Source: Candidatus Woesearchaeota archaeon (GTDB taxonomy: Archaea > Nanobdellota > Nanobdellia > SCGC-AAA011-G17 > JAFCDX01). From it: a stretch of 64,000 nucleotides of DNA. The DNA lies in contig JAFCDX010000002.1 in NCBI GenBank assembly GCA_017609465.1, positions 11,881 through 75,880 of the forward strand, read 5' to 3'. Below the pieces are notes generated by a model that saw only the letters and a list, made by a program, of their open reading frames with translations, had not been told where the DNA came from and searched no databases. Shown here one piece after another: positions 1 through 64,000 of the stretch (positions are counted from its first letter, which is position 1; each line of letters starts with the position of its first letter). Both the position numbers and the translations under genes were made by a program.

Positions 1-777
1 GAAATTTCAAAAGGAGATATAATAGTATTTATAGATGACGATGCTTATCCTGAAAAAGATTGGTTAGAAAATGCAATAAAACATTTTAAAAATAAAAATA
101 TTGCCGCTGTTGGAGGTCCTGGAATTATGCCTCCTGAGAGCACTTTTTTTCAAAAAATCTCAGGATTAGTGTATGAATTAAGTTCTAAAAATACTTATTA
201 TAGATATAGGAAAGGAAATAAGGTTCTTGAAATAGACGATTATCCCACTTTTAATCTATTTGTAAGAAAAGAAGATTTCAATAATGTAAATGGATTTAAC
301 AGTAAATATTGGGGTGGGGAAGATACACAATTGTGTTATTCATTAACTCAAAAATTAAATAAAAAAATAATTTATGATCCTGATGTTTTAGTTTATCATC
401 ATAGAAGGGAAAAATTAACCCAACATTTAAAACAATCGTTGTTTTGGGGGATGTGGAGAGGTTTTTTTGTTAAAAATTTTAGAGAAACAAGTTTAAAAAT
501 AAGTTTTTTTATACCTTCTTTGTTTTTAATTTGGTTAATCTTAGGGGCAATAGGCTCTTTTTTTAATGGTATAATCTTTAATATTTTTGTATTATCTCTT
601 ATAATATATCTTGTATACCTTATATATATTGGATTTAAAACAAAAAATTTAAAATATTTTTTCCCAGTAATGTTTTTATCTTTCTTAACACATATAACGT
701 ATGGGTTTGGTTTTATAAAAGGATTGTTATCAAAAGAGCCCACAAAAAAAACATTCAATCCTTCCGATAAAAAATGA
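1..777 (+). CDS. Glycosyltransferase family 2, 5'-truncated by window edge
   Basis: Frame 1 is open from base 1 (EISKGDIIVFIDDDAYPEKDWLENA...), so track ORF 127..777 is the tail of a longer CDS. It has a DxD-type motif (FIDDDA) and C-terminal TM helices as in membrane GT2 enzymes. Confidence 0.75.
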   Translation, partial: EISKGDIIVFIDDDAYPEKDWLENAIKHFKNKNIAAVGGPGIMPPESTFFQKISGLVYELSSKNTYYRYRKGNKVLEIDDYPTFNLFVRKEDFNNVNGFNSKYWGGEDTQLCYSLTQKLNKKIIYDPDVLVYHHRREKLTQHLKQSLFWGMWRGFFVKNFRETSLKISFFIPSLFLIWLILGAIGSFFNGIIFNIFVLSLIIYLVYLIYIGFKTKNLKYFFPVMFLSFLTHITYGFGFIKGLLSKEPTKKTFNPSDKK

Positions 778-1724
778 AAGTATCAATAATCTTGCCAACA
801 TACAATAATGAAGCGACCTTGAATGAATGTCTTGATGGAATAACCAATCAAGATTATGATGATTATGAAATTCTTTTAATTGATGGAGGCTCTACAGATA
901 AAACTATTGAAATTGCAAAAAATTACAATGTTAAAATATTAAATAATCTGGATAAAGTTGAAGAAAGAGCAAGAGTCTTGGGCATTAAAAAAGCAAAAGG
1001 AGATATACTTTGTTTTATAGACGCAGATAACATAGTATTAGAAAAAGATTGGTTGTCAAAGATGGTAAAACCATTTGAAGATAGAGAAATAATAGGTTCA
1101 GACACATATTATTTTTCATTTAGGAAAAGAGACCCTCTTGTTACAAGATATTGCGCTCTGATAGGCGGGGACGATCCTCTTGCAATATATCTTGGATTGT
1201 ATGACAGATATAATTATTTTAAAAATAAATGGACTGATTTTTCCCATAAAGAAGAAGAAAAAGAAGGATACTTAAAAATAAAATTAGATAAAAATAATAT
1301 TCCTGCCATGGGTTCCAATGGATTTTTATTTAGAAAAAATGCATTAAAAGTTATTGATTATGAACCATTTATACATTCAGACATAATATATAAATTGGCA
1401 GAAAAGGGATATTTTGCAAAAGTAAATGTTGGCATAGTTCATGTACAAAAAGATGTAAATGATTTTTTTAAGAAAAAAATAAGAAGAATAAAGAGAAGAT
1501 TATTGGGAGAAATTAAATTGCAACATAATTATGGAGTTTCTAAGAAAAGACTGATTTTTACTTTATTATATTTGTTATTAATAATACCTGTTTTATTTGA
1601 CACATTGAAAGGATTTTTTAGGAAACCCACAATAACATGGCTATTCCACCCAATAGCAACTTATAGCGTATTATTTTTATATCTTTATTATTTTACAATT
1701 GGAAGGTTTTTAATTAAAAAATGA
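774..1724 (+). CDS. Glycosyltransferase family 2
   Basis: N-terminal VSIILPTYNNEATLNECLDGITNQ, then LLIDGGSTD and FIDADN (DxD); C-terminal TM helices. ATGA overlap with the upstream gene. Confidence 0.85.
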   Translation: MKVSIILPTYNNEATLNECLDGITNQDYDDYEILLIDGGSTDKTIEIAKNYNVKILNNLDKVEERARVLGIKKAKGDILCFIDADNIVLEKDWLSKMVKPFEDREIIGSDTYYFSFRKRDPLVTRYCALIGGDDPLAIYLGLYDRYNYFKNKWTDFSHKEEEKEGYLKIKLDKNNIPAMGSNGFLFRKNALKVIDYEPFIHSDIIYKLAEKGYFAKVNVGIVHVQKDVNDFFKKKIRRIKRRLLGEIKLQHNYGVSKKRLIFTLLYLLLIIPVLFDTLKGFFRKPTITWLFHPIATYSVLFLYLYYFTIGRFLIKK

Positions 1725-2233
1725 AAAAATTAAATATTGGATGTGGAGATGATTATAGAAAAGGATGGATTAATCTAGATTATAATGATAAATATGAAAC
1801 AGATGTGATTCATGATTTAAACAATTTCCCATACCCATTTAAGAAAGAAGAACTTGACTATATATACTGTTCCCATATACTTGAACATGTGGATGATTTC
1901 TTTAAAACACTTAAGGAATTATTAAAAATATTGAAGAAAAAAGGAACTTTGCATATTGTAGTGCCTCATTTTTCAAATGGAAATGGTTATAATGATCTAT
2001 CCCACAAAAGGTTTTTTGGGTGGTTTACTTTTAAGATAATAGAAAGCGATTATTATCAAGAAGATTTTAATTTTGAGATAGTCAAACAAAGATTTAATTT
2101 TCTGTCTAGAGAACATTACATATTAAATAAATTGTTTTGGTGGGTTAATTTAATGCCAAAGAAAATATATGAAAGATTCTTTTGTTGGATATTTCCAATG
2201 GGGGAAATAGAATTAATCTTAAAGAAGAAATGA
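1721..2233 (+). CDS. Class I SAM-dependent methyltransferase (Methyltransf_11-like)
   Basis: LNIGCGDDYRKGWINLD glycine-rich motif I, IYCSHILEHV motif. 4-nt overlap with the upstream GT2. Confidence 0.75.
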   Translation: MKKLNIGCGDDYRKGWINLDYNDKYETDVIHDLNNFPYPFKKEELDYIYCSHILEHVDDFFKTLKELLKILKKKGTLHIVVPHFSNGNGYNDLSHKRFFGWFTFKIIESDYYQEDFNFEIVKQRFNFLSREHYILNKLFWWVNLMPKKIYERFFCWIFPMGEIELILKKK

Positions 2234-2234
2234 T

Positions 2235-3800
2235 TTATTTGAATTTATATATTGCCAATAATGGTTGATTGTTTTGTGAATATACTTGTACTGGTTCTAG
2301 TAATTCAGGATGTCTTTGTGGATATGTATAAGCCCATTCTGGTGTAAATACTGGTTCAAATACATGAACAATATAATAGTCTGGATTTATATTTTCTATT
2401 TTTTCTTCAAATTGTTGTTCTGTTTTTGTTTGACATTCTTCTGTGGCTTTTAATTTTCCATATAAATCTATACAATCTTTTGGAGGTTTATTGTAAAATC
2501 CATAAGTATAACCTTCAGAATAATAAGCTATTTGGACAACAGAAGCAGTTATTATTTTTGGATCTTCTCTTGGAAAATTCTCTTTTATCCATAATCCAGC
2601 TAATTTTTCTTCCCCATAAGTATCCTTTTTCATGTTTATTAATTTATGAGAATGTACAATATGTTGATAACCTCCACCCAATATTAATAATGTAATAGCT
2701 AAAATAGCAATTTCCTTATTGTATCTTTTTAGTAGATTATAAATAAATAGGATTCCCTTTGATGATATATAAAATAAAGGTGGCATTAGCATTAATAACC
2801 ATCTATCATTTGCAGCTCTTATAACAAAAATATAAAAGAATAAAGTTAAAAATCCCCACAATAAAACAAAGAAATCAGAATTTAATTTCTTTTCTTTTTG
2901 TTTTAAGAACATATCAAATCCAAATATTATATTTGAAAATGTAATTAATCCAATTAACAAAGTTGCAAACCATATTGATTCCATGAGAGAAGGAATCATA
3001 AATGTTATGTTTTTTAATGCAGATAAAATAGGAGTTTTTAATGATACTGCACTGCTTCCAAAATACATTTTGAATGCGGTTAATATTCCAGCCCCAATTA
3101 TCTGAACAATTAATAAATAAACAAATAATAGAAATGCACCTATACCCATTGATTTTAGAAAAGTTTTATCTTTTAACAATTTAAATTTTTTAACTACAAG
3201 TAAATAAATTGGGTAAGATATTGGAACAAGAGCTAATGGAAATCTTGCTGAAAACCCTAAGACTCCAAAAAATATTGCATAATAAAGACCTTTCTTTTCA
3301 TTTCTTGTTATATATCTAGACCAAAAGAAGTATATTGATAATAAACCTAGAAACATAGCAGGAACATCAGTTAATAATCTATAAGTATAAAACATGTGAA
3401 CCCAATACACAGACAACATAAATCCTGAAATTAATCCTATTTTTTTATCATATATATCTCTTCCTATAGCATATACTAAATAAACTGAAGCTACTGAAGG
3501 AAGTAATAATGTGAAGAATCTTATCACAATCTCAGGCATATTTAATAAAAAGAAAAAAGCCCATAATAATGGCATTAGCATAGGTCTTATTCCTGTAAAA
3601 TGTGCCCACCATTCCTGATTTTGCCATCCATGTAAAAGACCTTTAGCTACAGAAAGATAATCTCCTTCATCCCACCAAATTGGCTGTTCTCCAACCTTAA
3701 AGAAATAATATAATCTAAACAATATAGCAAATGCTACTAATGCAGTTAAAAGCTGATTTTCATAACTTTTAAGAAACTCTTTTATCCTCTCTTTGTCCAT
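2235..3800 (-). CDS. GT-C fold membrane glycosyltransferase (ArnT/PMT, GT39/GT83-like)
   Basis: About 11 predicted TM helices. First external loop carries WWDEGDY (the acidic DE motif of ArnT/PMT-type enzymes). C-terminal soluble domain of about 130 aa. Confidence 0.7.
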   Translation of the reverse strand: MDKERIKEFLKSYENQLLTALVAFAILFRLYYFFKVGEQPIWWDEGDYLSVAKGLLHGWQNQEWWAHFTGIRPMLMPLLWAFFFLLNMPEIVIRFFTLLLPSVASVYLVYAIGRDIYDKKIGLISGFMLSVYWVHMFYTYRLLTDVPAMFLGLLSIYFFWSRYITRNEKKGLYYAIFFGVLGFSARFPLALVPISYPIYLLVVKKFKLLKDKTFLKSMGIGAFLLFVYLLIVQIIGAGILTAFKMYFGSSAVSLKTPILSALKNITFMIPSLMESIWFATLLIGLITFSNIIFGFDMFLKQKEKKLNSDFFVLLWGFLTLFFYIFVIRAANDRWLLMLMPPLFYISSKGILFIYNLLKRYNKEIAILAITLLILGGGYQHIVHSHKLINMKKDTYGEEKLAGLWIKENFPREDPKIITASVVQIAYYSEGYTYGFYNKPPKDCIDLYGKLKATEECQTKTEQQFEEKIENINPDYYIVHVFEPVFTPEWAYTYPQRHPELLEPVQVYSQNNQPLLAIYKFK

Positions 3801-3851
3801 ATTATAGCTCTTTTAAATAATTATTTAAATCTTTACCTTTTTCAATTCACA

Positions 3852-5339
3852 ATGGAAAATACCAAAATATTATTCATAAATCCTCCAATTAGAGGAAGTA
3901 TAAATTCGGGTTTGGATAATTTGAAAGTCCCTTTAGGATTAGCTTATATTGCCTCTTTTTTGAGAAAATATGGGTTTAAGAATGTTAAAATATTGGATGC
4001 AAAAGCAGAAGGCATTGTTAGAAAAATAGATGAAGACATTGCTCACTATGGTATGACATACAAAAAATTAAAGGAATATGTCAAAGATTACAGGCCTGAT
4101 ATTGTGGGAATTCATTGTGCATATACTGTGTATGAAAAAGATGTTCTAAAAGTGACTGAAATAATAAAATCAATTGATAAAAACATTCTTGTTGTTGTTG
4201 GAGGGGCACACGTTTCAGCAAGTCCTGAATCAATATTAAAATCAGAAAATGTTGACATTGCAGTAAAAGGAGAAGGAGAAGTTACTTTTTATGAGATAGC
4301 AAAAAGATATTCAGAAAATGGAAATTTAAAAAACATAGATGGGACTGTAACAAGAGAAAAAGAGAAGATTATTCATAATAATCATAGAAAATTGATAAAA
4401 AATTTAGATGATATTCCATTTCCAGCGAGAGATTTGTTAGACATGGAGAAATATATCAATCACCCCCTTAATCATATTGGGACAATGAGAAAACCTGCAA
4501 CAGATGTAATAACATCAAGAGGTTGTCCCTTTAATTGTGTTTTTTGCTCAATACATACAATATGGGGCAAGAATTGGAGAGGGAGAAGCGCAAAAAATGT
4601 GGTTGATGAAATTGAATTTTTGATGAATGAATATGGGATAAGACAAATAAGATTCCAGGATGATAATATATCCTTAGATAAAAAAAGAATGCATGAGATA
4701 TGCGATGAAATAATTAACAGAAATTTGAATATAAAGTGGGATACCCCCAATGGGATTGCAATATGGACTATGGATGAAGAATTATTGAAAAAAATGAAAA
4801 AATCCGGTTATTATAGATTAGCACCAAGCATAGAATCTGGAAGCCAAGATACAATACAATTTATAAAAAAACCAATAGATTATGAACATGTCCAAAATAT
4901 ATTAAAATCTGCCAATAAAGTTGGATTATGGACTGTTTCTCCTTTTATTATAGGGTTTCCTTATGAGACCATGGTTGATATAAGAAAGACAATCGATTAT
5001 GCAAAGAATTCAGATCTTGATTTTGCTATATTTTACATAGCTCAGCCTTATGCAGGGACTCCTTTGTATGATATTTATAATAGAGAAGGACTTTTAAATG
5101 AAGGTGTTAAACATTCTAGCTCTGTAATGGAAACAAGATATGGGACAAAATATTTTAGTGCAAAGGACCTGGATAATTTAAGAAAGCAAGCTTATAAGGA
5201 GTTTTATATTTCAAGGTTCAAGAGATATATTAATCCAATCAATACTTATTACTTATTTAAGAAGATAGGAAATATTGAGGGTCTTTCACATACAATAAAA
5301 ATGTTTAAGACTGTTATTGGTTTAGGTTACCATAAATAA
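3852..5339 (+). CDS. Cobalamin-binding (class B) radical SAM enzyme, paralog 1
   Basis: N-terminal Rossmann-like B12-binding region (ILFINPP..., VVGGAHVSA) followed by the radical SAM cluster motif SRGCPFNCVFCS (CxxxCxxC). Confidence 0.85.
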   Translation: MENTKILFINPPIRGSINSGLDNLKVPLGLAYIASFLRKYGFKNVKILDAKAEGIVRKIDEDIAHYGMTYKKLKEYVKDYRPDIVGIHCAYTVYEKDVLKVTEIIKSIDKNILVVVGGAHVSASPESILKSENVDIAVKGEGEVTFYEIAKRYSENGNLKNIDGTVTREKEKIIHNNHRKLIKNLDDIPFPARDLLDMEKYINHPLNHIGTMRKPATDVITSRGCPFNCVFCSIHTIWGKNWRGRSAKNVVDEIEFLMNEYGIRQIRFQDDNISLDKKRMHEICDEIINRNLNIKWDTPNGIAIWTMDEELLKKMKKSGYYRLAPSIESGSQDTIQFIKKPIDYEHVQNILKSANKVGLWTVSPFIIGFPYETMVDIRKTIDYAKNSDLDFAIFYIAQPYAGTPLYDIYNREGLLNEGVKHSSSVMETRYGTKYFSAKDLDNLRKQAYKEFYISRFKRYINPINTYYLFKKIGNIEGLSHTIKMFKTVIGLGYHK

Positions 5340-6200
5340 CTATTTTGTGCTTTCAATCCTTACCCATGTTTTTTCAAAACTTAACTTTCTTATTTTTAAA
5401 TCAATAAATATTTTTATCCATAAATATAATCTTAAAAATATTAAGAAAGGTGCCCATAAAAATTCCTTTATGTTCTTTGGATATATTATTACTTCAAATA
5501 TTCCTGAAGCTTCTTGTCCAAAAGACCTCATAACTTTCTTACCAAACAATTTTCTTAATTGCTCGTATCCTCCTGTAGAACGTCTTTTTTGTTTTATCCA
5601 GTCCTTCAAATTATCAGGATATTTCACATATACTATTGAATTTTCGGAATATTTTATTTCATATCCTTTGTCATGAATTATCTTAGAGATATATGCATCA
5701 TCAGACAATATATTCCCGGGCATTTTTTCTATCTTGTTTCTTATTGCATACAAATATCCTGAACAAACTATGAATTTATTCTCTGAAACTAGTTTTTTTC
5801 TTAACTTGTCGGCCATATGTGTTAAGAAATGTGAGAAATATCCAAAGAAATTGTTTCTCTCATTTAACGGAACTGGGTGTCCTGAAACAGCACCCACATT
5901 TTTATCTTCAAAATATTTGATTAAACTTTTCAATGAATCTTTTTCTATAAATACGTCCCCGTCGGTTAAAATTAGAATATCTCCTTTTGCTTTTTCAAAT
6001 GCAATATTAAGTGCTGTTGGCTTTCCTTTTCCAGGATCTTTTATTGTTTTTACTTTGTATTTCTTTGCTTCATTCAATGTATCTCTGTCAGGAGCAATCA
6101 CAATTATTTCAGAATCTTTTAAATCCTGATTTAATATAGAATTTATTGTCTTTCCTATTGTTTTCTCTTCCCTGAATGCGGTTATTATTATTGATATCAT
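5340..6200 (-). CDS. Glycosyltransferase family 2
   Basis: ISIIITAFREEKTIGKTINSILNQ, ILTDGDV (DxD), C-terminal TM segment. Last gene of the minus-strand operon. Confidence 0.8.
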   Translation of the reverse strand: MISIIITAFREEKTIGKTINSILNQDLKDSEIIVIAPDRDTLNEAKKYKVKTIKDPGKGKPTALNIAFEKAKGDILILTDGDVFIEKDSLKSLIKYFEDKNVGAVSGHPVPLNERNNFFGYFSHFLTHMADKLRKKLVSENKFIVCSGYLYAIRNKIEKMPGNILSDDAYISKIIHDKGYEIKYSENSIVYVKYPDNLKDWIKQKRRSTGGYEQLRKLFGKKVMRSFGQEASGIFEVIIYPKNIKEFLWAPFLIFLRLYLWIKIFIDLKIRKLSFEKTWVRIESTK

Positions 6201-6934
6201 TTTTTTCCTATGAATATTAAGGCGTATCCAAAATAATTATCCAAAAAGGACTTTGTTTTCAAAAATCTGTCTTTTGGAGTTTTTCTGAATAATACTTGAA
6301 TTATCTTTTTGTATAAAAAATGATATATTGAATTTATGAAAGAAGATCCAATTATTTTTCTTTTCTCAAAATCTTTGGTTAAATTAAATATTTCTTTTCG
6401 AGAATAAGGAATCTCAAGACCGTATTTCCATTTGTTAAACAATTCTGCTAACTTTTTATATATCATATAAGGATAGCATCTTTTGTTTGGAACACTTATT
6501 ATTGCTATTCCTTTCTTTTTTAATAAATTATAATGTATATCCCATATTTCTTTTCTTTTTTTGCCTTCGAAATGCTCTGCAAGCCCGAAAGAAATAACTA
6601 TATCATATTTCTTTTTTTTATCCAATTCAAATAAATTTTTATTAATTAATTTTGGATTTATCTTAAATTTTGAATAAAGAATTTTTGCCTCTTTTATGGC
6701 TTCTTTTGATTCATCCACTAAAGTAATATTTGATTCATTAATTCCAAATAACAAGCTTGTTGTTCCTCTTCCAGATCCCAATTCTATCACATCTAATTTT
6801 TCGTAATTCTTAAAATGTTTTTTTAATTCCTTGTTTAATTTTTTCCATACTAGTGACTCGCTTAATTTTTGAATTTCTTCATAATCCTTGTCAAACTTAG
6901 TCTCTTTCCAGTATTTATCCCAAACCGTAGGCAT
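6197..6934 (-). CDS. Class I SAM-dependent methyltransferase
   Basis: VIELGSGRGTTS motif I, DIVISFGLAEHF motif. 4-nt overlap with the downstream GT2. Confidence 0.75.
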   Translation of the reverse strand: MPTVWDKYWKETKFDKDYEEIQKLSESLVWKKLNKELKKHFKNYEKLDVIELGSGRGTTSLLFGINESNITLVDESKEAIKEAKILYSKFKINPKLINKNLFELDKKKKYDIVISFGLAEHFEGKKRKEIWDIHYNLLKKKGIAIISVPNKRCYPYMIYKKLAELFNKWKYGLEIPYSRKEIFNLTKDFEKRKIIGSSFINSIYHFLYKKIIQVLFRKTPKDRFLKTKSFLDNYFGYALIFIGKK

Positions 6935-7955
6935 TTTTAATATCCTTTATTAATTTACTCCATTTGTATTCTTTTGATGTTTCAAGAGCATTTTTCCTTA
7001 TATCATTCAAGTCATTTCTCATTGCAAAATTTACTTTTTCTTTAAGGTCATTAACATCCTTAAAAATAAAACCATTAACATTGTCATTTATTATTTCTTT
7101 TATTCCAATTATATCAGAGCCGATTACTATTTTTTTTAATGACATTGCTTCTATTAAAGATTGTGGCATCCCTTCTCTTTTTGAAGGCAAGATAAATATC
7201 TTACAATTGTTGTAAATATCTATCTTTTTCTTTAAATCATAAACAGGTTTTTCCACTTTATGTTTTAATTTTTTATTATAGTTTCCTTCTATAGGTCCAA
7301 CTAATTTTACATTCTCTAATTCATTTAAAATTTCTAAATTTTTTATTGGAGATATCCTTCCAAGATATAATATCCCAGAGCCTCTTTTATTTCTCGCTTT
7401 GAAGAATTCATCAGGAATCCCGTTTGGTATATATGTGATATTATTAGCTTTTAATTTTTTTAATATAGAAATTTCCCATTTTGTTATTGCTATTACTTTG
7501 TCATATTTTTTAAGACTATATCTTCCTAATGTTAAATCATATAATCTTACTATTGATTCTAATATTGTTGAACGAATTCCTTTTTCTAAAAATGGGGCAT
7601 GAGTTGTTAACAAACAAGGTATTCTTAATTTTTTAGCATATTTTAATACAAGATAAGAATGAGGATGCCTGTAAACATGTGTATCAATAATATCTGGTTT
7701 TATTTCAAATAATTTTTTCTTAAAATTAAAATATTTTGCATTATTGGATATTTTAAATTTTATTGGAAATCTATGTATATGAATTCCATCCAAATTTTCA
7801 TATTCTGAAGAGGTTTCTTTAGTACCTTTTATCTCATTGCTTGAGAAAATGTGTATCTCATATTTGTCCTTTAATCTCTTAGCTATTTCATATACACGAT
7901 TCCATACTCCACATATACTTGGGTATGAATAAGGACATATTAATGCTATTTTCAT
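6915..7955 (-). CDS. Glycosyltransferase family 4 (GT-B fold)
   Basis: C-terminal EX7E-type motif REGMPQSLIEAMSLKKIVIGSD; N-terminal KIALICPYSYPS. Confidence 0.8.
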   Translation of the reverse strand: MKIALICPYSYPSICGVWNRVYEIAKRLKDKYEIHIFSSNEIKGTKETSSEYENLDGIHIHRFPIKFKISNNAKYFNFKKKLFEIKPDIIDTHVYRHPHSYLVLKYAKKLRIPCLLTTHAPFLEKGIRSTILESIVRLYDLTLGRYSLKKYDKVIAITKWEISILKKLKANNITYIPNGIPDEFFKARNKRGSGILYLGRISPIKNLEILNELENVKLVGPIEGNYNKKLKHKVEKPVYDLKKKIDIYNNCKIFILPSKREGMPQSLIEAMSLKKIVIGSDIIGIKEIINDNVNGFIFKDVNDLKEKVNFAMRNDLNDIRKNALETSKEYKWSKLIKDIKNAYGLG

Positions 7956-7978
7956 AGGGAAGAAAACACAATTGTAAC

Positions 7979-8455
7979 TTATAAAACTTGTTTTTTTGTT
8001 TCTGGCAATAGTTTGTATATCTCTAAATCATGATAAAATTCTTTTTCTTGTAAGATAAATCCATTTTTTAATAAGATGCTAATATAAGGATAAAATAATC
8101 CACATTTTACTGCAAGGCATCTTGGAGATAGTCTTATTGTATTCCCTTTAATGAAGATAGGAAATTGTTTGCAGGCTTCAGGTCTGTCTTGATTCTTATG
8201 GATAGCACATTTATATTCTTTTAAGGAAGGACAACCATCAATGTCCATATTTAGAGAATATTTATTGTTTTTTAACTTTATAACAATCTTTTTTTTAATC
8301 AGTTCTTTTGATTTGTTTTGGGTTACTAATTCTAGATTTCTCTCTCTTAGTATTAAATATCCTTTTCTGCAACAATAAGACTTGCATTCATTTATGCAAA
8401 ATCTACTTATTGATTTTCTGGCATCTTCAATAATCTTTTCCGGATTCATCAACAT
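7979..8455 (-). CDS. YkgJ/UPF0153-like cysteine-cluster (Zn/Fe-S) protein
   Basis: CINECKSYCC (CxxCxxCC) near the N-terminus, plus CPSL...CAIH...RPEACKQFP. This is the typical layout of the YkgJ family. Confidence 0.6.
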   Translation of the reverse strand: MLMNPEKIIEDARKSISRFCINECKSYCCRKGYLILRERNLELVTQNKSKELIKKKIVIKLKNNKYSLNMDIDGCPSLKEYKCAIHKNQDRPEACKQFPIFIKGNTIRLSPRCLAVKCGLFYPYISILLKNGFILQEKEFYHDLEIYKLLPETKKQVL

Positions 8456-8486
8456 TTTAGAAAAATTGTATTTAAAAACATATTGT

Positions 8487-9884
8487 TTAAATAAAAGTCT
8501 TTATGGCATAATATATGTCTGTTAATAATCTGCCTTCTTTTATACCCTTTACAATCTTTTTTGCTATATAAGACGGTCTGAAATAAAATCTTAAATATGC
8601 TTTATGATAGTATTTCTCTAATGTATCCCAATCCAAGTTTGGATGATTATAAACTTTTGAGGCTGTATGGAAATTGTATTTTGACCAGTCTTTTGTTTTT
8701 ATATATCCTTTTTCATCCCACTCATAAAATAATGGTGTGGAAGGATAAGGAACAGTTATTGTGAATTTAGCATAATCAGAATCAAGTTTTTTTGCAAATT
8801 CTATTGTCTTATCCATTGTTTCCTTTGTTTCTCCAGGCAATCCAAACATGTAGAAAGCAACAGTTTCTATTTCCACTTTCTTGCATAATTCAAATGCTCT
8901 TTTAATCTCTTCAAGAGTTTCACCTTTATTTATTCTCTTTAATAATTCTGGATTTCCTGTTTCAACCCCAATATATATGGAATAACATCCTGCCTCCTTT
9001 GCCTTTCTTATGAATTCCTCATCAATACAATCTGCCCTAATACCACATGCCAATGCCCAGGTAAACTTTTTATTCAAACCCTTTTCTATTATTATGTCAC
9101 ATATTTTTTTTGCCCTGTCCAATTTTGTTGAGAAATTATCGTCCCATATATGTATCTCCTTAAACCCAAAACTCAGCATATGTTCTATTTCTTTTATTAC
9201 TCTTTCTGGGCTTTTGAACCTAAATGTTCTTCCAAAAATATCCTTATTGCAATAAATACAACCATAAACACATCCTCTTGATGTTTCAATAGGGCCTACA
9301 GGTTGGTTTCTTGTGGTTAATTTGCTTGCCTTATATTTATTTATGTTAAACAAATGCCACGCTGGCAAAGGCAGATCATCAAGATTTTTTATTAAAGGCC
9401 TTTTTGGATTTATTATAATTTCATTATCTTTTTTATAACATATTCCATTTATTTTTGAAAGTTCTTTTTCATTTACTAATTCTTTTAATGTCTCTTCCCC
9501 TTCTCCCATAACACCAATATCAAATTCACACTCATTCAATGTGTCCTTTGGCAATGCAGAAACATGAACCCCCCCTGCTATTGTTATTATATTATTATCA
9601 AATTCTTTTGTTATTCTTGCTATTTCCTTTGCCTCATTATATAGAGGTGTTGTAAAAGTAACTCCCACGTAATCTGGATTAAAATCATTTAATTTGTTTT
9701 TTAAATCATTTATGGGATCAAGAGATGTTGCCAAATCAAGAACATTCACATTCACTTTTTCTTCTTCCAGAATAGCGCCTAATGAAGCTAAAGATACTAA
9801 AGGCATTTCAGAAACCGCAGCCTTCAGTTTACTTTTTTTGTATACTTTTATCGAGCTTGGAGGGTTTATCAGTAAAAATTTCAT
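8487..9884 (-). CDS. Cobalamin-binding (class B) radical SAM enzyme, paralog 2
   Basis: KFLLINPP..., AGGVHVSA B12-domain signature, SRGCVYGCIYCN cluster motif. Confidence 0.85.
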   Translation of the reverse strand: MKFLLINPPSSIKVYKKSKLKAAVSEMPLVSLASLGAILEEEKVNVNVLDLATSLDPINDLKNKLNDFNPDYVGVTFTTPLYNEAKEIARITKEFDNNIITIAGGVHVSALPKDTLNECEFDIGVMGEGEETLKELVNEKELSKINGICYKKDNEIIINPKRPLIKNLDDLPLPAWHLFNINKYKASKLTTRNQPVGPIETSRGCVYGCIYCNKDIFGRTFRFKSPERVIKEIEHMLSFGFKEIHIWDDNFSTKLDRAKKICDIIIEKGLNKKFTWALACGIRADCIDEEFIRKAKEAGCYSIYIGVETGNPELLKRINKGETLEEIKRAFELCKKVEIETVAFYMFGLPGETKETMDKTIEFAKKLDSDYAKFTITVPYPSTPLFYEWDEKGYIKTKDWSKYNFHTASKVYNHPNLDWDTLEKYYHKAYLRFYFRPSYIAKKIVKGIKEGRLLTDIYYAIKTFI

Positions 9885-11266
9885 TTTCCTATCAAATATT
9901 TTTTAATCATCAAAAAAATCTCTTTTATTTGACTAAATGAAAGATTCTCCTTTGTAAATTTTATGAATACTTTTGGTCTGAAATAAAACTCTATTATTGC
10001 CCTTCTCTGAAGGTTTTTCAGCTTTTTTGCTGTAATTCCTTTCGGCAACACAGAAGTTTTTGAGTATTCACAATTGCTTAGGTTTATTTTATCCAATCTT
10101 CCTTCCTTTTTCAGATTTTCATAAATCTCAGAACCAACTAATGGTTGGAATAATGAGAAACTTGCCCTATCTAAAGGAAGTTCTTTTGCGAATTTTATTG
10201 TTTTTAAAACATCTTCTTTTGTTTCTGTAGGGTATCCTAATATGAAAAATCCCTGGGTTCTTATTCCTATTTTTTTTGCTAAATTAATGATTTCTCTTGC
10301 TTTATCCAAATCAAGGAATTTCTTCATGTCTTTTTGTATTTTTTCAGAACCTGATTCAATGCCTACGGCCATCGCATAACATCCTGATTGCTTCATCTTT
10401 TTAAGAAGCTCCTCATCAAGAGTTTCTATCCTTAAACCATTTGGACACCACCATTCAAGATTCATATTCTCTTCTATCAACATGTTGCAGAATTTTATTG
10501 CTCTGTCTCTTTTTACTGTGAAATTATCATCCCATATTTGGAATTCTTTTATATTATATTTGCTTTTAAGCCATTTTATCTCTTCCATTATATTTTCAGC
10601 GCTTCTGAATCTGAATTTTTTTCCTGAGAGTTTTCCAGCAGAGCAAAAGGTGCATTGAAAAGGGCAACCTCTTGAAGTAACTATTGGTGCAGAGGGGTGC
10701 TTTTTCATGAAATACATTTTTGGGTATTCATGAAATCTCATTAATTCATAATCTGGGTAAGGCAATTCATCCAGATCTTCCAAAAATTCTATTTCATTTA
10801 ATATTATTTCATCATCTTTTTTATATCCTAAATTTGGAACATCTTTAAAATTCTTTTCTCCTTTTAGTTCTTTTATTAACTTGTAAAAAGGCATCTCGGC
10901 CTCGCTTCTTATTATGAAATCGACATTATCATTTTTTAGTATATCTTCTGGTGCATTGGATGCATGAGGGCCACCAATTATGGTCATTATGTTTTTGTCA
11001 ACATCTTTTGCTATTTTTGAGCATTTCAATGCAGCATCAATTTCCATTGTAAATGCTGTAGTTCCCACAACATCTGGTTTTTCTTTTACGATATAATTCT
11101 TAAAATCATTGAAATTATATCCTTCTTTAAGACAATCCAATATCTTTACTTCAATGTCATCAAATTTCTTTTTTAAATATGATGCAACATATCCCAATCC
11201 AAGCGGGGGCAATACTACATGCATATTTGAAGGAACTTTTACTAGTAATATTTTCATTATTATCAA
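9881..11266 (-). CDS. Cobalamin-binding (class B) radical SAM enzyme, paralog 3
   Basis: KILLVKVPS..., IGGPHASN, SRGCPFQCTFCS. 4-nt overlaps with both neighbours. Confidence 0.85.
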   Translation of the reverse strand: MIIMKILLVKVPSNMHVVLPPLGLGYVASYLKKKFDDIEVKILDCLKEGYNFNDFKNYIVKEKPDVVGTTAFTMEIDAALKCSKIAKDVDKNIMTIIGGPHASNAPEDILKNDNVDFIIRSEAEMPFYKLIKELKGEKNFKDVPNLGYKKDDEIILNEIEFLEDLDELPYPDYELMRFHEYPKMYFMKKHPSAPIVTSRGCPFQCTFCSAGKLSGKKFRFRSAENIMEEIKWLKSKYNIKEFQIWDDNFTVKRDRAIKFCNMLIEENMNLEWWCPNGLRIETLDEELLKKMKQSGCYAMAVGIESGSEKIQKDMKKFLDLDKAREIINLAKKIGIRTQGFFILGYPTETKEDVLKTIKFAKELPLDRASFSLFQPLVGSEIYENLKKEGRLDKINLSNCEYSKTSVLPKGITAKKLKNLQRRAIIEFYFRPKVFIKFTKENLSFSQIKEIFLMIKKYLIGK

Positions 11267-12693
11267 TCAACTATTTTATAGTTTTCAAATTCTTTTGTTA
11301 TTTCACTCCAGTTTGTATCTTCATTTTCTATGTATCTTGCTGCTTTTATGCCCATGTCAATGCAGTGGTCCATATTATTATAATTGAATAATCCTTGTCT
11401 TCCATTAGTTATTAAATTTTTAATATTGCTTAGATATTCAAGAATAACATTTAAATTTTTTTTGAAATTCAAGTCATATACAGGATATGTTTTATCCATT
11501 TTTATTAAAAAATAACTTTCAACATCATTTCTTGTCAATATTCCTGTTTTTTCAAGATCTATTATTGCTTTTTCAAATAGTTCCTTGTCATCAAGATTCA
11601 TTAAATATCCGTCTTCTTCTGCGCTTATTTCCACAGTAAGAACCGTCTTGTCTCCCGGAACATTTTGAACACTAAATCCTTTTTGCTCAGAAATCCTATT
11701 AAAAATAATATCCTTTTCAGGAAAAAATATCCAATTATCCAGAAATAATCTTTTTTTATTGATAATAATATAAAGTAATATTAAAGATCTGTATTCCAGT
11801 TTTTTAGCTGCTTTTTTAACATCATTTGGAGCATTCATTAATTTTGGCAATTCATTAATAGGTATTGTGGATACAACAAAATCAGATTTTATTTTTTTCT
11901 CTTTACTTTTTTCTTTGTATCTTATTTCCTCTATGAAATTGTCCTTTACTTTTATGTTTTTTATATTTGAGTTTAAGTGAAGTTTTCCTTTATTTATCTC
12001 CGCTTCCTCCCACATTCTTTCAGCAAGGGTAGATATCCCGTATTTGGGGTAATAGAATACATCGGCACTTATTTCTGGATTTGATTTCTTAAATATCATG
12101 CTTTTTATTAGTGTTGAAAGATTTGGTATTGAAACACGAGTTTTTGCAAGTTCGTAAGAAAGTTTTTTTGGATCTCCCCATACTTTCTCTGCATAAGGTT
12201 CAAAAATTAATTTATACATCGCATGTCCAAATCTATTGGAGATATAATCTTCATATGTTTTTTCCTTCTTGTAGAAAATATTTCTTATCTTTCTGAACAT
12301 GAAAGACATTCCTATCTTGAATGTAAGTAAGGGATTTAGCTTTAATATCAATTCTATGAAAGAAACAGGATAATTGAAGAATTTTTTCTTAAGATATATT
12401 CTTGATCTTTTTGGAATTTCTAGAAGGTTGTCTTTTCCAACAAGCTCTTCTATCTCTTTTTGTATGTAAGGTATTTGAGTATATATCTTATGAGGCCCAT
12501 AATCAAGAGTGTATTCATCATGTTTAAAAGAACCTGATATTCCACCTAGATAATCATTCTTTTCTATAACTTCTACTTTATTGTTTTCAGATAATTTCCA
12601 TGCGCTACTTAATCCTGTAAGGCCAGCTCCAAGAATAGCTATTTTTCTCATAGAATTATCTAGAATATATTGTTTAAAAGTCTTTTTAATCAC
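11263..12693 (-). CDS. FAD/NAD(P)-dependent oxidoreductase (amine-oxidase / UDP-galactopyranose-mutase-like fold)
   Basis: Dinucleotide-binding KIAILGAGLTGLSSAW...VIEKNDYLGG...YGPHKIY at the N-terminus. Confidence 0.7.
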   Translation of the reverse strand: MIKKTFKQYILDNSMRKIAILGAGLTGLSSAWKLSENNKVEVIEKNDYLGGISGSFKHDEYTLDYGPHKIYTQIPYIQKEIEELVGKDNLLEIPKRSRIYLKKKFFNYPVSFIELILKLNPLLTFKIGMSFMFRKIRNIFYKKEKTYEDYISNRFGHAMYKLIFEPYAEKVWGDPKKLSYELAKTRVSIPNLSTLIKSMIFKKSNPEISADVFYYPKYGISTLAERMWEEAEINKGKLHLNSNIKNIKVKDNFIEEIRYKEKSKEKKIKSDFVVSTIPINELPKLMNAPNDVKKAAKKLEYRSLILLYIIINKKRLFLDNWIFFPEKDIIFNRISEQKGFSVQNVPGDKTVLTVEISAEEDGYLMNLDDKELFEKAIIDLEKTGILTRNDVESYFLIKMDKTYPVYDLNFKKNLNVILEYLSNIKNLITNGRQGLFNYNNMDHCIDMGIKAARYIENEDTNWSEITKEFENYKIVD

Positions 12694-12720
12694 AGAATAA
12701 TATATTTTTTAGGATATATT

Positions 12721-13614
12721 TTATTTCTTTTTTGCTATTACTAAAGTTTGACCCAACCAATAAGGTATTAGAAAATTATTAAGATGTAATGTATTTACAA
12801 TTTTATTCCCTAGCCTATACAGGAATTTATTGTATGCTTTCATCCTATACACAAGATACCATAGACTTAGAGACTGGAAATGTTTTTTCATCTTTATTAC
12901 TTCAAAACCTGTTTTTTCAAGCATTTTTCTTATTGTTTTTTTGTCAAAATAATACAGATGAACACTTAGCAAGAATATCCATCTTTTTCCCATTAATCTT
13001 GATACTAAACTTCCTATGTCTGGATAATTTACAACCAATAAACCCTCTTGTTTTAACAACTTATTTGATTCTTCAAGTGTTTTTTTTGGATCTGTCACAT
13101 GTTCAAGAACATCCCATAATGTTACAACATCAAAGCTTTCTTTTTTAAAATCATTATCAAAAATTGTGCCTTGTTTTATATTAATGCCATAATTCTTTTT
13201 TCCCCATTCACATAACCATTTATTTGGCTCAACACCATGAACTTCCCAGCCTTTGTCCTTTGCCACTTTTAAAAAAGACCCTCCTGCTGTTCCAATATCG
13301 AGTATATTTCCTTTACTAGAGTATTTTTCAATTTTTTTAAGTGCCTTGCTAAATGTTAATTCACGCCCTCTTACCTGTGACACAAATAATTCATCAGAAC
13401 CTTCTGAATAAGCATTGACTATTTCATCATCCATGAGTCTTGGATTTACATATTTTAATCCACAATTTTTGCATTGAACTATTTGGTCATTTCCTATTGT
13501 ATTGCTTGAAGAGGCATATCTCTTTTTCAAATCAGTCCCTTCCTCATCCTTAAGACCTTTATGAATTATTTTATATTCAGAACTTCCACACAAATTACAA
13601 TTCACATATTCCAT
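12721..13614 (-). CDS. Class I SAM methyltransferase with N-terminal zinc ribbon
   Basis: CNLCGS...CKNCG zinc ribbon, ILDIGTAGGSF motif I, DVVTLWDVLEHV. Confidence 0.8.
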   Translation of the reverse strand: MEYVNCNLCGSSEYKIIHKGLKDEEGTDLKKRYASSSNTIGNDQIVQCKNCGLKYVNPRLMDDEIVNAYSEGSDELFVSQVRGRELTFSKALKKIEKYSSKGNILDIGTAGGSFLKVAKDKGWEVHGVEPNKWLCEWGKKNYGINIKQGTIFDNDFKKESFDVVTLWDVLEHVTDPKKTLEESNKLLKQEGLLVVNYPDIGSLVSRLMGKRWIFLLSVHLYYFDKKTIRKMLEKTGFEVIKMKKHFQSLSLWYLVYRMKAYNKFLYRLGNKIVNTLHLNNFLIPYWLGQTLVIAKKK

Positions 13615-13615
13615 T

Positions 13616-14317
13616 TTAATCTTTAAATTTGTATTTTAACAATGTCCAAACAGCTTCAAAACCATCCCTGAATTTTATTTTTTTACCTTCCTTTAATGTT
13701 CTTGGATTGTATTTTATTGGGACTTCATAAATTTTATGTCCTTTTTTTCTGACTTTTGCTGTAACTTCAGGACAAAACTCAAATCTTTCACATTTTAAAT
13801 TTATGTTTTTTATAATATCTGTTTTAAAAACTTTATAGCAGGTTGGTTCGTCTGTTATTTTTGCGTTGTATAAGATATTTGCTAAAATAGTCAATATTTT
13901 TCCGCCGTAATAATATTCATAATAAGCTTTAGTATGCTTTGATTTCATGTTTTTTATGAGATTTCCTTTTATTCTTGAGCCATAAACTACATTTGCTTTT
14001 CCTTCTTCTATTGGTTTTACTAATTCATAATAATCATTTGGATCATATTCCAAATCAGCGTCTTGTACTATTACAATATCTCCTGTTGCATGTTCAATTC
14101 CAGACCTTATTGCTTTTCCTTTCCCATAATTCTTTTCGTGGTATACTTTTTTAACATCAGGGTGTTGTAAATCCTTCAGCCATTCTCTTGAACCATCCTT
14201 AGAACCATCATCAACAATTATTATTTCTTTTTCAAGATTAACTTTATCAACTCTATTGAATAATTCTTGAATATTGTTTATTTCATTATATAATGGGATT
14301 ATAACAGATATTTTCAT
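13616..14317 (-). CDS. GT2 polyprenyl-phosphate sugar synthase-like (DPM1/ArnC/GtrB-like)
   Basis: ISVIIPLYNE, IIVDDGSKDGS, VQDADLEYDP. Short soluble form, typical of dolichyl/undecaprenyl-phosphate glycosyltransferases. Confidence 0.8.
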   Translation of the reverse strand: MKISVIIPLYNEINNIQELFNRVDKVNLEKEIIIVDDGSKDGSREWLKDLQHPDVKKVYHEKNYGKGKAIRSGIEHATGDIVIVQDADLEYDPNDYYELVKPIEEGKANVVYGSRIKGNLIKNMKSKHTKAYYEYYYGGKILTILANILYNAKITDEPTCYKVFKTDIIKNINLKCERFEFCPEVTAKVRKKGHKIYEVPIKYNPRTLKEGKKIKFRDGFEAVWTLLKYKFKD

Positions 14318-14348
14318 TTTATTTCATTGTTTGATTATATTTATAAAA

Positions 14349-15752
14349 TTACCTAAACATGGTTATTATACCTGCTTTTACCATATTATATATGTTTTTT
14401 GGAGGCAATTTTCTCAATTTCCACACTCTTTTAGACATATATTTTGGTCTTAAATAGAATCTTCTGTATGCCTTTTTTACAGTATCTTTTATTTCTTCCA
14501 CAGATCTTCCTTCTGGAACATATACAATCTCGTCCCATGTTGTGAAATTATCCCAATCATCCTTTAATATTTTACCTTCTTTTTTGCATATTTTGTGCAA
14601 TTCTGTTCCTGGAAAGGGTGTACAGATTGGAAATTGCACATAATCTAAGTCAATATCTATTGCTTGTTGTATTGTTTTTTCAGAATCTTCCTTTGTTTCT
14701 GTTGGCAATGCAAGAATAAATGAACCCCAAGTTTCTATTCCCACTTTCTTGCATAAATCAACAGCCTTTTTCTGTTGCTCCAATGTAATGTCTTTTTTTA
14801 TTAAATTTAGCAATCTTTGTACTCCAGATTCTAATCCAAAAAATATCAAATAACATCCAGCATCTTTCATTTTTTTAAGAAGCTCTTCATCAACTAAATT
14901 AACTCTTGTAAAACAAGACCATTCAATATCAAATTTTTGATTAATCATTTCATCACATAATTCAATTATTCTTTTCTTATTTGCTGTAAATGTTTCATCA
15001 TAGAATTGTATACTATCTGCATTGTATTTTGTTATTAATTCTTTTATTTCTTTTATTATGTTTTCTGTACTATTATACCTGTGTGTCTTTCCAAAGGTTA
15101 AATGTCCTGAACAATATGCGCATCTAAAAGGACAACCTCTTGATGTTATTATGTTTAATGTTTTCTTTCCTCTTAGATTAGCAGAAGAATGATATTTTTC
15201 CATTGGAAATAAATGTCTTGCAGGTTTTGGGAGAATGCTAATATCTTTTATCAATTCTTGTGGCTTGTTTATTATAATCCCTTCATTATTTTTCCATGCT
15301 AAACCATCAACTTCTTTGAAGTCTTTATTTTTTTCAATTGCTCCAAGAAGATTGTTAAAAGTTATTTCTCCTTCACCATAAATAACATAGTCAATGTTCT
15401 CATTTTCAAGGCATTTTTTAGGTTCAAGAGTTGCATGCGCCCCTCCTAAAATAACCTTTATATTATTATCAAAATTTTTTGCTATTTCAGCTATTTTATA
15501 ACACCTATTCATATTTGTGCAAAAAGTCTGCATTCCAATAATCTCTGGATGAAATTCCTTTATTATTTTTTTAATATCATCAAAATTATAATTCATTGCC
15601 TCAGAATCCACAACTTTTACTTCATGGTCTTTTGACTCTGACATTGCAGCAACATAAGCAAGTCCCAATGAAGGGTGCAAAGTACCTATATCCTTTAATT
15701 TTCCATATCTCTCCTTCTGGCTTGTTGGTGGTTCTATAAATAAAACTTTCAT
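14349..15752 (-). CDS. Cobalamin-binding (class B) radical SAM enzyme, paralog 4
   Basis: KVLFIEPP..., LGGAHATL, SRGCPFRCAYCS. 4-nt overlap with the upstream GT-C gene. Confidence 0.85.
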   Translation of the reverse strand: MKVLFIEPPTSQKERYGKLKDIGTLHPSLGLAYVAAMSESKDHEVKVVDSEAMNYNFDDIKKIIKEFHPEIIGMQTFCTNMNRCYKIAEIAKNFDNNIKVILGGAHATLEPKKCLENENIDYVIYGEGEITFNNLLGAIEKNKDFKEVDGLAWKNNEGIIINKPQELIKDISILPKPARHLFPMEKYHSSANLRGKKTLNIITSRGCPFRCAYCSGHLTFGKTHRYNSTENIIKEIKELITKYNADSIQFYDETFTANKKRIIELCDEMINQKFDIEWSCFTRVNLVDEELLKKMKDAGCYLIFFGLESGVQRLLNLIKKDITLEQQKKAVDLCKKVGIETWGSFILALPTETKEDSEKTIQQAIDIDLDYVQFPICTPFPGTELHKICKKEGKILKDDWDNFTTWDEIVYVPEGRSVEEIKDTVKKAYRRFYLRPKYMSKRVWKLRKLPPKNIYNMVKAGIITMFR

Positions 15753-17530
15753 TTTTCTTTATATAATAAATATATTAGATAGAAAGGAGTCAAGATACTT
15801 ATAAGTATTGCGAACCAAAGAATTATATGACCTACAAAATCCAAAATATTGTCAAATATTCCTTTTGGGTCATAATCATCATAAGCTTCTCTTTGATATC
15901 TTAATGGATAATAGAACCAATCGTGAGTGCTTTGTATATATTCATATATTCCTTGTTTAACTACTGTTTGTGTCTTATATACTCTAAGATAGGGAACTCC
16001 TGTTATTTCATCATAACCTCCCCCACCCTTAAAGGTTTCAATTAATTGTGTATTTTGTTTAAATAAATTTGTTATCTGTTCTGAAGATTGGTTAAGAGGC
16101 CCTTGGGTTATTGTTCCCCAACCACAATCATCTCTAGCACATTCTATATAATAAAGATTGGTCGATAGGTCCATCCCCCCAAAATTATTTAAGACTTCAT
16201 TATATTGATTTAGGTAAGCGGATTCTAGATAATATTTATCATTAAATATCCATGCTATTCTTCCCCTATATAATCTTGAATCCACAATCACAACATCATT
16301 CTCTCCTATGTTATTAATTGCATACTCTCTCATCTTTATATTAGCGCTTGTAGAAGTAAGATGGCTTATTAAGGGGCTCCCAATTGGGATAAAAAAGATA
16401 TTTGCTATCAATATAATCCCCAAAATTATTGGCAATATATTTTTTTGCTTGTCCTTAAATTTCTTTTCTATTTTAATTATAGCACTTGATGCAAAAATGC
16501 TTAAGAATGGTATGAAGCTTACGTAATGTGTTTGCAGTAAAGCAGAACCTGTTAATAATAAGAATCCTACAATTATTGTTATCAATATTATTCTCTTATA
16601 AATATACTTTTTCTCTTTTAATGCCCATGTTATTCCCAATAAAGATAATAAAAATATTATTGGATCTAATGTTAAAAATCCTGTTTTTATCATTTCAAAT
16701 GCACCTAAAAATACATTCACAAAAGAAAAAGGTTCATCAAAACCAAGTTGTCCTGCATAAATTTCCCTATTTATATCAAAAAATTTAGCAAATATAACAT
16801 CAACAACTCCCTTGTATTTATACAATAAGAAATTGTAAATCAATAAAGGGGAATAAATCAAGAATATAATTGATGTAAATGTTATTCCCTCTTTCCAATC
16901 TTTTTTTGTTAATAACTCTTTTTTGTTTTCAATTTTTTTATATTTGTGATAGAAATAGGCTACTCCAAAACCAACTACAAAAAATAATGCTATCGATTTG
17001 ATTAATGTAGCAACACCTAAAAATATTGCAGCTTCATATGATAATTTATCTTTTTTTAGACCTTTAATGAAAAATAATGTTGCTAATAATACAAAAAATA
17101 CCATTGATAAATCCATTTCTATTAATGTGTATCTTATACTATATGCGGAGATTGTTACTAAAAATGCCGATATTATCCCTGTTTTTTTATTATACAATTC
17201 TTTTCCAAGCAAATATGTTGCTGGTATTATTAAAATTCCAAAAAAGAAACTTAAAAATCTTGCTGAAAATGCAGTTACTCCAAATATTTTATATGCAATG
17301 TCTGTAAGATAAAACCAAAGCACTGATTGTTGCATTATTCCTATTTTGTTCGTTCCAAGAAAATTTATTGCATGCGGTCCATGAACCATTTCATCTCCAA
17401 GAAAAGAAATATTATTTACTAGAAGATATCTTAAAATTCCCCCTAAAATTATTAATAAAATTAAATATTTTCTATAATCATTTGAAAATACAAAATCAAC
17501 TATTTTATCAGAAATTTTCTTATTTTCCAT
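15749..17530 (-). CDS. GT-C fold membrane glycosyltransferase (ArnT/PMT-like), second copy
   Basis: Multi-TM protein. First loop has FLGDEMVHGP (acidic DE motif). C-terminal extracytoplasmic domain plus a final TM helix. First gene of the minus-strand operon. Confidence 0.7.
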   Translation of the reverse strand: MENKKISDKIVDFVFSNDYRKYLILLIILGGILRYLLVNNISFLGDEMVHGPHAINFLGTNKIGIMQQSVLWFYLTDIAYKIFGVTAFSARFLSFFFGILIIPATYLLGKELYNKKTGIISAFLVTISAYSIRYTLIEMDLSMVFFVLLATLFFIKGLKKDKLSYEAAIFLGVATLIKSIALFFVVGFGVAYFYHKYKKIENKKELLTKKDWKEGITFTSIIFLIYSPLLIYNFLLYKYKGVVDVIFAKFFDINREIYAGQLGFDEPFSFVNVFLGAFEMIKTGFLTLDPIIFLLSLLGITWALKEKKYIYKRIILITIIVGFLLLTGSALLQTHYVSFIPFLSIFASSAIIKIEKKFKDKQKNILPIILGIILIANIFFIPIGSPLISHLTSTSANIKMREYAINNIGENDVVIVDSRLYRGRIAWIFNDKYYLESAYLNQYNEVLNNFGGMDLSTNLYYIECARDDCGWGTITQGPLNQSSEQITNLFKQNTQLIETFKGGGGYDEITGVPYLRVYKTQTVVKQGIYEYIQSTHDWFYYPLRYQREAYDDYDPKGIFDNILDFVGHIILWFAILISILTPFYLIYLLYKEK

Positions 17531-17551
17531 AAATATCTACTTTATTATTGT

Positions 17552-17559
17552 TTTATAAA
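17552..17559 (-). promoter_or_regulatory. Candidate TATA box for the 17530 minus-strand operon
   Basis: Palindromic TTTATAAA lies 22-29 nt upstream of the start at 17530. Consistent with a leaderless or short-leader archaeal promoter. Confidence 0.4.
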
Positions 17560-17597
17560 CCTTATTGAATTATGTTATAATATTTTATTTCGTAAGC

Positions 17598-17605
17598 TTT
17601 ATATA
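17598..17605 (+). promoter_or_regulatory. Candidate TATA box for gmd
   Basis: TTTATATA centred about 26 nt upstream of ATG 17627, with no Shine-Dalgarno in between. Suggests a leaderless transcript. Confidence 0.4.
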
Positions 17606-17626
17606 TTTTACTTATAAAATACACCT

Positions 17627-18733
17627 ATGACAGAGTCAAAAACAGCAATGATTACTGGTATTGGAGGGCAAGATGGTTCCTATTTAACTGAATTTTTATT
17701 AAAAAAGGGGTATAAAGTTAGAGGGATTATAAGGAGAGGGAGCTATCCGAATACTAAAAGAATAGACCATTTAATAGAAAAATATGAATCTTTTGATAAT
17801 AAGGGAGAACTTAGTATAACTTATTCTGATCTTACAGATGCAAGTAGCATAAGAAATGCAATTGAAATGTTTAAACCAGATGAAATTTATAATCTTGCAG
17901 CTCAAAGTCATGTTGGGATTAGCTTTACTAATGGAATTAGTACATTTGATATTAATGCAAGAGGAGTTTTTAGAATTTTAGATACAATAAGAAATAAAGG
18001 GATTAATTGTAAGTATTACCAGGCTTCTTCTAGTGAAATGTTTGGTATTTCTCCTCCACCTCAAAATGAGAGCACCCCTATGTTGCCTCAAAGTCCTTAT
18101 GGGATTGCAAAATTGGCAGGATATCATATAACTAAGATGCATAGAAATGCTTATGGGATGTTTGCATCAAACGGAATTTTATTTAATCACGAATCTCCAA
18201 GAAGAGGAGTAAATTTTGTTACAAGAAAAATAACAAGGATATTTACAGAGGTAATTTTAGGAAAAACAGATAGAATTGTTTTAGGAAATCTTGATGCAAA
18301 AAGAGATTGGGGTTTTTCTGGAGATTATGTTGAAGCTATGTGGAGAATATTACAACATAATGAACCTGATGATTTTGTTATTTCAACAGGAGAAACTTAT
18401 ACTATTAGGGATTTTCTGAAAGAAGTTTGTAGAAATGTAGATATAAATTTGGAATGGAAAGGTACGGGTGTTGATGAGATAGGATATGATACAAATACAG
18501 GAAAAACTTTGGTTTCTATAAATCCTTATTATTTCAGACCTGCAGAAGTTCCTGCATTATTAGGTGATTCTACCAAAGCAAGAGAAATTTTGAAATGGAA
18601 ACCAAAAGTAATGTTTAAGGATCTTGTAAATATGATGTTGAAACATGACTTAGAGGAGAGAGGTAATGAAATTAGAGGTAGACCTGTTTCCTTAGAGGAA
18701 GCAAAAGAATTAGCTAGTAAATTGAGGAATTAA
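17627..18733 (+). CDS. gmd: GDP-mannose 4,6-dehydratase
   Basis: MITGIGGQDGSYLTEFLLKKGYKV, SSSEMFG, YGIAKL (YxxxK), NHESPRRG. These are diagnostic Gmd blocks. Confidence 0.9.
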   Translation: MTESKTAMITGIGGQDGSYLTEFLLKKGYKVRGIIRRGSYPNTKRIDHLIEKYESFDNKGELSITYSDLTDASSIRNAIEMFKPDEIYNLAAQSHVGISFTNGISTFDINARGVFRILDTIRNKGINCKYYQASSSEMFGISPPPQNESTPMLPQSPYGIAKLAGYHITKMHRNAYGMFASNGILFNHESPRRGVNFVTRKITRIFTEVILGKTDRIVLGNLDAKRDWGFSGDYVEAMWRILQHNEPDDFVISTGETYTIRDFLKEVCRNVDINLEWKGTGVDEIGYDTNTGKTLVSINPYYFRPAEVPALLGDSTKAREILKWKPKVMFKDLVNMMLKHDLEERGNEIRGRPVSLEEAKELASKLRN

Positions 18734-18734
18734 A

Positions 18735-19820
18735 ATGGAGAGCATTGGATGGTTTGAGCCTTTTCTTGATAAGGAGGATATGGAATCTGTTAAATCGGTT
18801 GTTGAATCTAATTTTGTTAATGAAGGGAAAAAGACAAAAGAATTTGAGGATTTGATTTGTAAGAGATTAAATGTTAAATATGCAATTGCAACTACAAATG
18901 GAACTTCTGCAATTTATTTAGCATTAATGGCCTGTGATGTTGGTTCTGGAGATGAAGTTATGGTTCCAGATATGACTTTTATAGCTACAGCTAATGCAGT
19001 TAAAATGACAGGTGCTAAAGTTGTTTTGTGTGATATAAATAGAAAGGATTTTACAATTTCTATTGAAGATATCAAGAAAAAGATAACTGATAAAACAAAA
19101 GCAATAGTTCCTGTTGATATTTTTGGAAGAAGCCCTGATTTTGAAGAATTAAAAAAAATAGCTAAAGAAAAAGACATTAAAATAATTGAAGATGCTGCAG
19201 GTGCTTTGGGATCAAACATTAATGGAAAATATATGGGAACAATAGGGGATTTGGGGGCAATATCTTTTGCACCAACAAAAATAATAACCACAGCACAAGG
19301 AGGAGTTGTTTTAACAAACAATGAAGAATTAGCTTTAAAAGTAAGAAAATTAAAAGACCATGGAAGAGAAAAAAGATCTGACAAAACTCACCCTGAATTT
19401 GGTTTTAATTTTAAATTTAATGATGTTTGTGCAGCTATAGGAATATCTCAAATTAATAAATTAGATGATAGAATAAAACATGTTAATAATATTAGGAGAT
19501 TATATGAAAAAGAACTAAATAATGTTGGTGATATAGAAATCCCTCCTATGGATATTAAAAAAGGAATTGTACCCTTATGGACCGATATACTTACATCAAA
19601 AAGTAAAGAATTACAAGAATATTTACTTAGTAAAAATATACACACTAGAAAATTTTGGGTGCCAATACATAAGAATAATCCATATTTGGATAATGATAAT
19701 TTATATCCTATATCTAATGAGGTTTATAAAAAAGGTTTGTGGTTGCCCGGAGGACCAACATTGGATTTGGATAATGTAGTAAAAATATGTAAACATATAA
19801 AAGAATTCTATAATAATTAG
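18735..19820 (+). CDS. DegT/DnrJ/EryC1-type PLP sugar aminotransferase (GDP-perosamine synthase-like)
   Basis: Fold-type I sugar aminotransferase blocks (TNGTSAIYLAL, EDAAGALGS, ISFAPTKIITTAQGG with the PLP lysine). Directly follows gmd with a 1-nt gap. Confidence 0.8.
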   Translation: MESIGWFEPFLDKEDMESVKSVVESNFVNEGKKTKEFEDLICKRLNVKYAIATTNGTSAIYLALMACDVGSGDEVMVPDMTFIATANAVKMTGAKVVLCDINRKDFTISIEDIKKKITDKTKAIVPVDIFGRSPDFEELKKIAKEKDIKIIEDAAGALGSNINGKYMGTIGDLGAISFAPTKIITTAQGGVVLTNNEELALKVRKLKDHGREKRSDKTHPEFGFNFKFNDVCAAIGISQINKLDDRIKHVNNIRRLYEKELNNVGDIEIPPMDIKKGIVPLWTDILTSKSKELQEYLLSKNIHTRKFWVPIHKNNPYLDNDNLYPISNEVYKKGLWLPGGPTLDLDNVVKICKHIKEFYNN

Positions 19821-20449
19821 GTTTTTTTACCCTCTTCAAATATACCTCTTTCTTTTATTTCATAAACCTCTTTTTCTATATGAGGAATATCAAATTTTTC
19901 ACATAATTTTTTTCTATAATCTTGGTCTTCAACAAATTTTTCATAAATTACTCTATGAAAATTATTTGGATATTCTTTCTCAATTTCCTTTATTTGTGAC
20001 CATGCATTTTTTATCTTTTTTTCTGCATGGTCTTTGTCCTTGGCAAATTTCTGCCTTACTTGGCTTTTTACAGTTGCATCAAGATTTCTTCTAATTTCAA
20101 TAAAATGAGTTTCGTAACCTAATTTTTTCATTAATTTATACATCTTTTTTGCATCTGATTTTGCTCCCCATAATATGCTTTGCGGAAATCCCCTCCTCCA
20201 TACAACTAGATTAATTGGAGGTTCAGGATTTGTGTAATCCAATAATTGTTTATGGCTTCTGCTTCCAAAACATCCGCAATTAACCAGAAATCTTTGTAAC
20301 ATTCTGTTACCTGAACTCTCTGCAGCTATTATAATAAATGCTTTTCCGTTTCTTGTGTTTTTATGAGATATTAATAACCTTAGATTTAATAGGCCTTTCA
20401 TAAGAATATTGTATGATACTTTTCTGATAAAATTAATTATCTTACTCAT
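19817..20449 (-). CDS. Hypothetical protein, weakly sulfotransferase-like
   Basis: FIIIAAESSGNRML resembles the PAPS 5'-phosphosulfate loop and RRNLDATVKS resembles the 3'-phosphate motif (RNPxDxxVS). Similarity is weak. Confidence 0.3.
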   Translation of the reverse strand: MSKIINFIRKVSYNILMKGLLNLRLLISHKNTRNGKAFIIIAAESSGNRMLQRFLVNCGCFGSRSHKQLLDYTNPEPPINLVVWRRGFPQSILWGAKSDAKKMYKLMKKLGYETHFIEIRRNLDATVKSQVRQKFAKDKDHAEKKIKNAWSQIKEIEKEYPNNFHRVIYEKFVEDQDYRKKLCEKFDIPHIEKEVYEIKERGIFEEGKKT

Positions 20450-20450
20450 T

Positions 20451-20858
20451 TTATTTAGGGATTATTGAATTTTCAACCCTAAAGGTGTCTGATTCATAGT
20501 CCTTTCCTCCTCTCTTTCCTTCGCTAAACACTATAAATTCATTCTCTTCTAGAATTCTTAATGCGTGTATTTCATTTGGGGGGGTTGTTACTAAATCATA
20601 TTCTCTTGCTATAACATATTTTGCCGGTTCATCTGAACCTAAATGTTTATACCAATATTCTAATGATCCCTTTGTCATTAGCATATGCTGTTGTGCATCT
20701 TTATGATAATGATTTCCTCTTATTTCTCCTTTTTTGGATTGTATTATTGCTACATGTTTTATAATTTCATCATAAAATATATCTGCTATTGTTCCTCTTT
20801 TATCCCTATGTAATTCAAGAGGGTCTTTTATATCCTTTAATATATTTCTTATTTCCAT
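20451..20858 (-). CDS. RmlC-like cupin (NDP-sugar epimerase / 3,4-ketoisomerase-like)
   Basis: HRDKRGTIADIF and IRGNHYHK motifs, as in RmlC/FdtA/WxcM-type cupins. Confidence 0.6.
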   Translation of the reverse strand: MEIRNILKDIKDPLELHRDKRGTIADIFYDEIIKHVAIIQSKKGEIRGNHYHKDAQQHMLMTKGSLEYWYKHLGSDEPAKYVIAREYDLVTTPPNEIHALRILEENEFIVFSEGKRGGKDYESDTFRVENSIIPK

Positions 20859-20896
20859 TTTGATTTTTGTATATATTTTATATATAAACTTTTTTG

Positions 20897-22114
20897 TTAG
20901 GAAGGTAATGAAATAAATTTTATGTTTGGATTTATTTCATGAAGCTTTTCTTTCAATATATGAGATATATTCCAAGATAGGATTAGAGCATATACATCAT
21001 TATATCTTGAAAAAATATCATCTCCAACTATTGGTATTCTTGTTGCAGGAGTATATTTTCCTTTTTTATGTTCTGAAGCATCTGTAACATAGTCAATTAC
21101 TTTATTATCTAATGAATAAAAGTTAAGAAAAGTATTTCCTTTTGCAGCAGCTCCTACCCCTATTATAGGGAATCCTTTATTTTTTGTTTTATATATTTCT
21201 TCCAAGAAAATATTTCTTTTTTCCAATATTTCCTTCATAAACTTATGATATGTTTCGGGTTCAAAAGTTTTATTTAATTCTTCTTTTTCTATCATGACTT
21301 TCTCTTCGAGACAATCTTCTACAACTTCATTTTTGTTTTGTGCTATTATTCTTAAAGATCCTCCATGATAATCTACAATTTCTGAAGAAATAATTTTCAT
21401 ACCTGCATTTTCTAATAGACTTTTTGAGGATTTAACAGTGAAATAAGTTACATGTTCATGATATATTTGATCAAATTTTTTATTTTCTAATCCAATATAC
21501 CAATATGGCAATTCAAATACAAATTTTCCATCCTTAGATAAAAGTTGAGATACTGACTTTGCAAAATTTAGTGGGTCATTAGAATGATTAAATACATTAT
21601 TTGCAACAACCAAATCAGCATTTCCACATTTTTCAATTATTTCATCTTTTATTTTTTCATCAAAAATCCCTGTAAAAGTTTCAATTTTACGCTCTTTTGC
21701 CAAATTTGCCATATATTCTGAAGGATCTACACCAACCACACAATATCCTTTTTTAAGAAATTGCTCTCCAAGATATCCGTCATTTGACCCGATGTCTACT
21801 ATGAAACCCCCTTCTTTAAGATTCACTTTTTTCGCAACCTCTTCTGCATAATTTTCCCAATGATCTCTAGCAAATTTTGAATTTGATGAAGTGTATGAAT
21901 AATCATGGCTAGAATATCTATCTTCTGGGTCTGTAATACATCTTAACTGTATATTTCCACAATCAGAACATAAGTCACATATGAGGGGATAAATTTTATC
22001 TGCTTCACCATACCTAGATTTTGGAATAAATGTATCTGCAAATGGATGAGACCCTAAGTCTATTATCTCTTCTATATCTTTTGAATTACAAATTAAACAA
22101 CTATTTCTCATCAT
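20897..22114 (-). CDS. NDP-hexose C-methyltransferase-like (Zn-ribbon + class I MTase + C-methyltransferase C-terminal domain)
   Basis: N-terminal CLICNS...CSDCG zinc site, IVDIGSNDGY motif I, long C-terminal Rossmann-like domain (IIGVGAAAKG) as in TylC3/Coq-type sugar C-methyltransferases. Confidence 0.7.
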   Translation of the reverse strand: MMRNSCLICNSKDIEEIIDLGSHPFADTFIPKSRYGEADKIYPLICDLCSDCGNIQLRCITDPEDRYSSHDYSYTSSNSKFARDHWENYAEEVAKKVNLKEGGFIVDIGSNDGYLGEQFLKKGYCVVGVDPSEYMANLAKERKIETFTGIFDEKIKDEIIEKCGNADLVVANNVFNHSNDPLNFAKSVSQLLSKDGKFVFELPYWYIGLENKKFDQIYHEHVTYFTVKSSKSLLENAGMKIISSEIVDYHGGSLRIIAQNKNEVVEDCLEEKVMIEKEELNKTFEPETYHKFMKEILEKRNIFLEEIYKTKNKGFPIIGVGAAAKGNTFLNFYSLDNKVIDYVTDASEHKKGKYTPATRIPIVGDDIFSRYNDVYALILSWNISHILKEKLHEINPNIKFISLPS

Positions 22115-22533
22115 TTTTTTATAAATTTTTTATCTTTTTCTTTTCCATTATAAGGTCCATTCTTAAATTCATAGATTAGCGTATTATCTTCAAGAACTTC
22201 TAAAGAATGACCTCCCCTTAATCCTACAAAACAATCTCCCTCACCTAAAATTGTTTCACTTATTTTTTCATCATTTAAATCATAAAACTCTACTTTTGCC
22301 TTTCCTTGGATTAAAACTAATGCTTCCTGTGTGTATTCGGTTGTTCTTTTTTGGGGTAGATGTTTGTGGGGTGGAACTAGGTTTCCTTTATTCTCTTTAA
22401 GAGTTCTTGCTTGAAAAACCTCTATGGTATCTGTTAAATCAAATCCACGATATTCTTGATTTAAAATATCTTCCTTTCTATAAACAAAATCTAATAAAAC
22501 TTCTGGTTTTATATTTGAATATATTTTTTCCAT
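22111..22533 (-). CDS. Cupin-fold protein (WbuC-like)
   Basis: PPHKHLPQ...EALVLIQGKAKVEFYD cupin core. 4-nt overlap with the downstream C-methyltransferase. Confidence 0.5.
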   Translation of the reverse strand: MEKIYSNIKPEVLLDFVYRKEDILNQEYRGFDLTDTIEVFQARTLKENKGNLVPPHKHLPQKRTTEYTQEALVLIQGKAKVEFYDLNDEKISETILGEGDCFVGLRGGHSLEVLEDNTLIYEFKNGPYNGKEKDKKFIKK

Positions 22534-22610
22534 TTTTTATTATGCTTTGAACTAATTTGTTACTTCTCTATAGTTAAGTATAGGATAAACTTATAAATAT
22601 TTACATTTTG

Positions 22611-24116
22611 TTATTTATTAATTTTTAATCTATTCTTAACTAATTCTATAAGTTTTAAATCTTCTTCATCAAATACTTTAGTTATATTTAATAATAATAT
22701 ATAAAGTACTCCTGGAATTGAAAAAACAATAACTATTTTAATGATATCATTAAATTGAATTAAGGATAAAGCAAAATAAAGTGGAATCAAAAGTAATATT
22801 ATTAATATTGGTTTTATTAGTTGTATTCTGTACGGTTGGATTTTTAATAATTTATAAGTATATATACTTGTCAATATACTGAATGTTATGATGGATATTG
22901 ATGTTGCTATTGCAGCGCCATTAAGGTTATATTTTTGTATTAAAATGTAATTTAATATTATATTTAATATTATTACGATAAAAGAACATTTAAGATTTAT
23001 TCTTGTTTTTTCTAATGAATTAAAAACTCCTATATTTGCAGTTACAAATATCCCAAGAAAATAACCAATTGTTAAGATTCCAAAACTTGTAGCCCCCCCA
23101 ATATATTCCACCCCAAACAAAATTTCTATTATTTCTCTTCTGAAGATTATAAAAGGAATAATTATTGGCAAGGTTATTATAAATATCCACTTTGTTGTGT
23201 TATTATATATTAATTTTATATCATTTATCTTTTTTTTAGCATACAAAGAACTTAATATTGGAATGAATAACGCAGCAAATGCAGTAGGAATAGTATTAAT
23301 TAATCTTGCAGTTGGTAACGATGTATTGTATATACCGACTACATTCTCTGGTCTAAAATAACCTAACATGATATTATCCGTCCATGCAAATAAAGTTATT
23401 AATATCCCTGAGATTAATAATGGAAGAGAAAATTTTAGAATTCTCTTATCCATATTTTTAGATTTAATTTTCCTGTTGAATAAAGGAGTAATCTTTTTTT
23501 GTATAATTATAAATGCAACAATAGCACTAAATAAAAATGTGAGAATATAAGCTATGCTTACTCCAAAAAGACCATATCCCGCATATATTAAAATTATTGT
23601 TAAAATTAGTCTTATTAATCCTTCTCCAATGTTTTGTATATATACAAAATAGTTTATCTTCTTTAAAGATCTTATGGTGGCCAATAAGATTTGGGAGATT
23701 ACAAATAGAGGGATCCCAAAAGAAAATATTTTTAATATAGGTATTAATTTTTCATTATGAAAGAAATTATTTGAGATAACTTCAGAAAATAAAAAGATTA
23801 TTGCTAACATAAAGACACTTGTTAATATGCTTATTTTTAAGCCGGATAATATAATTCCCTTTACCTTTGATAGATTTTTTTTGCTCATATAATAACTAAC
23901 AAATCTCTCTACACCTTGATGAGAACCCAATAAAGATATAATCATTGCTAAGCTTGTTATTGATAATGCAATATTTATAATACCATACCCTTCAACTCCA
24001 ATATATCTTGCTATGATTACCCTATATCCATAAGTCAATATTTTTGATAGAATAAGTCCTATTAATAATATTCCTGCTCCTTTTACAATACTTGTAAAAT
24101 TATCCCTTTCTAACAT
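22611..24116 (-). CDS. Wzx-like oligosaccharide flippase (MOP superfamily)
   Basis: About 12-14 TM helices. The N-terminal SIVKGAGILLIGLILSKILTYGYRVIIARYIGVEGYG is typical of polysaccharide biosynthesis (Wzx/RfbX) proteins. Confidence 0.75.
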   Translation of the reverse strand: MLERDNFTSIVKGAGILLIGLILSKILTYGYRVIIARYIGVEGYGIINIALSITSLAMIISLLGSHQGVERFVSYYMSKKNLSKVKGIILSGLKISILTSVFMLAIIFLFSEVISNNFFHNEKLIPILKIFSFGIPLFVISQILLATIRSLKKINYFVYIQNIGEGLIRLILTIILIYAGYGLFGVSIAYILTFLFSAIVAFIIIQKKITPLFNRKIKSKNMDKRILKFSLPLLISGILITLFAWTDNIMLGYFRPENVVGIYNTSLPTARLINTIPTAFAALFIPILSSLYAKKKINDIKLIYNNTTKWIFIITLPIIIPFIIFRREIIEILFGVEYIGGATSFGILTIGYFLGIFVTANIGVFNSLEKTRINLKCSFIVIILNIILNYILIQKYNLNGAAIATSISIITFSILTSIYTYKLLKIQPYRIQLIKPILIILLLIPLYFALSLIQFNDIIKIVIVFSIPGVLYILLLNITKVFDEEDLKLIELVKNRLKINK

Positions 24117-24162
24117 TTTCTTCTAAAAAATATACTTATTTAAAATACTTATGTATTTATCC

Positions 24163-25338
24163 TTAAGATAAAGCCTCATCAAAAATCTCTTTTAGTTTCT
24201 TATTCCTGTTTTTTATATTAAATTCCTCTTTTATGGTCTTCAATGCACCTTCACTCAATTTTTCCATCAATTTTTCATCTTCAATTATTCTTTTAATACA
24301 ATTAAATATGTCTTTTGTAACTCTCTCATCAATTTGGTGCTTCCCTGTAAATCTTTTATCTCTTAAATTTGTAGGGTATTCAGGAACATTATAAGGCAGT
24401 TTTTCTGATTTTTTAATACAATAACCATTTATTCCATTTCTTACAACAGCATTCATCCCAGGTACATCCAAGGCGATTACAGGAAGGCCATAGGACATAG
24501 CTTCTATTGGAACCATTGCATTTGCGTCATGTCCTGGAAGTAATAAGATATCGGAATCCACATATAATTTTATTAAATCTTCAAAAGGTATTCTTTCTTC
24601 TATAAATTTAATGTTTTTAGAATTATATTCTTTTTTTATCCACGAAGGAACTTCGCAACGTATTGTAAACTCAACTCTTTTTCCAAATTTTTTCTCTATT
24701 TTTTTAAAGGCTTCTATTGCTATTACTCCCCCCTTTATATCAAAATCAAGTGGGTTTGAAGCAGAACCTATAAATAATATTTTTATTTTATCCTTTTTAC
24801 CTTGTTTTTTATTCACATCTTTTTGTTCAACACCTAATTTTACATATTCTATCTTGTCAGAGACTTTTTTAGAAAAATTTTCCTTTAATACTTCTTTAAA
24901 AAAAGGATTCCAAACAATTATCTTTTTGCATAAATTAGAGCTTAATTCTTTCTCAATCTTATCTTTTTTTTCTGTAAATTTTTTATAATTATATCCTATT
25001 ATTGATGTAGGTGTATCTATTAAATCCAAAATATATGGTTTTTTTGTTTGATAAGGAATTCTTGATGTAGCATATACCAAATCTGTATTTTTAGGTATTT
25101 TTTTAGAATATAATTTCTCAAATAAATTTGTATTCTTTATTATTGGCTTAAGAAATACATTGTAGATTTTTTTTATTAAAGGAGAATTTCTAGAATAAGT
25201 TAATACAGAATCCCTTAATTTTTGAGGAATTTCCAGAAATTCATAGCCTTCTGGGGGACTTTTAATTATTGATTTGTGTGCAAAATGGATACTAGGATCT
25301 ATGCAATATAAAAACACTTTTTTGTTGGGATGTGTCAT
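24163..25338 (-). CDS. Glycosyltransferase family 4 (GT-B fold)
   Basis: C-terminal LLLPGHDANAMVPIEAMSYGLPVIALDVPG...NGINGY (EX7E-type motif). Confidence 0.7.
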   Translation of the reverse strand: MTHPNKKVFLYCIDPSIHFAHKSIIKSPPEGYEFLEIPQKLRDSVLTYSRNSPLIKKIYNVFLKPIIKNTNLFEKLYSKKIPKNTDLVYATSRIPYQTKKPYILDLIDTPTSIIGYNYKKFTEKKDKIEKELSSNLCKKIIVWNPFFKEVLKENFSKKVSDKIEYVKLGVEQKDVNKKQGKKDKIKILFIGSASNPLDFDIKGGVIAIEAFKKIEKKFGKRVEFTIRCEVPSWIKKEYNSKNIKFIEERIPFEDLIKLYVDSDILLLPGHDANAMVPIEAMSYGLPVIALDVPGMNAVVRNGINGYCIKKSEKLPYNVPEYPTNLRDKRFTGKHQIDERVTKDIFNCIKRIIEDEKLMEKLSEGALKTIKEEFNIKNRNKKLKEIFDEALS

Positions 25339-25392
25339 TTTTGGTATTTTATATGATATATTTAAATAATTATCTATTTAAATTAATAAAAC

Positions 25393-25400
25393 TTATAAAT
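25393..25400 (+). promoter_or_regulatory. Candidate TATA box for the SxtJ-like/carbamoyltransferase operon
   Basis: TTATAAAT lies 21-28 nt upstream of ATG 25421, in a divergent intergenic region. Confidence 0.4.
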
Positions 25401-25420
25401 TTATCCAGAACCATCACATC

Positions 25421-25858
25421 ATGAAATCCAATAATATTAAGCATTTATCTCCTTTTATAAAAGGGAGTGGATTTTTATTATCTCTTTTATTGTTCATATT
25501 CCTACTTACCTTTTTTATCTCAAGATTTAGTCATTTTATTTTTTTAGTTTATATCTTAATAATTTTAATTTTATCTATAATATTCTTGTTTCTTGCGGGA
25601 ATTATATTTTATAAATCAAAAACAATATTATTATCAAGATTTTTTAGAGGATTTAAAAAATTTGGTAAAGTTATAACCACAATTGTAAATTCAATATTAT
25701 TGACGATACTTTATTTTGTAGGCATTGGGATTACATCTATTATTGGGAAATATATTTTTAAAAAGGATTTTCTTGAATTTAATACAAAAAAAGATTCATA
25801 TTTTATTAAAAATGAAGAAAGTAATAAGACAATAGATGAACATAGGAGGCTATTTTAA
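25421..25858 (+). CDS. SxtJ-like small membrane protein
   Basis: Three TM helices. The C-terminal part (FGKVITTIVNSILLTILYFVGIGITSIIGKYIFKKDFLEF...DSYF) matches the SxtJ family pattern as I recall it. Abuts a carbamoyltransferase, as that family usually does. Confidence 0.45.
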   Translation: MKSNNIKHLSPFIKGSGFLLSLLLFIFLLTFFISRFSHFIFLVYILIILILSIIFLFLAGIIFYKSKTILLSRFFRGFKKFGKVITTIVNSILLTILYFVGIGITSIIGKYIFKKDFLEFNTKKDSYFIKNEESNKTIDEHRRLF

Positions 25859-27604
25859 ATGTATATCCTCGGGATATCCTGTTTTTATCATGATTCCTCT
25901 GTAGCATTGCTAAAAGATGGAAAAATAATTGCCGCTGCAGAAGAGGAAAGATTTACTAGAAAAAAACACGATACTGGTTTTCCTATAAATGCAATAAATT
26001 TCTGCTTAAATTATGAGAATATAAAAATTAAAGATATAGATTATATAGGATTTTATGAAAAACCCTTTTTGAAATTTGAGAGAATATTGAGTCAACATTT
26101 AAATAATTTTCCAAGAAGTTTGAGGATGTTTGTTAAGTCCATGCCTAATTTAATAAATGAGAAAATAAGAATATCAAAGATTATAAGGAAAAAACTGAAA
26201 TATAAAAAAGAAATTCTATATATAGATCATCATCTTGCACATGCAGCATCTTCTTATTTAGTTTCTCCTTTCAAGAAATCAGCGATACTTACTATTGATG
26301 GAGTTGGAGAATGGGCAACTACAGCGTTAGGGTATGGGAAAGAGAATAAAATATTTATTGAAGAAGAAATAAGATTTCCTCATTCACTAGGACTTTTATA
26401 TACAGCAATAACTACATATCTTGGTTTTAAGGCAAATAATGATGAATATAAAGTAATGGGACTTGCTCCATATGGAAAACCGATTTATTTTGAGAAACTA
26501 AAAGAAAAATTAATTAAATTAGAAAAGGATGGTTCCTATAAATTAAATATGGATTATTTTGCATATAACTATAAGGAACAAATGTTTTCTGAAAAATTTA
26601 TAGAAGAATTTGGGACATCGAGAAAAAAAGAATCAGATATAACACAATTTCATAAGGATATGGCTGCTTCTTTGCAAAAATTATATGAGCATATATTATT
26701 TATGATTTTGAATTATTTATATAAAAAGTATAAACTAAAGAATCTTTGTATCTCCGGGGGGTGTGGCCTAAATAGTGTTGCAAACGGAAAGATATTAAAA
26801 AATACTTCTTTTGAGAATATTTACATACAACCAGCTTCCGGAGATGGAGGAACAAGCATAGGTGTTGTTTCTTACATCTATAATAGTATTCTAAATAATA
26901 AAAGAAATTTTGTAATGGATTCTGCTTATTTAGGTCCAGAGTATAATGATGATGAAATAAAGAATTTTCTAAATAAAGAAGAAATAAAATATAGTAAATT
27001 TCCCAATGAAGAAAGATTATTAGATCAAGTTTCTAAATTAATATATAATAATAATGTTATTGGCTGGTTCCAAGGAAGAATGGAATTTGGTCCAAGGGCT
27101 TTGGGGAATAGGAGTATTTTGTCGAATCCATGTAATCCAAATATGCAAGACATATTAAACTTGAAAGTTAAACATAGAGAAAAATTCAGACCATTTGCCC
27201 CTGTTATTTGCGAAGAGGATGTAAACAAATATTTTGATGGAGATAAAAAATTACAAATGCCTTCCTATTATATGTTGATGGTATACCCTATTAAGGAGGA
27301 AAAAAGAAAATTGATACCTGCTGTAACTCATGTAGATGGTTCTGGTAGATTGCAAGTATTAAATAAGAAATATAATGAATTATATTGGAGACTTATTAAA
27401 CAATTTGGTAAATTAAGCAAAGTCCCTATATTAATAAACACATCCTTTAATATTCGTGGTGAACCAATTGTTTGTTCTCCTAAAGAAGCCTACAAGTGTA
27501 TGATGGGAACAGGCATAGATTATCTTGTTTTAGGAAATTACTTAATTAAAAGAGATGATAATCCAAAACACATGTGGGATAGTGAAAAATATGCCAAAGA
27601 TTAA
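25859..27604 (+). CDS. Carbamoyltransferase (NodU/CmcH family), copy 1
   Basis: ILGISCFYHDSSVALLKDGKIIAAAEEERFTRKKHD, HHLAHAASS, EFGPRALGNRSIL, NTSFNIRGEPIV. Canonical NodU/CmcH blocks. Confidence 0.9.
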   Translation: MYILGISCFYHDSSVALLKDGKIIAAAEEERFTRKKHDTGFPINAINFCLNYENIKIKDIDYIGFYEKPFLKFERILSQHLNNFPRSLRMFVKSMPNLINEKIRISKIIRKKLKYKKEILYIDHHLAHAASSYLVSPFKKSAILTIDGVGEWATTALGYGKENKIFIEEEIRFPHSLGLLYTAITTYLGFKANNDEYKVMGLAPYGKPIYFEKLKEKLIKLEKDGSYKLNMDYFAYNYKEQMFSEKFIEEFGTSRKKESDITQFHKDMAASLQKLYEHILFMILNYLYKKYKLKNLCISGGCGLNSVANGKILKNTSFENIYIQPASGDGGTSIGVVSYIYNSILNNKRNFVMDSAYLGPEYNDDEIKNFLNKEEIKYSKFPNEERLLDQVSKLIYNNNVIGWFQGRMEFGPRALGNRSILSNPCNPNMQDILNLKVKHREKFRPFAPVICEEDVNKYFDGDKKLQMPSYYMLMVYPIKEEKRKLIPAVTHVDGSGRLQVLNKKYNELYWRLIKQFGKLSKVPILINTSFNIRGEPIVCSPKEAYKCMMGTGIDYLVLGNYLIKRDDNPKHMWDSEKYAKD

Positions 27605-28778
27605 GAATTTACTCATAAATTTTATTATATTATTTTTTTCTATATTGGTAGTTTTAATCTTGTTTGAGATTGGATTTAGGTTATTTTACCCTCAAAATAT
27701 TATAGATATAAAACAATTTGACCAATATGACAAATTATTAGGGTGGAAACTATTAAACAATTCAAACATAGAAATTAAAGGAAGAGGATTTGAAATGGAC
27801 ATAATAACAGATGATTTTGGTTTTAGAAACAACAAAACAAAATTTAATAATCAAAAAAACATTATATTAATAGGGGATTCTTATCTTATGGGTTGGGGGG
27901 TTCCACAGAATAAAACCTTCGCATATTTGTTTAATGAGAATATAAGAGGATATGATTTTATTAATCTTGGTTGTGGAGGTTATGGTACGGATCAAGAACT
28001 ATTATCATTATATGAATATGGTTTAAAATATAACCCAGAGATAGTTATATTATTTTTATTTTCAAATGATCTTTCGAATAATCTTGGAGAATGGAGTTTT
28101 TATGAGAGACCTTTATTTTTTTTAAATAATACAAATATTGAAAATTTTTATGAAAGAGATGTTGGTTCTGAAGAATTTATTATAAAGAAATTACCATGGA
28201 TAAAAAATGATAATCTTTTATTAGCATATCCTAAAATAAAAAAGGATACTAAAAAAACAACAGAATCTGGTTTATTTTATGAATTTAGGAAAATTTTATC
28301 ACAGAATTCTCATCTTTATAATTTTCTTGTTATAAATATAAAGAAATTATTCTTATCTGAAAACATTATAACAGATGATATTATTTTTAGTAAAAATACA
28401 AGCAGTAAGCTAAATTATTCAATTAATCTTACTTATTCATTATTAGATGAAATGGTTTATCTTAGCAAGGAAAATAATTTTACCCTAATAATTACTGCAA
28501 TACCAGAAAAATATGTTGTTGAGAGTAAAACAAGAGATTTATTTCTTAAACAATATGACTTATCTCGTGAAAACACAAATCTTTTGAGAGTAGATAATTT
28601 ACTTAAAAATTATAGTGAATCAAGGGGAATTAAATATATATCCTTATATTCTTCATTTGAAGAATACTATGACCCTAATCTTTTATATTTAGAATATGAC
28701 CTACATCTTAGTCCAGAGGGACATTTATTTGTATATCATTTGATCAGAGAAAAACTTATAAGAGAAAAATTATTTTAA
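27591..28778 (+). CDS. Membrane-anchored SGNH/GDSL-family hydrolase or acyltransferase-like protein
   Basis: Start moved to ATG 27591 (MPKIKNLLINFIILFF, an N-terminal TM anchor). Has SGNH blocks ILIGDSYLMGWG (I), GCGGYG (II), FSNDL (III) and DLHLSPEGH (V). Confidence 0.6.
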   Translation: MPKIKNLLINFIILFFSILVVLILFEIGFRLFYPQNIIDIKQFDQYDKLLGWKLLNNSNIEIKGRGFEMDIITDDFGFRNNKTKFNNQKNIILIGDSYLMGWGVPQNKTFAYLFNENIRGYDFINLGCGGYGTDQELLSLYEYGLKYNPEIVILFLFSNDLSNNLGEWSFYERPLFFLNNTNIENFYERDVGSEEFIIKKLPWIKNDNLLLAYPKIKKDTKKTTESGLFYEFRKILSQNSHLYNFLVINIKKLFLSENIITDDIIFSKNTSSKLNYSINLTYSLLDEMVYLSKENNFTLIITAIPEKYVVESKTRDLFLKQYDLSRENTNLLRVDNLLKNYSESRGIKYISLYSSFEEYYDPNLLYLEYDLHLSPEGHLFVYHLIREKLIREKLF

Positions 28779-28785
28779 AAATAAT

Positions 28786-29349
28786 ATGAATGAGATAAAA
28801 TTACATCTTGGTTGTGGAAAAAGATATATTCCTGGATTTGTACATATAGATATTGATAAACATCCCCATATAGATCATGTTAGGAATATCTTTGATTTGT
28901 CTATATTTGAAGATAATTCTGTAGATTTAATATATTCTTGTGGCACTTTAGAATATTTTGATAGAGAAGAGGTTGTAAATGTCCTGAAAGAGTGGAAACG
29001 TGTTTTAAAAAATAATGGAATTTTAAGATTATCTGTGCCTGATTTTGAATCTATAGTTAAGGTTTACAAAAAATACAATGATTTGGATGGCATAGGTATA
29101 TTAGGCCCTCTTTATGGAAGAATAAAAATAAATACAGAAGAAGGAGAGAAAGTTATTTGTCATAAAACAGTATATGATTTTAATTCACTTAAGAAATTAT
29201 TAGAAAGCGTTGGTTTTAAAAATGTTAGAAAATATGATTGGGAAAAGACTATACATAAAGATTATGATGATTTCTCACAAGCATATGTCCCTCATATGGA
29301 TAAAAAGAATGGGATATTAATGAGTCTTAATGTGGAGGCTGATAAATAA
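28786..29349 (+). CDS. Class I SAM-dependent methyltransferase
   Basis: LHLGCGKRYIPGFVHIDI, DLIYSCGTLEYF, GILRLSVPD (Methyltransf_11/23-like). Confidence 0.7.
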   Translation: MNEIKLHLGCGKRYIPGFVHIDIDKHPHIDHVRNIFDLSIFEDNSVDLIYSCGTLEYFDREEVVNVLKEWKRVLKNNGILRLSVPDFESIVKVYKKYNDLDGIGILGPLYGRIKINTEEGEKVICHKTVYDFNSLKKLLESVGFKNVRKYDWEKTIHKDYDDFSQAYVPHMDKKNGILMSLNVEADK

Positions 29350-29350
29350 A

Positions 29351-29506
29351 ATGAAAGATAATCTTTTATTACAGGTTTGGGGATATTTCAAAATTAGAAA
29401 GAAATGGTGGTTATTACCGATAATAATATTGTTTTTAATCATGGGATTCTTAATAGTTGTTTCACAATCTTCAGCTATATCTCCATTTATTTATACTTTA
29501 TTTTAA
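29351..29506 (+). CDS. DUF5989-like 51-aa membrane protein (absent from ORF track)
   Basis: ATG 29351 lies 1 nt after the previous stop. Translation is MKDNLLLQVWGYFKIRKKWWLLPIIILFLIMGFLIVVSQSSAISPFIYTLF*. The KKWWLLPI...SPFIYTLF pattern matches small proteins that accompany carbamoyltransferases. Confidence 0.6.
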   Translation: MKDNLLLQVWGYFKIRKKWWLLPIIILFLIMGFLIVVSQSSAISPFIYTLF

Positions 29507-29510
29507 TGAA

Positions 29511-31247
29511 TTATTTTTTAGATATCAAATAATTTCCCATTGTTAAATATTTGAGATCAGAATTCTCCATTGTATGCATAGCATCTCTCGGACTTAATAC
29601 CATTGGTTCTCCATGAAGATTAAATGAGGTGTTCAATACAGCATTTATCCCAGTAATTTTTCCGAACTCTTTTATTATTTTATAATAGCTAGGATTCCAT
29701 TTTTCTTTTACAATTTGGGGTCTTGCGGTTTTGTCATAAGGGTGAATTGCAGCTATTAATTCTTTTTTTGCTTTTTTTGTAGTGTCAAAAGTAATTATCA
29801 TATAAGGTGCGAATATATTTTTAGGATTTATGATATAATCTTTTTCTTTTTCTTCCATTATACTTGGTGTGAAAGGCATCCAAAAATCTCTTTTTTTTAT
29901 AGCTTCATTTATTATTCTTATATTTTCTATATCTGAAGGATTTGATAATATACTTCTATTCCCCAACGCACGTGCACCAAATTCTGAATTTCCATTAAGT
30001 CTTGCAACTACTTCATTTTTGGAAAGTAATTTTGCTATTTCCCTTTCTATATTTTTATGTTTTTCAATATGATATTTTTTATCATACCCATTTTGTTTTA
30101 AGAATTTATAAATTTCATCATCCTCATAATTAGGACCAAGATATAATTCCTCAAATGGGATTGGATCAAATTTTACATTATTATTTTCGCAATATTTTTT
30201 ATAACCAAAAAAAGCAGCACCTATTGCATTTGATTCATCTGCTCCACTTGGCATTGGAAAGATTGTTTTTACTTCATCCAATTCTGAGATCTTCATATTT
30301 AATTTAACATTCATAAAAACTCCGCCTGATAATGCTATGTCTTTTATTCCAGTATATCTTATTCCATTTTTTATCCATTTTATAACTAATTTCTCCAATA
30401 ATTTTTGAATCGAACCAGAAATATTGTCAAATCTTTCATATTTTAATATATTCTCAAGATAGTAACCTATGAAATACATTCTAAATTTACTTTTGAAAGT
30501 CAATCCATGTTTTTTATCCAACCAGATTAAATCTTTTATTTTATCATATGTTTTTTTTATTCCATAATCTTTGGCATATGGGGCCATCCCCATGACTTTA
30601 AATTCATGTTCTAGTGGTTTCATCCCCAATATTAATGTAGTCCAAGCATATAACCACCCAATAGAAGCTCTTTTATTTGTTTCAGCTATTCTTTTTAGAT
30701 TTTTTCCATTCCATATGTTTATTGTAGCACATAAATCATTCCCCTCTCCATCTAATGTAAAAATCAGAGTTTCTTTGTCTTTAGGTAGATTAAAGCAAGG
30801 GGAATATGCATGAGAAGTATGATGGTCTATTATTAATATCTTATTAGGATTAAAACCAAAGGTTTCGTATATATCTTTTTTCATATCTTCTCTCTTCTTA
30901 CCTACTTTTCTTTTATCAACTAATCTCTTTTTTAAATTAATGAAAGATTCTATTATTTTAAATTTGTAGATATATCTCATAAAACTTCTTTTCGATATTA
31001 AGTAATCTTTTAAATTTGTAGCAAAATAAGGATCTTTTATTACTTCATAATCATCTAATACAATATAATCAATATCTTCTTTTTTTAAGTTATTTTTGGA
31101 TAATATCCATTTTATAGATTCCATTGGTATACCAGTATGGTTTTTTATTCTAGAAAATCTTTCTTCACTTACACAATTTATTATTTTTCCATCTTTTAAT
31201 AAAGACGCCGTCGCATTATGTCCTAAATGTATTCCTATTATATTCAT
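29511..31247 (-). CDS. Carbamoyltransferase (NodU/CmcH family), divergent copy 2
   Basis: IIGIHLGHNATASLLKDGKIINCVSEERFSRIKN, DHHTSHAYS, EFGARALGNRSILSNP, NTSFNLHGEPMV. Confidence 0.85.
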   Translation of the reverse strand: MNIIGIHLGHNATASLLKDGKIINCVSEERFSRIKNHTGIPMESIKWILSKNNLKKEDIDYIVLDDYEVIKDPYFATNLKDYLISKRSFMRYIYKFKIIESFINLKKRLVDKRKVGKKREDMKKDIYETFGFNPNKILIIDHHTSHAYSPCFNLPKDKETLIFTLDGEGNDLCATINIWNGKNLKRIAETNKRASIGWLYAWTTLILGMKPLEHEFKVMGMAPYAKDYGIKKTYDKIKDLIWLDKKHGLTFKSKFRMYFIGYYLENILKYERFDNISGSIQKLLEKLVIKWIKNGIRYTGIKDIALSGGVFMNVKLNMKISELDEVKTIFPMPSGADESNAIGAAFFGYKKYCENNNVKFDPIPFEELYLGPNYEDDEIYKFLKQNGYDKKYHIEKHKNIEREIAKLLSKNEVVARLNGNSEFGARALGNRSILSNPSDIENIRIINEAIKKRDFWMPFTPSIMEEKEKDYIINPKNIFAPYMIITFDTTKKAKKELIAAIHPYDKTARPQIVKEKWNPSYYKIIKEFGKITGINAVLNTSFNLHGEPMVLSPRDAMHTMENSDLKYLTMGNYLISKK

Positions 31248-31300
31248 TTTAATTTATGTTAATGGACAATATTTAAATAAATATCTATTATTAAAATTTT

Positions 31301-32149
31301 ATGAATAAACCGTTGATTTCGATAATAATCCCTTCCTATAATGAAGAAGATTATATTAAAAAATGTATAAATAGTTTATTAAACCAATCATATGAGGTTA
31401 TTGAAATTATAGTTATAGATGATGGTTCGACAGACAAGACTTTTGAATTACTTAGAAATTATAAAAATAAAATAAAACTATTAAAACAAGATCATAAAGG
31501 GCCTGGAATAGCAAGAAATATTGGGGCTAAAAAAGCAAAAGGAAGGATATTAGTTTTTGTTGATTCAGATATGGAATTTGATAAAGATTATATCATGGAT
31601 TTAACAAAACCAATCATTAAGGGTGATGCATTTGGAACTATACATACTGTAGAAAAAGTGGCTAATAAAGAAAATCCATGGGCTATTTGTTGGGGAGATA
31701 GGTTTACTGTTGATAAAAATAATGAAGGATTTATTTATAGAGCAATCCTAAAAGATAAATTTTTTGAATACGGTCCTTTTGATCCAAATTTTGGATATGC
31801 AGATGATCAAACTATTTACTTTAATTCAGGGAAAAAAGCAAAAGGGGTGAAGGCAACATGTTATCACAATAATCCTTCTTCTTTAAAGGAAGTTTATTAT
31901 CAAAGCAAATGGATAGGGGCATCTTATAGAAATAAAATTTTAAAAATACCAATATTAAATATTTTATTTTCCTTATTTTTTATTTTCCTTATTTCTCCTT
32001 TTTTAATAATTAAAAATACAATTAAAACAATCCTAAGAAATAGGAGATTTAAATATATTTATTATTATCCTGTTTTTGGGTTAGTTAAATATTTTGGTAT
32101 GTTTGTAGGTATGATTAAAAGAATATTTTTGAAAAAGAATATAAAATGA
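31301..32149 (+). CDS. Glycosyltransferase family 2
   Basis: ISIIIPSYNEEDYIKKCINSLLNQ, IVIDDGSTD, FVDSDM (DxD); C-terminal TM helices. Confidence 0.8.
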   Translation: MNKPLISIIIPSYNEEDYIKKCINSLLNQSYEVIEIIVIDDGSTDKTFELLRNYKNKIKLLKQDHKGPGIARNIGAKKAKGRILVFVDSDMEFDKDYIMDLTKPIIKGDAFGTIHTVEKVANKENPWAICWGDRFTVDKNNEGFIYRAILKDKFFEYGPFDPNFGYADDQTIYFNSGKKAKGVKATCYHNNPSSLKEVYYQSKWIGASYRNKILKIPILNILFSLFFIFLISPFLIIKNTIKTILRNRRFKYIYYYPVFGLVKYFGMFVGMIKRIFLKKNIK

Positions 32150-32209
32150 TATTTTTATTTAAAAAATAAAAACAAAAACTTAAATAATCTATTTATATTT
32201 TTAATTAGT

Positions 32210-32962
32210 ATGAAAATAGGAATAATAGGGGGAAGTGGATTAGATGATCCAAAAATCCTTCAAAATCCACAGGAATTAGAAGTAAATACTCCCTATGGAA
32301 AACCTTCTTCTAGTTTAACAATTGGGAAAATAAATGATATAGATATAGTGATATTAGCAAGACACGGAAAAAAGCATGAAATACCTCCAACACAAGTAAA
32401 TTACAGGGCAAATATTTATGCATTAAAGGAACAAGGATGTACACATATAATAACAACAACAGCTTGTGGTTCATTGAAAGAAGAAATTAAAAGAGGAGAT
32501 TTTGTAATTTTAGATCAATTTATTGATTTTACAAGACATAGGAAAATAACTTTTCACGAAGATTTTAATGAAGGACCAAGGCATACTCCTATGGCAAATC
32601 CCTTTGATGAAAATTTAAGAAAAATATTAATTGATACAGGAAAAGAATTGAATTATGATTTGCATGAAAAAGGAACTGTAATAACAATTGAAGGCCCAAG
32701 ATTCTCAACAAAAGCAGAATCACATATGTTCAGAAGCTGGGGTGCAGATGTAATTAATATGTCTGTAGCACCAGAAGCAGCTTTGGCAAATGAATTAGGA
32801 ATTCCTTATGCAAGTATTGCAATGTCAACTGATTATGATTGCTGGAAATCTGATGAAGCATCTGTTTCATGGGAAGAAATTCTGAAAGTCTTTAATTCCA
32901 ATTCTGATAAAGTTAAGAAACTTTTATTAAGTGTCATACCTAAATTAAAAAATGCTAATTGA
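32210..32962 (+). CDS. mtnP: S-methyl-5'-thioadenosine phosphorylase
   Basis: KIGIIGGSGL, NTPYGKPS, LARHGKKHEIPPTQVNYRANIYALK, TTACGSL. MTAP/PNP family blocks. Confidence 0.8.
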   Translation: MKIGIIGGSGLDDPKILQNPQELEVNTPYGKPSSSLTIGKINDIDIVILARHGKKHEIPPTQVNYRANIYALKEQGCTHIITTTACGSLKEEIKRGDFVILDQFIDFTRHRKITFHEDFNEGPRHTPMANPFDENLRKILIDTGKELNYDLHEKGTVITIEGPRFSTKAESHMFRSWGADVINMSVAPEAALANELGIPYASIAMSTDYDCWKSDEASVSWEEILKVFNSNSDKVKKLLLSVIPKLKNAN

Positions 32963-33683
32963 TGCACATGCACACTTGGATTTCAAGGATTTTGAAAAAG
33001 ACCTTAATCTTGTTATTAAGAGATTTAATGGAATAATCATACAAAATTCTGTTGATTATGAATCTATGAAAAAAACTCTTGATATTTCTGAAAAGTATGA
33101 GAATGTGAAAGCAGCATTAGGAATTTATCCATTAAAATGTCTGAAACTAACTGAAAAAGAATTAAATGAGAAATTAAATTTCATTAAGAAAAACAAGAAC
33201 AAAATAATTGCTCTGGGCGAGATTGGGATTGATTTAAAGGAAAGTTCAGAAGAGAAAAAACAAATTAAAAATTTAAAAAAATTCATAAGATTATCAGAAG
33301 AGATCAAGAAGCCAATGATTGTTCATTCAAGAAAAGCAGAAGATTTGATTCTTGAAGTGTTAAAAGATACAAAATCAAAAGTAATATTGCATTTTTATTC
33401 AGGAAATGTTACTCAAGTTAAAAAAGCCTTGGAATATGGATTTTATTTCTCTGTTCCAACAATAATATCCAATTCAAAGAATTTGAAGAAATTAATAAAA
33501 ATTGTTCCTTTGAACAGAATATTAACAGAAACAGACTGCCCTTATTTATCCCCAACAAAAGAAAAAAGAAATGAGCCTGTAAATGTCAAACATACAATCT
33601 CTGTTATAGCAAAGATAAAAAATGTTAGTGAAAAAGAAGTGGAAAACCAGATATATAAGAATTATAAAAATATATTTGAGTAA
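32952..33683 (+). CDS. tatD: TatD-family metal-dependent hydrolase
   Basis: LIDAHAHLDF, GEIGID, MIVHSR, ETDCPYL. Confidence 0.85.
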   Translation: MLIDAHAHLDFKDFEKDLNLVIKRFNGIIIQNSVDYESMKKTLDISEKYENVKAALGIYPLKCLKLTEKELNEKLNFIKKNKNKIIALGEIGIDLKESSEEKKQIKNLKKFIRLSEEIKKPMIVHSRKAEDLILEVLKDTKSKVILHFYSGNVTQVKKALEYGFYFSVPTIISNSKNLKKLIKIVPLNRILTETDCPYLSPTKEKRNEPVNVKHTISVIAKIKNVSEKEVENQIYKNYKNIFE

Positions 33684-33719
33684 CATAATCTTTTTAAGTT
33701 TGAATATTTTTTAAATTAT

Positions 33720-34250
33720 ATGGAAAGTATAAAATCAAAAATAAGAACAGTTCCCAATTGGCCAAAAGAAGGAATAATGTTTAGAGACATAACTACATTG
33801 TTAAAAGATAAAGAGGGTTTTAATTTTATGATTGACAAGTTAGTTGAAAGATATAAGAATATGGATATTGATGTGGTTGCAGGCATAGAATCGAGGGGAT
33901 TTATTTTGGGAAGTGTTTTAGCTCATAGATTAAATCTTGGTTTTGTTCCAATAAGGAAAAAAGGAAAGCTTCCTGCAGAAACTGTTTCTGAAGAATATGA
34001 ATTGGAATATGGGAAAGATGTTATTGAAATTCATAAGGATGCTATTTCAGAAGGCCAGAATGTTTTGCTTATGGATGATCTTATTGCTACAGGAGGAACA
34101 AGTTTGGCTGCGTGCAATTTAATAAAAAAATTAGGTGGTAATGTAGTTGAATGTTCTTTGATAGTTGACTTGCCCACATTAAAAGGAAGGAAGAAAGTTG
34201 AAGATGCAGGCTATAAGGTTTTTAATTTAGTTGAGTTTGAGGGTGAATGA
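33720..34250 (+). CDS. apt: Adenine phosphoribosyltransferase
   Basis: [34 protein letters not shown] (PRPP-binding motif). Confidence 0.9.
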
Positions 34251-34654
34251 CGCCTTATCCACATTATTAATGAGATTGCTCTAGCATTTTTAAGTCTTGG
34301 ATCTTTCTTTATTTTGAAATAAATTATTTTAGATAAATCAAATATTTGATGATACATTAGACCCAAAAACAAATATATGAAAGGTGTTACAAATATTCCA
34401 ATTATGAATATAAAGATATAAAATTCTATTACATGAAATATATGCAGCAAGTCTTTTTCTTTTGCATAAGGAGAATGAAAATTATAGCAGTCTTTTAATG
34501 AGAAGTTTTTATGCTTGAAAATACAATATAAATAATGATCTATGTCAAATAACCACCCTCCAACAAATAAGAATAATGAGTTTATAAGACCTATTTCAGG
34601 ATATAGAATAAAAACTACAGGTGAGACTGCTATTAAGTGAAATAACGGATTCAT
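34211..34654 (-). CDS. Hypothetical integral membrane protein
   Basis: Four hydrophobic helices. The track start at 34663 is a TTG, so the start is set to the in-frame ATG ([10 protein letters not shown]...). No family recognised. Confidence 0.4.
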
Positions 34655-34684
34655 GGAATACAATGAAATAAATTATTTAAAAAC

Positions 34685-34858
34685 TTATCTCTTTCTTTTT
34701 CTCTTTTTTGTTGTTTTTGCTTTTAGAAGTTTCTTTGTTATCATTTCATCCAAAGCAACCATTCTTTTTTCAAGTGCAAATATTTTCTTTACACCGTATA
34801 GATTGCCAAGAGATACTCCCAGAATTATAAGCAAAATGTATAATATGCCCTCTTCCAT
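34685..34858 (-). CDS. Possible 57-aa single-TM protein with basic tail (absent from ORF track)
   Basis: Minus-strand ATG at 34858 gives MEEGILYILLIILGVSLGNLYGVKKIFALEKRMVALDEMITKKLLKAKTTKKRKRKR*. Co-directional with its neighbours and more protein-like than the overlapping plus-strand ORF 34653..34901. Confidence 0.3.
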   Translation of the reverse strand: MEEGILYILLIILGVSLGNLYGVKKIFALEKRMVALDEMITKKLLKAKTTKKRKRKR

Positions 34859-34904
34859 TATTGTATCACCTCTTTTTAATTTATGTCTTGTTTATTTATA
34901 AAAT

Positions 34905-35492
34905 TTACTCTTTCAATAATTTTTTATCTACGGCTTCTTTTAACAATTTTTCATATATATTTAATATTAATTTATCATGCTCCATATGCTCTCTTTTATA
35001 TGTATTAATTTTCTTATAATCTAAGTCATACTTTTTCCAGCTCTTTCCTTCTGAACATAAATTTTGTATAATTGGTTGTATTTTGTCAAGGGAATTTACA
35101 ATTTTTGATTCTTTTGTTTTTCTTTCCTCATATTCTTTAAATAAAGTTTGTAAATCTTCCTTTAAATCGTTAGGTAATTGTGAGAAAAGTTTTTCTGCCG
35201 CTATTTTTTCCTTTTCTTTTTTATTTTTTCTTCCTTCAAAATCAAATGCAAAAGTATCTCCAGTGTAAATCTCTACTAAATCATGCATTAATGCGAATTT
35301 TAACATTTTATTAAAATCCAAATCTTTTGGAAGATCTTTTTCAAATAATATTAAAGACATTGCCAAATGCCAGGAATGATCTGCATCACTTTCATTTCTG
35401 TTTAGATTAGAAGTCCAGCACTGCCTTTCAATTGTTTTGAACTTTTCAATCTCTTTCATAAAAGAAATTAATTTGTTTAATCTCTCTTCCAT
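34905..35492 (-). CDS. HD-domain phosphohydrolase (YfbR-like 5'-nucleotidase family)
   Basis: ESDADHSWHLAM...LMHDLVEIYTGD (H...HD...D metal site). Confidence 0.7.
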   Translation of the reverse strand: MEERLNKLISFMKEIEKFKTIERQCWTSNLNRNESDADHSWHLAMSLILFEKDLPKDLDFNKMLKFALMHDLVEIYTGDTFAFDFEGRKNKKEKEKIAAEKLFSQLPNDLKEDLQTLFKEYEERKTKESKIVNSLDKIQPIIQNLCSEGKSWKKYDLDYKKINTYKREHMEHDKLILNIYEKLLKEAVDKKLLKE

Positions 35493-35493
35493 T

Positions 35494-37041
35494 TTACTCT
35501 TCCATTATGTTTTCTATTATTGCTGCAAATGCAGGTCTTGTTATTAAAACTCCGATTGAAACTCCTGCTATTGTCATTAATGCAAATCCTGTCAATAATC
35601 CTGCTCCTGCTTTTAGCAATGGAATCATGGCAACTACTGTAGTTGCATATGCAACAAATATTATGAAAAATGCTCTTTTTATCCTATCCTTCCAATTAAA
35701 GTAAGATTCCTTTCTTGAAACTTCATCAACAATAACAATTAAGTCATCAACACCAGTTCCTACTGCAGCAATTATCCCTGCTATTGCAGGAAGATCCAAA
35801 TTCCATTTTACAAATGCAGCAACACCCAACAATATTAATATCTCGCTTATGGATGTGAATATCAAAGGCAATGTAATCTTGAAATTCCTGTATCTTATAA
35901 ATACAACAGCGGCAACCGCTAATATTGCTAATATACCTATTAAGAATGCATTTTTAACAAACTCTTCTCCTAATATAGGAGAAACAGAATCAAATTTTGT
36001 TATATCCAATTTAACATCCAATGAGCCTGTTATTAAAATAGTCTGCAGGTGGTTCATACTGTCAAGTGCATCATTCAATGCTTCTGCTTTTGTAGTTCCA
36101 AATCCCCCTCCAGAAATTGCAATATCCCTTACAGGTTTTCCTTTAAGTCCTGAAGATATCCTAAGACTGTCAACCAATTTATCATCCAAATACAAATCTA
36201 ATTTTTCTGTTAAATATTCTTTTCCATTTTCCATTGTCAATGGAATGTCTTTTGTAACTTTTGCATGTTTTTCTGCTGCCTGTTCACTTAATCTTATTGC
36301 AAACTCAAAATTACATGCATAACCTTCATTAGCCTCATTACATTCTTTGACACCTGCGCACGTACCATCGTTTCTACATACAAAAGTGATATCTTCTTTA
36401 CCACCCCTAAATACTGTTTCATTTCCTATTTTTGCTTCAAACTTTCCTTGTTTTTCTATTAGGTTACGAACTTCTTCTTGTGTAGTTCCTGCAACTTCAA
36501 CAACAATATATTTGTTTCCTAATAAATCATCTGCAGGTCTTATCTTAACATCACTAAGTCCATAAACATTAAGCCTGTTTTCCATAGATGCTATTAATTC
36601 ATTTCTTTTTTCATCAGTAATATCTTCCTCAGGCTCTAATACAACCCTTGTTCCTCCTGCTAATTCAAGCCCTTTCTTAATGTTTGAAGATGGAGCTTCT
36701 TTTACAGTTAATCCTAAATCTCCTTTGTTAAGCAGGCTGTAAGATCCTTTATTAGTGGTTATTCTAAGAACTTCCTCTTCCTGCAAGTTATTTATTATAT
36801 TAATATATTCTTCAAGTTCAGATACCTTGTTTCCGTTTACAGAAGTAATTTTTTCAAGCTTTGTTTCAGGAACATCTCCCGGATTTTCTATGCCCGCTCT
36901 TGAGGCTGTGCTATTTTGCTCGACGTGCTTTATTACAACACCTTCAGATGAAACTTGCGGGTTTATTGTTATAATTGCAAATATTACAAATAAGACTAAT
37001 ATAATAACCTTCCAATTTTTCATAAGTTTTTTAATATTCAT
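35494..37041 (-). CDS. secD: Protein-export membrane protein SecD
   Basis: N-terminal TM helix, large external domain, then six C-terminal TM helices with GLELAGG and AVGTGVDDLIVIVDE-type blocks. Overlaps the upstream secF. Confidence 0.8.
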   Translation of the reverse strand: MNIKKLMKNWKVIILVLFVIFAIITINPQVSSEGVVIKHVEQNSTASRAGIENPGDVPETKLEKITSVNGNKVSELEEYINIINNLQEEEVLRITTNKGSYSLLNKGDLGLTVKEAPSSNIKKGLELAGGTRVVLEPEEDITDEKRNELIASMENRLNVYGLSDVKIRPADDLLGNKYIVVEVAGTTQEEVRNLIEKQGKFEAKIGNETVFRGGKEDITFVCRNDGTCAGVKECNEANEGYACNFEFAIRLSEQAAEKHAKVTKDIPLTMENGKEYLTEKLDLYLDDKLVDSLRISSGLKGKPVRDIAISGGGFGTTKAEALNDALDSMNHLQTILITGSLDVKLDITKFDSVSPILGEEFVKNAFLIGILAILAVAAVVFIRYRNFKITLPLIFTSISEILILLGVAAFVKWNLDLPAIAGIIAAVGTGVDDLIVIVDEVSRKESYFNWKDRIKRAFFIIFVAYATTVVAMIPLLKAGAGLLTGFALMTIAGVSIGVLITRPAFAAIIENIMEE

Positions 37042-37900
37042 TTTTTAGATATAATTTTAATATTCCTGTGTTTGTTAAATATGTAGACACTATATCCACG
37101 AAAAGAGCTATGATTATTATTGTGAACATTTCCTTAAGCACTATTGAATTTGTGAACAAGGTTGCTATCAATAATGCAGATATAGTTGAAAATGTCATTG
37201 TAAGCCCTGTTTTCATTGATTCATACATTCTTTCAAATAATTTTCCGTCTTTTCTTTTTAATGTCCTTGTTGTTAACAAAATATCTGTATCAATACTATA
37301 ACCTATTATTAGTAAAAAGGCAACTATTCCTGCTGTGGATATTTTCATTCCTAGAATATCTATTATCGCAAGTGTTATTATAATATCCATGAGTGCAGCA
37401 ACTATAACAGCTATACTCGGTATAAATGTTCTAAATGCTATGAAAACAGCAATGCCCATAAATATAAATGCCACTAATACTGCTATTATCAATTCATTAA
37501 AAAAGGAACTTCCTAAAGATGACCCTGTTTCTTCAACAGAATAATTGTTTTCATCCAAGTTCATGTTTAATTTTTCTTCTAAAGTTTGTTTTAATGTGGC
37601 AGCATCAACATTTGAAACCTCTACAATGATACCTATCTGCCTTCCTGTAGCAAAGTCAGAAAGTCTTCTTACAGAAGCATCTTCAAAAAGATTCTCAATT
37701 TCATTAATATTAACTTCTTTTTCTGTGTAAATAGTAGAGGTTATACCTCCTTTTAAGGATACATCCTTTTCAACAAATTCTCCTGTCTGCATATAATTAA
37801 ATATTAAAAATCCAATTGATATCAATAACAATAAGATTGGGATTAGCATTAATTTCTTGTAATTCTTGTCATAAAATGCCTCTATTTTCAATTTTGTCAT
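37031..37900 (-). CDS. secF: Protein-export membrane protein SecF
   Basis: SecF layout (TM1, periplasmic domain, 5 TM helices) with GYSIDTDILLTTR. Confidence 0.8.
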   Translation of the reverse strand: MTKLKIEAFYDKNYKKLMLIPILLLLISIGFLIFNYMQTGEFVEKDVSLKGGITSTIYTEKEVNINEIENLFEDASVRRLSDFATGRQIGIIVEVSNVDAATLKQTLEEKLNMNLDENNYSVEETGSSLGSSFFNELIIAVLVAFIFMGIAVFIAFRTFIPSIAVIVAALMDIIITLAIIDILGMKISTAGIVAFLLIIGYSIDTDILLTTRTLKRKDGKLFERMYESMKTGLTMTFSTISALLIATLFTNSIVLKEMFTIIIIALFVDIVSTYLTNTGILKLYLKNEY

Positions 37901-37950
37901 GAAAATATCAAATGCTAAATATTTAAAAATCTATGCCTTATTTATAGAAT

Positions 37951-38442
37951 ATGATAGAAATATTGAGATTGAGTCATAGGATAAAAAGAGACGTTAGAGT
38001 AAGCACTCATACAGCTTTGGCAGCAAAGGCATTTGGTTCTTCTAAGATATATTATTCAGGGGATAAGGATAAAAAAATGGAAGAGACAATTAATAAAATA
38101 TCAAAAAATTTTGGAGGCAATTTTGAAATTGAATATGTTAAAAATCCGTTGTCCTTTGTAAAAAAATATAAAGGATTTAAAATTCACTTAACAATGTATG
38201 GTTCTTCTTTTAAGGATAAAATAAAGGAGATAAAAAAACACAAGAACATATTATTGATTGTTGGTTCTGAAAAAGTTCCTCCAGAATATTACCATGAGTC
38301 TGACATGAATGTTGCTGTTGGAAAAATACCACATTCAGAGATATCTGCCTTAAGTATTTTGTTATATGAAATAAAAAATCACAAGATTCCTTCTTTCAAA
38401 AATTCAAAAGTAAATGTATATAAAAAGTTCATTAGTGCATAA
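37951..38442 (+). CDS. trm56: tRNA (cytidine56-2'-O)-methyltransferase aTrm56 (SPOUT)
   Basis: ILRLSHRIKRDVRVSTHTALAAKAFG, IHLTMYG, LIVGSEKVP, PHSEISALSILLYEI. An archaea-specific family. Confidence 0.85.
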   Translation: MIEILRLSHRIKRDVRVSTHTALAAKAFGSSKIYYSGDKDKKMEETINKISKNFGGNFEIEYVKNPLSFVKKYKGFKIHLTMYGSSFKDKIKEIKKHKNILLIVGSEKVPPEYYHESDMNVAVGKIPHSEISALSILLYEIKNHKIPSFKNSKVNVYKKFISA

Positions 38443-38558
38443 GCAGTTGGTAGAATCAACTAAGAGTAAATATACTTTCTTTTTCTCATAAAGTTTAAAT
38501 AACTCTACTAAATTTTAACAATCAATTTCAAAGAAATCAAAATCTTTATATTAAGTTA

Positions 38559-39077
38559 TTATTTAGAATAAATAACTTTCTCATTGATTTTTGATATTAC
38601 TGGAGAAGAGAATTCATAATTTTTAAAAATTCCATCAACAGATGATAAAAATACATCTACATTTTCAACATTGTCTTTCCATTGATATTTTAATTTTCTA
38701 ATAAATTTTTCATAATCTTTTAAATCTTCATGAAGAGAAATAATTAAATCTGTCTTACTTCCAACTCCTTCTCCCTTAACAAATAAGATAATCTCTGGCA
38801 GTGATTTTATAAATTTAATTGTTGCTTCTAATTCTTCTGATTTTGAATAATCTCTCCATCTGTATAAAACAACTGCCTGAAGATTTAAACCAATTTTTTC
38901 AAAATCAATTAACGAAGTATAACCCTTTATTATGTCTTTTTTCTCTAATTTTTTTCTAATTTTTAATATTGTAGGTCTTGAAGTTTTTAGTTTTCTTGCT
39001 ATTTCTTGGTCTGATATTTTACAATTTTTAATTAATTCTTCTAATACTTGCTTTTCTCTTAATGTTAGATTTATCAT
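38559..39077 (-). CDS. Lrp/AsnC-family transcription regulator
   Basis: N-terminal HTH (LREKQVLEELIKNCKISDQEIARKLKTSRPTILKIRKKLEKKDIIKGYT) plus a C-terminal RAM-like alpha/beta domain. Confidence 0.7.
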   Translation of the reverse strand: MINLTLREKQVLEELIKNCKISDQEIARKLKTSRPTILKIRKKLEKKDIIKGYTSLIDFEKIGLNLQAVVLYRWRDYSKSEELEATIKFIKSLPEIILFVKGEGVGSKTDLIISLHEDLKDYEKFIRKLKYQWKDNVENVDVFLSSVDGIFKNYEFSSPVISKINEKVIYSK

Positions 39078-39086
39078 AATTTTTAT

Positions 39087-39136
39087 TAGATACTATATGC
39101 TATATAAATTTTACTAATTATTACATATAGTATCTA
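39087..39136. promoter_or_regulatory. Perfect 13-bp inverted repeat bracketing a TATA box (candidate operator)
   Basis: TAGATACTATATG (39087-39099) and its exact reverse complement CATATAGTATCTA (39124-39136). The 24-nt spacer contains TATATAAAT (39101-39109), 24-32 nt upstream of the Lrp start at 39077. Confidence 0.55.
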
Positions 39137-39161
39137 TTTTTTAATATTTTAGGAAAAAAAG

Positions 39162-39170
39162 TATATAAAT
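39162..39170 (+). promoter_or_regulatory. Candidate TATA box of the groES-groEL operon
   Basis: Second copy of TATATAAAT. It predicts a transcription start near 39195, just before the AAGGAGG at 39204. Confidence 0.35.
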
Positions 39171-39240
39171 AGTAATGTATTAAACAAATTTGAAAACAAA
39201 AATAAGGAGGATTAAATTGATTAATTATTTATTTCAGCAA

Positions 39241-39299
39241 AAGGAAGCTTTTAAGACTCCTTCGCTGGAAATGCCAAGGAATAGCTTAGGAGCTTCCTT
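39241..39299 (+). promoter_or_regulatory. Imperfect 59-nt hairpin in the groES leader
   Basis: AAGGAAGCT (39241-49) pairs with AGCTTCCTT (39291-99). Inner pairs are TTTAAG/CTTAGG, TCCTT/AAGGA and TGG/CCA around an AAATG loop. The hairpin ends 27 nt before the groES ATG. Confidence 0.45.
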
Positions 39300-39325
39300 T
39301 GATTGTTAATCAATGTAACAAGAAA

Positions 39326-41219
<1,894 letters not shown>

Positions 41220-41245
41220 AATAATTGAAAGGAGGTAAAAATAAA

Positions 41246-41698
41246 ATGTTTGAAGATATATTTGAGGAAATGAGAAGGCTTCAAAATGAAATAAATAGAA
41301 GTTTTGGAGACTTTTGGGAAAGTGATAGATTTAAAACTCTTCCAGATTACACCGGAAAGAAAAGAGCTTTAGCACTTAGAAGTCCTTTAACAGATTTAGA
41401 AGAAACTGATAAAAATATAATTGCTAAGTTTGAAATGCCTGGTGTGGATAAAAAAGACATTCAACTTAATATAACTGAAGACAAGATTGAAGTTAAAGTT
41501 GAAAAGAAACAAGAGGCTAAAGTTGAGAAAAAAGGATTTTACAGGGAAGAAAGAAGCTATAGAGGATTTTATAGAGCAATGGCTCTACCAAGCAATGTAA
41601 TTCCTGAAAAAGCTAAAGCAAAATATAAAGATGGAATCCTTGAAGTCACAATACCAAAAGCTAAAGTCAAGAAGAAAAACAAAATTGAAATTGAATAA
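41246..41698 (+). CDS. hsp20: Small heat-shock protein Hsp20/alpha-crystallin
   Basis: Start set at ATG 41246, after a GGAGG. Alpha-crystallin core (PLTDLEETDKNIIAKFEMPGVDKKDIQLNI...GFYRAMALP...AKYKDGILEVTIPK). Confidence 0.85.
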   Translation: MFEDIFEEMRRLQNEINRSFGDFWESDRFKTLPDYTGKKRALALRSPLTDLEETDKNIIAKFEMPGVDKKDIQLNITEDKIEVKVEKKQEAKVEKKGFYREERSYRGFYRAMALPSNVIPEKAKAKYKDGILEVTIPKAKVKKKNKIEIE

Positions 41699-41741
41699 TT
41701 TTTTACTTAATTTTATTTTTTAATGTTCACATAAAAATACA

Positions 41742-42338
41742 ATGAAACAAGAAAAAATCCAAAGTTCAGAGAAAAAAGTAGAAAAGTTATCTGAAGAAAT
41801 AAATAATGAAAGTAAGAAAATAATCAAAGAAAAAGAAAAAATTAAGAATGGGGTTGAAGAACTGAAAAAACAATTAGAAGAATCTAAAAAATTAGCAGAA
41901 GAAAGATTAAATCAGATAAAATATTTACGAGCAGATATTGATAACTTGAGGAAAAGATTTGAGAAAGAGAAAGCAGAGGTTATTAAATCAGCAAATGACT
42001 CTTTGATAAAAGAACTACTAGTTGTTTTGGATGCTTTTGATGCAGCTATAAAAATTAGTGAGGGAGAAAGTAAAAAAGGATTGTTAATGCTTGAGAAAAA
42101 GTTTTTTGATATATTAGTAGAGCATGGATTAGAAGAAATTGAAGCAATAGGAAAGCAATTTAATCCAAATTTTCACGAGGCGTTATGCAATGAATTTAGT
42201 AAAAAACAAGATAATGAAGTTATTGAAGTAATTCAAAAAGGTTACACTTTAAATTCTAAAGTTATTAGGACAAGTAAAGTTAAAGTATCAAAAGGTTTAA
42301 AAAAACAAGATAGAATTGAAAATAATAAGGAGAATTAA
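41742..42338 (+). CDS. grpE: Nucleotide exchange factor GrpE
   Basis: Coiled-coil N-terminus, [16 protein letters not shown] block ([16 protein letters not shown]), FDPNFHEA-like block (FNPNFHEAL). Confidence 0.85.
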
Positions 42339-42339
42339 A

Positions 42340-44226
42340 ATGGCAGAAAAAACAAAAAAAGAAAAAATTATTGGAATTGATTTGGGAACTTCAAATAGTC
42401 AAGTATCTGTTGTAATGGGTGGCAAACCTACTATTATTCCTTCAGCAGAAGGAGCAACAGTAGCAGGAAAAATGTTTCCTTCAGTTGTAGCTTTCACTAA
42501 AGATAATCAATTATTAGTTGGAGAACCTGCAAGAAGACAAGCTGTTAATAATCCAGAAGGAACAATAAGTGCTGCAAAAAGAAAAATAGGAACTTCTCAT
42601 AAATATAAAATTAGAGGAAAAGAATACACTCCTCAACAAATATCTGCTTTTGTTTTGCAAAAAATAAAAAAAGATGCAGAAGAATTTTTAGGAGAACCAA
42701 TTAAAAAAGCTGTTATAACTGTTCCTGCTTATTTTAATGATAATCAAAGAACAGCAACAAAAGATGCTGGTAAAATAGCTGGTTTAGAAGTTGTTAGATT
42801 AGTTAATGAACCAACAGCAGCTTCAATGGCTTATGGACTAGACAAAGAAGGAGAACATAAGATTTTGGTTTTTGATTTTGGTGGCGGAACTCTAGATGTT
42901 ACTATAATGGAATTTGGCGATGGAACTTTTACAGTGTTATCAACATCAGGAGATACAAATTTAGGTGGAACAGATATGGATGAAACATTATTAAAAGATG
43001 TTGTAAAAAATTTTAAGGATAAAGAGGGAATTGATTTAAGTGAAGATGATTCTGCATTGCAAAGAGTTAGAGAAGCTGTTGAAAAAGCTAAAATTGAATT
43101 GTCAAGTGTTTTAGAGACAGAAATTAATCTTCCTTATATAACAGCTACTGACAAAGGACCTAAACATTTAAATGAAAAAATAACAAGGTCAAAACTAGAA
43201 AAACTAATCCAGCCAATTATAGACCAATGTAAAAAACCAATTGAACAAGCAATAAAAGACGCAAAACTAAAAAAAGAAAATATTGACAAGATAATTTTAG
43301 TTGGTGGACCTACAAGAATGCCTGTTATTCAAAAATTTGTTGAAGATTTTATAGGTAAAAAAGTTGAAAGGGGAATTGATCCTATGGAATGTGTTGCACA
43401 AGGAGCAGCAATACAAGGAGCTGTTCTTGCAGGAGATATCAAGGATTTAGTTTTATTAGATGTAACCCCATTAACTTTAGGAATTGAAACATTAGGAGAA
43501 GTTATGACTCCATTAATTGAAAGAAATACAACAATTCCTACTAAAAAAAGTCAGATATTTTCAACTGCAGCTGATTTTCAGACAGCAGTTACTATTCATG
43601 TTTTGCAGGGTGAAAGATCTATGGCAAAAGATAATACGAGTTTAGGAAATTTTAATTTAGTTGGAATTCCTCCTGCTCCAAAGGGAGTGCCACAAATAGA
43701 AGTTACTTTTGATATTGATGCTTCAGGAATTTTGCATGTAACAGCTAAAGATTTAGGAACTGGAAAAGAGCAAAAAATGACAATCACTGCTTCAACAAAA
43801 TTATCAGACTCAGAAGTTGAAAAAATGATTAAAGAAGCTGAAGAACATGCAGAAGAAGATAAAAAAAGAAAACAAGAAGTTGAAGCTAAAAATGCTTTAG
43901 ATTCATTGATTTATGCTTCAGAAAAAACTATTTCTGAATTAGGAGATAAAATTGATAAGGATAAGAAGAAAGAGATTGAAAAATCTTTAGAAAATGCTAA
44001 GAAGATTTTAGAAGAAGGGAATATAGATAAAATTAAAGAAGAAACTGAAAAATTGCAAAAAGTTGTTCAGGAAGCAGGATCTAAAATTTATGAAGAAGCT
44101 GCTAAAAAAGCTGCAGAAGAACAAGCAAAGGCAAAGACAGAAGTAGAAGATGAATCTAAAGAAAAGAAAGAAAAAGGAAAAAGTGATGCAGTAGATGCAG
44201 AGTATGAAGTTGAAGAAGATAAATAA
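42340..44226 (+). CDS. dnaK: Chaperone DnaK (Hsp70)
   Basis: Start set at ATG 42340 ([20 protein letters not shown]), after an AAGGAGA. Has [27 protein letters not shown]. Confidence 0.95.
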
Positions 44227-44273
44227 GTTTTAAAAATATAACCTCTCTTTTTTTAATATATTAATTACTCAAA

Positions 44274-45329
44274 ATGCCAAAAAAAGATTATTATAAAGTA
44301 TTAGGAATAAACAAAGATTCTTCTCAAGAAGAAATTAAAAAAGCTTTCAGGCAGTTAGCAAGAAAGTATCATCCTGATGTTAATAAAGATGCTGGAGCCG
44401 AAGATAAATTTAAAGAGATAAATGAGGCATTTCAAGTTTTAGGCAATCCAGAGAAAAAATCTCAATATGACCAATTTGGAACATCAGCATTTAGTCAAGA
44501 AGATTTAAGAGGTTTTAGAAACCAAAGATTTGACTTTGATGAGCTATTTAGAGATTTTGGTTTTGGAGATATTTTTGATATATTTAATTATGGCAGAAGA
44601 AGAGAAGATGAAAATTATGAAGAAGGTGTAGATTTAAGATATGACTTAGAGATTACTTTAGAAGATTCTTTTTATGGTATTGAAAAAACAATTAAGGTTC
44701 CTATTCATGAAATATGCAAAAGATGTAATGGACAAGGTGCTGAAGAAAAATATCTAAAAGAGTGTGATAAATGTGGTGGAAATGGAAAATTAAAAATTGC
44801 AAGAAGACAAGGATTTACGCAATTTGTAACAATAACATCTTGCGATAAATGTCATGGCAGGGGAAAGATTGTCTTTAAAGATTGTAATGTTTGTAAAGGG
44901 AAAGGAAAAATAGAAAAAATACAAAAAATAAATTTAAAAATTCCCAGAGGAGTAAATGACGGACAATATTTAAGATTAGAAGGCAAAGGAGGATTAGGTA
45001 AAAATGCTCCTTCAGGAGATTTATATGTTGTTGTTCATATAAAAGAGCATCCTGTATTTAACAGAGAAGATGAAAATTTATTTTTAGACAAAAAAATTGA
45101 TTTAACAACTGCAATATTTGGCGGAAAAATTGAAATAAAAAATATTGATAAAAAAATAAATTTAAAAATTCCTGGTGGAACTCAAAGCCATACTTCTTTT
45201 AGGCTTAAAGAGCAAGGTATGCCTTTATTAAATTCAAAACAAAGAGGGGATTTATTTGTTAGAATCATTGTTGAAATTCCAAAATTAAGTAAACTTAAAG
45301 AGAAGTTTTTTAAGAAGTTGTTTACATAA
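44274..45329 (+). CDS. dnaJ: Co-chaperone DnaJ (type I)
   Basis: J domain with the HPD motif (KYHPDVN), G/F-like linker, and four CxxCxGxG zinc-finger repeats ([32 protein letters not shown]). Confidence 0.9.
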
Positions 45330-45468
45330 AATACAAAACTAATAGATTAAACTTAGGGTTAACTTCAAAGAGGAGATTATATCAAAATTACCAACCGTTT
45401 ATGCCAAATGAATATAAAAAGATAAATTTATAAATAAAAAATAATTGTTTTATATAAAAAGAGGGAAT

Positions 45469-48234
45469 ATGAAATTTCACATTATAATATTAATTTTGTT
45501 AATAGCAAGTTTTACTTATGCAGCAGATTTTTCAGTAACTCTTGATAAGGATGAATATGGAAAGCAAAGTGATTTGAGTGGGATTATAGATATTGATATA
45601 AATGATGTTCCTTATGACTCCAAATTGATTTTTGATATTGATGGAAGTTCTTATGAATTTAACATGACAGAGATCTGCAGTTTTGCATCTGGTTCATGCG
45701 GCAAAAAAGATTCAGAATTTACGATACTGGAATTGCTTAATAATCCTGAGATAGTTTTTGATAATGCAGGAACTAATACAGATTATGGAATTGCATTATA
45801 TGGTAGCAGTATTGATGTTGAAACTTCTTCTTTTGATATTGAAGGAAAACAAAAAGATGGTTCTTATCCAAGCTCTGTAAAGGTGGATGTTGGTTCTGAC
45901 GGGGAGTTTGATTGGAATTACATTGGGGATTTCTTGTTAGATGAAAATAATAATTATGTTATAGAAAAAATACCCACAATATATCTTAAAGATCTTGAAT
46001 ATGACTTGAAATCAGTAATATGGGGTTCCGGAAAAACAGAATATTGCGAAAAAATAGAGATACCTGTGACAAAGAGATTAAGAGTATCTGCTTATGTAAA
46101 GCAATACACTGATGATGATGAAGCAGGAAAAATTGGATATTTGAGTGCAAGAATAAGAGATTCCAATATGAATATATTAAACAATGATTTGGGTTATTCT
46201 GCTAATTGTTTTATGAATGAACCTTCTACTTCATGGACATGGTCTTCGTGTGACATTGAAGATATAACAATAAAAGAAGGAAGGGATTATTATATTTGTG
46301 TATATTCAAGTCCTGATGTTGATGAAGGAGCTCCATCCAGAGATTTAATATATTATGAAATAGCAACTGAAAAAAACAGCAATGTTAACAGAGGATATAA
46401 ATGTAATTCTGTTTCTTGCGAATATGCAGATGATTTTGATTCAGATGATTTTGATTATTTCATAGAGTCCTTTTATTTTAAACATGATATGGATTTTAAT
46501 GTTAAGGAGACAATAGATGATGAAACTGCATCTTTAAATAGTTTGATGAATAGCATAGATTGTGATTATAGCTCCTCTTTTGATGGAGATAATTATTGCT
46601 TATTCCCATTAACATTTGTTTCAAAATCAGAAGGTAAGATAGAATTATCAAATCTTGATGTTTTGCATGATGATCTTGGGGAGGGTTCATTCTCAAAAAT
46701 AAATTTTGTTCCAGAGAAAGTTGATTATGATGAAAATATATCAATAGAATTGGATGATCTTAACTTGACAGCACCTTCTGAAATTGGAGATCATGAAATA
46801 AATGTTAAATTAAAATACGGGGAAGATGTTCTAAAAACACATTCTTATGATTTAAAGGTTATTGACGCCCCTGAAATAACTTTCAATATTCCTAAAACCA
46901 GTTTTGTTGGAAACGAAATAAGATTTAATGCTACGGTTACAGGAGGAACAGGGCCATATACTTATTCTTGGGATTTTGGGGATTTTGAAAACAGCAGTTC
47001 TTCAAGTCCCATGCATACATATACAATGGGTGATACTTATACTGTAAAATTAACAGTAAAAGATTCAAATGGAGTTTCAGTTACAAAAGAATTTGAAATT
47101 GAGATAGTTGAAATTGATGAAGTTCTAGAGCCTTTGCTTAACCAGACAGACGAGATATTAACGACAATATCCAATGAATTAAAAACCGGGCAGGGAGATG
47201 CTTCAGAAATTGCTTCAATACTTAATTTGAATTCAAGATTGGAAACTGCAAAAAACAATATATCTAATTTAAAACTGGAATACAAAAGCGCATTGTCAAC
47301 ATTTGAAAACAGAAATCAAAGATTAGTTAATATTTATAATAAATTAAAAAGTTTGAGAGAAGAAATCCCATTTAATATACAGGTTAATTCAATAAGTTAC
47401 AATTCAAAAGTAAGCTCTTCAAGCATTATAAGGGAGATAGGTTATGATGAAGACCTTATTAATGCACAAGGCCTGATAGATGTAAGTTCAAAAGCATATA
47501 TGGTTAACATAAATTATCTTTCCAATGATACAGAAAGTTTTGTTCTTATAAAAAAGGATGTTTCTTTACTGGAGGACGTTGAGGATGCATATATTTATGA
47601 ATACATTCCAAAGGAAACTACTTCAACTATATCAGAAGAAGATATATTAACACAAGGATTTGAGATTGTTGAAGAAGATCCTATATTAAGATTCCCAATA
47701 TCAGGAAGTTTGCAAATTTCCTATAAATTATATGGGGCTGATTTGAATTTAGCATCAAATGTAAACACAATATTGGTTGTTGAGGGTTATGATACAGGTT
47801 TTGAGTATGATGTTGAATGCGGAGATGGTAAATGCGATCCTTTGGAAGAGGATTATTGTGATATTGATTGTAGAAGAGACATCCCCTGGTTGTTGTATAT
47901 ATTTTTATTCTTGTTATTAGGAGGAGGTGTTTATTATATCAATTTCTATAAAGGAAAATGGAACTTCAAGCAATTGGCTAATTTCATTTCTGTAAAATTA
48001 AGGAAGAAAAGAATATTCACTTCAAAGCAGGATTTGATTAATCTTCAAAATTATATAAAGAAAACATTGAATTATGGCATGAATGAGAGACAGATAAGGT
48101 TTATTTTGGAGAAAAAGGGATGGACTAAAGAACAATTGGATTATGTCTTCAAAAAAATTAATAAAAAGAGCAAAAAGAAAAGTTTAAATAATAAAAAGAC
48201 GAATAATAAAAAGAGGTGGTTCGAATTCAAATAA
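45469..48234 (+). CDS. Large secreted/surface protein with PKD domain, C-terminal TM helix and lysine-rich tail
   Basis: Start set at ATG 45469 (MKFHIIILILLIASFTYA signal peptide). PKD domain around 46876-47105 (GGTGPYTYSWDFGD...YTVKLTVKDSNG). TM helix WLLYIFLFLLLGGGVYYI. K-rich cytoplasmic tail. Confidence 0.7.
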   Translation: MKFHIIILILLIASFTYAADFSVTLDKDEYGKQSDLSGIIDIDINDVPYDSKLIFDIDGSSYEFNMTEICSFASGSCGKKDSEFTILELLNNPEIVFDNAGTNTDYGIALYGSSIDVETSSFDIEGKQKDGSYPSSVKVDVGSDGEFDWNYIGDFLLDENNNYVIEKIPTIYLKDLEYDLKSVIWGSGKTEYCEKIEIPVTKRLRVSAYVKQYTDDDEAGKIGYLSARIRDSNMNILNNDLGYSANCFMNEPSTSWTWSSCDIEDITIKEGRDYYICVYSSPDVDEGAPSRDLIYYEIATEKNSNVNRGYKCNSVSCEYADDFDSDDFDYFIESFYFKHDMDFNVKETIDDETASLNSLMNSIDCDYSSSFDGDNYCLFPLTFVSKSEGKIELSNLDVLHDDLGEGSFSKINFVPEKVDYDENISIELDDLNLTAPSEIGDHEINVKLKYGEDVLKTHSYDLKVIDAPEITFNIPKTSFVGNEIRFNATVTGGTGPYTYSWDFGDFENSSSSSPMHTYTMGDTYTVKLTVKDSNGVSVTKEFEIEIVEIDEVLEPLLNQTDEILTTISNELKTGQGDASEIASILNLNSRLETAKNNISNLKLEYKSALSTFENRNQRLVNIYNKLKSLREEIPFNIQVNSISYNSKVSSSSIIREIGYDEDLINAQGLIDVSSKAYMVNINYLSNDTESFVLIKKDVSLLEDVEDAYIYEYIPKETTSTISEEDILTQGFEIVEEDPILRFPISGSLQISYKLYGADLNLASNVNTILVVEGYDTGFEYDVECGDGKCDPLEEDYCDIDCRRDIPWLLYIFLFLLLGGGVYYINFYKGKWNFKQLANFISVKLRKKRIFTSKQDLINLQNYIKKTLNYGMNERQIRFILEKKGWTKEQLDYVFKKINKKSKKKSLNNKKTNNKKRWFEFK

Positions 48235-48743
48235 AAGAGAGACATTTTATATTGAATATATTTTTATTATGTTTAGCTATATTCTTGATAATAGGATTTG
48301 TTTCTGGTTATGGAACTAATACTCCTGATACATTTGGGCATACTGCAGGAGAGTTAAGTATAACATTAAATGGAGTGACTAAAAATCTTAATGATGCAAT
48401 AACACAGGGAGATTTCGCTAATTATGTTCCGGGAAGAATCGTTGGTGGGGGAACATTATATCTTGAAGGGACTTCTAAAAAATGTGTTAGTTGGGGAGCT
48501 GCTGTATGTTCTGCTTTTAATAATGGTGAACTTTTTTGTCCTTCTCCTAATCCAAATTCATGTACTTATCGTTTGATAAAAGTTGAATGTACACATTCTG
48601 ACTGTAATGATGATGGAAATTATGTTTATAATACAGATAAAGATGGGGGTTTAATTATAGATCCCTTAACTAATATAGATGATAGGGGAGGTTATCTTTG
48701 TGTGGCAGGATTCCCCTCTGATTGTGGAACTGTGTTTGGATAA
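48216..48743 (+). CDS. Small secreted cysteine-rich protein (N-terminal TM/signal anchor)
   Basis: Hydrophobic FILNIFLLCLAIFLIIGFVSG segment followed by a 140-aa domain with 10 Cys. The start codon is uncertain: the GTG at 48216 overlaps the upstream gene. Confidence 0.5.
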   Translation: MVRIQIKERHFILNIFLLCLAIFLIIGFVSGYGTNTPDTFGHTAGELSITLNGVTKNLNDAITQGDFANYVPGRIVGGGTLYLEGTSKKCVSWGAAVCSAFNNGELFCPSPNPNSCTYRLIKVECTHSDCNDDGNYVYNTDKDGGLIIDPLTNIDDRGGYLCVAGFPSDCGTVFG

Positions 48744-48749
48744 ATTAAA

Positions 48750-50438
48750 ATGAAAAAAATATTATATTTAACAATGTTTTTAGTTTTGATTAATTCTGTT
48801 TCTGCATTAAATATTGGTGATTATACAATGCATGTTCTTGATTCTTCTGGTAATCCCATAGAAGGAGCAGATGTTGTTTTGCGTGATGTTAGTCCAGGTT
48901 TAATTGAAAATGATACCCTTGATGAACAGAAATGCATTACTGGAAGTGATGGATCCTGTACTTTTACAAATATTGATGATGAAGCAGACTATACTCTTAG
49001 AGTAATAAGGATTGGCTATGAAGATTATTATGATGGATCATATTTTGGGGGAAATGTAACTCTTACTGTAGGTTCTTCTGACCCTTGTAGATTGATAAAT
49101 TTGAATGATTTTACATGCTCAGGAGAAGTTATTTTGAGAATGTCTGGTAGTAATAACGCGCATGCAGAATTATCTTCCCAACCTTATAGTTATGGTGTTA
49201 ATTATCCTTATGCTGTTTGTTGTAAAGGAAACAATTTGGATTTCGATTGTTCTGGAAATAATGTTGTATTAAAATTAAGTGCAACAACAAATGCTCATGT
49301 TGAACAACCTGGAGGAAGTTATCCTGTTGATTTATGTTTGGATACTAATTGTGAAATTTCAGATACTGGTTCGACTTATAATTCTATTTTATTATCTATG
49401 TCATCTACAACTAATGCACATGTAGGTGGGAAAAATTCCTACTCACGTAAATTATATTGTGATATTGAAGAAGTAGTTTGTATAGATGCAGATGGGGATG
49501 GAGTTACAACTTGTGAAAATGATTGCGATGATAATGATGGTTCAATAAATCCTGGTGTTGAAGAATCAGTAGAAGCGGGAAATTGCGATGATGGAAAAGA
49601 TAATGATTGTGATGGTAGAATAGATTCTCCTACTTATGATGGTTGCCCTGTTCCAGAATGTGAATCTATAAGTGATTCTACAGAATGTAGAAGTATTGGT
49701 GATGGAACATCTTGTTATTATACAAATGAAGAATGTAAGAATTGTCCTTCTTCTCCTAATATATTAGATTGTTATAATGTTGATAATGAAGGCAATTGTT
49801 TGAATAATCCTTGTGGTTTGAATTGTCAATGGGATGATATTACAAATCCACAAAATCCTATATGTGAGCCAGTTATTATTCCAGAAGAAGATACAGACCA
49901 GATTCCTGATTCAGAAGATAATTGTAGATATGTAAATAATCAAGACCAGACAGATTCTGATGGAGATTGTCCCGGTGGTCCTTATTCATCAGATCCTGAG
50001 TGTGGTGATGCATGTGACGATGATTGTGGAACATATGCTCAAAATTGTCCAAATGATCCTGATTATGTTGATGATACAACAAATTCATGTGAATTACAAG
50101 GAGGAACAATATGTTCAAGCACACAGGAATGCTTATGGGGTCAGGAAGTAACCTCATCAGATTCAAGCAAATGCTGCTTGTATGGTGCATGCGGTTTTAT
50201 ACAAATATCTTTGTCAGGGGATGCTTCTTATTTGGTTGAAGAATCGGAATGCAGGGACCCAAACAAAGATGGAATAGGTAAAAAATTAGTTTCAAAGATA
50301 GTAGGAGGAAATATTGAAAGTCAATATGAAGAAGATTGTACAATACTGCCTTCATCACAAAAAGTTCCATTTTACACAGGTTTATCAGTATTATTAACAT
50401 TATTAATATTATCAGTATTTTATATTAGAAGAAAATGA
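48750..50438 (+). CDS. Secreted Cys/Asp-rich surface protein (CarboxypepD_reg-like N-domain, NAH repeats, TSP3/MopE-like acidic repeats, C-terminal TM anchor)
   Basis: Signal peptide MKKILYLTMFLVLINSVSA. HVLDSSGNPIEGADVVLRD beta-sandwich motif. DADGDGVTTCENDCDDNDGSINPG and DNCRYVNNQDQTDSDGDC acidic repeats. C-terminal VPFYTGLSVLLTLLILSVFYIRRK. Confidence 0.65.
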   Translation: MKKILYLTMFLVLINSVSALNIGDYTMHVLDSSGNPIEGADVVLRDVSPGLIENDTLDEQKCITGSDGSCTFTNIDDEADYTLRVIRIGYEDYYDGSYFGGNVTLTVGSSDPCRLINLNDFTCSGEVILRMSGSNNAHAELSSQPYSYGVNYPYAVCCKGNNLDFDCSGNNVVLKLSATTNAHVEQPGGSYPVDLCLDTNCEISDTGSTYNSILLSMSSTTNAHVGGKNSYSRKLYCDIEEVVCIDADGDGVTTCENDCDDNDGSINPGVEESVEAGNCDDGKDNDCDGRIDSPTYDGCPVPECESISDSTECRSIGDGTSCYYTNEECKNCPSSPNILDCYNVDNEGNCLNNPCGLNCQWDDITNPQNPICEPVIIPEEDTDQIPDSEDNCRYVNNQDQTDSDGDCPGGPYSSDPECGDACDDDCGTYAQNCPNDPDYVDDTTNSCELQGGTICSSTQECLWGQEVTSSDSSKCCLYGACGFIQISLSGDASYLVEESECRDPNKDGIGKKLVSKIVGGNIESQYEEDCTILPSSQKVPFYTGLSVLLTLLILSVFYIRRK

Positions 50439-51040
50439 AAAAGATAGTTAGTAAGCCTTGTTACAGGAGCTAGTTCTGGATTTGGAAAAGATATAGCTAC
50501 ATTGTTGACTTAAAAGGACATATTGTTTATGTTACAGCAAGAAGAAACAGAAAAACTCAAGAATTAAAAAAATGTTTTAATAATAAAGGAGAAATAAAAG
50601 TAATTCTTGGAGATTTAACAGACAAGAAATTCAGAGATAGGTTAATTAAAAAAAATAATAAAAGATGCAAAAAATTGATTATTTGTTCAACAATACAGGA
50701 TACGGAACTTCTATAAAATTTGAAAAAACAACTTTTAGGAGATATTGAAAAGATGTTTGAGCTTAATGTCATTGTTTATGGATATTTGACAAATTTAGTA
50801 CTGCCTTATATGAAAAAGAAAAATTCAGGGAGAATAATAAACATATCTTCTATTGTTACTGTTGGTCCATTGCCCTTTTTGCAACATACAATGCAACTAA
50901 AGCAGCAGTATTTAATTTTACAATATCATTGAGCTATAAGCTAAAATAAGGGATTTAAAATTAATTGCAAAAGAAATGCATATTCATCATGTATTACCAG
51001 AATTAATATTAACAGCAATATCAAATTCATTTCATAATCA
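50435..51040 (+). pseudogene. Decayed short-chain dehydrogenase/reductase (SDR) gene
   Basis: SDR hallmarks are spread over three frames and broken by stops: LVTGASSGFGKD (frame shift after MKKIVSKP), IDYLFNNTGYG (NNAG motif), GRIINISSI, YNATKAAVFNF (YxxxK). Track ORFs 50720..50932 and 50557..50772 are fragments or antisense of it. Confidence 0.75.
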
Positions 51041-53617
51041 CTGAGTTTCTTTTTTGAATATGAATTTTCTTATTTCCATGAAAATTAATATAGAGGAACT
51101 TACTAACATTACATATAACCAGTCAATAAGAGTTAATTGTGTTACCTGGAATAAACTTCCAAACAAATAGATTATAATTATTTGCAATAATATTGATAAT
51201 GCTATTGCATATAGTAATTTTTTATTGGAGAAAAAGTCTGTCTTAAAAATAGAATCACTTGTTCTTGCATTTAAAGCATTAAACATTTGGAACATCATTA
51301 ATGTGGTAAACGAAATTGTTTGGGCATACATTAACCCAAAATAATTATTATAAATTTTGAACATGAACAATGTTCCTGCAGCAATCAATATACCGCTTAA
51401 GATCATATTTACAGCATTTTTTTTATTTATTATAGGAGAGTTTTTCTTTCTTGGTTTTGAATGCATTACGCTTTTTTCGACAGGTTCCATTCCCAATGCA
51501 AGTGCAGGAAAGCCATCTGTAACTAAATTAACCCATAAGATATGGATTGGCAATAAAACCAATGGAAATCCAAATACAGTTGCTATAAATATTGTTATTA
51601 ATTCTCCTAAATTACAAGACAATAAATAATAAATGAATTTTTTTATATTTCTGTAAATTCCTCTCCCTATTTCTATTGCATCAACTATGCTTGAGAAATT
51701 ATTATCCTTTAATATCATTTCAGAAGCCTGCTTTGCAACATCTGTTCCTGATTCCAACGATATACCTATATCTGCTTTTTTTAGTGCAGGAGCATCATTA
51801 ACACCGTCTCCTGTCATTGCTATAACTTCTTTCTTTGGATCAAGAGTTTCAAGTATTTTTATTTTATGTTTTGGAGTTACTCTTGCATAAACGTTAATGT
51901 CTTTTGAAAGTTTTTTTAATTCATAATTAGTCATATTATCAATGTCTTCTCCTGTAATTATTTTTCCTGTTATCCCAACCTCTTTTGCTATCGCTTTTGC
52001 TGTTTCTTTGTGATCTCCTGTTATCATTATCACTCTTACACCTGCTTTTTCTGCTAATTCTATTGCCCCTTTGACTTCTTTTCTTGGTGGGTCAATCATC
52101 CCAATAAGTCCTGTAAAAACAAGATTTTTCGTGCTTTTTCCCTTTGAATAAGCAAAACCAAGAACTCTCAATGCCTCAGAAGCCATTTCTTCTCCTATAT
52201 TTAATATTTTCTCTTTGTCTTTTTTGCTCATCCATTTTGTTCTTCCATTTATGTGCACATATGAACACATATCAAGGATTTTTTCTGGTGCGCCTTTGAA
52301 ATAATAGAATTCTCTTTTTCCTGTTGTATGCTTTGTAGCCATATATTTTTCTTCTGAAGAAAATGGAATTTCATCCACCTTTTCATATTTTTTAATATTG
52401 ACTTTTGATTTCTTTGCAACAACCTTTAATGCCAATTCTGTAGGGTCTCCTGTAAGGCTGTTAAGATCAGAATTATTGCATAAATATGCAATTTGCATTA
52501 ATTGCTTTAAGTCTTCAAGTTTTACCTTTTTATGATCATATTTGAAATTTCCTTCTGTATCATATCCTTCCCCTGTAACTTCTATTATATTGTTGTTCAT
52601 GAATATTTTTTTGACTGTCATCTCATTTTTTGTTAATGTTCCGGTTTTGTCGCTTGCAATTATTGTTGTGCTTCCAAGTGTTTCAACAGCAGGTAATCTT
52701 CTAACTAAAACATTTTTCTTGCTTAGGGCCTGCAATCCCAATGCAAGAGTTATTGTGATAATAGCAGGAAGTCCTTCAGGTATTGCAGCAACAGCTATTG
52801 TTATTGCAACAAGAAAAGTGTTTATTATATCCTTGCTCAACAAACTTCCTATAAGAAATATGAACAAGCTTATTATTATAATTCCTATGGATATTGTCTT
52901 TCCTAGTTCATTTAACTTTTCTAATAAAGGGGTTTTTGTCTCTTTTATCTTTTGTATTTCCTTTGCTATTTTACCTATTTCAGTTTTCATTCCAGTTGTT
53001 GTAACTACTGCCTTTGCCTTTCCATATACACACAATGTAGAAGAGAAAAGCATATTTTTTTGCTCTGTAACTTGCTCTTTCTCTGTTATTTCTGTATTTT
53101 TGTCTACAGATGTTGATTCTCCTGTTAATATGCTCTCATCTACCTTTAAATTAAAAGATTCTATTATACGGGCATCAGCAGGAATGTAATTTCCTGTTTC
53201 TATTATTATTATGTCTCCTGGGACAAGTTCCTCAGCAGAAATTATTTGTTTTTTGTTATCTCTTATCACAATTGCATGGGGGGAAGTTAATTTTGATAAT
53301 TCCCTTATTGTTTTTTCAGCTTTGAATTCCTGAACAAAACCAAGAACAGCATTTAATATTAAAATAGCCAGAATAATTCCAGCATCTATAAATCTCTGCA
53401 AAAAAATTGAGATTAATACTACTGCAAACAGTATCCATATAATATAATTTTTAAATTGGTTGAGAAATATTTTTAATTGTGAGATAGATTCTTTTTTCTT
53501 TAATTCATTTTTTCCATATTGTTTTAATCTTTTTTCTGTTTCTTCTTCTGAAAGCCCCTTTTCACTAGTATTAAGCTCCTTCAAGGTTTCTTCTACTGTT
53601 TTGTTATAGAAAGGCAT
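51038..53617 (-). CDS. P-type ATPase, P2 (SERCA/PMCA-like Ca2+-transporting) family
   Basis: TGES, PEGLPAIITITLALG, DKTGTLT, MITGDH, TGDGVNDAPALKKADIG. Ten-TM layout. Confidence 0.9.
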   Translation of the reverse strand: MPFYNKTVEETLKELNTSEKGLSEEETEKRLKQYGKNELKKKESISQLKIFLNQFKNYIIWILFAVVLISIFLQRFIDAGIILAILILNAVLGFVQEFKAEKTIRELSKLTSPHAIVIRDNKKQIISAEELVPGDIIIIETGNYIPADARIIESFNLKVDESILTGESTSVDKNTEITEKEQVTEQKNMLFSSTLCVYGKAKAVVTTTGMKTEIGKIAKEIQKIKETKTPLLEKLNELGKTISIGIIIISLFIFLIGSLLSKDIINTFLVAITIAVAAIPEGLPAIITITLALGLQALSKKNVLVRRLPAVETLGSTTIIASDKTGTLTKNEMTVKKIFMNNNIIEVTGEGYDTEGNFKYDHKKVKLEDLKQLMQIAYLCNNSDLNSLTGDPTELALKVVAKKSKVNIKKYEKVDEIPFSSEEKYMATKHTTGKREFYYFKGAPEKILDMCSYVHINGRTKWMSKKDKEKILNIGEEMASEALRVLGFAYSKGKSTKNLVFTGLIGMIDPPRKEVKGAIELAEKAGVRVIMITGDHKETAKAIAKEVGITGKIITGEDIDNMTNYELKKLSKDINVYARVTPKHKIKILETLDPKKEVIAMTGDGVNDAPALKKADIGISLESGTDVAKQASEMILKDNNFSSIVDAIEIGRGIYRNIKKFIYYLLSCNLGELITIFIATVFGFPLVLLPIHILWVNLVTDGFPALALGMEPVEKSVMHSKPRKKNSPIINKKNAVNMILSGILIAAGTLFMFKIYNNYFGLMYAQTISFTTLMMFQMFNALNARTSDSIFKTDFFSNKKLLYAIALSILLQIIIIYLFGSLFQVTQLTLIDWLYVMLVSSSILIFMEIRKFIFKKETQ

Positions 53618-53648
53618 ATAATTTTAATATAAAATTAATTTAATAAGT

Positions 53649-54548
53649 TTATGCTTTGCTCTTTTTGAATCTTCTTTCCCTTTGAATTCCCTTTATAAGC
53701 CTATAAGTTGCTTCTCCTCCGGGAACAAGAGAGGATAAAGCACTAACTCCTATGTCAAATACAGCTGTTTCTGTTATTGGCTGCTTTGCCTTGTAAAGGT
53801 TCATTTCCTTTATGTAAGAAACCTCCCCTGTTATTGTGTTAACTGAAACATATCCTTTCAAATTCTTTTTAGTATTTTCATACTCAAATATATAGGAAGG
53901 AATAAAATAAAGAATTAATTTCTTTACCTCTATTTCTTCATTTGTTATCTTATCTGCATCAACAGGATGTATAATTTCCTGTAAAATACTCCTTAATATG
54001 AATGAAGCCTTGACTCTTACAGTACTTATCATTACATCTTTTCTATCAAGGTCTTTTATGTGCTTAATTTTTTTAGATGATTCTTTTACATATTTTTCAA
54101 ATCTTTTTGTATGCTTTAAATTGGAAGGATTTTTTACTTGTAATGTCCCATCTATTAACATCCCTCTCTTTCTTGTTTCATTGCATAAATCAATTGATTC
54201 AAATGAAACAGTATTATAATTTCTGCCTTCGCTACCATCAAAATCTTTGTTTCCTATTCTTAATCCCTTTACTTCTTTTGAAACAGTAACTTTGTAGTTT
54301 GATGCTCTCTCATAATCCACAGATGATTCAGCAACCAATTCCCAAAAAGGGTCAAATCTTTTGACTATCTTGTTTAATTTTATGTCTTTTTTATCACCAG
54401 AAAACTTGGATTTTAATCCAGAAAAGAACCCAAATGCCTTTGTCTTATTTTTTTCAGCAATATCAACCATTTCTTCCTTAGATAACTTGTCTTCAAAGTA
54501 CCTAATTTCTTCCTTAGTTGCCTTTAAAATATCCTTTTTTCTTGCCAT
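53649..54548 (-). CDS. Hypothetical protein (no family recognised)
   Basis: Clean 299-aa ORF with a typical lysine-rich composition and a hydrophobic patch near the C-terminus (AVFDIGVSALSSLVPGG). Confidence 0.5.
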   Translation of the reverse strand: MARKKDILKATKEEIRYFEDKLSKEEMVDIAEKNKTKAFGFFSGLKSKFSGDKKDIKLNKIVKRFDPFWELVAESSVDYERASNYKVTVSKEVKGLRIGNKDFDGSEGRNYNTVSFESIDLCNETRKRGMLIDGTLQVKNPSNLKHTKRFEKYVKESSKKIKHIKDLDRKDVMISTVRVKASFILRSILQEIIHPVDADKITNEEIEVKKLILYFIPSYIFEYENTKKNLKGYVSVNTITGEVSYIKEMNLYKAKQPITETAVFDIGVSALSSLVPGGEATYRLIKGIQRERRFKKSKA

Positions 54549-54685
54549 TTTGAATATAATTCCTTTTAGTTTAATTACTTTTATATTTACTTATAAGTGG
54601 TTACATCCATATATAAAGGTTTCGGTATATTATCAAAAAAATATGGTCTTCTTGTTTATATATTTAATGAAAGCAGTTTAGAAAA

Positions 54686-54694
54686 CTTTATAAG
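54686..54694 (+). promoter_or_regulatory. Candidate TATA box for tRNA-Gly
   Basis: CTTTATAAG lies 24-32 nt upstream of the tRNA 5' end at 54718. Confidence 0.4.
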
Positions 54695-54717
54695 AGAATT
54701 TCTTACAAATTCTATAT

Positions 54718-54823
54718 GCGCCAGTAGTTCAATGGCTAGACCTTTGAGGGGCTAAAATTCCGGCCTTCCATAACTTAAAGTTGAAGTTAGCCGGTGATCG
54801 GGGTTCGAATCCCCGCTGGCGCA
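54718..54823 (+). tRNA. tRNA-Gly(UCC) with two putative introns (106 nt)
   Basis: Acceptor GCGCCAG/CTGGCGC with discriminator A. D arm GTTC-AATGGCT-AGAC. Anticodon stem CCGGC/GCCGG with loop CTTCCA[18-nt intron]A. T arm CGGGG-TTCGAAT-CCCCG. An extra ~17 nt (within CTTTGAGGGGCTAAAATT) sits between the D stem and anticodon stem. No encoded CCA. Confidence 0.7.
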
Positions 54824-54865
54824 TTCTATGATAATATTTATAAAATAACATTACGGCTCATTCTT

Positions 54866-55504
54866 ATGAAAAAGAACATATTGGTATTTTGTAGTCATCC
54901 TGATGACCTAGACATATCTATGGGGGGAACAGCAGCAATATATGCAAGAAAAGGATATAGAATAATATCTGTTATATTTTCTTATGGAGAATTGCATTAT
55001 TTGAAAAAAGAAGTTATAGTAAAAAGAAGAATACAAGAAGTAAAAAATTCAGGAAGGATTCTTGGTTATAATGATTTTATTTTCTTTGGTTTGCCTGATT
55101 CAAAAATTGCTTCACAGATAGAGGAAAAAAACATAAAAGAGAAAGTAAAAGATTTGATTAATAGATATGGCCCCGACAAGATTTTTACTCATTCCCCTTC
55201 AGACCCTATGCCAGACCATAAAACTGTTAACAAGGTTGTTTTTGAAGCTTTAAAAGAAATAAAAAAAGATTATGGTCTTTACTCATTTGATGTATGGAAT
55301 GTTTCTAATTTCAAGGAAAAGAGAAGGCCAAAGATGATAATTGATATATCAGATACGTTTTATCTTAAAATAAAGGCCTTAAGAGAATTTAAGTCACAAA
55401 CACATGTGATGATACAATTGGCTCCGGCAATATTTATAAGAGCAAAATGGTTTGGATTAAAAAATGGATGCAAATATGCAGAGAGGTTTTATAAATTAAT
55501 GTAA
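54866..55504 (+). CDS. PIG-L/LmbE-family N-acetylglucosaminyl deacetylase
   Basis: Start trimmed to ATG 54866 because the track ORF runs into the tRNA. Has ILVFCSHPDDLDISMGGT (the HPDD zinc motif) and HSPSDPMPDH. Confidence 0.8.
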   Translation: MKKNILVFCSHPDDLDISMGGTAAIYARKGYRIISVIFSYGELHYLKKEVIVKRRIQEVKNSGRILGYNDFIFFGLPDSKIASQIEEKNIKEKVKDLINRYGPDKIFTHSPSDPMPDHKTVNKVVFEALKEIKKDYGLYSFDVWNVSNFKEKRRPKMIIDISDTFYLKIKALREFKSQTHVMIQLAPAIFIRAKWFGLKNGCKYAERFYKLM

Positions 55505-55505
55505 A

Positions 55506-56627
55506 ATGAAAAAGAAAATATTAATAGCAAGTGATTCATTTCTTCCGAAAATAGATGGGGTAAGCATTTTTTTAAAAAGAATAATTCCTGAAATGTCAAA
55601 AGAGTTTGATTTAAGTCTTATAGCGCCCAGCTTTAAAGGAAAATACGACCATCTTAAAAAAATAAAAATTTATAGAACAAGAATTTCAAGCTTAAAAATA
55701 GCTAATTATAATATTCCAAAACCTTCAAGAAGAGTTATGAGAAAATTAATAAAACTAAATGACATAATATTCATACAAGATATTGGCCCTATAGGGTTTT
55801 ATGCATTACATTATGCAAAAAAATTCAATAAAAAAGTAATAGCTTATATTCATTCAATTGAGGGGCAGAGATTTGCTGAATGTTCAGAAGCTACCTCAAG
55901 ATTAAAATTATTTTTCAGGTATTTGACTTCAAAATACGAGAGATGGTTTTACAATCAATGTGATAGATTGATAATATCAAGCAGTTCTATTTCAAAGATA
56001 TTATTCAAGCAGGGAATAACAACAAAATATACTTTCATCCCTTTAGGAATTGATATTGAAAAATTTAATCCTGCAAAAGACAAAAAAACAGCAAAAGCAA
56101 AAATAGGTCTTAAGGAGGGCGTGTTTGTAATAGGTTATCTGGGAAGAATAAGCAAGGAAAAGAACCTTATAACTCTAAAAGAGGCATTTGAAAAATTGCC
56201 ATTTAATAATAAACTACTATTGATAGTTGGTGGAGGAAGTTATTTGCAGAAAAAAGTGTTTTCAGGTTTGAAAAATAAATATATTACAGGTTTTGTAAAT
56301 GATCCTTTAAAATATATTCAGGCAATGGATGTTTATGTTCTCCCTAGTTTAACAGAAACAAGCTCTTTATCTACATTGGAAGCTATGGCAACAGGATTAC
56401 CTGTTATTGCAACCCCTGTTGGTTCAATTCCAGATTACATACATAACAGGAAAAATGGAATGATATTTGGAAAAAAAGATTCAAAGGAATTATTGTATCT
56501 GTTATTGGAAATGTACAGAGAAGATAAGTTAAGAGAAGAGTTGGGTAAAAATGCAAGAGAAACTGCAAAAAAATTTACTTGGAAAAATACTATTAATAGT
56601 TTAATTGATTTCTTTAAAGAGATTTAA
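55506..56627 (+). CDS. Glycosyltransferase family 4 (PIG-A/BshA-like GT-B)
   Basis: KILIASDSFLPKIDGVS N-terminus, LGRISKEKN, PSLTETSSLSTLEAMATGLPVIATPVG (EX7E). 1-nt gap after the deacetylase. Confidence 0.8.
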   Translation: MKKKILIASDSFLPKIDGVSIFLKRIIPEMSKEFDLSLIAPSFKGKYDHLKKIKIYRTRISSLKIANYNIPKPSRRVMRKLIKLNDIIFIQDIGPIGFYALHYAKKFNKKVIAYIHSIEGQRFAECSEATSRLKLFFRYLTSKYERWFYNQCDRLIISSSSISKILFKQGITTKYTFIPLGIDIEKFNPAKDKKTAKAKIGLKEGVFVIGYLGRISKEKNLITLKEAFEKLPFNNKLLLIVGGGSYLQKKVFSGLKNKYITGFVNDPLKYIQAMDVYVLPSLTETSSLSTLEAMATGLPVIATPVGSIPDYIHNRKNGMIFGKKDSKELLYLLLEMYREDKLREELGKNARETAKKFTWKNTINSLIDFFKEI

Positions 56628-56919
56628 TTTTATGTAAATATTTTTCTAAGTCTTTATACCCCTTTTTTCTTTCTAATAAACAAACTAAAATTATATTTGG
56701 TTCTATAATTATATAAATAAGCCTATATTCCTTGTTTTTCATATTTAATTTAATTCTAAATGTCTTGGAAAATAATTTAGAATGAATACATTTAAACCTG
56801 TAAGGATTTTCTTTTATTAAATCTATTTTATTATTTAATATCCTTTTAGACTTCTCATCAAGTTTTAAATCTTTGATTTGTTTTAATAAGATTTTAGAAG
56901 GAATTATTTTAAAACTCAT
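56614..56919 (-). CDS. RelE/ParE-like type II toxin
   Basis: About 100 aa and basic. NPYRFK...FRIKL...YRLIYIIIEPNIILVCLLERKKGY follows the RelE-family beta-sheet pattern. ATGA overlap with the upstream RHH gene. Confidence 0.5.
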   Translation of the reverse strand: MSFKIIPSKILLKQIKDLKLDEKSKRILNNKIDLIKENPYRFKCIHSKLFSKTFRIKLNMKNKEYRLIYIIIEPNIILVCLLERKKGYKDLEKYLHKIKSL

Positions 56920-57164
56920 TTTAAGGCTTTTCTTAATTCTTCCTCACTTACAAATTCCTTATTTTTAAGGGTTTTTAATATCAAGGAATCTATCAATTCA
57001 ATTTCTTCTTTTGTAAAACTTTCATCAAATTCACTTTTTTCAAATATTTTTTCTCTTATACTTTCTGTGGCTAACTCTTGAATATTCCTGAATCCATATC
57101 TTTCTATATAATCTTTTGCTGCCTCAAAAAGGTTTTCTGGTAGTTTTAAATTAATTTGTTTCAT
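56916..57164 (-). CDS. Ribbon-helix-helix (CopG-like) antitoxin candidate
   Basis: N-terminal MKQINLKLPENLFEAAKDYIERYGFRNIQELATESIREKI is a beta-strand plus two helices. Acidic C-terminus. Translationally coupled to the toxin. Confidence 0.5.
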   Translation of the reverse strand: MKQINLKLPENLFEAAKDYIERYGFRNIQELATESIREKIFEKSEFDESFTKEEIELIDSLILKTLKNKEFVSEEELRKALK

Positions 57165-57213
57165 GATATCTATAGATACTTATAGATATTTAAATGTTTT
57201 GATAGGATTAAAA

Positions 57214-57288
57214 CGCCCGGGAAGGGATTTGAACCCTCAACCTATAGATTAGGAATCTATTGCTCTGTCCAAGTTGAGCTACCCGGGC
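57214..57288 (-). tRNA. tRNA-Arg(CCU), 75 nt, no intron
   Basis: Reverse complement folds as GCCCGGG TA GCTC AACTTGGACA GAGC A ATAGA TTCCTAA TCTAT AGGTT GAGGG TTCAAAT CCCTT CCCGGGC G. A full cloverleaf with no encoded CCA. Confidence 0.9.
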
Positions 57289-57324
57289 ATTCATAAAAAG
57301 AATTAAATTTACTTTTAAAGTTTT

Positions 57325-59112
57325 TTAAATCAAGACTTCTACTTTTTTCTCAGTGTCAAGAGCAAATAAAATCTTTTTTCCAATTTCTGATTTCTTGTTT
57401 ATCTTTATTTCTCCTTTATAACCAACCATTGCAGTAAGCACAAAGAAATTATCTGCATAGAAATCTGCTTTCTTGTTTACAAATTTCTCATCAAATTGAA
57501 ATACAATATTCTTTTTTGTCTCTTCTATATGAAAATTAACAGGATCTTTTCTAACTTTCATTTCCCTAACATCAATTTTTAATCCTAATTTTCTTTCAAG
57601 ATAATCTATGTTAGATCCAGCTCTTCCTATTATGTCAGGTATTTTTCCTGGTTTTGCATAAAGAATTATCTTGTTTTGTGATACAATTTCAACATTAATT
57701 TTTCCGTATTTGCTTAATTCGTCTTCTATTTGCTTAATTGCAAGTTTTTCGATTCCGGTAATTTCTCTTTTTGATTCTATTGGGATTACAACAGTTTCTT
57801 CTCCATAAGAATAAATCTCATATTCTAATTTATCAGTTTCAAATTCTCTTACTTCAATAACTGGACGTGCAAGATCCTGTTCTGTCATTCCTGTTGGAAC
57901 TTTTACAAGCATCCTCAATGTCAATATCTTGCTTATTTTCCCAGATTCCATATATAATATTGTATCCAGAACAGAAGGTATCATTCCTGTTTCCAATCTT
58001 CCTATAAATCTCTGGACAGCATCTACTGGTGAGGCAGAATGCAATACTCCAAGACAAGAACTTCCTGCTAATCTCAAATCAATATATAACTTAAAATCAG
58101 GAGTATCTCTTATTTCATCAAATATTAGATTGTCTGGACGTGATAAAAACAAAATATCATGTATTTCCTCTGAACTTGTGAAATTCTTTGAATATTGAGT
58201 TATGTTATCTGTTAATTGCAAATCTCTTGGAGATTCAACTGTTTTTGTTATTTTATTATTTTTTACATAAGATTCTGCAACAGCTTGTGCAAAAGTGCTC
58301 TTACCTGAACCTGTTTCTCCTGCAACAAGAATACCTTGTGCTCTTTCCTTTATTCTGTTTAATATTTTTTCATCTAAATTATAATCATCAAGATTTAATT
58401 TTTTTATTGGTCTTATTGCAGTTATTTCCCATCCGTCTGATATTGGAGGTTTTGTAATCACAACTCTGAAATTTTTATATTGCAATATTGTTGAGCCTCT
58501 TCTTGAGATTTCTATGAATGACTTTTTATCCATTCTTGTTTTTTCAACAATATCTTTTGCTATAGTTTGAACTTCCTTTGTATCAAGTTTTTTCTTTAAT
58601 TTTTTTAATTCCCACTTACCAGGCATTCCTTTTTTTGCATAAACGTAACAATCTTCTTTTATATGCAAGGACATTGTATTTTTATCAAATAATTTCTCCA
58701 ATTCTGTTTTTATTTTCGGCTTTTCCATCTCAATGAATTTTACTTTTAAACCAAATACTCTTGCAGATTCTGCTTGAACCTTATCTGCTGTTATTAATGT
58801 AGCTTTATGCTCAAATGCCAGTTGTCTTATTAAAGCATCAATTTCCCCGCCTGTTTTGGCTAATTTTATCTGATCTATTGTAGGCCTTTCGCCTATGAAT
58901 TCAAGAGAAATCTTTTTTTTCTTTTTTAAATCCTGCAATTTTTGAAGTTCTTCTAATCCTAAATAACCAATTTCAAGACCTTGATTTGCCTGATGTTCTA
59001 GTTCAGCAACAACCTGATGAGGTATCAATATAGTTCCCTTTATCTTGTTATTCTTAATTTCATCCGAAGCTATTCCCTCTATTACTATGCTCGTGTCTAA
59101 TACATATTTCAT
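57325..59112 (-). CDS. PIN-domain / P-loop ATPase / KH-domain protein (archaeal PilT-like ATPase, COG1855-type)
   Basis: N-terminal PIN (YVLDTSIVIEG), Walker A GETGSGKST, C-terminal KH-like IPDIIGRAGSNIDYLERKLG. Confidence 0.8.
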   Translation of the reverse strand: MKYVLDTSIVIEGIASDEIKNNKIKGTILIPHQVVAELEHQANQGLEIGYLGLEELQKLQDLKKKKKISLEFIGERPTIDQIKLAKTGGEIDALIRQLAFEHKATLITADKVQAESARVFGLKVKFIEMEKPKIKTELEKLFDKNTMSLHIKEDCYVYAKKGMPGKWELKKLKKKLDTKEVQTIAKDIVEKTRMDKKSFIEISRRGSTILQYKNFRVVITKPPISDGWEITAIRPIKKLNLDDYNLDEKILNRIKERAQGILVAGETGSGKSTFAQAVAESYVKNNKITKTVESPRDLQLTDNITQYSKNFTSSEEIHDILFLSRPDNLIFDEIRDTPDFKLYIDLRLAGSSCLGVLHSASPVDAVQRFIGRLETGMIPSVLDTILYMESGKISKILTLRMLVKVPTGMTEQDLARPVIEVREFETDKLEYEIYSYGEETVVIPIESKREITGIEKLAIKQIEDELSKYGKINVEIVSQNKIILYAKPGKIPDIIGRAGSNIDYLERKLGLKIDVREMKVRKDPVNFHIEETKKNIVFQFDEKFVNKKADFYADNFFVLTAMVGYKGEIKINKKSEIGKKILFALDTEKKVEVLI

Positions 59113-59306
59113 TTTCGTTAACTTTATATACTCTTGTTTTTACATATTATTAGCTGGATAACTTTAAGAAATCAGAAGCTTATGGTTATCTGGCTATCTC
59201 AAAGGTTTATAAAACTTTCTACAGAAATTCATTTTTAAATTAAAAGAAGTTATCTTAACAATACATTACAGAAACGTTTATAAAATATATATTATAATAT
59301 ATATTT

Positions 59307-59921
59307 ATGAAATTTAAAGGAATTTACATAGTATTTGTATTGATTTTGTTAATTATACCTATTATTAATGCTATCCCTCCATGGGAAAGAGAGCAAAATG
59401 ATGATGGGGGCTCAGAAATAATAGTAATAAATCAAACTACTTTTCCTGAAGAGGATGGAATTAATTGGGAAATGATTGGAGTTATTTTTACTGCTGTTGT
59501 ATTGATTGGGGGATTTTTACTTACAAGATTAAAAAAAGGAGCAACATCAAAATATCTTAAAGATATAAAAGAAGTTTATTCCACATGCAAGAATGATCAG
59601 GAAAAATGTGAATCAAAATTATTAAGTTTAAAGGATAAGATAGAAAATGATTTTTCAAAAGGAAAACTTAATGAGCAGAGTTATGATATTCTTGACAGGA
59701 AAATAGAGAGTTATCTTGGTGAAATGAGAAAAGGAATCATTGGAGCGAGATTTGACTTATCAAAAGAAGACAAGAAATTTGTTGATAAAGTATTGAAAGA
59801 TGGAGTTATTGACAAAGAAGAGTATGAAAAACTTTCCAAAATGGATTTCAAAGAATTAAGCAATGAAAAGAAAGACAAATTGTTCAAGTTGATAAATAAG
59901 TGGAGAAAGAAAAAGAATTAA
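59307..59921 (+). CDS. Membrane protein with SHOCT-like C-terminal repeats
   Basis: Signal/TM helix, second TM helix (IGVIFTAVVLIGGFLLT), then KGKLNEQSYDILDRKI and LKDGVIDKEEYEKL (SHOCT-like motifs). Confidence 0.45.
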   Translation: MKFKGIYIVFVLILLIIPIINAIPPWEREQNDDGGSEIIVINQTTFPEEDGINWEMIGVIFTAVVLIGGFLLTRLKKGATSKYLKDIKEVYSTCKNDQEKCESKLLSLKDKIENDFSKGKLNEQSYDILDRKIESYLGEMRKGIIGARFDLSKEDKKFVDKVLKDGVIDKEEYEKLSKMDFKELSNEKKDKLFKLINKWRKKKN

Positions 59922-60475
59922 ATCTTTTTGAGAAATACTAGAAATCCAGTATGTCCTATTATCTTTGATTTTGGTCTTATTCTTTGATTTTCAAACAACC
60001 AGTTTCTCCTTATTATCTCAGTAACCTTTGTTAACCTTAAATTATTTAAATTATTAATAAGATCCTGGACCTGAGTTATGGAAGGAAGATAGCAAACTAA
60101 AAAACCCATTTTATTTAATGATTTTTCTGCAATATCTAAATAATCATGGGGGTTTGGAAGATCCAGTATGAAAACATCAATGTTTTTTTCATTTGCTTCT
60201 GAAATATTCTTGTTGACTAATTTTATATTTTTAAAACCTAATTTTGTGAAATTCTTTTTTGCTAATTCATAGAAATTCTCTCTTTTTTCATATGTTATCA
60301 CTTTTTTTGATATATTTGCAAGATAAGAAGTTAACATTCCAGAACCTGTTCCTGCTTCTAAAATTTTGGAATTCTTTCCTATTCCTGTTTCTGTTATTAT
60401 TATTCCTATATCTTTTGGAAGGATTACTTGGGGCCCTCTCTTTAGTTTTTTAATTCTTGTTATAAAGTCTTTCAT
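59918..60475 (-). CDS. trmI: tRNA (adenine-N1)-methyltransferase TrmI/Trm61-like
   Basis: ILEAGTGSGMLTSYLA motif I, VFILDLPNPHDYL, GFLVCYLPS. Confidence 0.75.
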   Translation of the reverse strand: MKDFITRIKKLKRGPQVILPKDIGIIITETGIGKNSKILEAGTGSGMLTSYLANISKKVITYEKRENFYELAKKNFTKLGFKNIKLVNKNISEANEKNIDVFILDLPNPHDYLDIAEKSLNKMGFLVCYLPSITQVQDLINNLNNLRLTKVTEIIRRNWLFENQRIRPKSKIIGHTGFLVFLKKI

Positions 60476-60587
60476 GTTTTTTATTAAAGTTATTTCTTTA
60501 TATATATTTTGTATTTTTATTGTTAAACAACATAATTGTTTATATACTGGATGAATTATATTATTATCACTTTGGAGGTGGGAAAAG

Positions 60588-60776
60588 ATGGTGGATAGAA
60601 AAGAGAGTTATGAAAGCTTGAAAAGAAAAGTCAATGATATGAAGAACAAAGTTTCAGAAATGGAAATGAATTTTGAAAAAAAAGTGGAAGATCATCCTTT
60701 GCAATCTGTAGCAATAGCCTTTAGTGCAGGTGCTTTGTTTGGTGCATTGGCAGTAGCTCTATTAAAGAAAAAATGA
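60588..60776 (+). CDS. DUF883 (ElaB/YqjD)-like tail-anchored small protein
   Basis: GGAGGTG Shine-Dalgarno 8 nt upstream. Coiled-coil N-terminus. C-terminus HPLQSVAIAFSAGALFGALAVALLKKK matches the ElaB-family tail pattern. Confidence 0.45.
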   Translation: MVDRKESYESLKRKVNDMKNKVSEMEMNFEKKVEDHPLQSVAIAFSAGALFGALAVALLKKK

Positions 60777-61048
60777 ACTTATTTAAAATTTTTAATATCA
60801 TTAGCAAAGAGTCAAGAAATCTGATAAATGATTTCGAGAAAATTATAAATATTAAACTAAACAGATTTAAGAAAAAAATATTCTTCTTTAGCTTTGAATT
60901 GTTGTTTATTGTATTAAGTATTATATTCCTGATTTTAGGGAGCATATTATTTTTATCTAGATTTTTACCTATAGACTTAATTATTATAATATACGGGTTT
61001 TTATTATTATACATTGCTTTTATAATTAAATTATTAAGCCCTAGATGA
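60773..61048 (+). CDS. Small two-TM membrane protein (YqjE-like partner?)
   Basis: ATGA overlap with the preceding ORF and two hydrophobic helices. Preferred over the antisense ORF 60721..61179. Confidence 0.35.
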   Translation: MNLFKIFNIISKESRNLINDFEKIINIKLNRFKKKIFFFSFELLFIVLSIIFLILGSILFLSRFLPIDLIIIIYGFLLLYIAFIIKLLSPR

Positions 61049-61411
61049 TTAAATTTTTTTCTTTGCTTTCCTGCAGAAATAATCTTTACATTCCTCCATT
61101 CTTTTTTTGTGATTAAGACATAATGCTTTTCCTGTTTTTGTGAAAGATAAATGTTTGCATTTTCCAAGATGAGCTTCAATTACGACTTCCTTATCTTTGT
61201 TGTTCCATTCTATCTCATCCTTGTATATTCTTTTTACTGGAAGACCTATTCTCTTAAGACGTCTTTCATATTTCTCGACAAGAATTTTTTCTATTTGTTT
61301 TTTTGTTTTTGCGTTGTTTGTTAATCTTGGCAAGTCCTTGTAATCATATCCTTTTTGCCAATACATATTTTGACAGCATCTTCCACATCTTTCACATTTT
61401 CCGTTTGCCAT
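61049..61411 (-). CDS. YkgJ/UPF0153-like cysteine-cluster protein, second copy
   Basis: CERCGRCC (CxxCxxCC) at the N-terminus, plus CKHL...CLNH...C..YFC. Confidence 0.5.
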   Translation of the reverse strand: MANGKCERCGRCCQNMYWQKGYDYKDLPRLTNNAKTKKQIEKILVEKYERRLKRIGLPVKRIYKDEIEWNNKDKEVVIEAHLGKCKHLSFTKTGKALCLNHKKRMEECKDYFCRKAKKKI

Positions 61412-61466
61412 TTAAGTCACTGTAATTTTGTTAAAGTAGAAAATAGTTTCTTTTTAAATGTTTTCA

Positions 61467-61589
61467 TGCGGGAGACAGGATTCGAACCTGCGTAGGCACT
61501 AAGCCAGTAGGTATCTTAAGTCACAGGTAAATACCTCATTTCTCAAGTTTTCTTGAGCCTACCCCGTTTGACCGCTCCGGCACTCCCGC
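61467..61589 (-). tRNA. tRNA-Leu(CAA) with 39-nt canonical intron (123 nt)
   Basis: Reverse complement has acceptor GCGGGAG/CTCCCGC with discriminator A, anticodon stem GTAGG/CCTAC, loop CTCAAG[intron]A, long variable arm (GGC-TTAGT-GCC) and T arm GCAGG-TTCGAAT-CCTGT. The intron contains CTTGAG, complementary to the CTCAAG loop. Confidence 0.85.
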
Positions 61590-61634
61590 ATAATAAAAAT
61601 GTTATATCTTTTGTTTAAAAACATTTCCATAATC

Positions 61635-61643
61635 TTTATAAAT
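61635..61643 (+). promoter_or_regulatory. Candidate TATA box of the wHTH-ABC operon
   Basis: TTTATAAAT about 65 nt upstream of ATG 61708. The predicted transcription start falls inside the first GAAATTTCAGAAAA repeat. Confidence 0.35.
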
Positions 61644-61665
61644 AAGAAAGTATTCTGAAAATTAG

Positions 61666-61706
61666 GAAATTTCAGAAAATTCAAAAGTTTTTGAAATTTC
61701 AGAAAA
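61666..61706 (+). promoter_or_regulatory. Two exact 14-nt direct repeats with palindromic cores (candidate operator)
   Basis: GAAATTTCAGAAAA at 61666-61679 and 61693-61706. Each contains the self-complementary GAAATTTC. A related inverted TTCTGAAAATT lies at 61653-61663. Confidence 0.5.
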
Positions 61707-61707
61707 A

Positions 61708-62151
61708 ATGTCAGATAAAGAAATTATTAAGGAATTGGCAAGGGATATTGGGAGAGTTTATACAGAATTTGGATTCCCAGAAACAACAGGACAAGTTTGG
61801 GTAATATTACATTTTACTGGTCCAATGACACAATCTGAATTAAAAAAAGAACTGGATTGTGGTATTGGGTCAATAAGCCAGTCATTGAAAGTTTTGGAAA
61901 AAATAGGAGCAATTAAAATAATAGGGAAAAAAGGGCGTCAGAGAGTTTATGGTGTAGAAGACTCTATTAGGAAGGTTACTAAAAAAAAGATTGATATGGC
62001 CCTTAATAATATTTTATTTCCAATTAATCAGGCCCTTGAAAACAGCATTAAAAAAGTAAAAAACAAGGATACAAAAGAAAAAATGAACAAATTAAAATCA
62101 AAATTTTCAAAAATGGAAAAATTAGTAAAAATAATACAGAGTGTAACATGA
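61708..62151 (+). CDS. Winged-helix transcription regulator (GbsR/MarR-like, COG1510-type)
   Basis: GQVWVILHFTGPMTQSELKKELDCGIGSISQSLKVLEKIGAIKIIGKKGRQRVY is a wHTH. 4-nt overlap with the ABC ATPase gene. Confidence 0.6.
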   Translation: MSDKEIIKELARDIGRVYTEFGFPETTGQVWVILHFTGPMTQSELKKELDCGIGSISQSLKVLEKIGAIKIIGKKGRQRVYGVEDSIRKVTKKKIDMALNNILFPINQALENSIKKVKNKDTKEKMNKLKSKFSKMEKLVKIIQSVT

Positions 62152-62822
62152 AAAATGTGATAGAACTTCAGGACATATGGAAAATTTACAAGATGGGGGA
62201 AGTGGAAGTTCCCGCATTAAGGGGAATGAATTTGAAAGTTAAAGACAAGGAATTTCTTACAGTAATGGGTCCGTCTGGTTCAGGAAAGTCAACTGCATTA
62301 AACATGATAGGATGTCTTGATGTTCCGACAAAAGGAAAAGTTCTTTTGGATGGACATGATATATCAAAATTAGATGAAGATAATTTAGCTAAAATAAGAG
62401 GAAAGAAGATAGGTTTTGTTTTTCAGACTTTTAATTTAGTTTCTTCATTGAACGCATTGGATAATGTTACTCTTCCTATGATATTTCAAGGAATTACAAA
62501 AGAAGAAAGAGACAAAAAAGCAGCGCAATTATTGGATAGTGTTGGTCTTGGAAATAGGGTATTGCATCAACCAAATCAATTGAGTGGGGGGGAAAGACAG
62601 AGGGTCGCAATTGCAAGATCATTGGCAAATGACCCCGAGGTTATATTGGCGGATGAGCCTACAGGTAATTTGGACACAAAAAGTGGAAAAGAAGTAATGA
62701 AAATATTTCAAAAACTTCATAAAGAAGAAAACAAGACAATAGTTATGATAACTCATGATCCAGATATTGCTAAATATGGGGAAAGACAAGTAAGACTTCA
62801 AGATGGGAGGATTTTAGGTTGA
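62148..62822 (+). CDS. ABC transporter ATP-binding protein (MacB/LolD/FtsE-like)
   Basis: Walker A GPSGSGKST, Q-loop, signature LSGGERQRVAIARSL, Walker B ILADEPTGNLD, H-loop ITHD. Confidence 0.9.
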   Translation: MKNVIELQDIWKIYKMGEVEVPALRGMNLKVKDKEFLTVMGPSGSGKSTALNMIGCLDVPTKGKVLLDGHDISKLDEDNLAKIRGKKIGFVFQTFNLVSSLNALDNVTLPMIFQGITKEERDKKAAQLLDSVGLGNRVLHQPNQLSGGERQRVAIARSLANDPEVILADEPTGNLDTKSGKEVMKIFQKLHKEENKTIVMITHDPDIAKYGERQVRLQDGRILG

Positions 62823-64000
62823 AAATTAATAATATATTATGGATTTTTGTAATTTTAATATTGATTAATCCTGTTTTTGCTATAGAAGAAACTTTTTATG
62901 AAGATGTATCTGGAAAAACATTCTATCCTAATATAGAAATAGTAAAGTTGAGATATGAACCATATCCTGTAAAACCAGGAGATTATTTTGATTTATGGCT
63001 TGAAGTGCAAAATACAGGAGAAGACCCTGCTGAAGATTTTATAATAACTTTTGTTGAAAATTATCCTTTCTTTTTGGACCCTAGTGAAAAACCATTAAGA
63101 GAAGTTGCTTTTATAGATGGAAAGCAAGTTGTAGTTTTTAAATATAAAGTTAGAGTTGATGAAAGAGCAGTTGAAGAAGATGCTGAATTAAAAGTAAGAT
63201 TTAAACATGGAGGTATTGCATGGGAAACACAATCTTTTGATATATCTATTGAGACTGTTAGCCCTGTTTTTTATATAGAGACCAGCACAGAGCCTGATAG
63301 ATTAAAACAAGGAAAGGTTGGTAAATTAAATTTTAAATTAACAAATTCTCTTACCTCTGTTATGAGGGATATTACATTGAAGTTGGATTTAGATGACTTA
63401 CCATTTACACCTGTAGGATCTTCTGTTGAAAGGAAAATAGGGAGCATAGCATCAAATTCTTTTGGAAAAACTGATTTTGACATAATGCCATCACCAAAGG
63501 CAGCAAGCGGAGTTTACAAGATACCTTTGACTGTAACATATTATGACAAGTCAGGAGCACAATATACCAAAGAGGATATTGTTGGTGTTTTGGTTGATGA
63601 TGATGCAGAATTCCAATTGAACCTTGAAGAATCAGAGGTTGTTATGGAAAGGCAGGCAGGAAAAGTTGTTGTTTCAATATCAAATATAGCCGAGAGTGAT
63701 GTAAAGTTCTTAAGCATAGAGTTGTTGGGATCTGATTATTATAGGGTTTTGAGCAATCCAAGAGTTTATATAGGTAATCTTGAAGCAGACGATTATGAAA
63801 CTGCGGAATTTGATATTTATGTTAGAGATTCGGTAAGGGGAAAAACACCATTGAAATTCTTGATAAATTACAAGGACCCTTTCAATGAAGCACACTCAGA
63901 TGTAAAAAACATAGGTCTTCCAATATATAATTATTTTCAGGCTACGAGTTTTGGTTTAGTTGAGAAAAAATTTAGTATATTCAATTTATTGTTAACATTA
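62819..64000 (+). CDS. Secreted multi-beta-sandwich protein (COG1361/CARDB-like), 3'-truncated by window edge; absent from ORF track
   Basis: The frame is open from TTG 62819 (overlapping the ABC stop) to base 64000. Signal peptide KINNILWIFVILILINPVFA, then repeated modules of about 110 aa (PGDYFDLWLEVQNTGEDPAEDF..., GKVGKLNFKLTNSLTSVMRDI..., GKVVVSISNIAESDVKFL...). Confidence 0.6.
   Translation, partial: MKINNILWIFVILILINPVFAIEETFYEDVSGKTFYPNIEIVKLRYEPYPVKPGDYFDLWLEVQNTGEDPAEDFIITFVENYPFFLDPSEKPLREVAFIDGKQVVVFKYKVRVDERAVEEDAELKVRFKHGGIAWETQSFDISIETVSPVFYIETSTEPDRLKQGKVGKLNFKLTNSLTSVMRDITLKLDLDDLPFTPVGSSVERKIGSIASNSFGKTDFDIMPSPKAASGVYKIPLTVTYYDKSGAQYTKEDIVGVLVDDDAEFQLNLEESEVVMERQAGKVVVSISNIAESDVKFLSIELLGSDYYRVLSNPRVYIGNLEADDYETAEFDIYVRDSVRGKTPLKFLINYKDPFNEAHSDVKNIGLPIYNYFQATSFGLVEKKFSIFNLLLTL

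What the first reader, a model, noticed from the sequence alone, without database searches (positions are those of the whole stretch)
2235..17530. Four paralogous cobalamin-type radical SAM enzymes wired into a GT / methyltransferase / flavoenzyme operon: candidate undescribed envelope-tailoring system
Seen in sequence:
- Four full-length proteins (3852-5339, 8487-9884, 9881-11266, 14349-15752) share one architecture: an N-terminal B12-binding Rossmann domain with GG(A/V/P)H, then SRGCxxxCxxC.
- Three of them sit in an 11-gene, 12.2-kb minus-strand operon (17530 down to 5340). Its gaps are 31 nt or less and several junctions are ATGA overlaps.
- The operon interleaves them with a GT-C transferase, a DPM1/ArnC-like GT2, a Zn-ribbon methyltransferase, an FAD oxidoreductase, a YkgJ Cys-cluster protein, a GT4, another methyltransferase and another GT2.
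- The fourth rSAM and a second GT-C flank the operon.

Class B rSAM enzymes characteristically methylate or rearrange unactivated carbons (Fom3, GenK, TokK, HpnP/HpnR, Mmp10). Radical SAM enzymes more broadly also remodel archaeal lipids (for example the GDGT ring synthases).

Four copies in one locus of a reduced, probably cobalamin-auxotrophic genome is a striking investment. It points to multi-step radical C-methylation or C-C chemistry on a sugar, a polyprenyl carrier, or scavenged host lipid. I know of no characterised pathway with this gene set.
Basis: partly seen in the sequence, partly recalled or inferred. Interest (0 to 1): 0.85.

Follow-up and report, generated by a model that had tools for sequence, protein, structure and literature searches.

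The report
Radical-SAM sugar-tailoring cassette in a DPANN archaeon
A small symbiotic-type archaeon carries a conserved but uncharacterised gene cassette that probably builds an unusual, radical-chemistry-modified sugar on a lipid carrier and attaches it to the cell surface; it is a good lead, but multi-copy clusters like it turn out to be common rather than exceptional.

Summary
Four diverged paralogs (32-37% identity) have a B12-binding domain, a radical-SAM domain and CxxxCxxC. Three of them lie in a tightly packed 11-gene minus-strand operon. That operon sits in a ~32-kb surface-glycan island of a 28%-GC Nanoarchaeota-type archaeon.

None of the four is an ortholog of a characterised enzyme; all NCBIfam equivalog cut-offs are missed by more than 2-fold.

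The neighbourhood is conserved. rSAM-B, -C and -D each have their own ortholog (67-74% identity) in the same order in another Nanoarchaeia genome. GT-C -> rSAM-D -> DPM1-like GT2 recurs in 7 independent archaeal places. A Zn-ribbon methyltransferase and the flavoprotein travel with it into Pacearchaeota, Micrarchaeota and a bacterial-looking locus. One homolog is an rSAM-D::methyltransferase fusion.

The "FAD oxidoreductase" is a UDP-galactopyranose-mutase-like enzyme by sequence, conserved residues and fold.

Best reading: a portable Gtr/Arn-like module makes a (furanose?) sugar on dolichyl phosphate, tailors it with radical SAM enzymes and methyltransferases, and transfers it outside with the GT-C.

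Two points weaken the finding. "Four copies is striking" does not hold: 21 of 80 sampled class-B rSAM loci carry three or more copies. The chemistry, the substrate and cobalamin auxotrophy remain untested.

The parts
15749..17530 (-). GT-C1: polytopic GT-C (PMT/ArnT-like) glycosyltransferase, the predicted extracytoplasmic transferase that uses a polyprenyl-phosphate-sugar donor
   Evidence: It hits PMT_2 at 50.8 bits and PMT at 48.3 bits, both above cut-off. It has ~10-11 TM segments plus a ~170-aa loop domain. D46-E47 is invariant in alignment A4. Orthologs at 39-60% identity lie directly upstream of rSAM-D in L001, L003, L086, L087, L088 and L117. No solved homologue was found by sequence or by profile.
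14349..15752 (-). rSAM-D: class-B-type radical SAM enzyme, translationally coupled to GT-C1 by an ATGA overlap
   Evidence: It has Pfam B12-binding and Radical_SAM domains. The best NCBIfam hit is HpnJ at 247 bits against a cut-off of 578. The AF2 model has pLDDT 92.4. Foldseek returns MgmA, AprD4, TsrM, OxsB, CysS and TokK at TM 0.65-0.74. More than 120 clusters are at least 49% identical, mostly from DPANN. P0086 is a fusion with a methyltransferase.
13616..14317 (-). GT2a: DPM1/AglJ/ArnC-like polyprenyl-phosphate glycosyltransferase, soluble catalytic domain of 233 aa with a DAD motif
   Evidence: It hits Glycos_transf_2 at 128 bits. NCBIfam lists AglJ, ArnC, PgfS, PpgS and Dol-P-hexose transferase, all below cut-off. 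The best PDB match is P. furiosus Dol-P-Man synthase 5mlz (2.5e-22, residues 1-222), followed by ArnC and GtrB. Orthologs at 47-78% identity lie directly downstream of rSAM-D in 8 loci.
12721..13614 (-). MTa: class I SAM methyltransferase with an N-terminal four-Cys Zn ribbon
   Evidence: It hits Methyltransf_23 at 95 bits. The Zn ribbon is C6xxC9...C48xxC51. Orthologs occur in L001 (74%), L146 (52%) and L149 Micrarchaeota (47%), each beside the flavoprotein. In P0086 the methyltransferase is fused to rSAM-D.
11263..12693 (-). UGM-like flavoenzyme, eukaryotic-type UDP-galactopyranose-mutase fold, predicted to be a sugar pyranose/furanose mutase or a variant of one
   Evidence: It hits Amino_oxidase, NAD_binding_8 and GLF. 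The best PDB sequence matches are T. cruzi and A. fumigatus UGM over the full length. Family invariants are DxGPHK, YxxKxW, FNR333, Y403-P and GRxG..Y438. The AF2 model has pLDDT 89.3. The Foldseek top 34 hits are all UGM, at TM 0.80-0.83 and E ~1e-32; protoporphyrinogen oxidase follows at 1e-27.
9881..11266 (-). rSAM-C: class-B-type radical SAM enzyme; the real start is probably the ATG at 11257
   Evidence: It has Pfam B12-binding and Radical_SAM domains. The best NCBIfam hit is the Sden_1168 P-methyltransferase family at 216 bits against a cut-off of 575. Orthologs occur in L001 (67%) and L088 (60%). It is absent from L003 and L143.
8487..9884 (-). rSAM-B: class-B-type radical SAM enzyme, joined to rSAM-C by an ATGA overlap
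   Evidence: It has the same Pfam domains. The best NCBIfam hit is HpnJ at 210 bits against a cut-off of 578. Orthologs occur in L001 (74%), L143 (53%), L003 (49%) and L088 (49%). A Planctomycetota ortholog (50%) sits as a bare GT2+rSAM pair. The family is large and DPANN-centred.
7979..8455 (-). Small Cys-rich protein (CxxxCxxxCC plus 5 more Cys), an accessory and possible Fe-S/Zn protein
   Evidence: PF03692 scores 22.0 bits, just below the cut-off of 23. There is no NCBIfam hit. tblastn found no homolog in any related locus.
6915..7955 (-). GT4 glycosyltransferase
   Evidence: It hits Glyco_transf_4 and Glycos_transf_1. There is a weak hit to Agl16. The L001 ortholog is 42% identical and in the same position.
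6197..6934 (-). MTb: second class I SAM methyltransferase
   Evidence: It hits Methyltransf_23, _31 and _25.
5340..6200 (-). GT2b: PgaC/IcaA-like GT2 with one C-terminal TM segment; last gene of the operon
   Evidence: Pfam GT2 families. The best NCBIfam hit is PgaC_IcaA at 75 bits. It is not DPMS-like in the PDB search. The L001 ortholog is 64% identical.
3852..5339 (+). rSAM-A: fourth class-B-type radical SAM enzyme, a separate plus-strand unit between GT-C2 and GT2b
   Evidence: It has Pfam B12-binding and Radical_SAM domains. The best NCBIfam hit is Sden_1168 at 238 bits against a cut-off of 575. It is only ~35% identical to the Fom3-like rSAMs beside PEP mutase in L001 and L003. The best relatives are 45-46% identical, in Bathyarchaeota loci.
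2235..3800 (-). GT-C2: second GT-C (PMT_2) transferase, divergent from rSAM-A
   Evidence: It hits PMT_2 at 48 bits. It has ~10-12 TM segments. It shares the D-E loop motif with GT-C1 and is 24% identical to it.
17627..32149 (.). Rest of the surface-glycan island: GMD, DegT aminotransferase, TylC3-type C-methyltransferase, WbuC cupin, Wzx flippase, GT4, two NodU-like carbamoyltransferases, GDSL esterase, methyltransferase and GT2
   Evidence: GMD passes its equivalog cut-off at 453 bits against 415.

Best explanation
The operon is a portable surface-glycosylation module. It follows the Gtr/Arn/AglJ-AglS 'lipid-carrier' logic, with radical-SAM tailoring enzymes built in.

**Proposed sequence of events**
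1. The UGM-like flavoenzyme converts a common nucleotide hexose to its furanose form, or performs a related flavin-iminium ring isomerisation.
2. The DPM1-like GT2a loads the sugar onto dolichyl (polyprenyl) phosphate at the cytoplasmic face.
3. The class-B-type radical SAM enzymes D and B, and C where present, modify unactivated carbons of that monosaccharide together with the Zn-ribbon methyltransferase MTa. C-methylation is most likely; a rearrangement is less likely.
4. The lipid-linked product is flipped.
5. GT-C1 transfers the tailored sugar on the outer face to an S-layer/surface protein or to the Wzx-exported glycan encoded in the same 32-kb island.
6. GT4, MTb and GT2b extend or decorate the same glycan.

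**Shown**
- The domain and fold assignments.
- The absence of orthology to characterised enzymes.
- Tight operon packing.
- Conserved co-linearity across genomes.
- The rSAM-D::methyltransferase fusion.

**Inferred**
- The identity of the sugar.
- That the rSAMs act at the lipid-linked stage.
- The order of the steps.
- Methylation as the chemistry.
- Cobalamin use.
- The acceptor.
For: **Synteny**
- L001 (Nanoarchaeia, GCA_028716945.1) has GT-C 60%, rSAM-D 70%, GT2a 78%, MTa 74%, flavoprotein 53%, rSAM-C 67%, rSAM-B 74%, GT4 42% and GT2b 64% in the same order.
- L003 has GT-C, rSAM-D, GT2a, a methyltransferase, rSAM-B and the flavoprotein.
- L088 has GT-C, rSAM-D, GT2a, rSAM-B, rSAM-C and the flavoprotein.
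- L143 (Pacearchaeota) has the same core.
- L086, L087, L089, L090, L091 and L117 keep GT-C and/or GT2a beside rSAM-D.
- L146 has rSAM-D, a GT2, MTa (52%) and the flavoprotein.
- L149 (Micrarchaeota) has GT-C, MTa (47%), the flavoprotein (45%), an rSAM and a second GT-C.
- L056 (an unrelated archaeon) repeats GT-C - class-B rSAM - DPM1-like GT2 with a different rSAM paralog.
- A DPM1-like GT2 lies directly beside a class-B rSAM in 8 of 80 sampled GTDB loci from several bacterial phyla. It also occurs as a bare pair in a Planctomycetota MAG.

**Fusion and coupling**
- The rSAM-D::methyltransferase fusion P0086 ties MTa and rSAM-D to one substrate or complex.
- GT-C1 and rSAM-D overlap by ATGA.

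**Component identities**
- GT2a's closest solved relatives are all polyprenyl-phosphate glycosyltransferases: Dol-P-Man synthase, ArnC and GtrB.
- GT-C enzymes use polyprenyl-phosphate sugars as donors (established knowledge of the GT-C fold class).
- The flavoprotein is UGM-like by sequence, invariant residues and fold.

**Context and precedents**
- The accessory cassettes around the core differ between genomes. They are GDP-perosamine-type here, phosphonate in L001 and L003, and heptose-like in L143. This is what one expects of a self-contained side-branch module.
- Class-B-type rSAMs are already known or proposed to act on lipid-linked monosaccharides. MoeK5 is cited in PMC11214058; HpnJ and Cds are covered in PMC13459092.
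Against: - No experiment and no characterised ortholog exists for any of the tailoring enzymes.
- The fold does not separate methylases from OxsB-type or AprD4-type chemistry.
- AprD4 shows that this architecture can work without cobalamin.
- No GtrA-type flippase was found in the operon.
- The flavoprotein has Glu at the position of A. fumigatus UGM R182, so it may not be a canonical UDP-Galp mutase.
- GT-C1 has no solved homologue detectable by sequence.
- Bacterial rSAM-D orthologs (50% identity; L005, L144, L145) sit with a sulfatase/LtaS-family protein and a different GT2 rather than with an adjacent GT-C. They lack the flavoprotein and MTa. The partnership is therefore not universal.
- rSAM-A is not part of the conserved cassette.
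Confidence: 0.45

Rival explanations
1. The purpose is the same (an unusual surface sugar), but the radical SAM enzymes act on the soluble nucleotide sugar before GT2a, or on the finished glycan, rather than on the lipid-linked monosaccharide.
For: Characterised class-B sugar and phosphonate methylases use soluble substrates. GenK and GenD1 act on aminoglycosides, and Fom3 acts on CMP-activated hydroxyethylphosphonate (general knowledge; listed in PMC12931638). None of the four rSAMs has a predicted TM segment. The UGM-like enzyme is expected to act on a nucleotide sugar.
Against: rSAM-D sits between GT-C1 and GT2a in every archaeal ortholog locus and overlaps GT-C1. This is the placement expected for a step between lipid loading and transfer. 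The recurring bare GT2+rSAM pairs suggest that the GT2 product is the rSAM substrate. Gene order is only circumstantial evidence.
Confidence: 0.2
2. This is HpnI/HpnJ- or Cds-like head-group chemistry. GT2a glycosylates a lipid, either dolichyl phosphate or scavenged archaeol/GDGT. One or more rSAMs then contract the hexose ring to a carbocyclic cyclitol (calditol-like), remodelling the membrane lipids of a lipid-scavenging DPANN cell.
For: HpnJ is the top NCBIfam model for rSAM-B and rSAM-D and aligns over the full length. A GT2 next to a B12-type rSAM mirrors hpnI-hpnJ. HpnJ and Cds are proposed to contract lipid-linked hexoses (PMC13459092). OxsB, a ring-contracting class-B enzyme, is among the structural matches.
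Against: The scores are less than half the HpnJ cut-off (247 vs 578), and BchE and ApyD score nearly as well. A cyclitol has no anomeric centre for a GT-C to transfer, yet GT-C is the most constant partner. The surrounding 32 kb is a classic Wzx-type glycan island. A UGM-like mutase and two methyltransferases have no role in this scheme.
Confidence: 0.12
3. The rSAMs modify the isoprenoid chain, either the dolichol carrier or scavenged archaeal lipids, by methylation or cyclisation. This would resemble the class-B enzymes GrsA/GrsB, Gmm and HpnP/HpnR.
For: Known lipid-modifying radical SAM enzymes act almost exclusively on isoprenoids, and several are B12-type (PMC13459092; PMC11214058). GT2a and GT-C both handle polyprenyl phosphates.
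Against: The locus has no lipid-biosynthesis genes. The constant partners are sugar enzymes: the UGM-like protein, GT2, GT-C and GT4. The same cassette occurs in a bacterial-looking Wzy/Bac_transf polysaccharide locus (L146).
Confidence: 0.08
4. The system tailors phosphonates. The rSAMs would be Fom3/PhpK/Sden_1168-like C- or P-methyltransferases that make methylated phosphonate decorations for the glycan.
For: Sden_1168 is the top NCBIfam model for rSAM-A and rSAM-C. L001 and L003, and probably L143, carry a Fom1-like cytidylyltransferase::PEP-mutase, Ppd, Fe-ADH, a Fom3-like rSAM and CDP-OH_P_transf next to the cassette.
Against: tblastn finds no PEP mutase, Ppd, Fe-ADH, cytidylyltransferase or CDP-alcohol phosphatidyltransferase anywhere in the 64-kb window. 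The phosphonate cassettes in L001 and L003 bring their own rSAM, which is only ~35% identical to rSAM-A. The scores are less than half the family cut-offs.
Confidence: 0.05
5. The rSAMs are peptide or protein (RiPP-like or MgmA-like) C-methylases acting on a surface protein. The alternative in this group is that the gene cluster is a chance juxtaposition.
For: MgmA is the closest solved structure. ApyD, a RiPP rSAM, scores ~200 bits.
Against: The operon has no room for a precursor-peptide gene, since every gap is 31 nt or less. It has no protease or exporter. Conserved synteny with sugar enzymes in at least 8 independent loci excludes chance.
Confidence: 0.03

Closest known systems
Three-component lipid-carrier glycosylation systems: GtrA/GtrB/Gtr*, ArnC/ArnT, and archaeal AglJ/AglD with the Dol-P-Man-dependent AglS
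   Same: A DPM1-like GT2 and a GT-C transferase are encoded together. GT2a's nearest solved relatives are Dol-P-Man synthase, ArnC and GtrB. GT-C1 has the PMT/PMT_2 signature and a loop-1 DE pair.
   Different: No GtrA-type flippase gene was found. Between and around the two transferases sit three class-B-type radical SAM enzymes, a UGM-like flavoenzyme and a Zn-ribbon methyltransferase, which none of the described systems has.
Decaprenyl-phospho-ribose to decaprenyl-phospho-arabinofuranose (DprE1/DprE2), feeding the GT-C arabinosyltransferases of mycobacteria
   Same: The logic is shared: a polyprenyl-phosphate furanose is chemically tailored after lipid loading and then used by GT-C enzymes outside the membrane (established knowledge).
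   Different: The tailoring enzymes are unrelated (FAD/PCMH oxidase plus reductase versus radical SAM, methyltransferase and UGM-like). The host here is archaeal. The resemblance is by logic only and was not tested.
HpnI/HpnJ (hopanoid cyclitol ether) and calditol synthase Cds
   Same: A GT2 lies next to a B12-type radical SAM enzyme. The rSAM is proposed to act on a lipid-linked hexose (PMC13459092). HpnJ is the top-scoring NCBIfam model for rSAM-B and rSAM-D.
   Different: The scores are 210-247 bits against a cut-off of 578. There are no hopanoid genes. The constant GT-C partner, the UGM-like enzyme and the methyltransferases do not fit that pathway.
Class-B radical SAM sugar C-methylases of antibiotic pathways (GenK, GenD1, Fms7, MoeK5)
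   Same: The two-domain architecture is the same, and the substrates are sugars. MoeK5 acts on a lipid-phosphoglycerate-linked sugar (cited in PMC11214058; listed in PMC12931638).
   Different: Those are secondary-metabolite enzymes of actinomycetes. In this locus the enzymes are embedded in primary surface-glycan machinery of DPANN archaea.
Eukaryotic-type UDP-galactopyranose mutase (A. fumigatus, T. cruzi)
   Same: The fold matches at TM 0.80-0.83 and fills the top 34 PDB hits. The His-loop His, the R327-equivalent Arg, both C-terminal Tyr residues and the N-x-DH motif are conserved and invariant in the family.
   Different: Identity is only ~20%. The R182-equivalent is Glu. The protein misses the bacterial UGM equivalog cut-off (54.6 vs 304 bits). 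Its substrate is unknown.
MgmA (MCR glutamine C-methylase, PDB 9ccb) and AprD4 (PDB 6fd2)
   Same: These are the closest solved structures to rSAM-D by sequence (1e-29 and 5e-27) and by fold.
   Different: Identity is 21-24%. One is a cobalamin-dependent protein methylase and the other a cobalamin-free aminoglycoside diol dehydratase, so they bracket the possible chemistry rather than define it.

Membership tests
Class B (cobalamin-dependent) radical SAM enzymes | CxxxCxxC radical-SAM cluster motif in a partial TIM barrel | tested here: met
   TSRGCxxxCxxC is invariant in all four proteins. PF04055 scores 80-98 bits.
Class B (cobalamin-dependent) radical SAM enzymes | N-terminal Rossmann-like B12-binding domain | tested here: met
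   PF02310 scores 66-84 bits against a cut-off of 32 in all four proteins. The rSAM-D model superposes on MgmA, TsrM, OxsB, CysS and TokK over ~450 columns.
Class B (cobalamin-dependent) radical SAM enzymes | Actually binds and uses cobalamin | not testable with these tools
   AprD4 has the same architecture, works without cobalamin, and is the second-best structural match. This needs UV-vis or ICP analysis of purified protein.
HpnJ (TIGR03471 equivalog) | Score at or above the curated cut-off of 577.6 bits | tested here: not met
   The four proteins score 190.7, 210.5, 207.8 and 247.2 bits.
BchE, PhpK, Sden_1168, MgmA (TIGR04014), HpnR, BzaD, ApyD, AprD4, KedN5, TsrM-type and ladderane rSAM families | Score at or above the curated cut-off of each family | tested here: not met
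   Every score is below half of its cut-off. Examples: Sden_1168 238 vs 575, BchE 223 vs 481, TIGR04014 162 vs 360.
Cds, GrsA/B, Gmm, Fom3, GenK/GenD1, MoeK5 | Phylogenetic placement inside the characterised clade | not tested
   These sequences were not retrievable with the tools, and no NCBIfam model or PDB entry for them appeared among the hits.
Polyprenyl-phosphate glycosyltransferases (DPM1/GtrB/ArnC-type GT2) | GT-A catalytic domain with a DxD motif, closest to known polyprenyl-P GT2s | tested here: met
   The DAD motif lies at residues 87-89. The top PDB hits are 5mlz DPMS, ArnC and GtrB. The AglJ equivalog cut-off is not reached (106 vs 325), so this is family-level membership only.
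GT-C glycosyltransferases (PMT/ArnT-like) | Polytopic membrane protein with an acidic motif in the first outer loop and a PMT-type profile match | tested here: met
   PMT_2 scores 50.8 and PMT 48.3 bits, both above cut-off. There are ~10-11 TM segments. D46-E47 is invariant. There is no structural confirmation.
UDP-galactopyranose mutase | UGM fold with FAD-binding GxGxxG and the catalytic His-loop, Arg and Tyr constellation | tested here: inconclusive
   The fold and most residues are conserved. The AfUGM R182 position is Glu, and the TIGR00031 cut-off is not met. Activity and substrate are unknown.
Gtr/Arn-type three-component system | Dedicated small flippase (GtrA/ArnE-F type) encoded with the GT2 and GT-C | tested here: not met
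   The operon has no such gene. Only a Wzx/MOP flippase is present, 5 kb away at 22611-24116.
Operon / co-transcribed unit | Same strand, minimal gaps, and conserved order in other genomes | tested here: met
   Every gap is 31 nt or less and there are three ATGA overlaps. The same order occurs in L001. Transcription itself was not tested.

The most novel reading that the evidence does not exclude
Class-B radical SAM enzymes work directly on a dolichyl-phosphate-linked furanose made by a UGM-like mutase and a DPM1-like GT2. They produce a C-alkylated or carbocyclic sugar that a GT-C then places on the surface of DPANN cells. This would be the first radical-SAM tailoring step at the lipid-carrier stage of surface glycosylation. 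It would also make the surface coat of these symbionts depend on cobalamin obtained from the host.
Probability: 0.25. Interest if true: 0.75.

Novelty: new variant of a known kind. Interest (0 to 1): 0.5.

Why it matters
DPANN archaea live attached to host cells, and their surface glycans are almost unstudied. A conserved, portable cassette would define a new sugar-tailoring route if it couples lipid-carrier glycosylation (GT2 plus GT-C) to three uncharacterised radical SAM lineages and a UGM-like enzyme. It would probably also define new monosaccharides.

The cassette would give enzymologists three well-populated, easily modelled class-B families in a clear substrate context. The recurring pair of a DPM1-like GT2 and a class-B rSAM in many bacterial phyla suggests the principle is general.

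If cobalamin is really required, the cassette would be a concrete metabolic dependency of the symbiont on its community.

Tried and rejected
1. A look-up of the window's own rSAM-D by exact sequence found nothing. The source contig was later identified through the flavoprotein: JGI 3300033148, 81.8 kb.
It could not be used for ortholog synteny. I re-used it as an unbiased sample of class-B rSAM contexts.
3. The metagenome scan gave only ~8 true orthologs, mostly on short contigs.
4. Phosphonate hypothesis: the window has no PEP mutase, Ppd, Fe-ADH or cytidylyltransferase.
5. A 'second triad' of GT-C2, rSAM-A and GT2b was rejected because GT2b is PgaC-like. In L001 its ortholog ends the main operon.
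6. The CxxCxxCC protein as a dedicated reductant: it is below the Pfam cut-off and absent from every related locus.
7. GT-C1 against the PDB, by sequence and by a 5-sequence profile, gave no hit.
8. RiPP, BchE and MgmA-type roles: there is no precursor gene, no pigment genes and no MCR context.
9. Six literature searches found no description of this gene set, and a search for PRK07208 found nothing.
10. There is no cobalamin riboswitch or transporter in the window.
11. A tree against Cds, Grs, Gmm, Fom3, GenK and MoeK5 could not be built because those sequences were not obtainable.

Full report
**1. What is there**

The ORF map reproduces the finding exactly. Four proteins carry Pfam B12-binding (PF02310, 66-84 bits) followed by Radical_SAM (PF04055, 80-98 bits):
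- rSAM-A at 3852-5339(+)
- rSAM-B at 8487-9884(-)
- rSAM-C at 9881-11266(-)
- rSAM-D at 14349-15752(-)

All four share GG(A/V/P)H and TSRGCxxxCxxC, and they are 32-37% identical to one another. DUF4070 was not detected.

Three of them lie in an 11-gene minus-strand string from 17530 to 5340. Every gap in it is 31 nt or less. True ATGA overlaps occur at GT-C1/rSAM-D, rSAM-C/rSAM-B and MTb/GT2b. The operon contains, in order:
1. GT-C1 (PMT_2/PMT)
2. rSAM-D
3. GT2a
4. MTa
5. a flavoprotein
6. rSAM-C
7. rSAM-B
8. a small Cys-rich protein
9. GT4
10. MTb
11. GT2b

rSAM-A and a second GT-C (2235-3800) sit next to the operon as separate units.

The operon is part of a ~32-kb surface-glycan island. The island also holds:
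- a bona fide GDP-mannose 4,6-dehydratase
- a DegT aminotransferase
- a TylC3-type C-methyltransferase
- a WbuC cupin
- a Wzx flippase
- two NodU-like carbamoyltransferases
- a GDSL esterase
- further glycosyltransferases

The organism is an archaeon of 25-32% GC. It has a thermosome and aTrm56, and Rfam finds two tRNA matches of 106 and 123 nt, long enough to hold introns. Its closest protein relatives are labelled Nanoarchaeia, Nanoarchaeota, Woesearchaeota or Pacearchaeota. The source is an 81.8-kb contig of JGI metagenome 3300033148.

**2. Are the four enzymes orthologs of something known?**

No. Against NCBIfam the best models are HpnJ, BchE, the Sden_1168 P-methyltransferase family and ApyD. 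They score 190-247 bits, against curated cut-offs of 481-750. MgmA (TIGR04014), PhpK, HpnR, BzaD, AprD4, KedN5, TsrM-type and the ladderane family are all missed as well.

By sequence, the closest solved structures are MgmA (9ccb, 1e-29; identified through PMC11796369) and AprD4 (5e-27).

A high-confidence AF2 model of rSAM-D (pLDDT 92.4) superposes on MgmA, AprD4, TsrM, OxsB, CysS and TokK at TM 0.65-0.74. This is the class-B fold. The matches span methylation, ring contraction and cobalamin-free dehydration, so the fold does not fix the chemistry. Cobalamin binding itself remains an inference.

**3. Is the neighbourhood conserved?**

Yes, strongly.

| Locus | Lineage | What is conserved |
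|---|---|---|
| L001 | Nanoarchaeia, GCA_028716945.1, 536-kb contig | GT-C 60%, rSAM-D 70%, GT2a 78%, MTa 74%, flavoprotein 53%, rSAM-C 67%, rSAM-B 74%, GT4 42%, GT2b 64%, all in the same order |
| L003 | Nanoarchaeota | GT-C, rSAM-D, GT2a, a methyltransferase, rSAM-B and the flavoprotein |
| L143 | Pacearchaeota | GT-C, rSAM-D, GT2a, a methyltransferase, rSAM-B and the flavoprotein |
| L088 | metagenome | GT-C, rSAM-D, GT2a, rSAM-B, rSAM-C and the flavoprotein |
| L086, L087, L089, L090, L091, L117 | metagenome (short contigs) | GT-C and/or GT2a beside rSAM-D |
| L146 | carries Bac_transf and Wzy-TPR genes | rSAM-D 59%, a GT2, MTa 52% and the flavoprotein |
| L149 | Micrarchaeota | GT-C, MTa 47%, flavoprotein 45%, an rSAM and a second GT-C |
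| P0086 | metagenome | natural rSAM-D::methyltransferase fusion, next to the flavoprotein and another rSAM |

Because rSAM-B, -C and -D each have their own ortholog in L001, they are three old orthogroups that travel together and not a recent local expansion.

There is also soft evidence. The 'longest contig' lengths repeat across the three independent homolog lists. For example, 535886 and 14464 occur in all three. 21271, 117172, 162043, 27718, 12314, 11922 and 7727 occur in the D and B lists. 18044, 39138, 10711, 12772, 6988, 12446 and 18543 occur in the B and flavoprotein lists. This suggests many more co-located sets.

Bacterial rSAM-D orthologs at 50% identity (L005, L144, L145) show a different arrangement: rSAM-D, a second rSAM, a sulfatase/LtaS-family protein and a GT2. 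In L144 and L145 a PMT_2 gene lies nearby; these loci have no flavoprotein or MTa.

**4. Re-identification of the partners**

*GT2a.* It is a 233-aa soluble GT-A domain with a DAD motif. Its closest solved relatives are all polyprenyl-phosphate glycosyltransferases: P. furiosus Dol-P-Man synthase at 2.5e-22 across the whole domain, then ArnC and GtrB.

*GT-C1.* It has ~10-11 TM segments, a ~170-aa loop domain and an invariant loop-1 Asp-Glu pair. No solved homologue was detectable.

*The 'FAD oxidoreductase'.* It is UGM-like on four lines of evidence:
- The best PDB sequence hits are T. cruzi and A. fumigatus UDP-galactopyranose mutases over the full length.
- The alignment conserves the His-loop His, the FYR Arg (AfUGM R327), the YP Tyr, and the GRxG..Y and N-x-DH motif. 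The RPYNFKVW Arg (AfUGM R182) is Glu. The residue names are recalled from the literature, and they match the mutant names in the PDB titles.
- These positions are invariant across 26 family members.
- The AF2 model (pLDDT 89.3) has UGMs as its top 34 PDB matches, at TM 0.80-0.83 and E ~1e-32. Protoporphyrinogen oxidases and phytoene desaturases are five or more orders of magnitude weaker.

*MTa.* It has the predicted four-Cys Zn ribbon.

*The small Cys-rich protein.* It scores just below Pfam's cut-off for PF03692 and is not conserved elsewhere.

*GT2b.* It is PgaC-like, not DPM1-like.

**5. How unusual is it?**

Less than claimed. I used the 80 GTDB loci that were retrieved only because they contain one class-B rSAM. 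In these, 21 have three or more copies within about +/-10 kb, 6 have four or more, and two have seven.

The exhaustive search finds 65,084 clusters (at 50% identity) related to rSAM-D at E <= 1e-3. These include 2,000-2,600-aa proteins with 3-5 separate class-B rSAM matched stretches. The rSAM-D clade proper collapses to about three representatives, followed by a continuum at ~40% identity.

What does recur is a DPM1-like GT2 placed directly against a class-B rSAM:
- 8 of the 80 sampled loci, from PVC, Omnitrophota, Nealsonbacteria, Scalindua, FCPU426 and Syntrophales
- a bare pair in a Planctomycetota MAG
- a second GT-C / rSAM / DPM1-like GT2 string with a different rSAM paralog in an unrelated archaeon (L056)

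**6. Most likely mechanism**

The constant partners point to a Gtr/Arn/AglJ-AglS-type lipid-carrier module with built-in radical tailoring. These partners are a polyprenyl-phosphate GT2, a GT-C that must use a polyprenyl-phosphate sugar donor, a sugar ring mutase, a methyltransferase that can be fused to rSAM-D, and two or three class-B rSAMs.

The proposed steps are:
1. A nucleotide hexose is isomerised by the UGM-like enzyme.
2. GT2a loads it onto dolichyl phosphate.
3. rSAM-D/B(/C) and MTa modify it.
4. It is flipped.
5. GT-C1 transfers it to a surface protein or to the Wzx-exported glycan of the island.
6. GT4, MTb and GT2b act on the same glycan.

Only the family and fold assignments, the synteny and the fusion are shown. 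The substrate stage, the order, methylation as the chemistry, cobalamin use and the acceptor are inferred.

The flanking accessory cassettes vary between genomes. They are GDP-perosamine-type here, Fom1/2/C/3-like phosphonate genes in L001 and L003, and heptose-like genes in L143. This variation fits a self-contained side-branch module.

There are precedents for class-B-type rSAMs on lipid-linked monosaccharides: MoeK5 (cited in PMC11214058), and HpnJ and Cds (PMC13459092). The DprE1/E2-DPA-GT-C pathway is a precedent for tailoring a polyprenyl-phosphate furanose before GT-C transfer (general knowledge).

**7. Rivals**

- *Action on soluble nucleotide sugars.* This has the same biological purpose and cannot be excluded.
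- *HpnJ/Cds-like ring contraction to a cyclitol lipid head group.* It fits the top HMM names and the GT2+rSAM pairing. It does not fit the constant GT-C partner, the mutase or the methyltransferases.
- *Isoprenoid-tail modification (Grs/Gmm/HpnP-like).* Nothing in the locus supports it beyond the enzyme class.
- *Phosphonate tailoring.* It is real in related loci, where the cassette brings its own rSAM. The window has no PEP-mutase pathway.
- *RiPP or protein methylation, and chance juxtaposition.* Operon packing and synteny argue against both.

**8. Verdict**

No paper describing this gene set was found.

I class it as a new variant of known kinds, namely lipid-carrier glycosylation plus class-B rSAM tailoring. 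Interest is moderate at 0.5. It is a well-defined and experimentally tractable lead, and it is one among very many uncharacterised radical SAM contexts.

Noticed in passing
window 32210-32962 (+): An S-methyl-5'-thioadenosine phosphorylase passes its equivalog cut-off (TIGR01694, 309 vs 275 bits) and sits at the edge of the glycan island. It could clear MTA and 5'-deoxyadenosine, by-products that inhibit radical SAM enzymes.
   Followed up: partly
L001 1459-7853; L003 18558-21404; L143 20943-21395: Related DPANN loci carry a fosfomycin-like early phosphonate cassette right next to the GT-C/rSAM cassette. It comprises a Fom1-like cytidylyltransferase::PEP-mutase fusion, phosphonopyruvate decarboxylase, Fe-ADH, a Fom3-like class-B rSAM and CDP-OH_P_transf. 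This implies phosphonate-decorated surface glycans or lipids in Nanoarchaeota. The cassette is absent from this window.
   Followed up: partly
protein P0086 (L142 10001-12391): This is a natural fusion of an rSAM-D ortholog (54% identity) with a Methyltransf_23-type methyltransferase, 796 aa long. It lies next to the UGM-like flavoprotein in a Wzy/GT4/MurJ cluster.
   Followed up: partly
protein P0066: An rSAM-D homolog is interrupted by an intein (Pfam PF07591 and PF14890) and is 592 aa long.
   Followed up: no
proteins P0368, P0388, P0417, P0472: These are giant proteins of 2,100-2,600 aa with 3-5 separate class-B radical SAM matches, meaning several rSAM modules are fused in tandem.
   Followed up: no
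L008 (bacterium MAG E14) and L054: Both loci hold seven class-B rSAM paralogs in a row. In L008 a GT2 overlaps the first rSAM and another GT2 lies inside the array.
   Followed up: partly
window 54718-54823 (+) and 61467-61589 (-): Rfam finds two tRNA matches of 106 and 123 nt, long enough to hold introns, that ARAGORN missed. The first overlaps the GTG start assigned to the PIG-L ORF at 54794, so that gene probably starts further downstream.
   Followed up: no
window 17627-22533: A conventional nucleotide-sugar branch sits beside the rSAM operon. It comprises GDP-mannose 4,6-dehydratase, a DegT/PseC-like aminotransferase, a TylC3-type C-methyltransferase (PF08421/PF08484) and a WbuC cupin. 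The island therefore has two independent routes to C-methylated sugars.
   Followed up: partly
window 25859-27604 (+) and 29511-31247 (-): Two NodU/CmcH-like O-carbamoyltransferases flank a GDSL esterase and a short methyltransferase. This suggests carbamoylated and acetylated glycan.
   Followed up: no
window 39603-45329 (+): A thermosome is followed by an HSP20-GrpE-DnaK-DnaJ block in an archaeon, that is, a bacterial-type Hsp70 system.
   Followed up: no
window 54794-56627 (+): A PIG-L/BshB-like de-N-acetylase is immediately followed by a GT4, an arrangement like BshA/BshB or GlcNAc-lipid processing.
   Followed up: no
L005, L144, L145 (bacterial CSSED10-type MAGs): The bacterial rSAM-D orthologs (50% identity) sit in a different conserved set: rSAM-D, a second rSAM, a sulfatase/LtaS-family membrane enzyme and a GT2, beside saccharopine-dehydrogenase-like and AlaDH-like genes. 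A lipid-phosphate-head-group transferase may replace the GT-C there.
   Followed up: partly

Follow-up and report, generated by a model that had tools for sequence, protein, structure and literature searches.

What does a compact set of carbamoyltransferase, small membrane protein and SGNH-type genes do in a Woesearchaeota-like DPANN archaeon with a tiny genome (0.8 Mb, 89%-complete)? The archaeal origin of the window, by which we mean the whole stretch of 64,000 nucleotides that was analysed, is backed by aTrm56, a thermosome, relatives named Woesearchaeota and two long tRNA matches. With 106 and 123 nt the latter lie above standard tRNA length and both were missed by ARAGORN, so they probably bear introns. 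The cassette resides in an island whose gene content points at surface-glycan biosynthesis. GT2 and GT4 glycosyltransferases, methyltransferases, three B12-radical SAM enzymes, a GLF-like flavoenzyme, a PMT_2 GT-C enzyme, GDP-mannose 4,6-dehydratase, a DegT aminotransferase, a sugar C-methyltransferase and a WbuC cupin are encoded there. The features relevant here are the following:

5340..32149, no strand assigned: surface-glycan biosynthesis island of ~27 kb that holds the cassette
22611..24116, minus strand: Wzx/MOP-type flippase (Polysacc_synt E 2e-31; MatE and MurJ also match)
24163..25338, minus strand: GT4 glycosyltransferase, divergent from the operon (Glyco_trans_1_4 and Glycos_transf_1)
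25421..25858, plus strand: putative divergent SxtJ-family membrane protein, 145 aa (profile-profile comparison and synteny)
25859..27604, plus strand: CT1, class III (TobZ/NodU/CmcH-type) O-carbamoyltransferase, 581 aa (Carbam_trans_N E 4e-92, Carbam_trans_C E 3e-71)
27591..28778 (ORF open from 27555), plus strand: membrane-anchored SGNH-fold enzyme (Lipase_GDSL_2 E 4e-12)
28786..29349, plus strand: small class I SAM-dependent methyltransferase, 187 aa (Methyltransf_11 E 3e-9)
29351..29506 (58-codon ORF open from 29330), plus strand: DUF5989 (SxtK-type) single-pass microprotein (PF19451)
29511..31247, minus strand: CT2, second class III O-carbamoyltransferase, 578 aa (Carbam_trans_C E 8e-58, Carbam_trans_N E 1e-37)
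31301..32149, plus strand: GT2 glycosyltransferase, divergent from CT2 (Glycos_transf_2 E 1.5e-35)

All six ORFs of the original prediction, from the SxtJ-like gene to CT2, are present as described, and the SxtJ-like ORF indeed abuts CT1 without a gap, its stop ending at 25858 directly before the CT1 start codon ATG. The probable true starts of the SGNH and DUF5989 genes are 27591 and 29351, and the genes from 25421 to 29506 thus form a tightly coupled five-gene operon in the order SxtJ-CT-SGNH-MT-DUF5989, with which CT2 is convergent. The position of the cassette in a membrane- and glycan-related island agrees with the membrane-associated setting suggested at the outset.

CT1 belongs to the carbamoyltransferase subfamily whose genes accompany those of SxtJ and DUF5989. 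It matches the PDB carbamoyltransferase 7xb6 with E 3e-103, and GdmN, NovN and TobZ match too, while the NodU equivalog model gives the window carbamoyltransferase 169 bits against a cut-off of 1000. CT1 is full-length and keeps H11, H124, H128, D147 and D329, including all metal ligands. The expectation that the metal-site histidines would hold on alignment was borne out for both enzymes, as CT1 and CT2 retain the conserved His/Asp site (PMC9633730). With TobZ, GdmN, NovN, NodU and CmcH, both share the Kae1-like plus YrdC-like two-domain architecture, the 2-His/2-Asp Fe site and the general-base His. Those, however, are soluble tailoring enzymes of antibiotics and Nod factors without membrane partners, whereas the CT1 subfamily is almost always flanked by SxtJ/DUF5989. 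In the tree, CT1 falls into an archaeal-type clade of 12 rows (support 100). Among the relatives DUF5989 is paired only with CT1-type enzymes, and the other carbamoyltransferase lineages lack it.

Profile searches upheld only one of the two small membrane partners directly. DUF5989 was confirmed (PF19451, E about 2.5e-20 to 3.7e-20, 72 bits with the cut-off at 27), whereas the SxtJ models of Pfam and NCBIfam do not match the 145-aa protein even at E<=10, and PF19588 matches 0/37 members of its family. A full HMMER search yielded 233 representative relatives. The family aligns with the bacterial neighbours that carry PF19588, one cluster of which is named SxtJ family membrane protein, with a probability of 99.2% (hhalign, E 7.6e-20). 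Because of this profile-profile alignment and the same gene position, the 145-aa protein is, as judged from sequence comparison, a divergent SxtJ. A missing HMM match had been named in the original prediction as refuting this assignment, which nevertheless survives the more sensitive comparison of profiles. The protein opens with two TM helices, followed by a basic amphipathic segment that runs on into TM3. In its conserved tail Tyr127, part of an S-Y-W/F motif, is invariant in 34 directly aligned sequences. The C-terminal pattern K.FLD...SYW...QF-end with the invariant Tyr is common to the window family and the bacterial PF19588 proteins. The membrane side of this tail is ambiguous, since it is the most K/R-rich segment of the protein, whereas the AF2 model (helices 10-34, 39-65 and 70-111) has a straight third helix that would place the tail outside. 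In relatives the protein even occurs split into a two-helix and a one-helix ORF.

Carbamoyltransferase, SxtJ and DUF5989 genes do travel together, as stated in the original prediction: an SxtJ-family ORF and a DUF5989 ORF of 49-60 aa adjoin most of the 80 best bacterial CT1 relatives, where the order is mostly CT-SxtJ-DUF5989. The archaeal context, which had been thought noteworthy, is common instead, as DUF5989 occurs in 77/401 genomes of the phylum. The trio had also been seen as interrupted by two extra tailoring genes. This applies to the methyltransferase, which carries an N-terminal LHLGCG motif I; a homologue adjoins the module in a single related locus (L020), and it is the only accessory gene of the operon. 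It does not apply to the SGNH gene, which is present in the fetched locus of 10/11 related archaeal loci (L015 being the exception), mostly adjacent to the carbamoyltransferase, and no more than 5 kb away in at least 34/80 bacterial loci. These frequencies and the matching sxtI-J-K-L order make it a regular fourth member of the cassette. SxtJ-like protein, carbamoyltransferase, SGNH protein and DUF5989 are found together in 10/11 DUF5989-bearing related archaeal loci, and the set is shared by related archaea and by members of more than 20 bacterial phyla.

The same four families (carbamoyltransferase, SxtJ, SxtK/DUF5989 and SGNH/GDSL) make up sxtI-sxtJ-sxtK-sxtL of the cyanobacterial saxitoxin cluster, an O-carbamoyltransferase, two small ORFs and a GDSL lipase, with sxtL as the counterpart of the window SGNH gene. 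Unlike in sxt, the window has a different gene order with an inserted methyltransferase, an archaeal host, a divergent SxtJ-like protein below the PF19588 model and a glycan island as surroundings in which no other sxt-type genes were seen. The comparison names the kind of system and does not explain it. We know of no experiment on any SxtJ or DUF5989 protein, and a literature search found no paper mentioning DUF5989.

More can be gathered from the SGNH enzyme and from the C-terminus of the microprotein. The former has one N-terminal TM helix followed by the blocks GDS, G, SND and DLH as read from the sequence; the Ser/His/Asn/Gly set is complete, and Ser97 and His372 do not vary across 22 homologues. 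Its AF2 model (pLDDT 84.6) most resembles CgnD and generic esterases, with CgnD (8a2n) as the best PDB fold match (E 1.5e-10, TM-score 0.48-0.64) and PatB ranking 46th. CgnD stems from the crocagin pathway, which also has a carbamoyltransferase, CgnI; unlike the window protein it is a soluble, slow leader-peptide hydrolase without membrane anchor and is not known to act in carbamoyl transfer. The two share 13% identity. The window DUF5989 protein ends in FIYTLF-COOH, in line with the near-invariant C-terminus PFIY[TAS][LI]F of the family. Tyr stands at position -4 in 69/69 DUF5989 ORFs, and 63 of these 69 terminate in FxYxxF, compared with 3/4499 background ORFs. FxYxxF is the acyl-shuttle motif of DltX and PatA, in which the acyl group travels on the Tyr to the serine of the SGNH enzyme (PMC12148441). 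As both N-termini are basic, the DUF5989 tyrosine tail and the SGNH domain are predicted to lie outside. The window thereby resembles the MBOAT-/AT3-SGNH systems DltB/DltX/DltD, PatA/PatB and OatA in combining an outward, membrane-anchored SGNH protein with a short C-terminal FxYxxF (PMC12148441), which in DltX, as in DUF5989, sits on a single-pass microprotein. It differs from them in that the putative moved group is carbamoyl and not acyl and that the activator is an adenylate-forming carbamoyltransferase. Homology of DUF5989 to DltX is not detectable in sequence, and the motif could be convergent with that of DltX and PatA or serve another purpose. No MBOAT or AT3 protein was found in the genome, which leaves CT1 as the sole acyl-activating enzyme open to the SGNH/microprotein pair.

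We consider with good confidence that the genes constitute a glycan carbamoylation cassette, while a tyrosine relay as its working mode is put forward tentatively and with some doubt. In such a relay, CT1 would form carbamoyl-AMP in the cytoplasm, and the SxtJ-like protein and DUF5989 would tether CT1 to the membrane and send the carbamoyl group outside, carried as O-carbamoyl ester by the C-terminal tyrosine of DUF5989. The outward-facing SGNH enzyme would accept it on its serine and place it on the flipped glycan, a step modelled on DltX-DltD (D-alanyl) and PatA-PatB (acetyl). Against the relay speaks that CT1 is cytoplasmic whereas the shuttle tyrosine is predicted outside, that an element like the MBOAT tunnel is absent and that a protein of three helices makes a poor conduit. 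Donor supply weighs against the explanation as a whole and is left unaccounted for: the 89%-complete genome revealed neither a carbamoyl-phosphate synthetase nor a carbamate kinase or an OTCase-fold enzyme, and carbamate kinase is present in only 2/12 DUF5989-bearing genomes. To our knowledge, no carbamoylated archaeal glycan has been reported.

Nod factors are modified by NodU and NolO intracellularly, and by analogy the SxtJ-like protein and DUF5989 might merely tether CT1, with a lipid-linked sugar being carbamoylated at the inner face before flipping and the SGNH protein acting separately as an esterase or acyltransferase that, for example, removes or shifts O-acyl groups on the outer side. 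Every characterised class III carbamoyltransferase transfers directly from carbamoyl-AMP to the final acceptor in its Kae1-like pocket (PMC9633730), a membrane conduit is not evident, and the in-frame CT-SxtJ fusion in L078 (PF19588 at 35 bits) suits a tether, as does the detection of SGNH genes within 5 kb in only about 34/80 bacterial loci and their absence from L015. A tether, however, needs neither two separate proteins nor a near-invariant C-terminus on the opposite membrane face. Moreover, the module repeatedly includes SGNH proteins in archaea and bacteria alike, and in L038 the carbamoyltransferase is fused through a single TM helix to a weak GDSL-like (SGNH-like) domain. The L078 and L038 fusions also count in favour of the main reading, where they bear on physical linkage and topology. 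We regard tethering alone as rather unlikely.

CT2 shares 34% identity with CT1 and had been described as clearly diverged; it is no diverged copy of CT1 and belongs to a separate DPANN/CPR/Omnitrophota clade (26 rows, support 100), which usually stands alone without small membrane partners. Three other loci were examined, and in two of them such partners are absent beside the CT2-type gene. CT2 probably transfers carbamoyl in the cytoplasm to a different hydroxyl group, that of a nucleotide- or lipid-linked sugar. That the two enzymes serve two positions or substrates is a reasonable, if putative, reading. Decay or redundancy of CT2 without a separate role could be argued from its weaker N-domain match compared with CT1, from altered YrdC-side motifs (KKRDFWMPFTP for KHREKFRPFAP, HPYDKT for HVDGS) and from the presence of an orthologue in 0/60 relatives searched. 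Yet the reading frame is open over its whole length, the general-base His and the two His and two Asp of the metal site (H10, H142, H146, D166, D337) as well as EFGxRALGNRS, NTSFN and GEP are intact, and its clade is large, with the closest relatives holding 50-57% identity across DPANN, CPR and Omnitrophota. L117 furthermore repeats the pairing of CT1 module, convergent CT2-type gene and GT2, and the window block is syntenic with it, the GT4 and GT2 in the same positions being 40% and 47% identical. Decay appears improbable to us.

Tailoring of a secreted secondary metabolite rather than a glycan is the least credible reading and highly improbable: named representatives of the SxtJ and SxtK families come solely from a natural-product cluster (sxtI/J/K/L, saxitoxin) and the closest solved SGNH fold from a carbamoylated-peptide pathway (CgnI/CgnD, crocagin), but the genome measures 0.8 Mb, no PKS, NRPS, RiPP precursor or other sxt-type genes are among the ORFs scanned, the neighbours across ~27 kb are all sugar-nucleotide, glycosyltransferase, flippase or GT-C genes, and the modules of relatives likewise stand beside Wzx and GT genes, with Wzx/MOP flippase orthologues near the cassette in L015, L020 and L022.

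The best explanation overall, which we advance with guarded confidence, is that the operon and CT2 would O-carbamoylate, and also methylate, the surface glycan made by this island, plausibly through a tyrosine relay to the outer SGNH enzyme.

The cassette consists of six open reading frames, and they lie where the original prediction had mapped them:

25421-25858 (+), SxtJ-like protein, 145 aa, directly abutting CT1
25859-27604 (+), CT1, 581 aa, carbamoyltransferase by Pfam
27555-28778 (+), SGNH open reading frame, 407 aa, GDSL/SGNH by Pfam
28786-29349 (+), methyltransferase, 187 aa, class I by Pfam
29330-29506 (+), DUF5989 open reading frame, 58 aa, Pfam E 3.7e-20
29511-31247 (-), CT2, 578 aa, convergent, carbamoyltransferase by Pfam

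More plausible starts appear to be the internal methionine codons at 27591 for the SGNH gene and at 29351 for the DUF5989 gene, and with these assumed the gaps and overlaps within the operon amount to at most 14 nt. The DUF5989 assignment was confirmed by HMM (PF19451, 72.7 bits with a cut-off of 27); the protein of about 50 aa has a single hydrophobic segment (residues 24-54). The Pfam match of the methyltransferase covers profile positions 48-93 only and suggested an N-terminal truncation, which is ruled out by motif I (LHLGCG) at residues 7-12. That the host is archaeal is evident from aTrm56, the thermosome, long tRNA matches and a relative from the same family with a protein named Candidatus Woesearchaeota at NCBI; its genome is very small, with 0.80 Mb assembled into 36 contigs at 89% completeness. 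The tRNA matches (Rfam; window positions 54718-54823 (+), 106 nt, and 61467-61589 (-), 123 nt) were both missed by ARAGORN, exceed the standard length and are probably intron-bearing archaeal tRNAs. A 595-aa protein encoded at 57325-59112 (-) joins a PIN domain at its N-terminus to an ATPase domain of the T2SSE/PilT type.

Both carbamoyltransferases combine an N-terminal Kae1-like with a C-terminal YrdC-like domain (PF02543 and PF16861, E 4e-92 and 3e-71 for CT1, 1e-37 and 8e-58 for CT2) and align end to end with the solved class III enzymes 7xb6, GdmN, NovN and TobZ. With the iron site of GdmN (H133, H137, D156 and D333; PMC9633730) as reference, the metal-binding histidines are conserved in both enzymes, as had been anticipated, and the catalytic positions are occupied as follows:

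Catalytic residues of the two carbamoyltransferases
Metal His (GdmN H133, H137): CT1 H124, H128; CT2 H142, H146
Metal Asp (GdmN D156, D333): CT1 D147, D329; CT2 D166, D337
N-terminal general-base His: CT1 H11; CT2 H10

The motifs EFGxRALGNRS, NTSFN and GEP are found in CT1 and CT2 alike, and CT2 departs in two motifs on the YrdC side. By these sequence features both are assigned to the class III (TobZ/NodU/CmcH) O-carbamoyltransferases. A CT1-type enzyme from a related genome (G021; locus L013, 9495-12653 (-)) has a length of 1052 aa, as an intein of about 410 aa interrupts the conserved EYK/VMGLAP motif between K and V; the intein starts with Cys, contains LAGLIDADG-type blocks and ends with HN, followed by Thr.

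The assignment of the 145-aa protein to SxtJ is less straightforward. It matches nothing in Pfam or NCBIfam, even at E<=10, and none of the 37 aligned members of its family matches PF19588, the Pfam SxtJ family, or an NCBIfam model. This miss is explained by the Pfam model itself, which with its 99 positions spans the transmembrane helices and leaves the conserved tail outside. A word-indexed homologue search returned the protein itself only; a full HMMER search yielded 233 representative relatives falling into two size classes of about 80 aa and about 130-155 aa. The best 80 genomic relatives of CT1, nearly all of them bacterial, have an adjacent gene for a protein of about 138 aa, and the HMM of the window family matches these bacterial neighbors with E values down to 1e-13. 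PF19588 is carried by one such neighbor and its 1241 relatives, and one cluster carries the name "SxtJ family membrane protein". When the window family was compared with the bacterial PF19588 proteins by hhalign, homology was established over the C-terminal 78 columns (probability 99.2%, E 7.6e-20). The protein also exhibits what is expected of an SxtJ protein, i.e. about 130-150 aa, three hydrophobic helices and a location next to the genes for a carbamoyltransferase and DUF5989, and the same placement recurs in the archaeal and bacterial loci examined. From these comparisons we conclude that it represents a divergent member of the SxtJ superfamily, which fails the curated model but passes the profile-profile test; the proposed identity stands on the latter and on synteny, not on the curated Pfam and NCBIfam models.

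According to the joint alignment, the proteins of both families share one layout: two helices at the N-terminus are followed by a basic amphipathic stretch that continues into a third helix, and the tail contains K.FL(D/E), an invariant Tyr (Y127 in the window protein, within S-Y-W/F) and a terminal aromatic residue. The AF2 model places the helices of the window protein at residues 10-34, 39-65 and 70-111. A re-entrant last helix, with a helix-break-helix structure as in PglC and a basic tail in the cytoplasm, was considered and dropped since helix 70-111 is continuous in the model; the charge distribution, contrary to AF2, still favors it. Six loci, from several DPANN relatives and a Paceibacterota-labelled contig (L117), feature a split form, in which an open reading frame of 64-69 aa for two helices precedes a core that comprises one helix and the tail and measures about 80 aa, or 102 aa in the gene call for L023:

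Split SxtJ-like genes in related loci (two-helix part, then core)
L013: 12895-13098 and 12650-12898 (-)
L017: 8380-8583 and 8580-8822
L018: 5508-5702 and 5699-5935
L019: 2222-2425 and 2422-2661
L023: 1343-1552 and 1474-1782
L117: 12159-12368 and 11914-12162

Start/stop coupling links the two parts in most of these loci, and in L023 their overlap is about 80 nt; the window and the related genome G006 have the fused 145-aa form. A conserved SxtJ core that can be reduced to one helix and a tail with an invariant Tyr constrains the possible functions of the set.

The SGNH enzyme has a basic start followed by one N-terminal helix and the four signature blocks I, II, III and V, which read IGDSY, GCGGYG, FSND and DLH. 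Its Pfam match has an E value of 4e-12, and all of 22 homologues keep Ser97 and His372. The AF2 model (pLDDT 84.6) matches SGNH structures, with CgnD (PDB 8a2n) in first and PatB in 46th place, and structure comparison did not reveal special PatB- or DltD-like features in it. CgnD, the closest solved fold, hydrolyzes very slowly and belongs to the crocagin pathway, which leads to a carbamoylated peptide and also contains a carbamoyltransferase, CgnI. The presence of a carbamoyltransferase in that pathway may serve as a lead, not as evidence.

In the original prediction, the SxtJ-carbamoyltransferase-DUF5989 trio was regarded as split by two extra tailoring genes. This view holds for the methyltransferase, which is the sole accessory gene of the operon and lies beside the module in a single comparable related locus (L020), and fails for the SGNH gene. 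Of 11 related loci retrieved, 10 combine a membrane-anchored SGNH gene with the SxtJ-like, carbamoyltransferase and DUF5989 genes, and the SGNH gene usually lies beside the carbamoyltransferase gene. Bacteria usually have the order CT-SxtJ-DUF5989, with an SGNH gene no more than 5 kb away in at least 34 of 80 loci, and the saxitoxin cluster contains sxtI for a carbamoyltransferase, sxtJ, sxtK and sxtL for a GDSL lipase, with sxtJ and sxtK called uncharacterized in the papers. Because of this recurrence in archaeal and bacterial loci and the presence of sxtL in the saxitoxin cluster, the SGNH gene is, on the evidence of gene order, a regular member of the set and not an insertion. The proposed survey of archaea and bacteria found DUF5989 in 77 of 401 genomes sampled from the phylum (69 of 281 genera) and in 12 of 61 genomes in the order of the host, and SxtJ and DUF5989 genes next to the carbamoyltransferase gene in most of the 80 CT1-related, nearly all bacterial loci. 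Among the relatives, DUF5989 accompanies CT1-type enzymes only, and genomes with other carbamoyltransferase lineages lack it. Two natural fusions were encountered: in a Pyrinomonadaceae MAG, carbamoyltransferase and SxtJ are joined in one frame (L078, 5001-7220 (+), 739 aa, PF19588 35 bits), and in a Myxococcota MAG a carbamoyltransferase is followed by one transmembrane helix and a weakly GDSL-like domain (L038, 4992-7655 (+), 887 aa). A literature search did not return papers on DUF5989 or the "SxtJ family".

A FastTree phylogeny of 122 carbamoyltransferases places CT1 in a clade of 12 sequences (support 100) consisting of DPANN relatives and contig L117, which is Paceibacterota by its NCBI label. 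Within the partner-associated subfamily, this archaeal clade forms one of three deep branches with unresolved branching order and is not nested within any bacterial phylum, so that a donor of inter-domain transfer cannot be named; the suggested tree-based check for horizontal transfer yielded neither donor nor direction. CT2 falls into a separate clade of 26 sequences (support 100) from DPANN, CPR and Omnitrophota, whose members are 50-57% identical to it. Its orthologue was not found in any of the 60 relatives searched, and in two other contigs the CT2-type gene lies by itself, surrounded by glycan genes. In the window, the CT2 gene is part of a syntenic block shared with L117, a putative CPR contig. 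There, the same seven-gene block (6089-13604; also L120, NCBI assembly GCA_035453125.1, labelled Candidatus Paceibacterota) has the layout of the window, with a GT4 gene, the SxtJ pieces, CT1-type, DUF5989 and SGNH-like genes, a convergent CT2-type gene and a GT2 gene. Identities with the window proteins range from 64% (CT1) through 58% (DUF5989), 55% (CT2), 47% (GT2) and 42% (SxtJ core) to 40% (GT4); the SGNH-like protein was recognized through the SGNH profile only and lacks a significant pairwise match to the window SGNH (about 25% over 147 residues, E 0.41). An additional 20 kb of L117/L120 context contain glycan genes only. The position of the L117 enzyme inside the DPANN clade points to inter-domain transfer or a mislabelled bin. 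Since a relative (G041) likewise has a convergent second carbamoyltransferase, albeit of a third lineage, the pairing of a partner-associated carbamoyltransferase with a second, different one is a recurring arrangement, seen in the window, L117 and G041.

The cassette is part of an island of about 27 kb (window 5340-32149) with genes for GT2 and GT4 glycosyltransferases, methyltransferases, three B12-radical SAM enzymes, a GLF-like flavoenzyme, a PMT_2 GT-C and a Wzx flippase. The island also encodes a GDP-mannose 4,6-dehydratase, a DegT aminotransferase, a three-domain sugar C-methyltransferase and a WbuC-type cupin (17627-22533), which together form a route to a C-methylated, perosamine-like 4-amino-6-deoxyhexose, itself a candidate for the acceptor sugar. 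The finding is real, and judging from this gene content the product is most likely a carbamoylated, methylated surface glycan.

The C-terminus of DUF5989 offers a hint at how such a product could be formed. DltX and bacterial MBOATs carry an FXYXXF motif, such as FIYANF in PatA, at their extracytoplasmic C-terminus, and the Tyr of this motif delivers the acyl group to the serine of an SGNH enzyme (PMC12148441). In likeness to these Dlt/PatAB/OatA-type systems, the window DUF5989 ends with FIYTLF; a strict FxYxxF end is present in 63 and the Tyr in all of the 69 DUF5989 reading frames of the loci examined, compared with a background of 3 in 4499 small reading frames. As read from the basic N-termini only, the DUF5989 tail and the SGNH domain would lie outside. 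The fusion in L078 puts the SxtJ N-terminus in the cytoplasm, and that in L038 puts the weakly GDSL-like domain across the membrane from the carbamoyltransferase. Homology of DUF5989 to DltX did not emerge as a Pfam match, and MBOAT (PF03062) and AT3 (PF01757) proteins were not found in the 89%-complete host genome. Because a protein of this kind that would load the Tyr is absent, in difference to the known systems, the cassette is not filed among them; by analogy, it may work like a Tyr-shuttle system with a different loader. It is conceivable that CT1, as an adenylate-forming carbamoyltransferase, would load a carbamoyl group onto the C-terminal Tyr of DUF5989 and that the SGNH enzyme on the outer face would then transfer it to the surface glycan. 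Taken together, the sequence findings would fit a path from a cytoplasmic carbamoyltransferase via a Tyr carbamate to an outer SGNH transferase. Against such a relay stand the lack of an evident membrane-crossing route, the missing homology of DUF5989 to DltX, the missing PatB- or DltD-like features of the SGNH model, and the disagreement between AF2 and charge distribution about the topology of the SxtJ tail. We therefore propose only tentatively, as a possibility rather than a probability, that CT1, the SxtJ-like protein, DUF5989 and SGNH form a third, MBOAT/AT3-independent envelope-acylation machine of archaea and bacteria that operates by a carbamoyl-Tyr relay to a surface glycan.

The supply of the carbamoyl donor is a further peculiarity. 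Despite its two carbamoyltransferases, the 89%-complete host genome did not reveal a carbamoyl-phosphate-forming enzyme: CPSase ATP-grasp (carB), carbamate kinase (arcC) and OTCase/ATCase-fold proteins were not found. Of the 12 genomes in the order that carry DUF5989, just two (G041 and G043) encode carbamate kinase, and several of the other ten are 94-99% complete. Possibly, the donor is obtained from a host or via an unrecognized enzyme. The YrdC-like domain might also adenylate carbamate directly, and carbamate instead of carbamoyl phosphate might be the donor in genomes without a carbamoyl-phosphate-forming enzyme.

With more than 20 bacterial phyla, about one fifth of the archaeal phylum of the host and the saxitoxin cluster, CT-SxtJ-DUF5989-SGNH ranks among the most widespread conserved gene neighborhoods without a function, and sxtJ and sxtK have lacked an explanation since 2008. 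Four marks set the window copy apart: an SxtJ protein beyond the curated model, a second carbamoyltransferase from another clade, the absence of MBOAT and AT3 proteins, and a genome without visible donor supply. That the window copy would function without any MBOAT or AT3 protein and lies in a genome without visible carbamoyl-phosphate supply constrains the mechanism. If the relay is true, sxtJ, sxtK and sxtL would gain a function, and the Dlt/Pat acyl-shuttle principle would reach into a second domain of life, with a new activating enzyme and a new chemistry. DPANN archaea live attached to host cells, and carbamoylated surface glycans would be predicted in them if the relay is real.

What the first reader, a model, noticed from the sequence alone, without database searches (positions are those of the whole stretch)
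39087..39136. Perfect 13-bp inverted repeat clamping a TATA box between an Lrp/AsnC regulator and the chaperone operon
TAGATACTATATG-N24-CATATAGTATCTA has no mismatch. Its spacer carries TATATAAAT, 24-32 nt upstream of the Lrp-family gene start at 39077. The identical 9-mer TATATAAAT recurs at 39162 as the likely groES promoter.

Archaeal Lrp-type regulators commonly autoregulate by binding palindromes that overlap their own BRE/TATA.

No bacterial CIRCE element and no HrcA gene is visible. This divergent regulator plus operator is therefore a candidate archaeal-style control device placed on a bacterial-type heat-shock operon.
Basis: partly seen in the sequence, partly recalled or inferred. 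Interest (0 to 1): 0.6.

Follow-up and report, generated by a model that had tools for sequence, protein, structure and literature searches.

The report
Lrp-type operator beside archaeal chaperone operon
The inverted repeat is real, and its 7-bp core is the conserved binding site of a small Lrp-family regulator that sits, in dozens of tiny DPANN archaea, back-to-back with a bacterial-type chaperone operon (GroES/GroEL, Hsp20, GrpE, DnaK, DnaJ), making it the first concrete candidate switch for these borrowed heat-shock genes.

Summary

A 13-bp perfect repeat is not rare in this 30% GC genome, so it proves little alone. Comparison with about 40 non-redundant related loci settles it:
- A 7-bp core (AGATACT / AGTATCT) is kept at a fixed 40-bp pitch.
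- The cores bracket the TATA box of the leaderless regulator gene.
- The right core lies exactly 33 bp from the chaperone-operon TATA.
- Left-arm changes are not compensated on the right arm, so this is a protein site and not a hairpin.
- Two loci switched both arms to TTTACA/TGTAAA, and their regulators carry a P-to-Q change at the predicted recognition helix.

The exact site occurs once per genome, always beside the regulator. The regulator has an Lrp/AsnC fold. In 41 of 46 loci it is divergent from groES, hsp20 or grpE.

No CIRCE and no HrcA was found. The whole cassette, regulator included, appears to move laterally between DPANN lineages.

The direction of control on the operon (activation or repression) and the signal remain inferred. 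A separate, co-varying leader RNA hairpin was also confirmed.

The parts
38559..39077 (-). Lrp/AsnC-family regulator gene (172 aa), leaderless
   Evidence: Pfam HTH_24 35.7 bits. Profile against PDB hits LrpC at 3.6e-12 over residues 5-129. The AF2 model (pLDDT 82.6) shows an HTH plus a beta-alpha-beta-beta-alpha-beta domain. The 42 best Foldseek hits are all Lrp/AsnC-fold proteins (38 regulators, then 4 AhbA/B chains). 117 homologues, most 55-92% identical.
39087..39099 (.). Left arm of the inverted repeat. Conserved core AGATACT at 39088-39094, between the regulator's TATA and its start codon (about -10 to -22).
39101..39108 (-). TATA box of the regulator promoter (TTTATATA on the minus strand), with a BRE-like GTAAAA at 39109-39114
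   Evidence: Sequence. Position -31 from the ATG, against a genome-wide TATA peak at -29/-30. A39106/A39107 are invariant or nearly so.
39124..39136 (.). Right arm of the inverted repeat. Conserved core AGTATCT at 39129-39135, upstream of the regulator BRE and 33 bp before the chaperone TATA.
39089..39103 (.). Inferred 15-bp Lrp-type box L (GATAC-N5-GCTAT): strong outer half, weak inner half overlapping the TATA
   Evidence: G39099 conserved in 33/40. The box format follows known Lrp sites (PMC2995911, PMC10201364). Inference.
39120..39134 (.). Inferred 15-bp box R (ATTAC-N5-GTATC), 31 bp centre to centre from box L
   Evidence: T39122 in 34/40 and C39124 in 25/40. A perfect GATACTAATAGTATC stands at this place in L043, L072 and L074. 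The PWM finds an inner half-site in 6/40 loci.
39152..39169 (+). Chaperone-operon promoter: conserved GG (39152-53), A-rich BRE, TATATAAA (39162-39169). A third half-site-like AAAGTATATA at 39158-39167 lies 31 bp from the right core.
   Evidence: GG-N8-TATATAAA is not a general promoter feature of this genome.
39227..39311 (+). Conserved structured RNA element in the operon leader (separate feature)
39326..45329 (+). groES (39326-39601), groEL (39603-41219), hsp20 (41225-41698), grpE (41742-42338), dnaK (42337-44226), dnaJ (44274-45329)
   Evidence: Pfam.

Best explanation
The repeat is the operator of the adjacent Lrp/AsnC-family regulator.

Two outward-facing strong half-sites (GATACT and AGTATC, 40 bp apart) each belong to a 15-bp Lrp-type box. 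The boxes are centred 31 bp (three helical turns) apart. They flank the BRE/TATA of the regulator's own leaderless promoter.
- Box L lies between the TATA and the start site, where a bound dimer would block RNA polymerase recruitment (autorepression).
- Box R lies 4 bp upstream of the regulator's BRE.

The same nucleoprotein complex is held at a fixed 33-bp distance from the chaperone-operon TATA. A third, weaker half-site overlaps that promoter. The regulator, probably as a DNA-wrapping oligomer like BarR or Ss-LrpB, is therefore inferred to control the divergent groES-groEL-hsp20-grpE-dnaK-dnaJ operon as well.

Shown here:
- conservation of sequence and geometry;
- one site per genome;
- synteny and co-occurrence;
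- the family fold.

Inferred: binding itself, autorepression, the sign of control on the operon, and the signal (heat-labile regulator, chaperone titration or a small ligand).
For: Core conservation and rigid spacing in 40 non-redundant loci:
- 40 bp between the cores in 37/40;
- 33 bp from the right core to the chaperone TATA in 37/40;
- 53-54 nt from the start codon to the right core in 36/40.

Mean pairwise identity is 0.76 in the left core and 0.92 in the right core. The right core is the anchor column, so its value is inflated. Spacers show 0.43-0.47.

Left-arm variants are not compensated on the right arm.

L057 and L059/L094 carry TTTACA...TGTAAA at the same 40-bp pitch. Their regulators have TSRQT instead of TSRPT at the start of the predicted recognition helix.

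The exact site occurs once in the own genome. It also occurs once in each of G241, G242, G244 and G291, always abutting the regulator gene.

Among 46 non-redundant loci with regulators at least 55% identical, 41 have groES (23), hsp20 (12), grpE (5) or a groEL-like gene (1) as the divergent neighbour within 700 bp.

In a 151-genome sample, all 10 genomes with the regulator have DnaK or GroEL, on the same contig a few kb away in nine of them. None of the 113 chaperone-less genomes has the regulator.

A groESL locus without the regulator (G028) has no such site.

Lrp/AsnC fold. Leaderless promoter geometry.

Literature precedent: clustered imperfect sites 2-3 helical turns apart, autoregulation and wrapping in Lrp-type regulators (PMC2995911). 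Ah-BarR represses its own gene and activates a divergent gene from one intergenic region with three 15-bp sites (PMC10201364).
Against: - No binding or expression data exist.
- The two strong half-sites are 40 bp apart, too far for one dimer. The model therefore needs weak inner half-sites. Box R scores only two mismatches to GATAC-N5-GTATC, and box L scores worse.
- The third site overlaps a TATA box, whose own sequence resembles the half-site, so it may be coincidental.
- Pfam's RAM-domain model does not hit the protein, and the AsnC-type HTH model is just below its cut-off.
- The protein-operator co-change rests on one lineage (two related loci).
- Some closely related chaperone loci lack the regulator.
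Confidence: 0.8

Rival explanations
1. The site is the regulator's autoregulatory operator only. The chaperone operon is constitutive or controlled by something else, and the gene neighbourhood reflects co-transfer rather than control.
For: Both strong half-sites flank the regulator's own TATA. Neither touches the chaperone BRE/TATA: the right core ends 19 bp before it. A separate conserved leader RNA could carry the operon's regulation.
Against: The 33-bp distance from the right core to the chaperone TATA is invariant in 37/40 loci although the intervening sequence is not conserved. The regulator stays next to whichever chaperone gene comes first. It is found only in genomes that have the chaperones. 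The conserved GG and the half-site-like AGTATA at the chaperone promoter remain unexplained otherwise.
Confidence: 0.12
2. The conserved half-sites are bound by a different factor (another transcription factor or a basal-factor variant), not by the adjacent Lrp-type protein.
For: Nothing here shows physical binding. The genome holds other Lrp-like (tandem, about 320-aa) proteins.
Against: The site exists only where this regulator exists, once per genome and abutting it. Both arms changed together with a recognition-helix residue of this protein.
Confidence: 0.05
3. The repeat acts as a hairpin (an RNA hairpin in a 5' UTR, or a DNA cruciform) rather than as a protein recognition sequence, or it is a chance repeat in AT-rich DNA.
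For: About 3.5 perfect repeats of this size are expected by chance in the genome (own calculation). The distal TATA at 39162 is nearly symmetric and could in principle fire leftward.
Against: The sequence, not the pairing, is conserved. Left-arm substitutions (for example T39091 to A or G in 9 loci) leave the right arm unchanged, and there are almost no double-sided changes. The median perfect arm is only 6-7 bp. The proximal TATA sits at the genome's standard leaderless distance. Chance is excluded by conservation in 40 loci.
Confidence: 0.03

Closest known systems
BarR (Sulfolobales Lrp-type regulator) and its barR-aminotransferase intergenic region (PMC10201364)
   Same: An Lrp-fold regulator divergent from its target. 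One shared intergenic region holds several 15-bp semi-palindromic sites. In BarR an octamer wraps the DNA, represses its own gene and activates the divergent gene.
   Different: The target here is a chaperone operon, not amino-acid metabolism. The half-site is GATAC rather than TTGTA. The effector is unknown. The protein has a roughly 25-residue conserved C-terminal extension. Nothing has been tested experimentally.
Ss-LrpB and P. furiosus LrpA autoregulation (PMC2995911)
   Same: Clustered imperfect palindromic boxes sit on one face of the helix, two or three turns apart. One site lies between the TATA and the start site (LrpA blocks RNA polymerase recruitment). One site lies a few bp upstream of the BRE (an activating position).
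   Different: Only the outer halves are strongly conserved here, giving a long-range 40-bp symmetry. The regulator is dedicated to a single locus.
HrcA-CIRCE and HspR-HAIR of bacteria
   Same: A conserved inverted repeat and a dedicated regulator travel with groESL/dnaK operons. The logic of a self-contained heat-shock module is the same.
   Different: The protein family is unrelated. There is no CIRCE sequence and no HrcA. The promoters are archaeal TATA/BRE promoters, and the regulator mRNA is leaderless.
Phr/HSR1, the known archaeal heat-shock repressors
   Same: An archaeal winged-helix regulator acting at promoters of chaperone genes and of its own gene.
   Different: The family differs: no entry described as Phr is among the 50 best structural matches, of which the first 42 are Lrp/AsnC-fold proteins. 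The operator differs. The targets here are bacterial-type group I chaperonin and the KJE system.

Membership tests
Lrp/AsnC (FFRP) transcription regulators | N-terminal winged helix-turn-helix of the AsnC/Lrp type | tested here: met
   HTH_24 scores 35.7 bits (cut-off 21.9). HTH_AsnC-type scores 24.5 bits, just under its cut-off of 27. NCBIfam Lrp, LrpA and AsnC models match residues 7-79, far below their equivalog cut-offs, so this is a family member and not an ortholog of any of them.
Lrp/AsnC (FFRP) transcription regulators | C-terminal RAM (beta-alpha-beta-beta-alpha-beta) effector/oligomerisation domain | tested here: met
   Pfam's RAM model gives no hit. However, the profile aligns to LrpC over residues 5-129. 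The AF2 model shows strands 66-74, 96-100, 110-116 and 137-146 with helices 80-92 and 119-133. Full-length Foldseek matches go to 38 Lrp/AsnC regulators at E 1e-9 to 2e-5.
Lrp/AsnC (FFRP) transcription regulators | Binds clustered 13-15-bp semi-palindromic boxes spaced 2-3 helical turns apart | tested here: inconclusive
   Geometry fits: boxes centred at 39096 and 39127, with a possible third at 39158, 31 bp apart. A perfect GATACTAATAGTATC occurs in three loci. The inner halves are weak in the window, and no binding was measured.
Lrp/AsnC (FFRP) transcription regulators | Dimer-to-octamer assembly and ligand response | not testable with these tools
   Needs SEC-MALS and ligand screens.
HrcA/CIRCE heat-shock control | CIRCE element TTAGCACTC-N9-GAGTGCTAA upstream of groESL/dnaK | tested here: not met
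   No match with up to 3 mismatches in the window.
HrcA/CIRCE heat-shock control | HrcA repressor gene | tested here: not met
   PF01628 gives no hit above cut-off in the 89%-complete genome. The control genomes ring.
Phr/HSR1 archaeal heat-shock regulators | Regulator homologous to Phr | tested here: not met
   The 42 best structural matches are Lrp/AsnC-fold proteins. No entry described as Phr or as a heat-shock regulator is among the best 50. Sequence profiles point to Lrp.
Structured hairpin (RNA or cruciform) | Pairing kept through compensatory changes | tested here: not met
   One-sided changes dominate, with almost no double-sided changes in the core.

The most novel reading that the evidence does not exclude
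This may be a previously undescribed archaeal heat-shock switch. An Lrp-family protein, either heat-labile or titrated by the chaperones it controls, together with its operator forms a self-contained, laterally mobile regulatory module. The module lets DPANN archaea plug a bacterial GroESL/Hsp20/KJE operon into an archaeal TATA/BRE transcription system. A second layer may be provided by a new conserved leader RNA.
Probability: 0.45. Interest if true: 0.7.

Novelty: new variant of a known kind. Interest (0 to 1): 0.55.

Why it matters
How archaea regulate the bacterial chaperone systems they acquired by gene transfer is unknown. A survey of DPANN protein families (PMC8204110) and a 2026 survey of the DnaK-DnaJ-GrpE system in archaea (PMC12874294) both report these genes. 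Term searches of the two texts found no mention of a regulator for them.

Archaeal heat-shock regulation is known mainly from Phr/HSR1 and from basal-factor variants. Here a specific protein, a defined 7-bp half-site, a fixed promoter geometry and natural operator and recognition-helix variants are all in hand. The question therefore becomes directly testable in vitro, even though the organisms are uncultured.

It also shows that a regulator and its operator can travel together with the operon they serve.

Tried and rejected
- **Other copies of the 13-mer or of GATACT-N28-40-AGTATC in the genome.** None were found beyond chance: 19 one-mismatch hits against about 46 expected.
- **Single 15-bp boxes.** Not enriched: 13 against about 21 expected. 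There is therefore no wider regulon.
- **Hairpin reading.** Rejected.
- **CIRCE and HrcA.** Absent.
- **Rfam on 38900-39500.** No match even at E of 10 or less.
- **Bacterial sigma-70 and terminator scans.** Uninformative in this archaeal, AT-rich DNA.
- **Orthologues in the genome's own GTDB order.** None among 240 genomes except one distant homologue. Comparison therefore had to use other lineages.
- **Leader ORF as a conserved peptide.** Rejected. All three reading frames cross the conserved core in different loci, and stop positions vary.
- **In-frame upstream TTG for groES (39299) behind a hidden SD.** Not conserved in L038 or L046.
- **The look-up of sequencing runs.** Closed, so transcript ends and splicing could not be examined.

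Full report
**Observation**

The window reads TAGATACTATATG at 39087-39099 and CATATAGTATCTA at 39124-39136. These are exact reverse complements separated by 24 nt. TATATAAAT lies in the spacer (39101-39109) and again at 39162-39170.

The gene on the minus strand ends its coding sequence at 39077 (ATG) and encodes 172 aa. The exact 13-mer is found only at these two places in the window and in the whole 801-kb, 29.6% GC assembly.

A perfect inverted repeat of at least 13 bp with a spacer of 40 nt or less is not rare here. Five real ones exist, and my calculation from base composition expects about 3.5. The repeat needed outside support.

**Genes**

The minus-strand protein has a winged HTH: HTH_24 above cut-off and AsnC-type HTH just below it.
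- A profile of 24 orthologues hits B. subtilis LrpC (E 3.6e-12, residues 5-129), P. furiosus LrpA and other Lrp/AsnC structures.
- An AlphaFold model (pLDDT 82.6) shows three helices followed by a beta-alpha-beta-beta-alpha-beta domain and a short C-terminal extension.
- The 42 best Foldseek matches are all Lrp/AsnC-fold proteins.

On the plus strand follow groES, groEL, hsp20, grpE, dnaK and dnaJ, from 39326 to 45329. Upstream lie archaeal SecD/SecF and aTrm56. The host is an archaeon of the DPANN type. Database names of homologues are Pacearchaeota, Woesearchaeota and Nanoarchaeia.

**Synteny and co-occurrence**

The regulator has 117 database homologues, most 55-92% identical. I fetched 69 loci from genome and metagenome collections.

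Among 46 non-redundant loci with a regulator at least 55% identical and enough upstream DNA, 41 have a chaperone gene as the divergent neighbour within 700 bp:

| First divergent gene | Loci |
|---|---|
| groES | 23 |
| hsp20 | 12 |
| grpE | 5 |
| groEL-like | 1 |

The partner is thus 'the chaperone operon', whatever its first gene is.

In a 151-genome sample of one order, 10 genomes have the regulator, 19 have DnaK and 23 have GroEL.
- All 10 regulator genomes carry one or both chaperones, on the same contig a few kb away in nine of them.
- None of the 113 genomes without either chaperone has the regulator.
- These genomes are related to each other, so no probability is attached.
- Some chaperone loci lack the regulator. 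The one inspected in detail (G028) also lacks the site.

**Conservation of the repeat**

I oriented the upstream regions as in the window and anchored them on the right core. Forty non-redundant loci then align without gaps.

| Element | Window position | Conservation |
|---|---|---|
| Left core AGATACT | 39088-39094 | G 34/40, A 38/40, C 38/40, T 37/40 |
| TG | 39098-39099 | 33-34/40 |
| TATA A residues | 39106-39107 | 38-40/40 |
| T39122 / C39124 | 39122, 39124 | 34/40 and 25/40 |
| Right core AGTATCT | 39129-39135 | anchor columns (used to align the loci) |
| GG | 39152-39153 | 31-32/40 |
| Chaperone TATATAAA | 39162-39169 | 33-40/40 |
| G39172 | 39172 | 32/40 |

The distances are rigid:
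- core to core 40 bp in 37/40;
- right core to chaperone TATA 33 bp in 37/40;
- start codon to right core 53-54 nt in 36/40.

The stretches between these elements are at background identity (0.43-0.47) but keep a constant length. The window's 13-bp perfection is the top of a distribution whose median is 6-7 bp.

**Protein site, not hairpin**

Substitutions in the left core are not matched in the right core. For example, T39091 changes to A or G in nine loci and A39090 changes in ten. Double-sided changes are almost absent. The sequence is conserved, not the pairing.

The one clear exception is informative. L057 and L059/L094 carry TTTACA...TGTAAA at the same 40-bp pitch. Their regulators alone have TSRQT instead of TSRPT at the start of the predicted recognition helix. 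This is one lineage, so it counts as a single event.

**One site per genome**

The exact GATACT-N34-AGTATC occurs once in the own genome. It also occurs once in each of four other genomes, always abutting the regulator gene. One-mismatch matches do not exceed the controls. Isolated 15-bp boxes are not enriched. The regulator is therefore local and dedicated.

**Promoters**

In this genome exact TATA 8-mers pile up at -29/-30 from the ATG of long ORFs: 83 of 600 ORFs at those two positions. Leaderless mRNAs are thus the rule here.

The spacer TATA, read on the minus strand (TTTATATA, 39108 to 39101), starts at -31 from the regulator ATG, and at -30 in most relatives. It has a BRE-like GTAAAA on its upstream side. 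No SD precedes the ATG.
- The left core therefore lies at about -10 to -22 of the regulator promoter.
- The right core lies at about -50 to -58.

The second TATA predicts a plus-strand start near 39191-39192, 12 nt before the AAGGAGG at 39204. That puts the right core near -60 of the chaperone promoter.

**Model**

Lrp-type proteins bind 13-15-bp semi-palindromes as dimers. The sites are clustered and imperfect, and sit two or three helical turns apart (PMC2995911).

Read this way, the region holds two boxes with centres 31 bp apart:
- box L: GATAC-N5-GCTAT, 39089-39103;
- box R: ATTAC-N5-GTATC, 39120-39134.

Each has a strong outer half and a weak inner half. This also explains the conserved G39099 and C39124. 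Three loci have a perfect GATACTAATAGTATC at box R.

A half-site PWM finds a third recurrent match, AAAGTATATA at 39158, in 16/40 loci. It lies exactly 31 bp further on and overlaps the chaperone BRE/TATA. This could partly be the TATA box itself.

The arrangement parallels Ah-BarR. There one octamer on three 15-bp sites in a shared intergenic region represses its own gene and activates the divergent one (PMC10201364).

I commit to the following, with odds:
- autoregulation through box L, about 0.75;
- control of the operon through the same complex, about 0.7;
- the sign on the operon is undecided. Activation follows Lrp precedent in divergent pairs. Repression follows heat-shock logic and the third site.

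**Lateral transfer**

The cassette from about 38428 to at least 45314 is 80-91% identical in DNA to that of G244. The similarity stops about 130 nt past the regulator's stop codon, and nothing else in 10 kb beyond matches the window.

SecD of the two genomes is only 45% identical, against 58% for a same-family genome that lacks the cassette. None of the other 239 genomes of the host's own order has an orthologue. The regulator, the operator and the operon therefore appear to have moved as one unit.

**Absences and limits**

No CIRCE and no HrcA was found. No paper in the searched library links an Lrp-type regulator to archaeal chaperone operons.

**Side finding: the leader RNA**

Between the SD-like AAGGAGG (39204) and the groES ATG lies an 85-nt element (39227-39311).
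- It folds into a long hairpin (z = -3.6 for 39190-39340).
- Eleven distinct copies keep 23 pairs, 11 of them with compensatory changes. 93% of cells are paired against 84.5% in shuffles (0/500), and against 38-68% with slid partners.
- A covariance model scores 75-101 bits on the sense strand and less than 27 bits on the antisense strand. It finds the element in 13 loci, always in this leader, and once in the own genome.
- The 33-nt apical core is crossed by all three reading frames in different loci, so it is not coding.
- Rfam has no match.

Noticed in passing
window 39204-39318 (core 39227-39311): A conserved structured RNA lies in the chaperone-operon leader. It is a long co-varying stem capped by an invariant core, GACUCCUUCGCUG.AAAUGCCAAGGAAC. 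It is present in 13 loci, before groES or before hsp20, and absent in close relatives. L074 keeps only the outer stem. It has no Rfam match and is not coding. When it precedes groES, the strong SD lies upstream of it and the groES ATG has no SD. When it is absent, groES mostly has its own adjacent SD.
   Followed up: yes
window 38428-45314 against L038/L114/L115 (G244): The regulator-operator-operon cassette is 80-91% identical in DNA to that of a genome whose SecD is only 45% identical. The flanks are unrelated, and the host's own order otherwise lacks the regulator. This looks like lateral transfer of the whole module. G244 has a roughly 5-kb insertion between dnaK and dnaJ.
   Followed up: partly
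L043/L075, leader between the promoter and hsp20: A 19-codon remnant (MKIKPIKEKEKTFEEFII*) resembles the start of groES. This suggests that hsp20-first loci arose by deletion of groESL.
   Followed up: no
L058, L060: Regulator homologues (57-63% identical) keep the operator and a second promoter. The divergent gene, however, is a 38-aa ORF (MLFEDDKGTLLTDEDVDRLSPWEIDLRKIHVHDQGFAA) instead of a chaperone.
   Followed up: no
L044, L056, L110, L111: In several relatives groES and groEL are separated by 0.4-1.7 kb instead of being adjacent.
   Followed up: no
G303:C1:489371-489877 and G337:C11:12864-13361: These regulator copies each contain one in-frame stop (TAA and TGA). They may be decaying, or the stops may be sequencing errors.
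   Followed up: no
G000 C22:3817-4728 and C8:4591-5397; many relatives: Proteins of about 320 aa made of two tandem Lrp-like units are widespread in this order. They are the nearest in-order relatives of the regulator (24-34% identity).
   Followed up: no
L066-L071, L099 (Aenigmatarchaeota, regulators 34-38% identical): Distant homologues are not next to chaperones. They keep a conserved CCAGTATGTATT between their TATA and start codon, the same position as the left core here.
   Followed up: no
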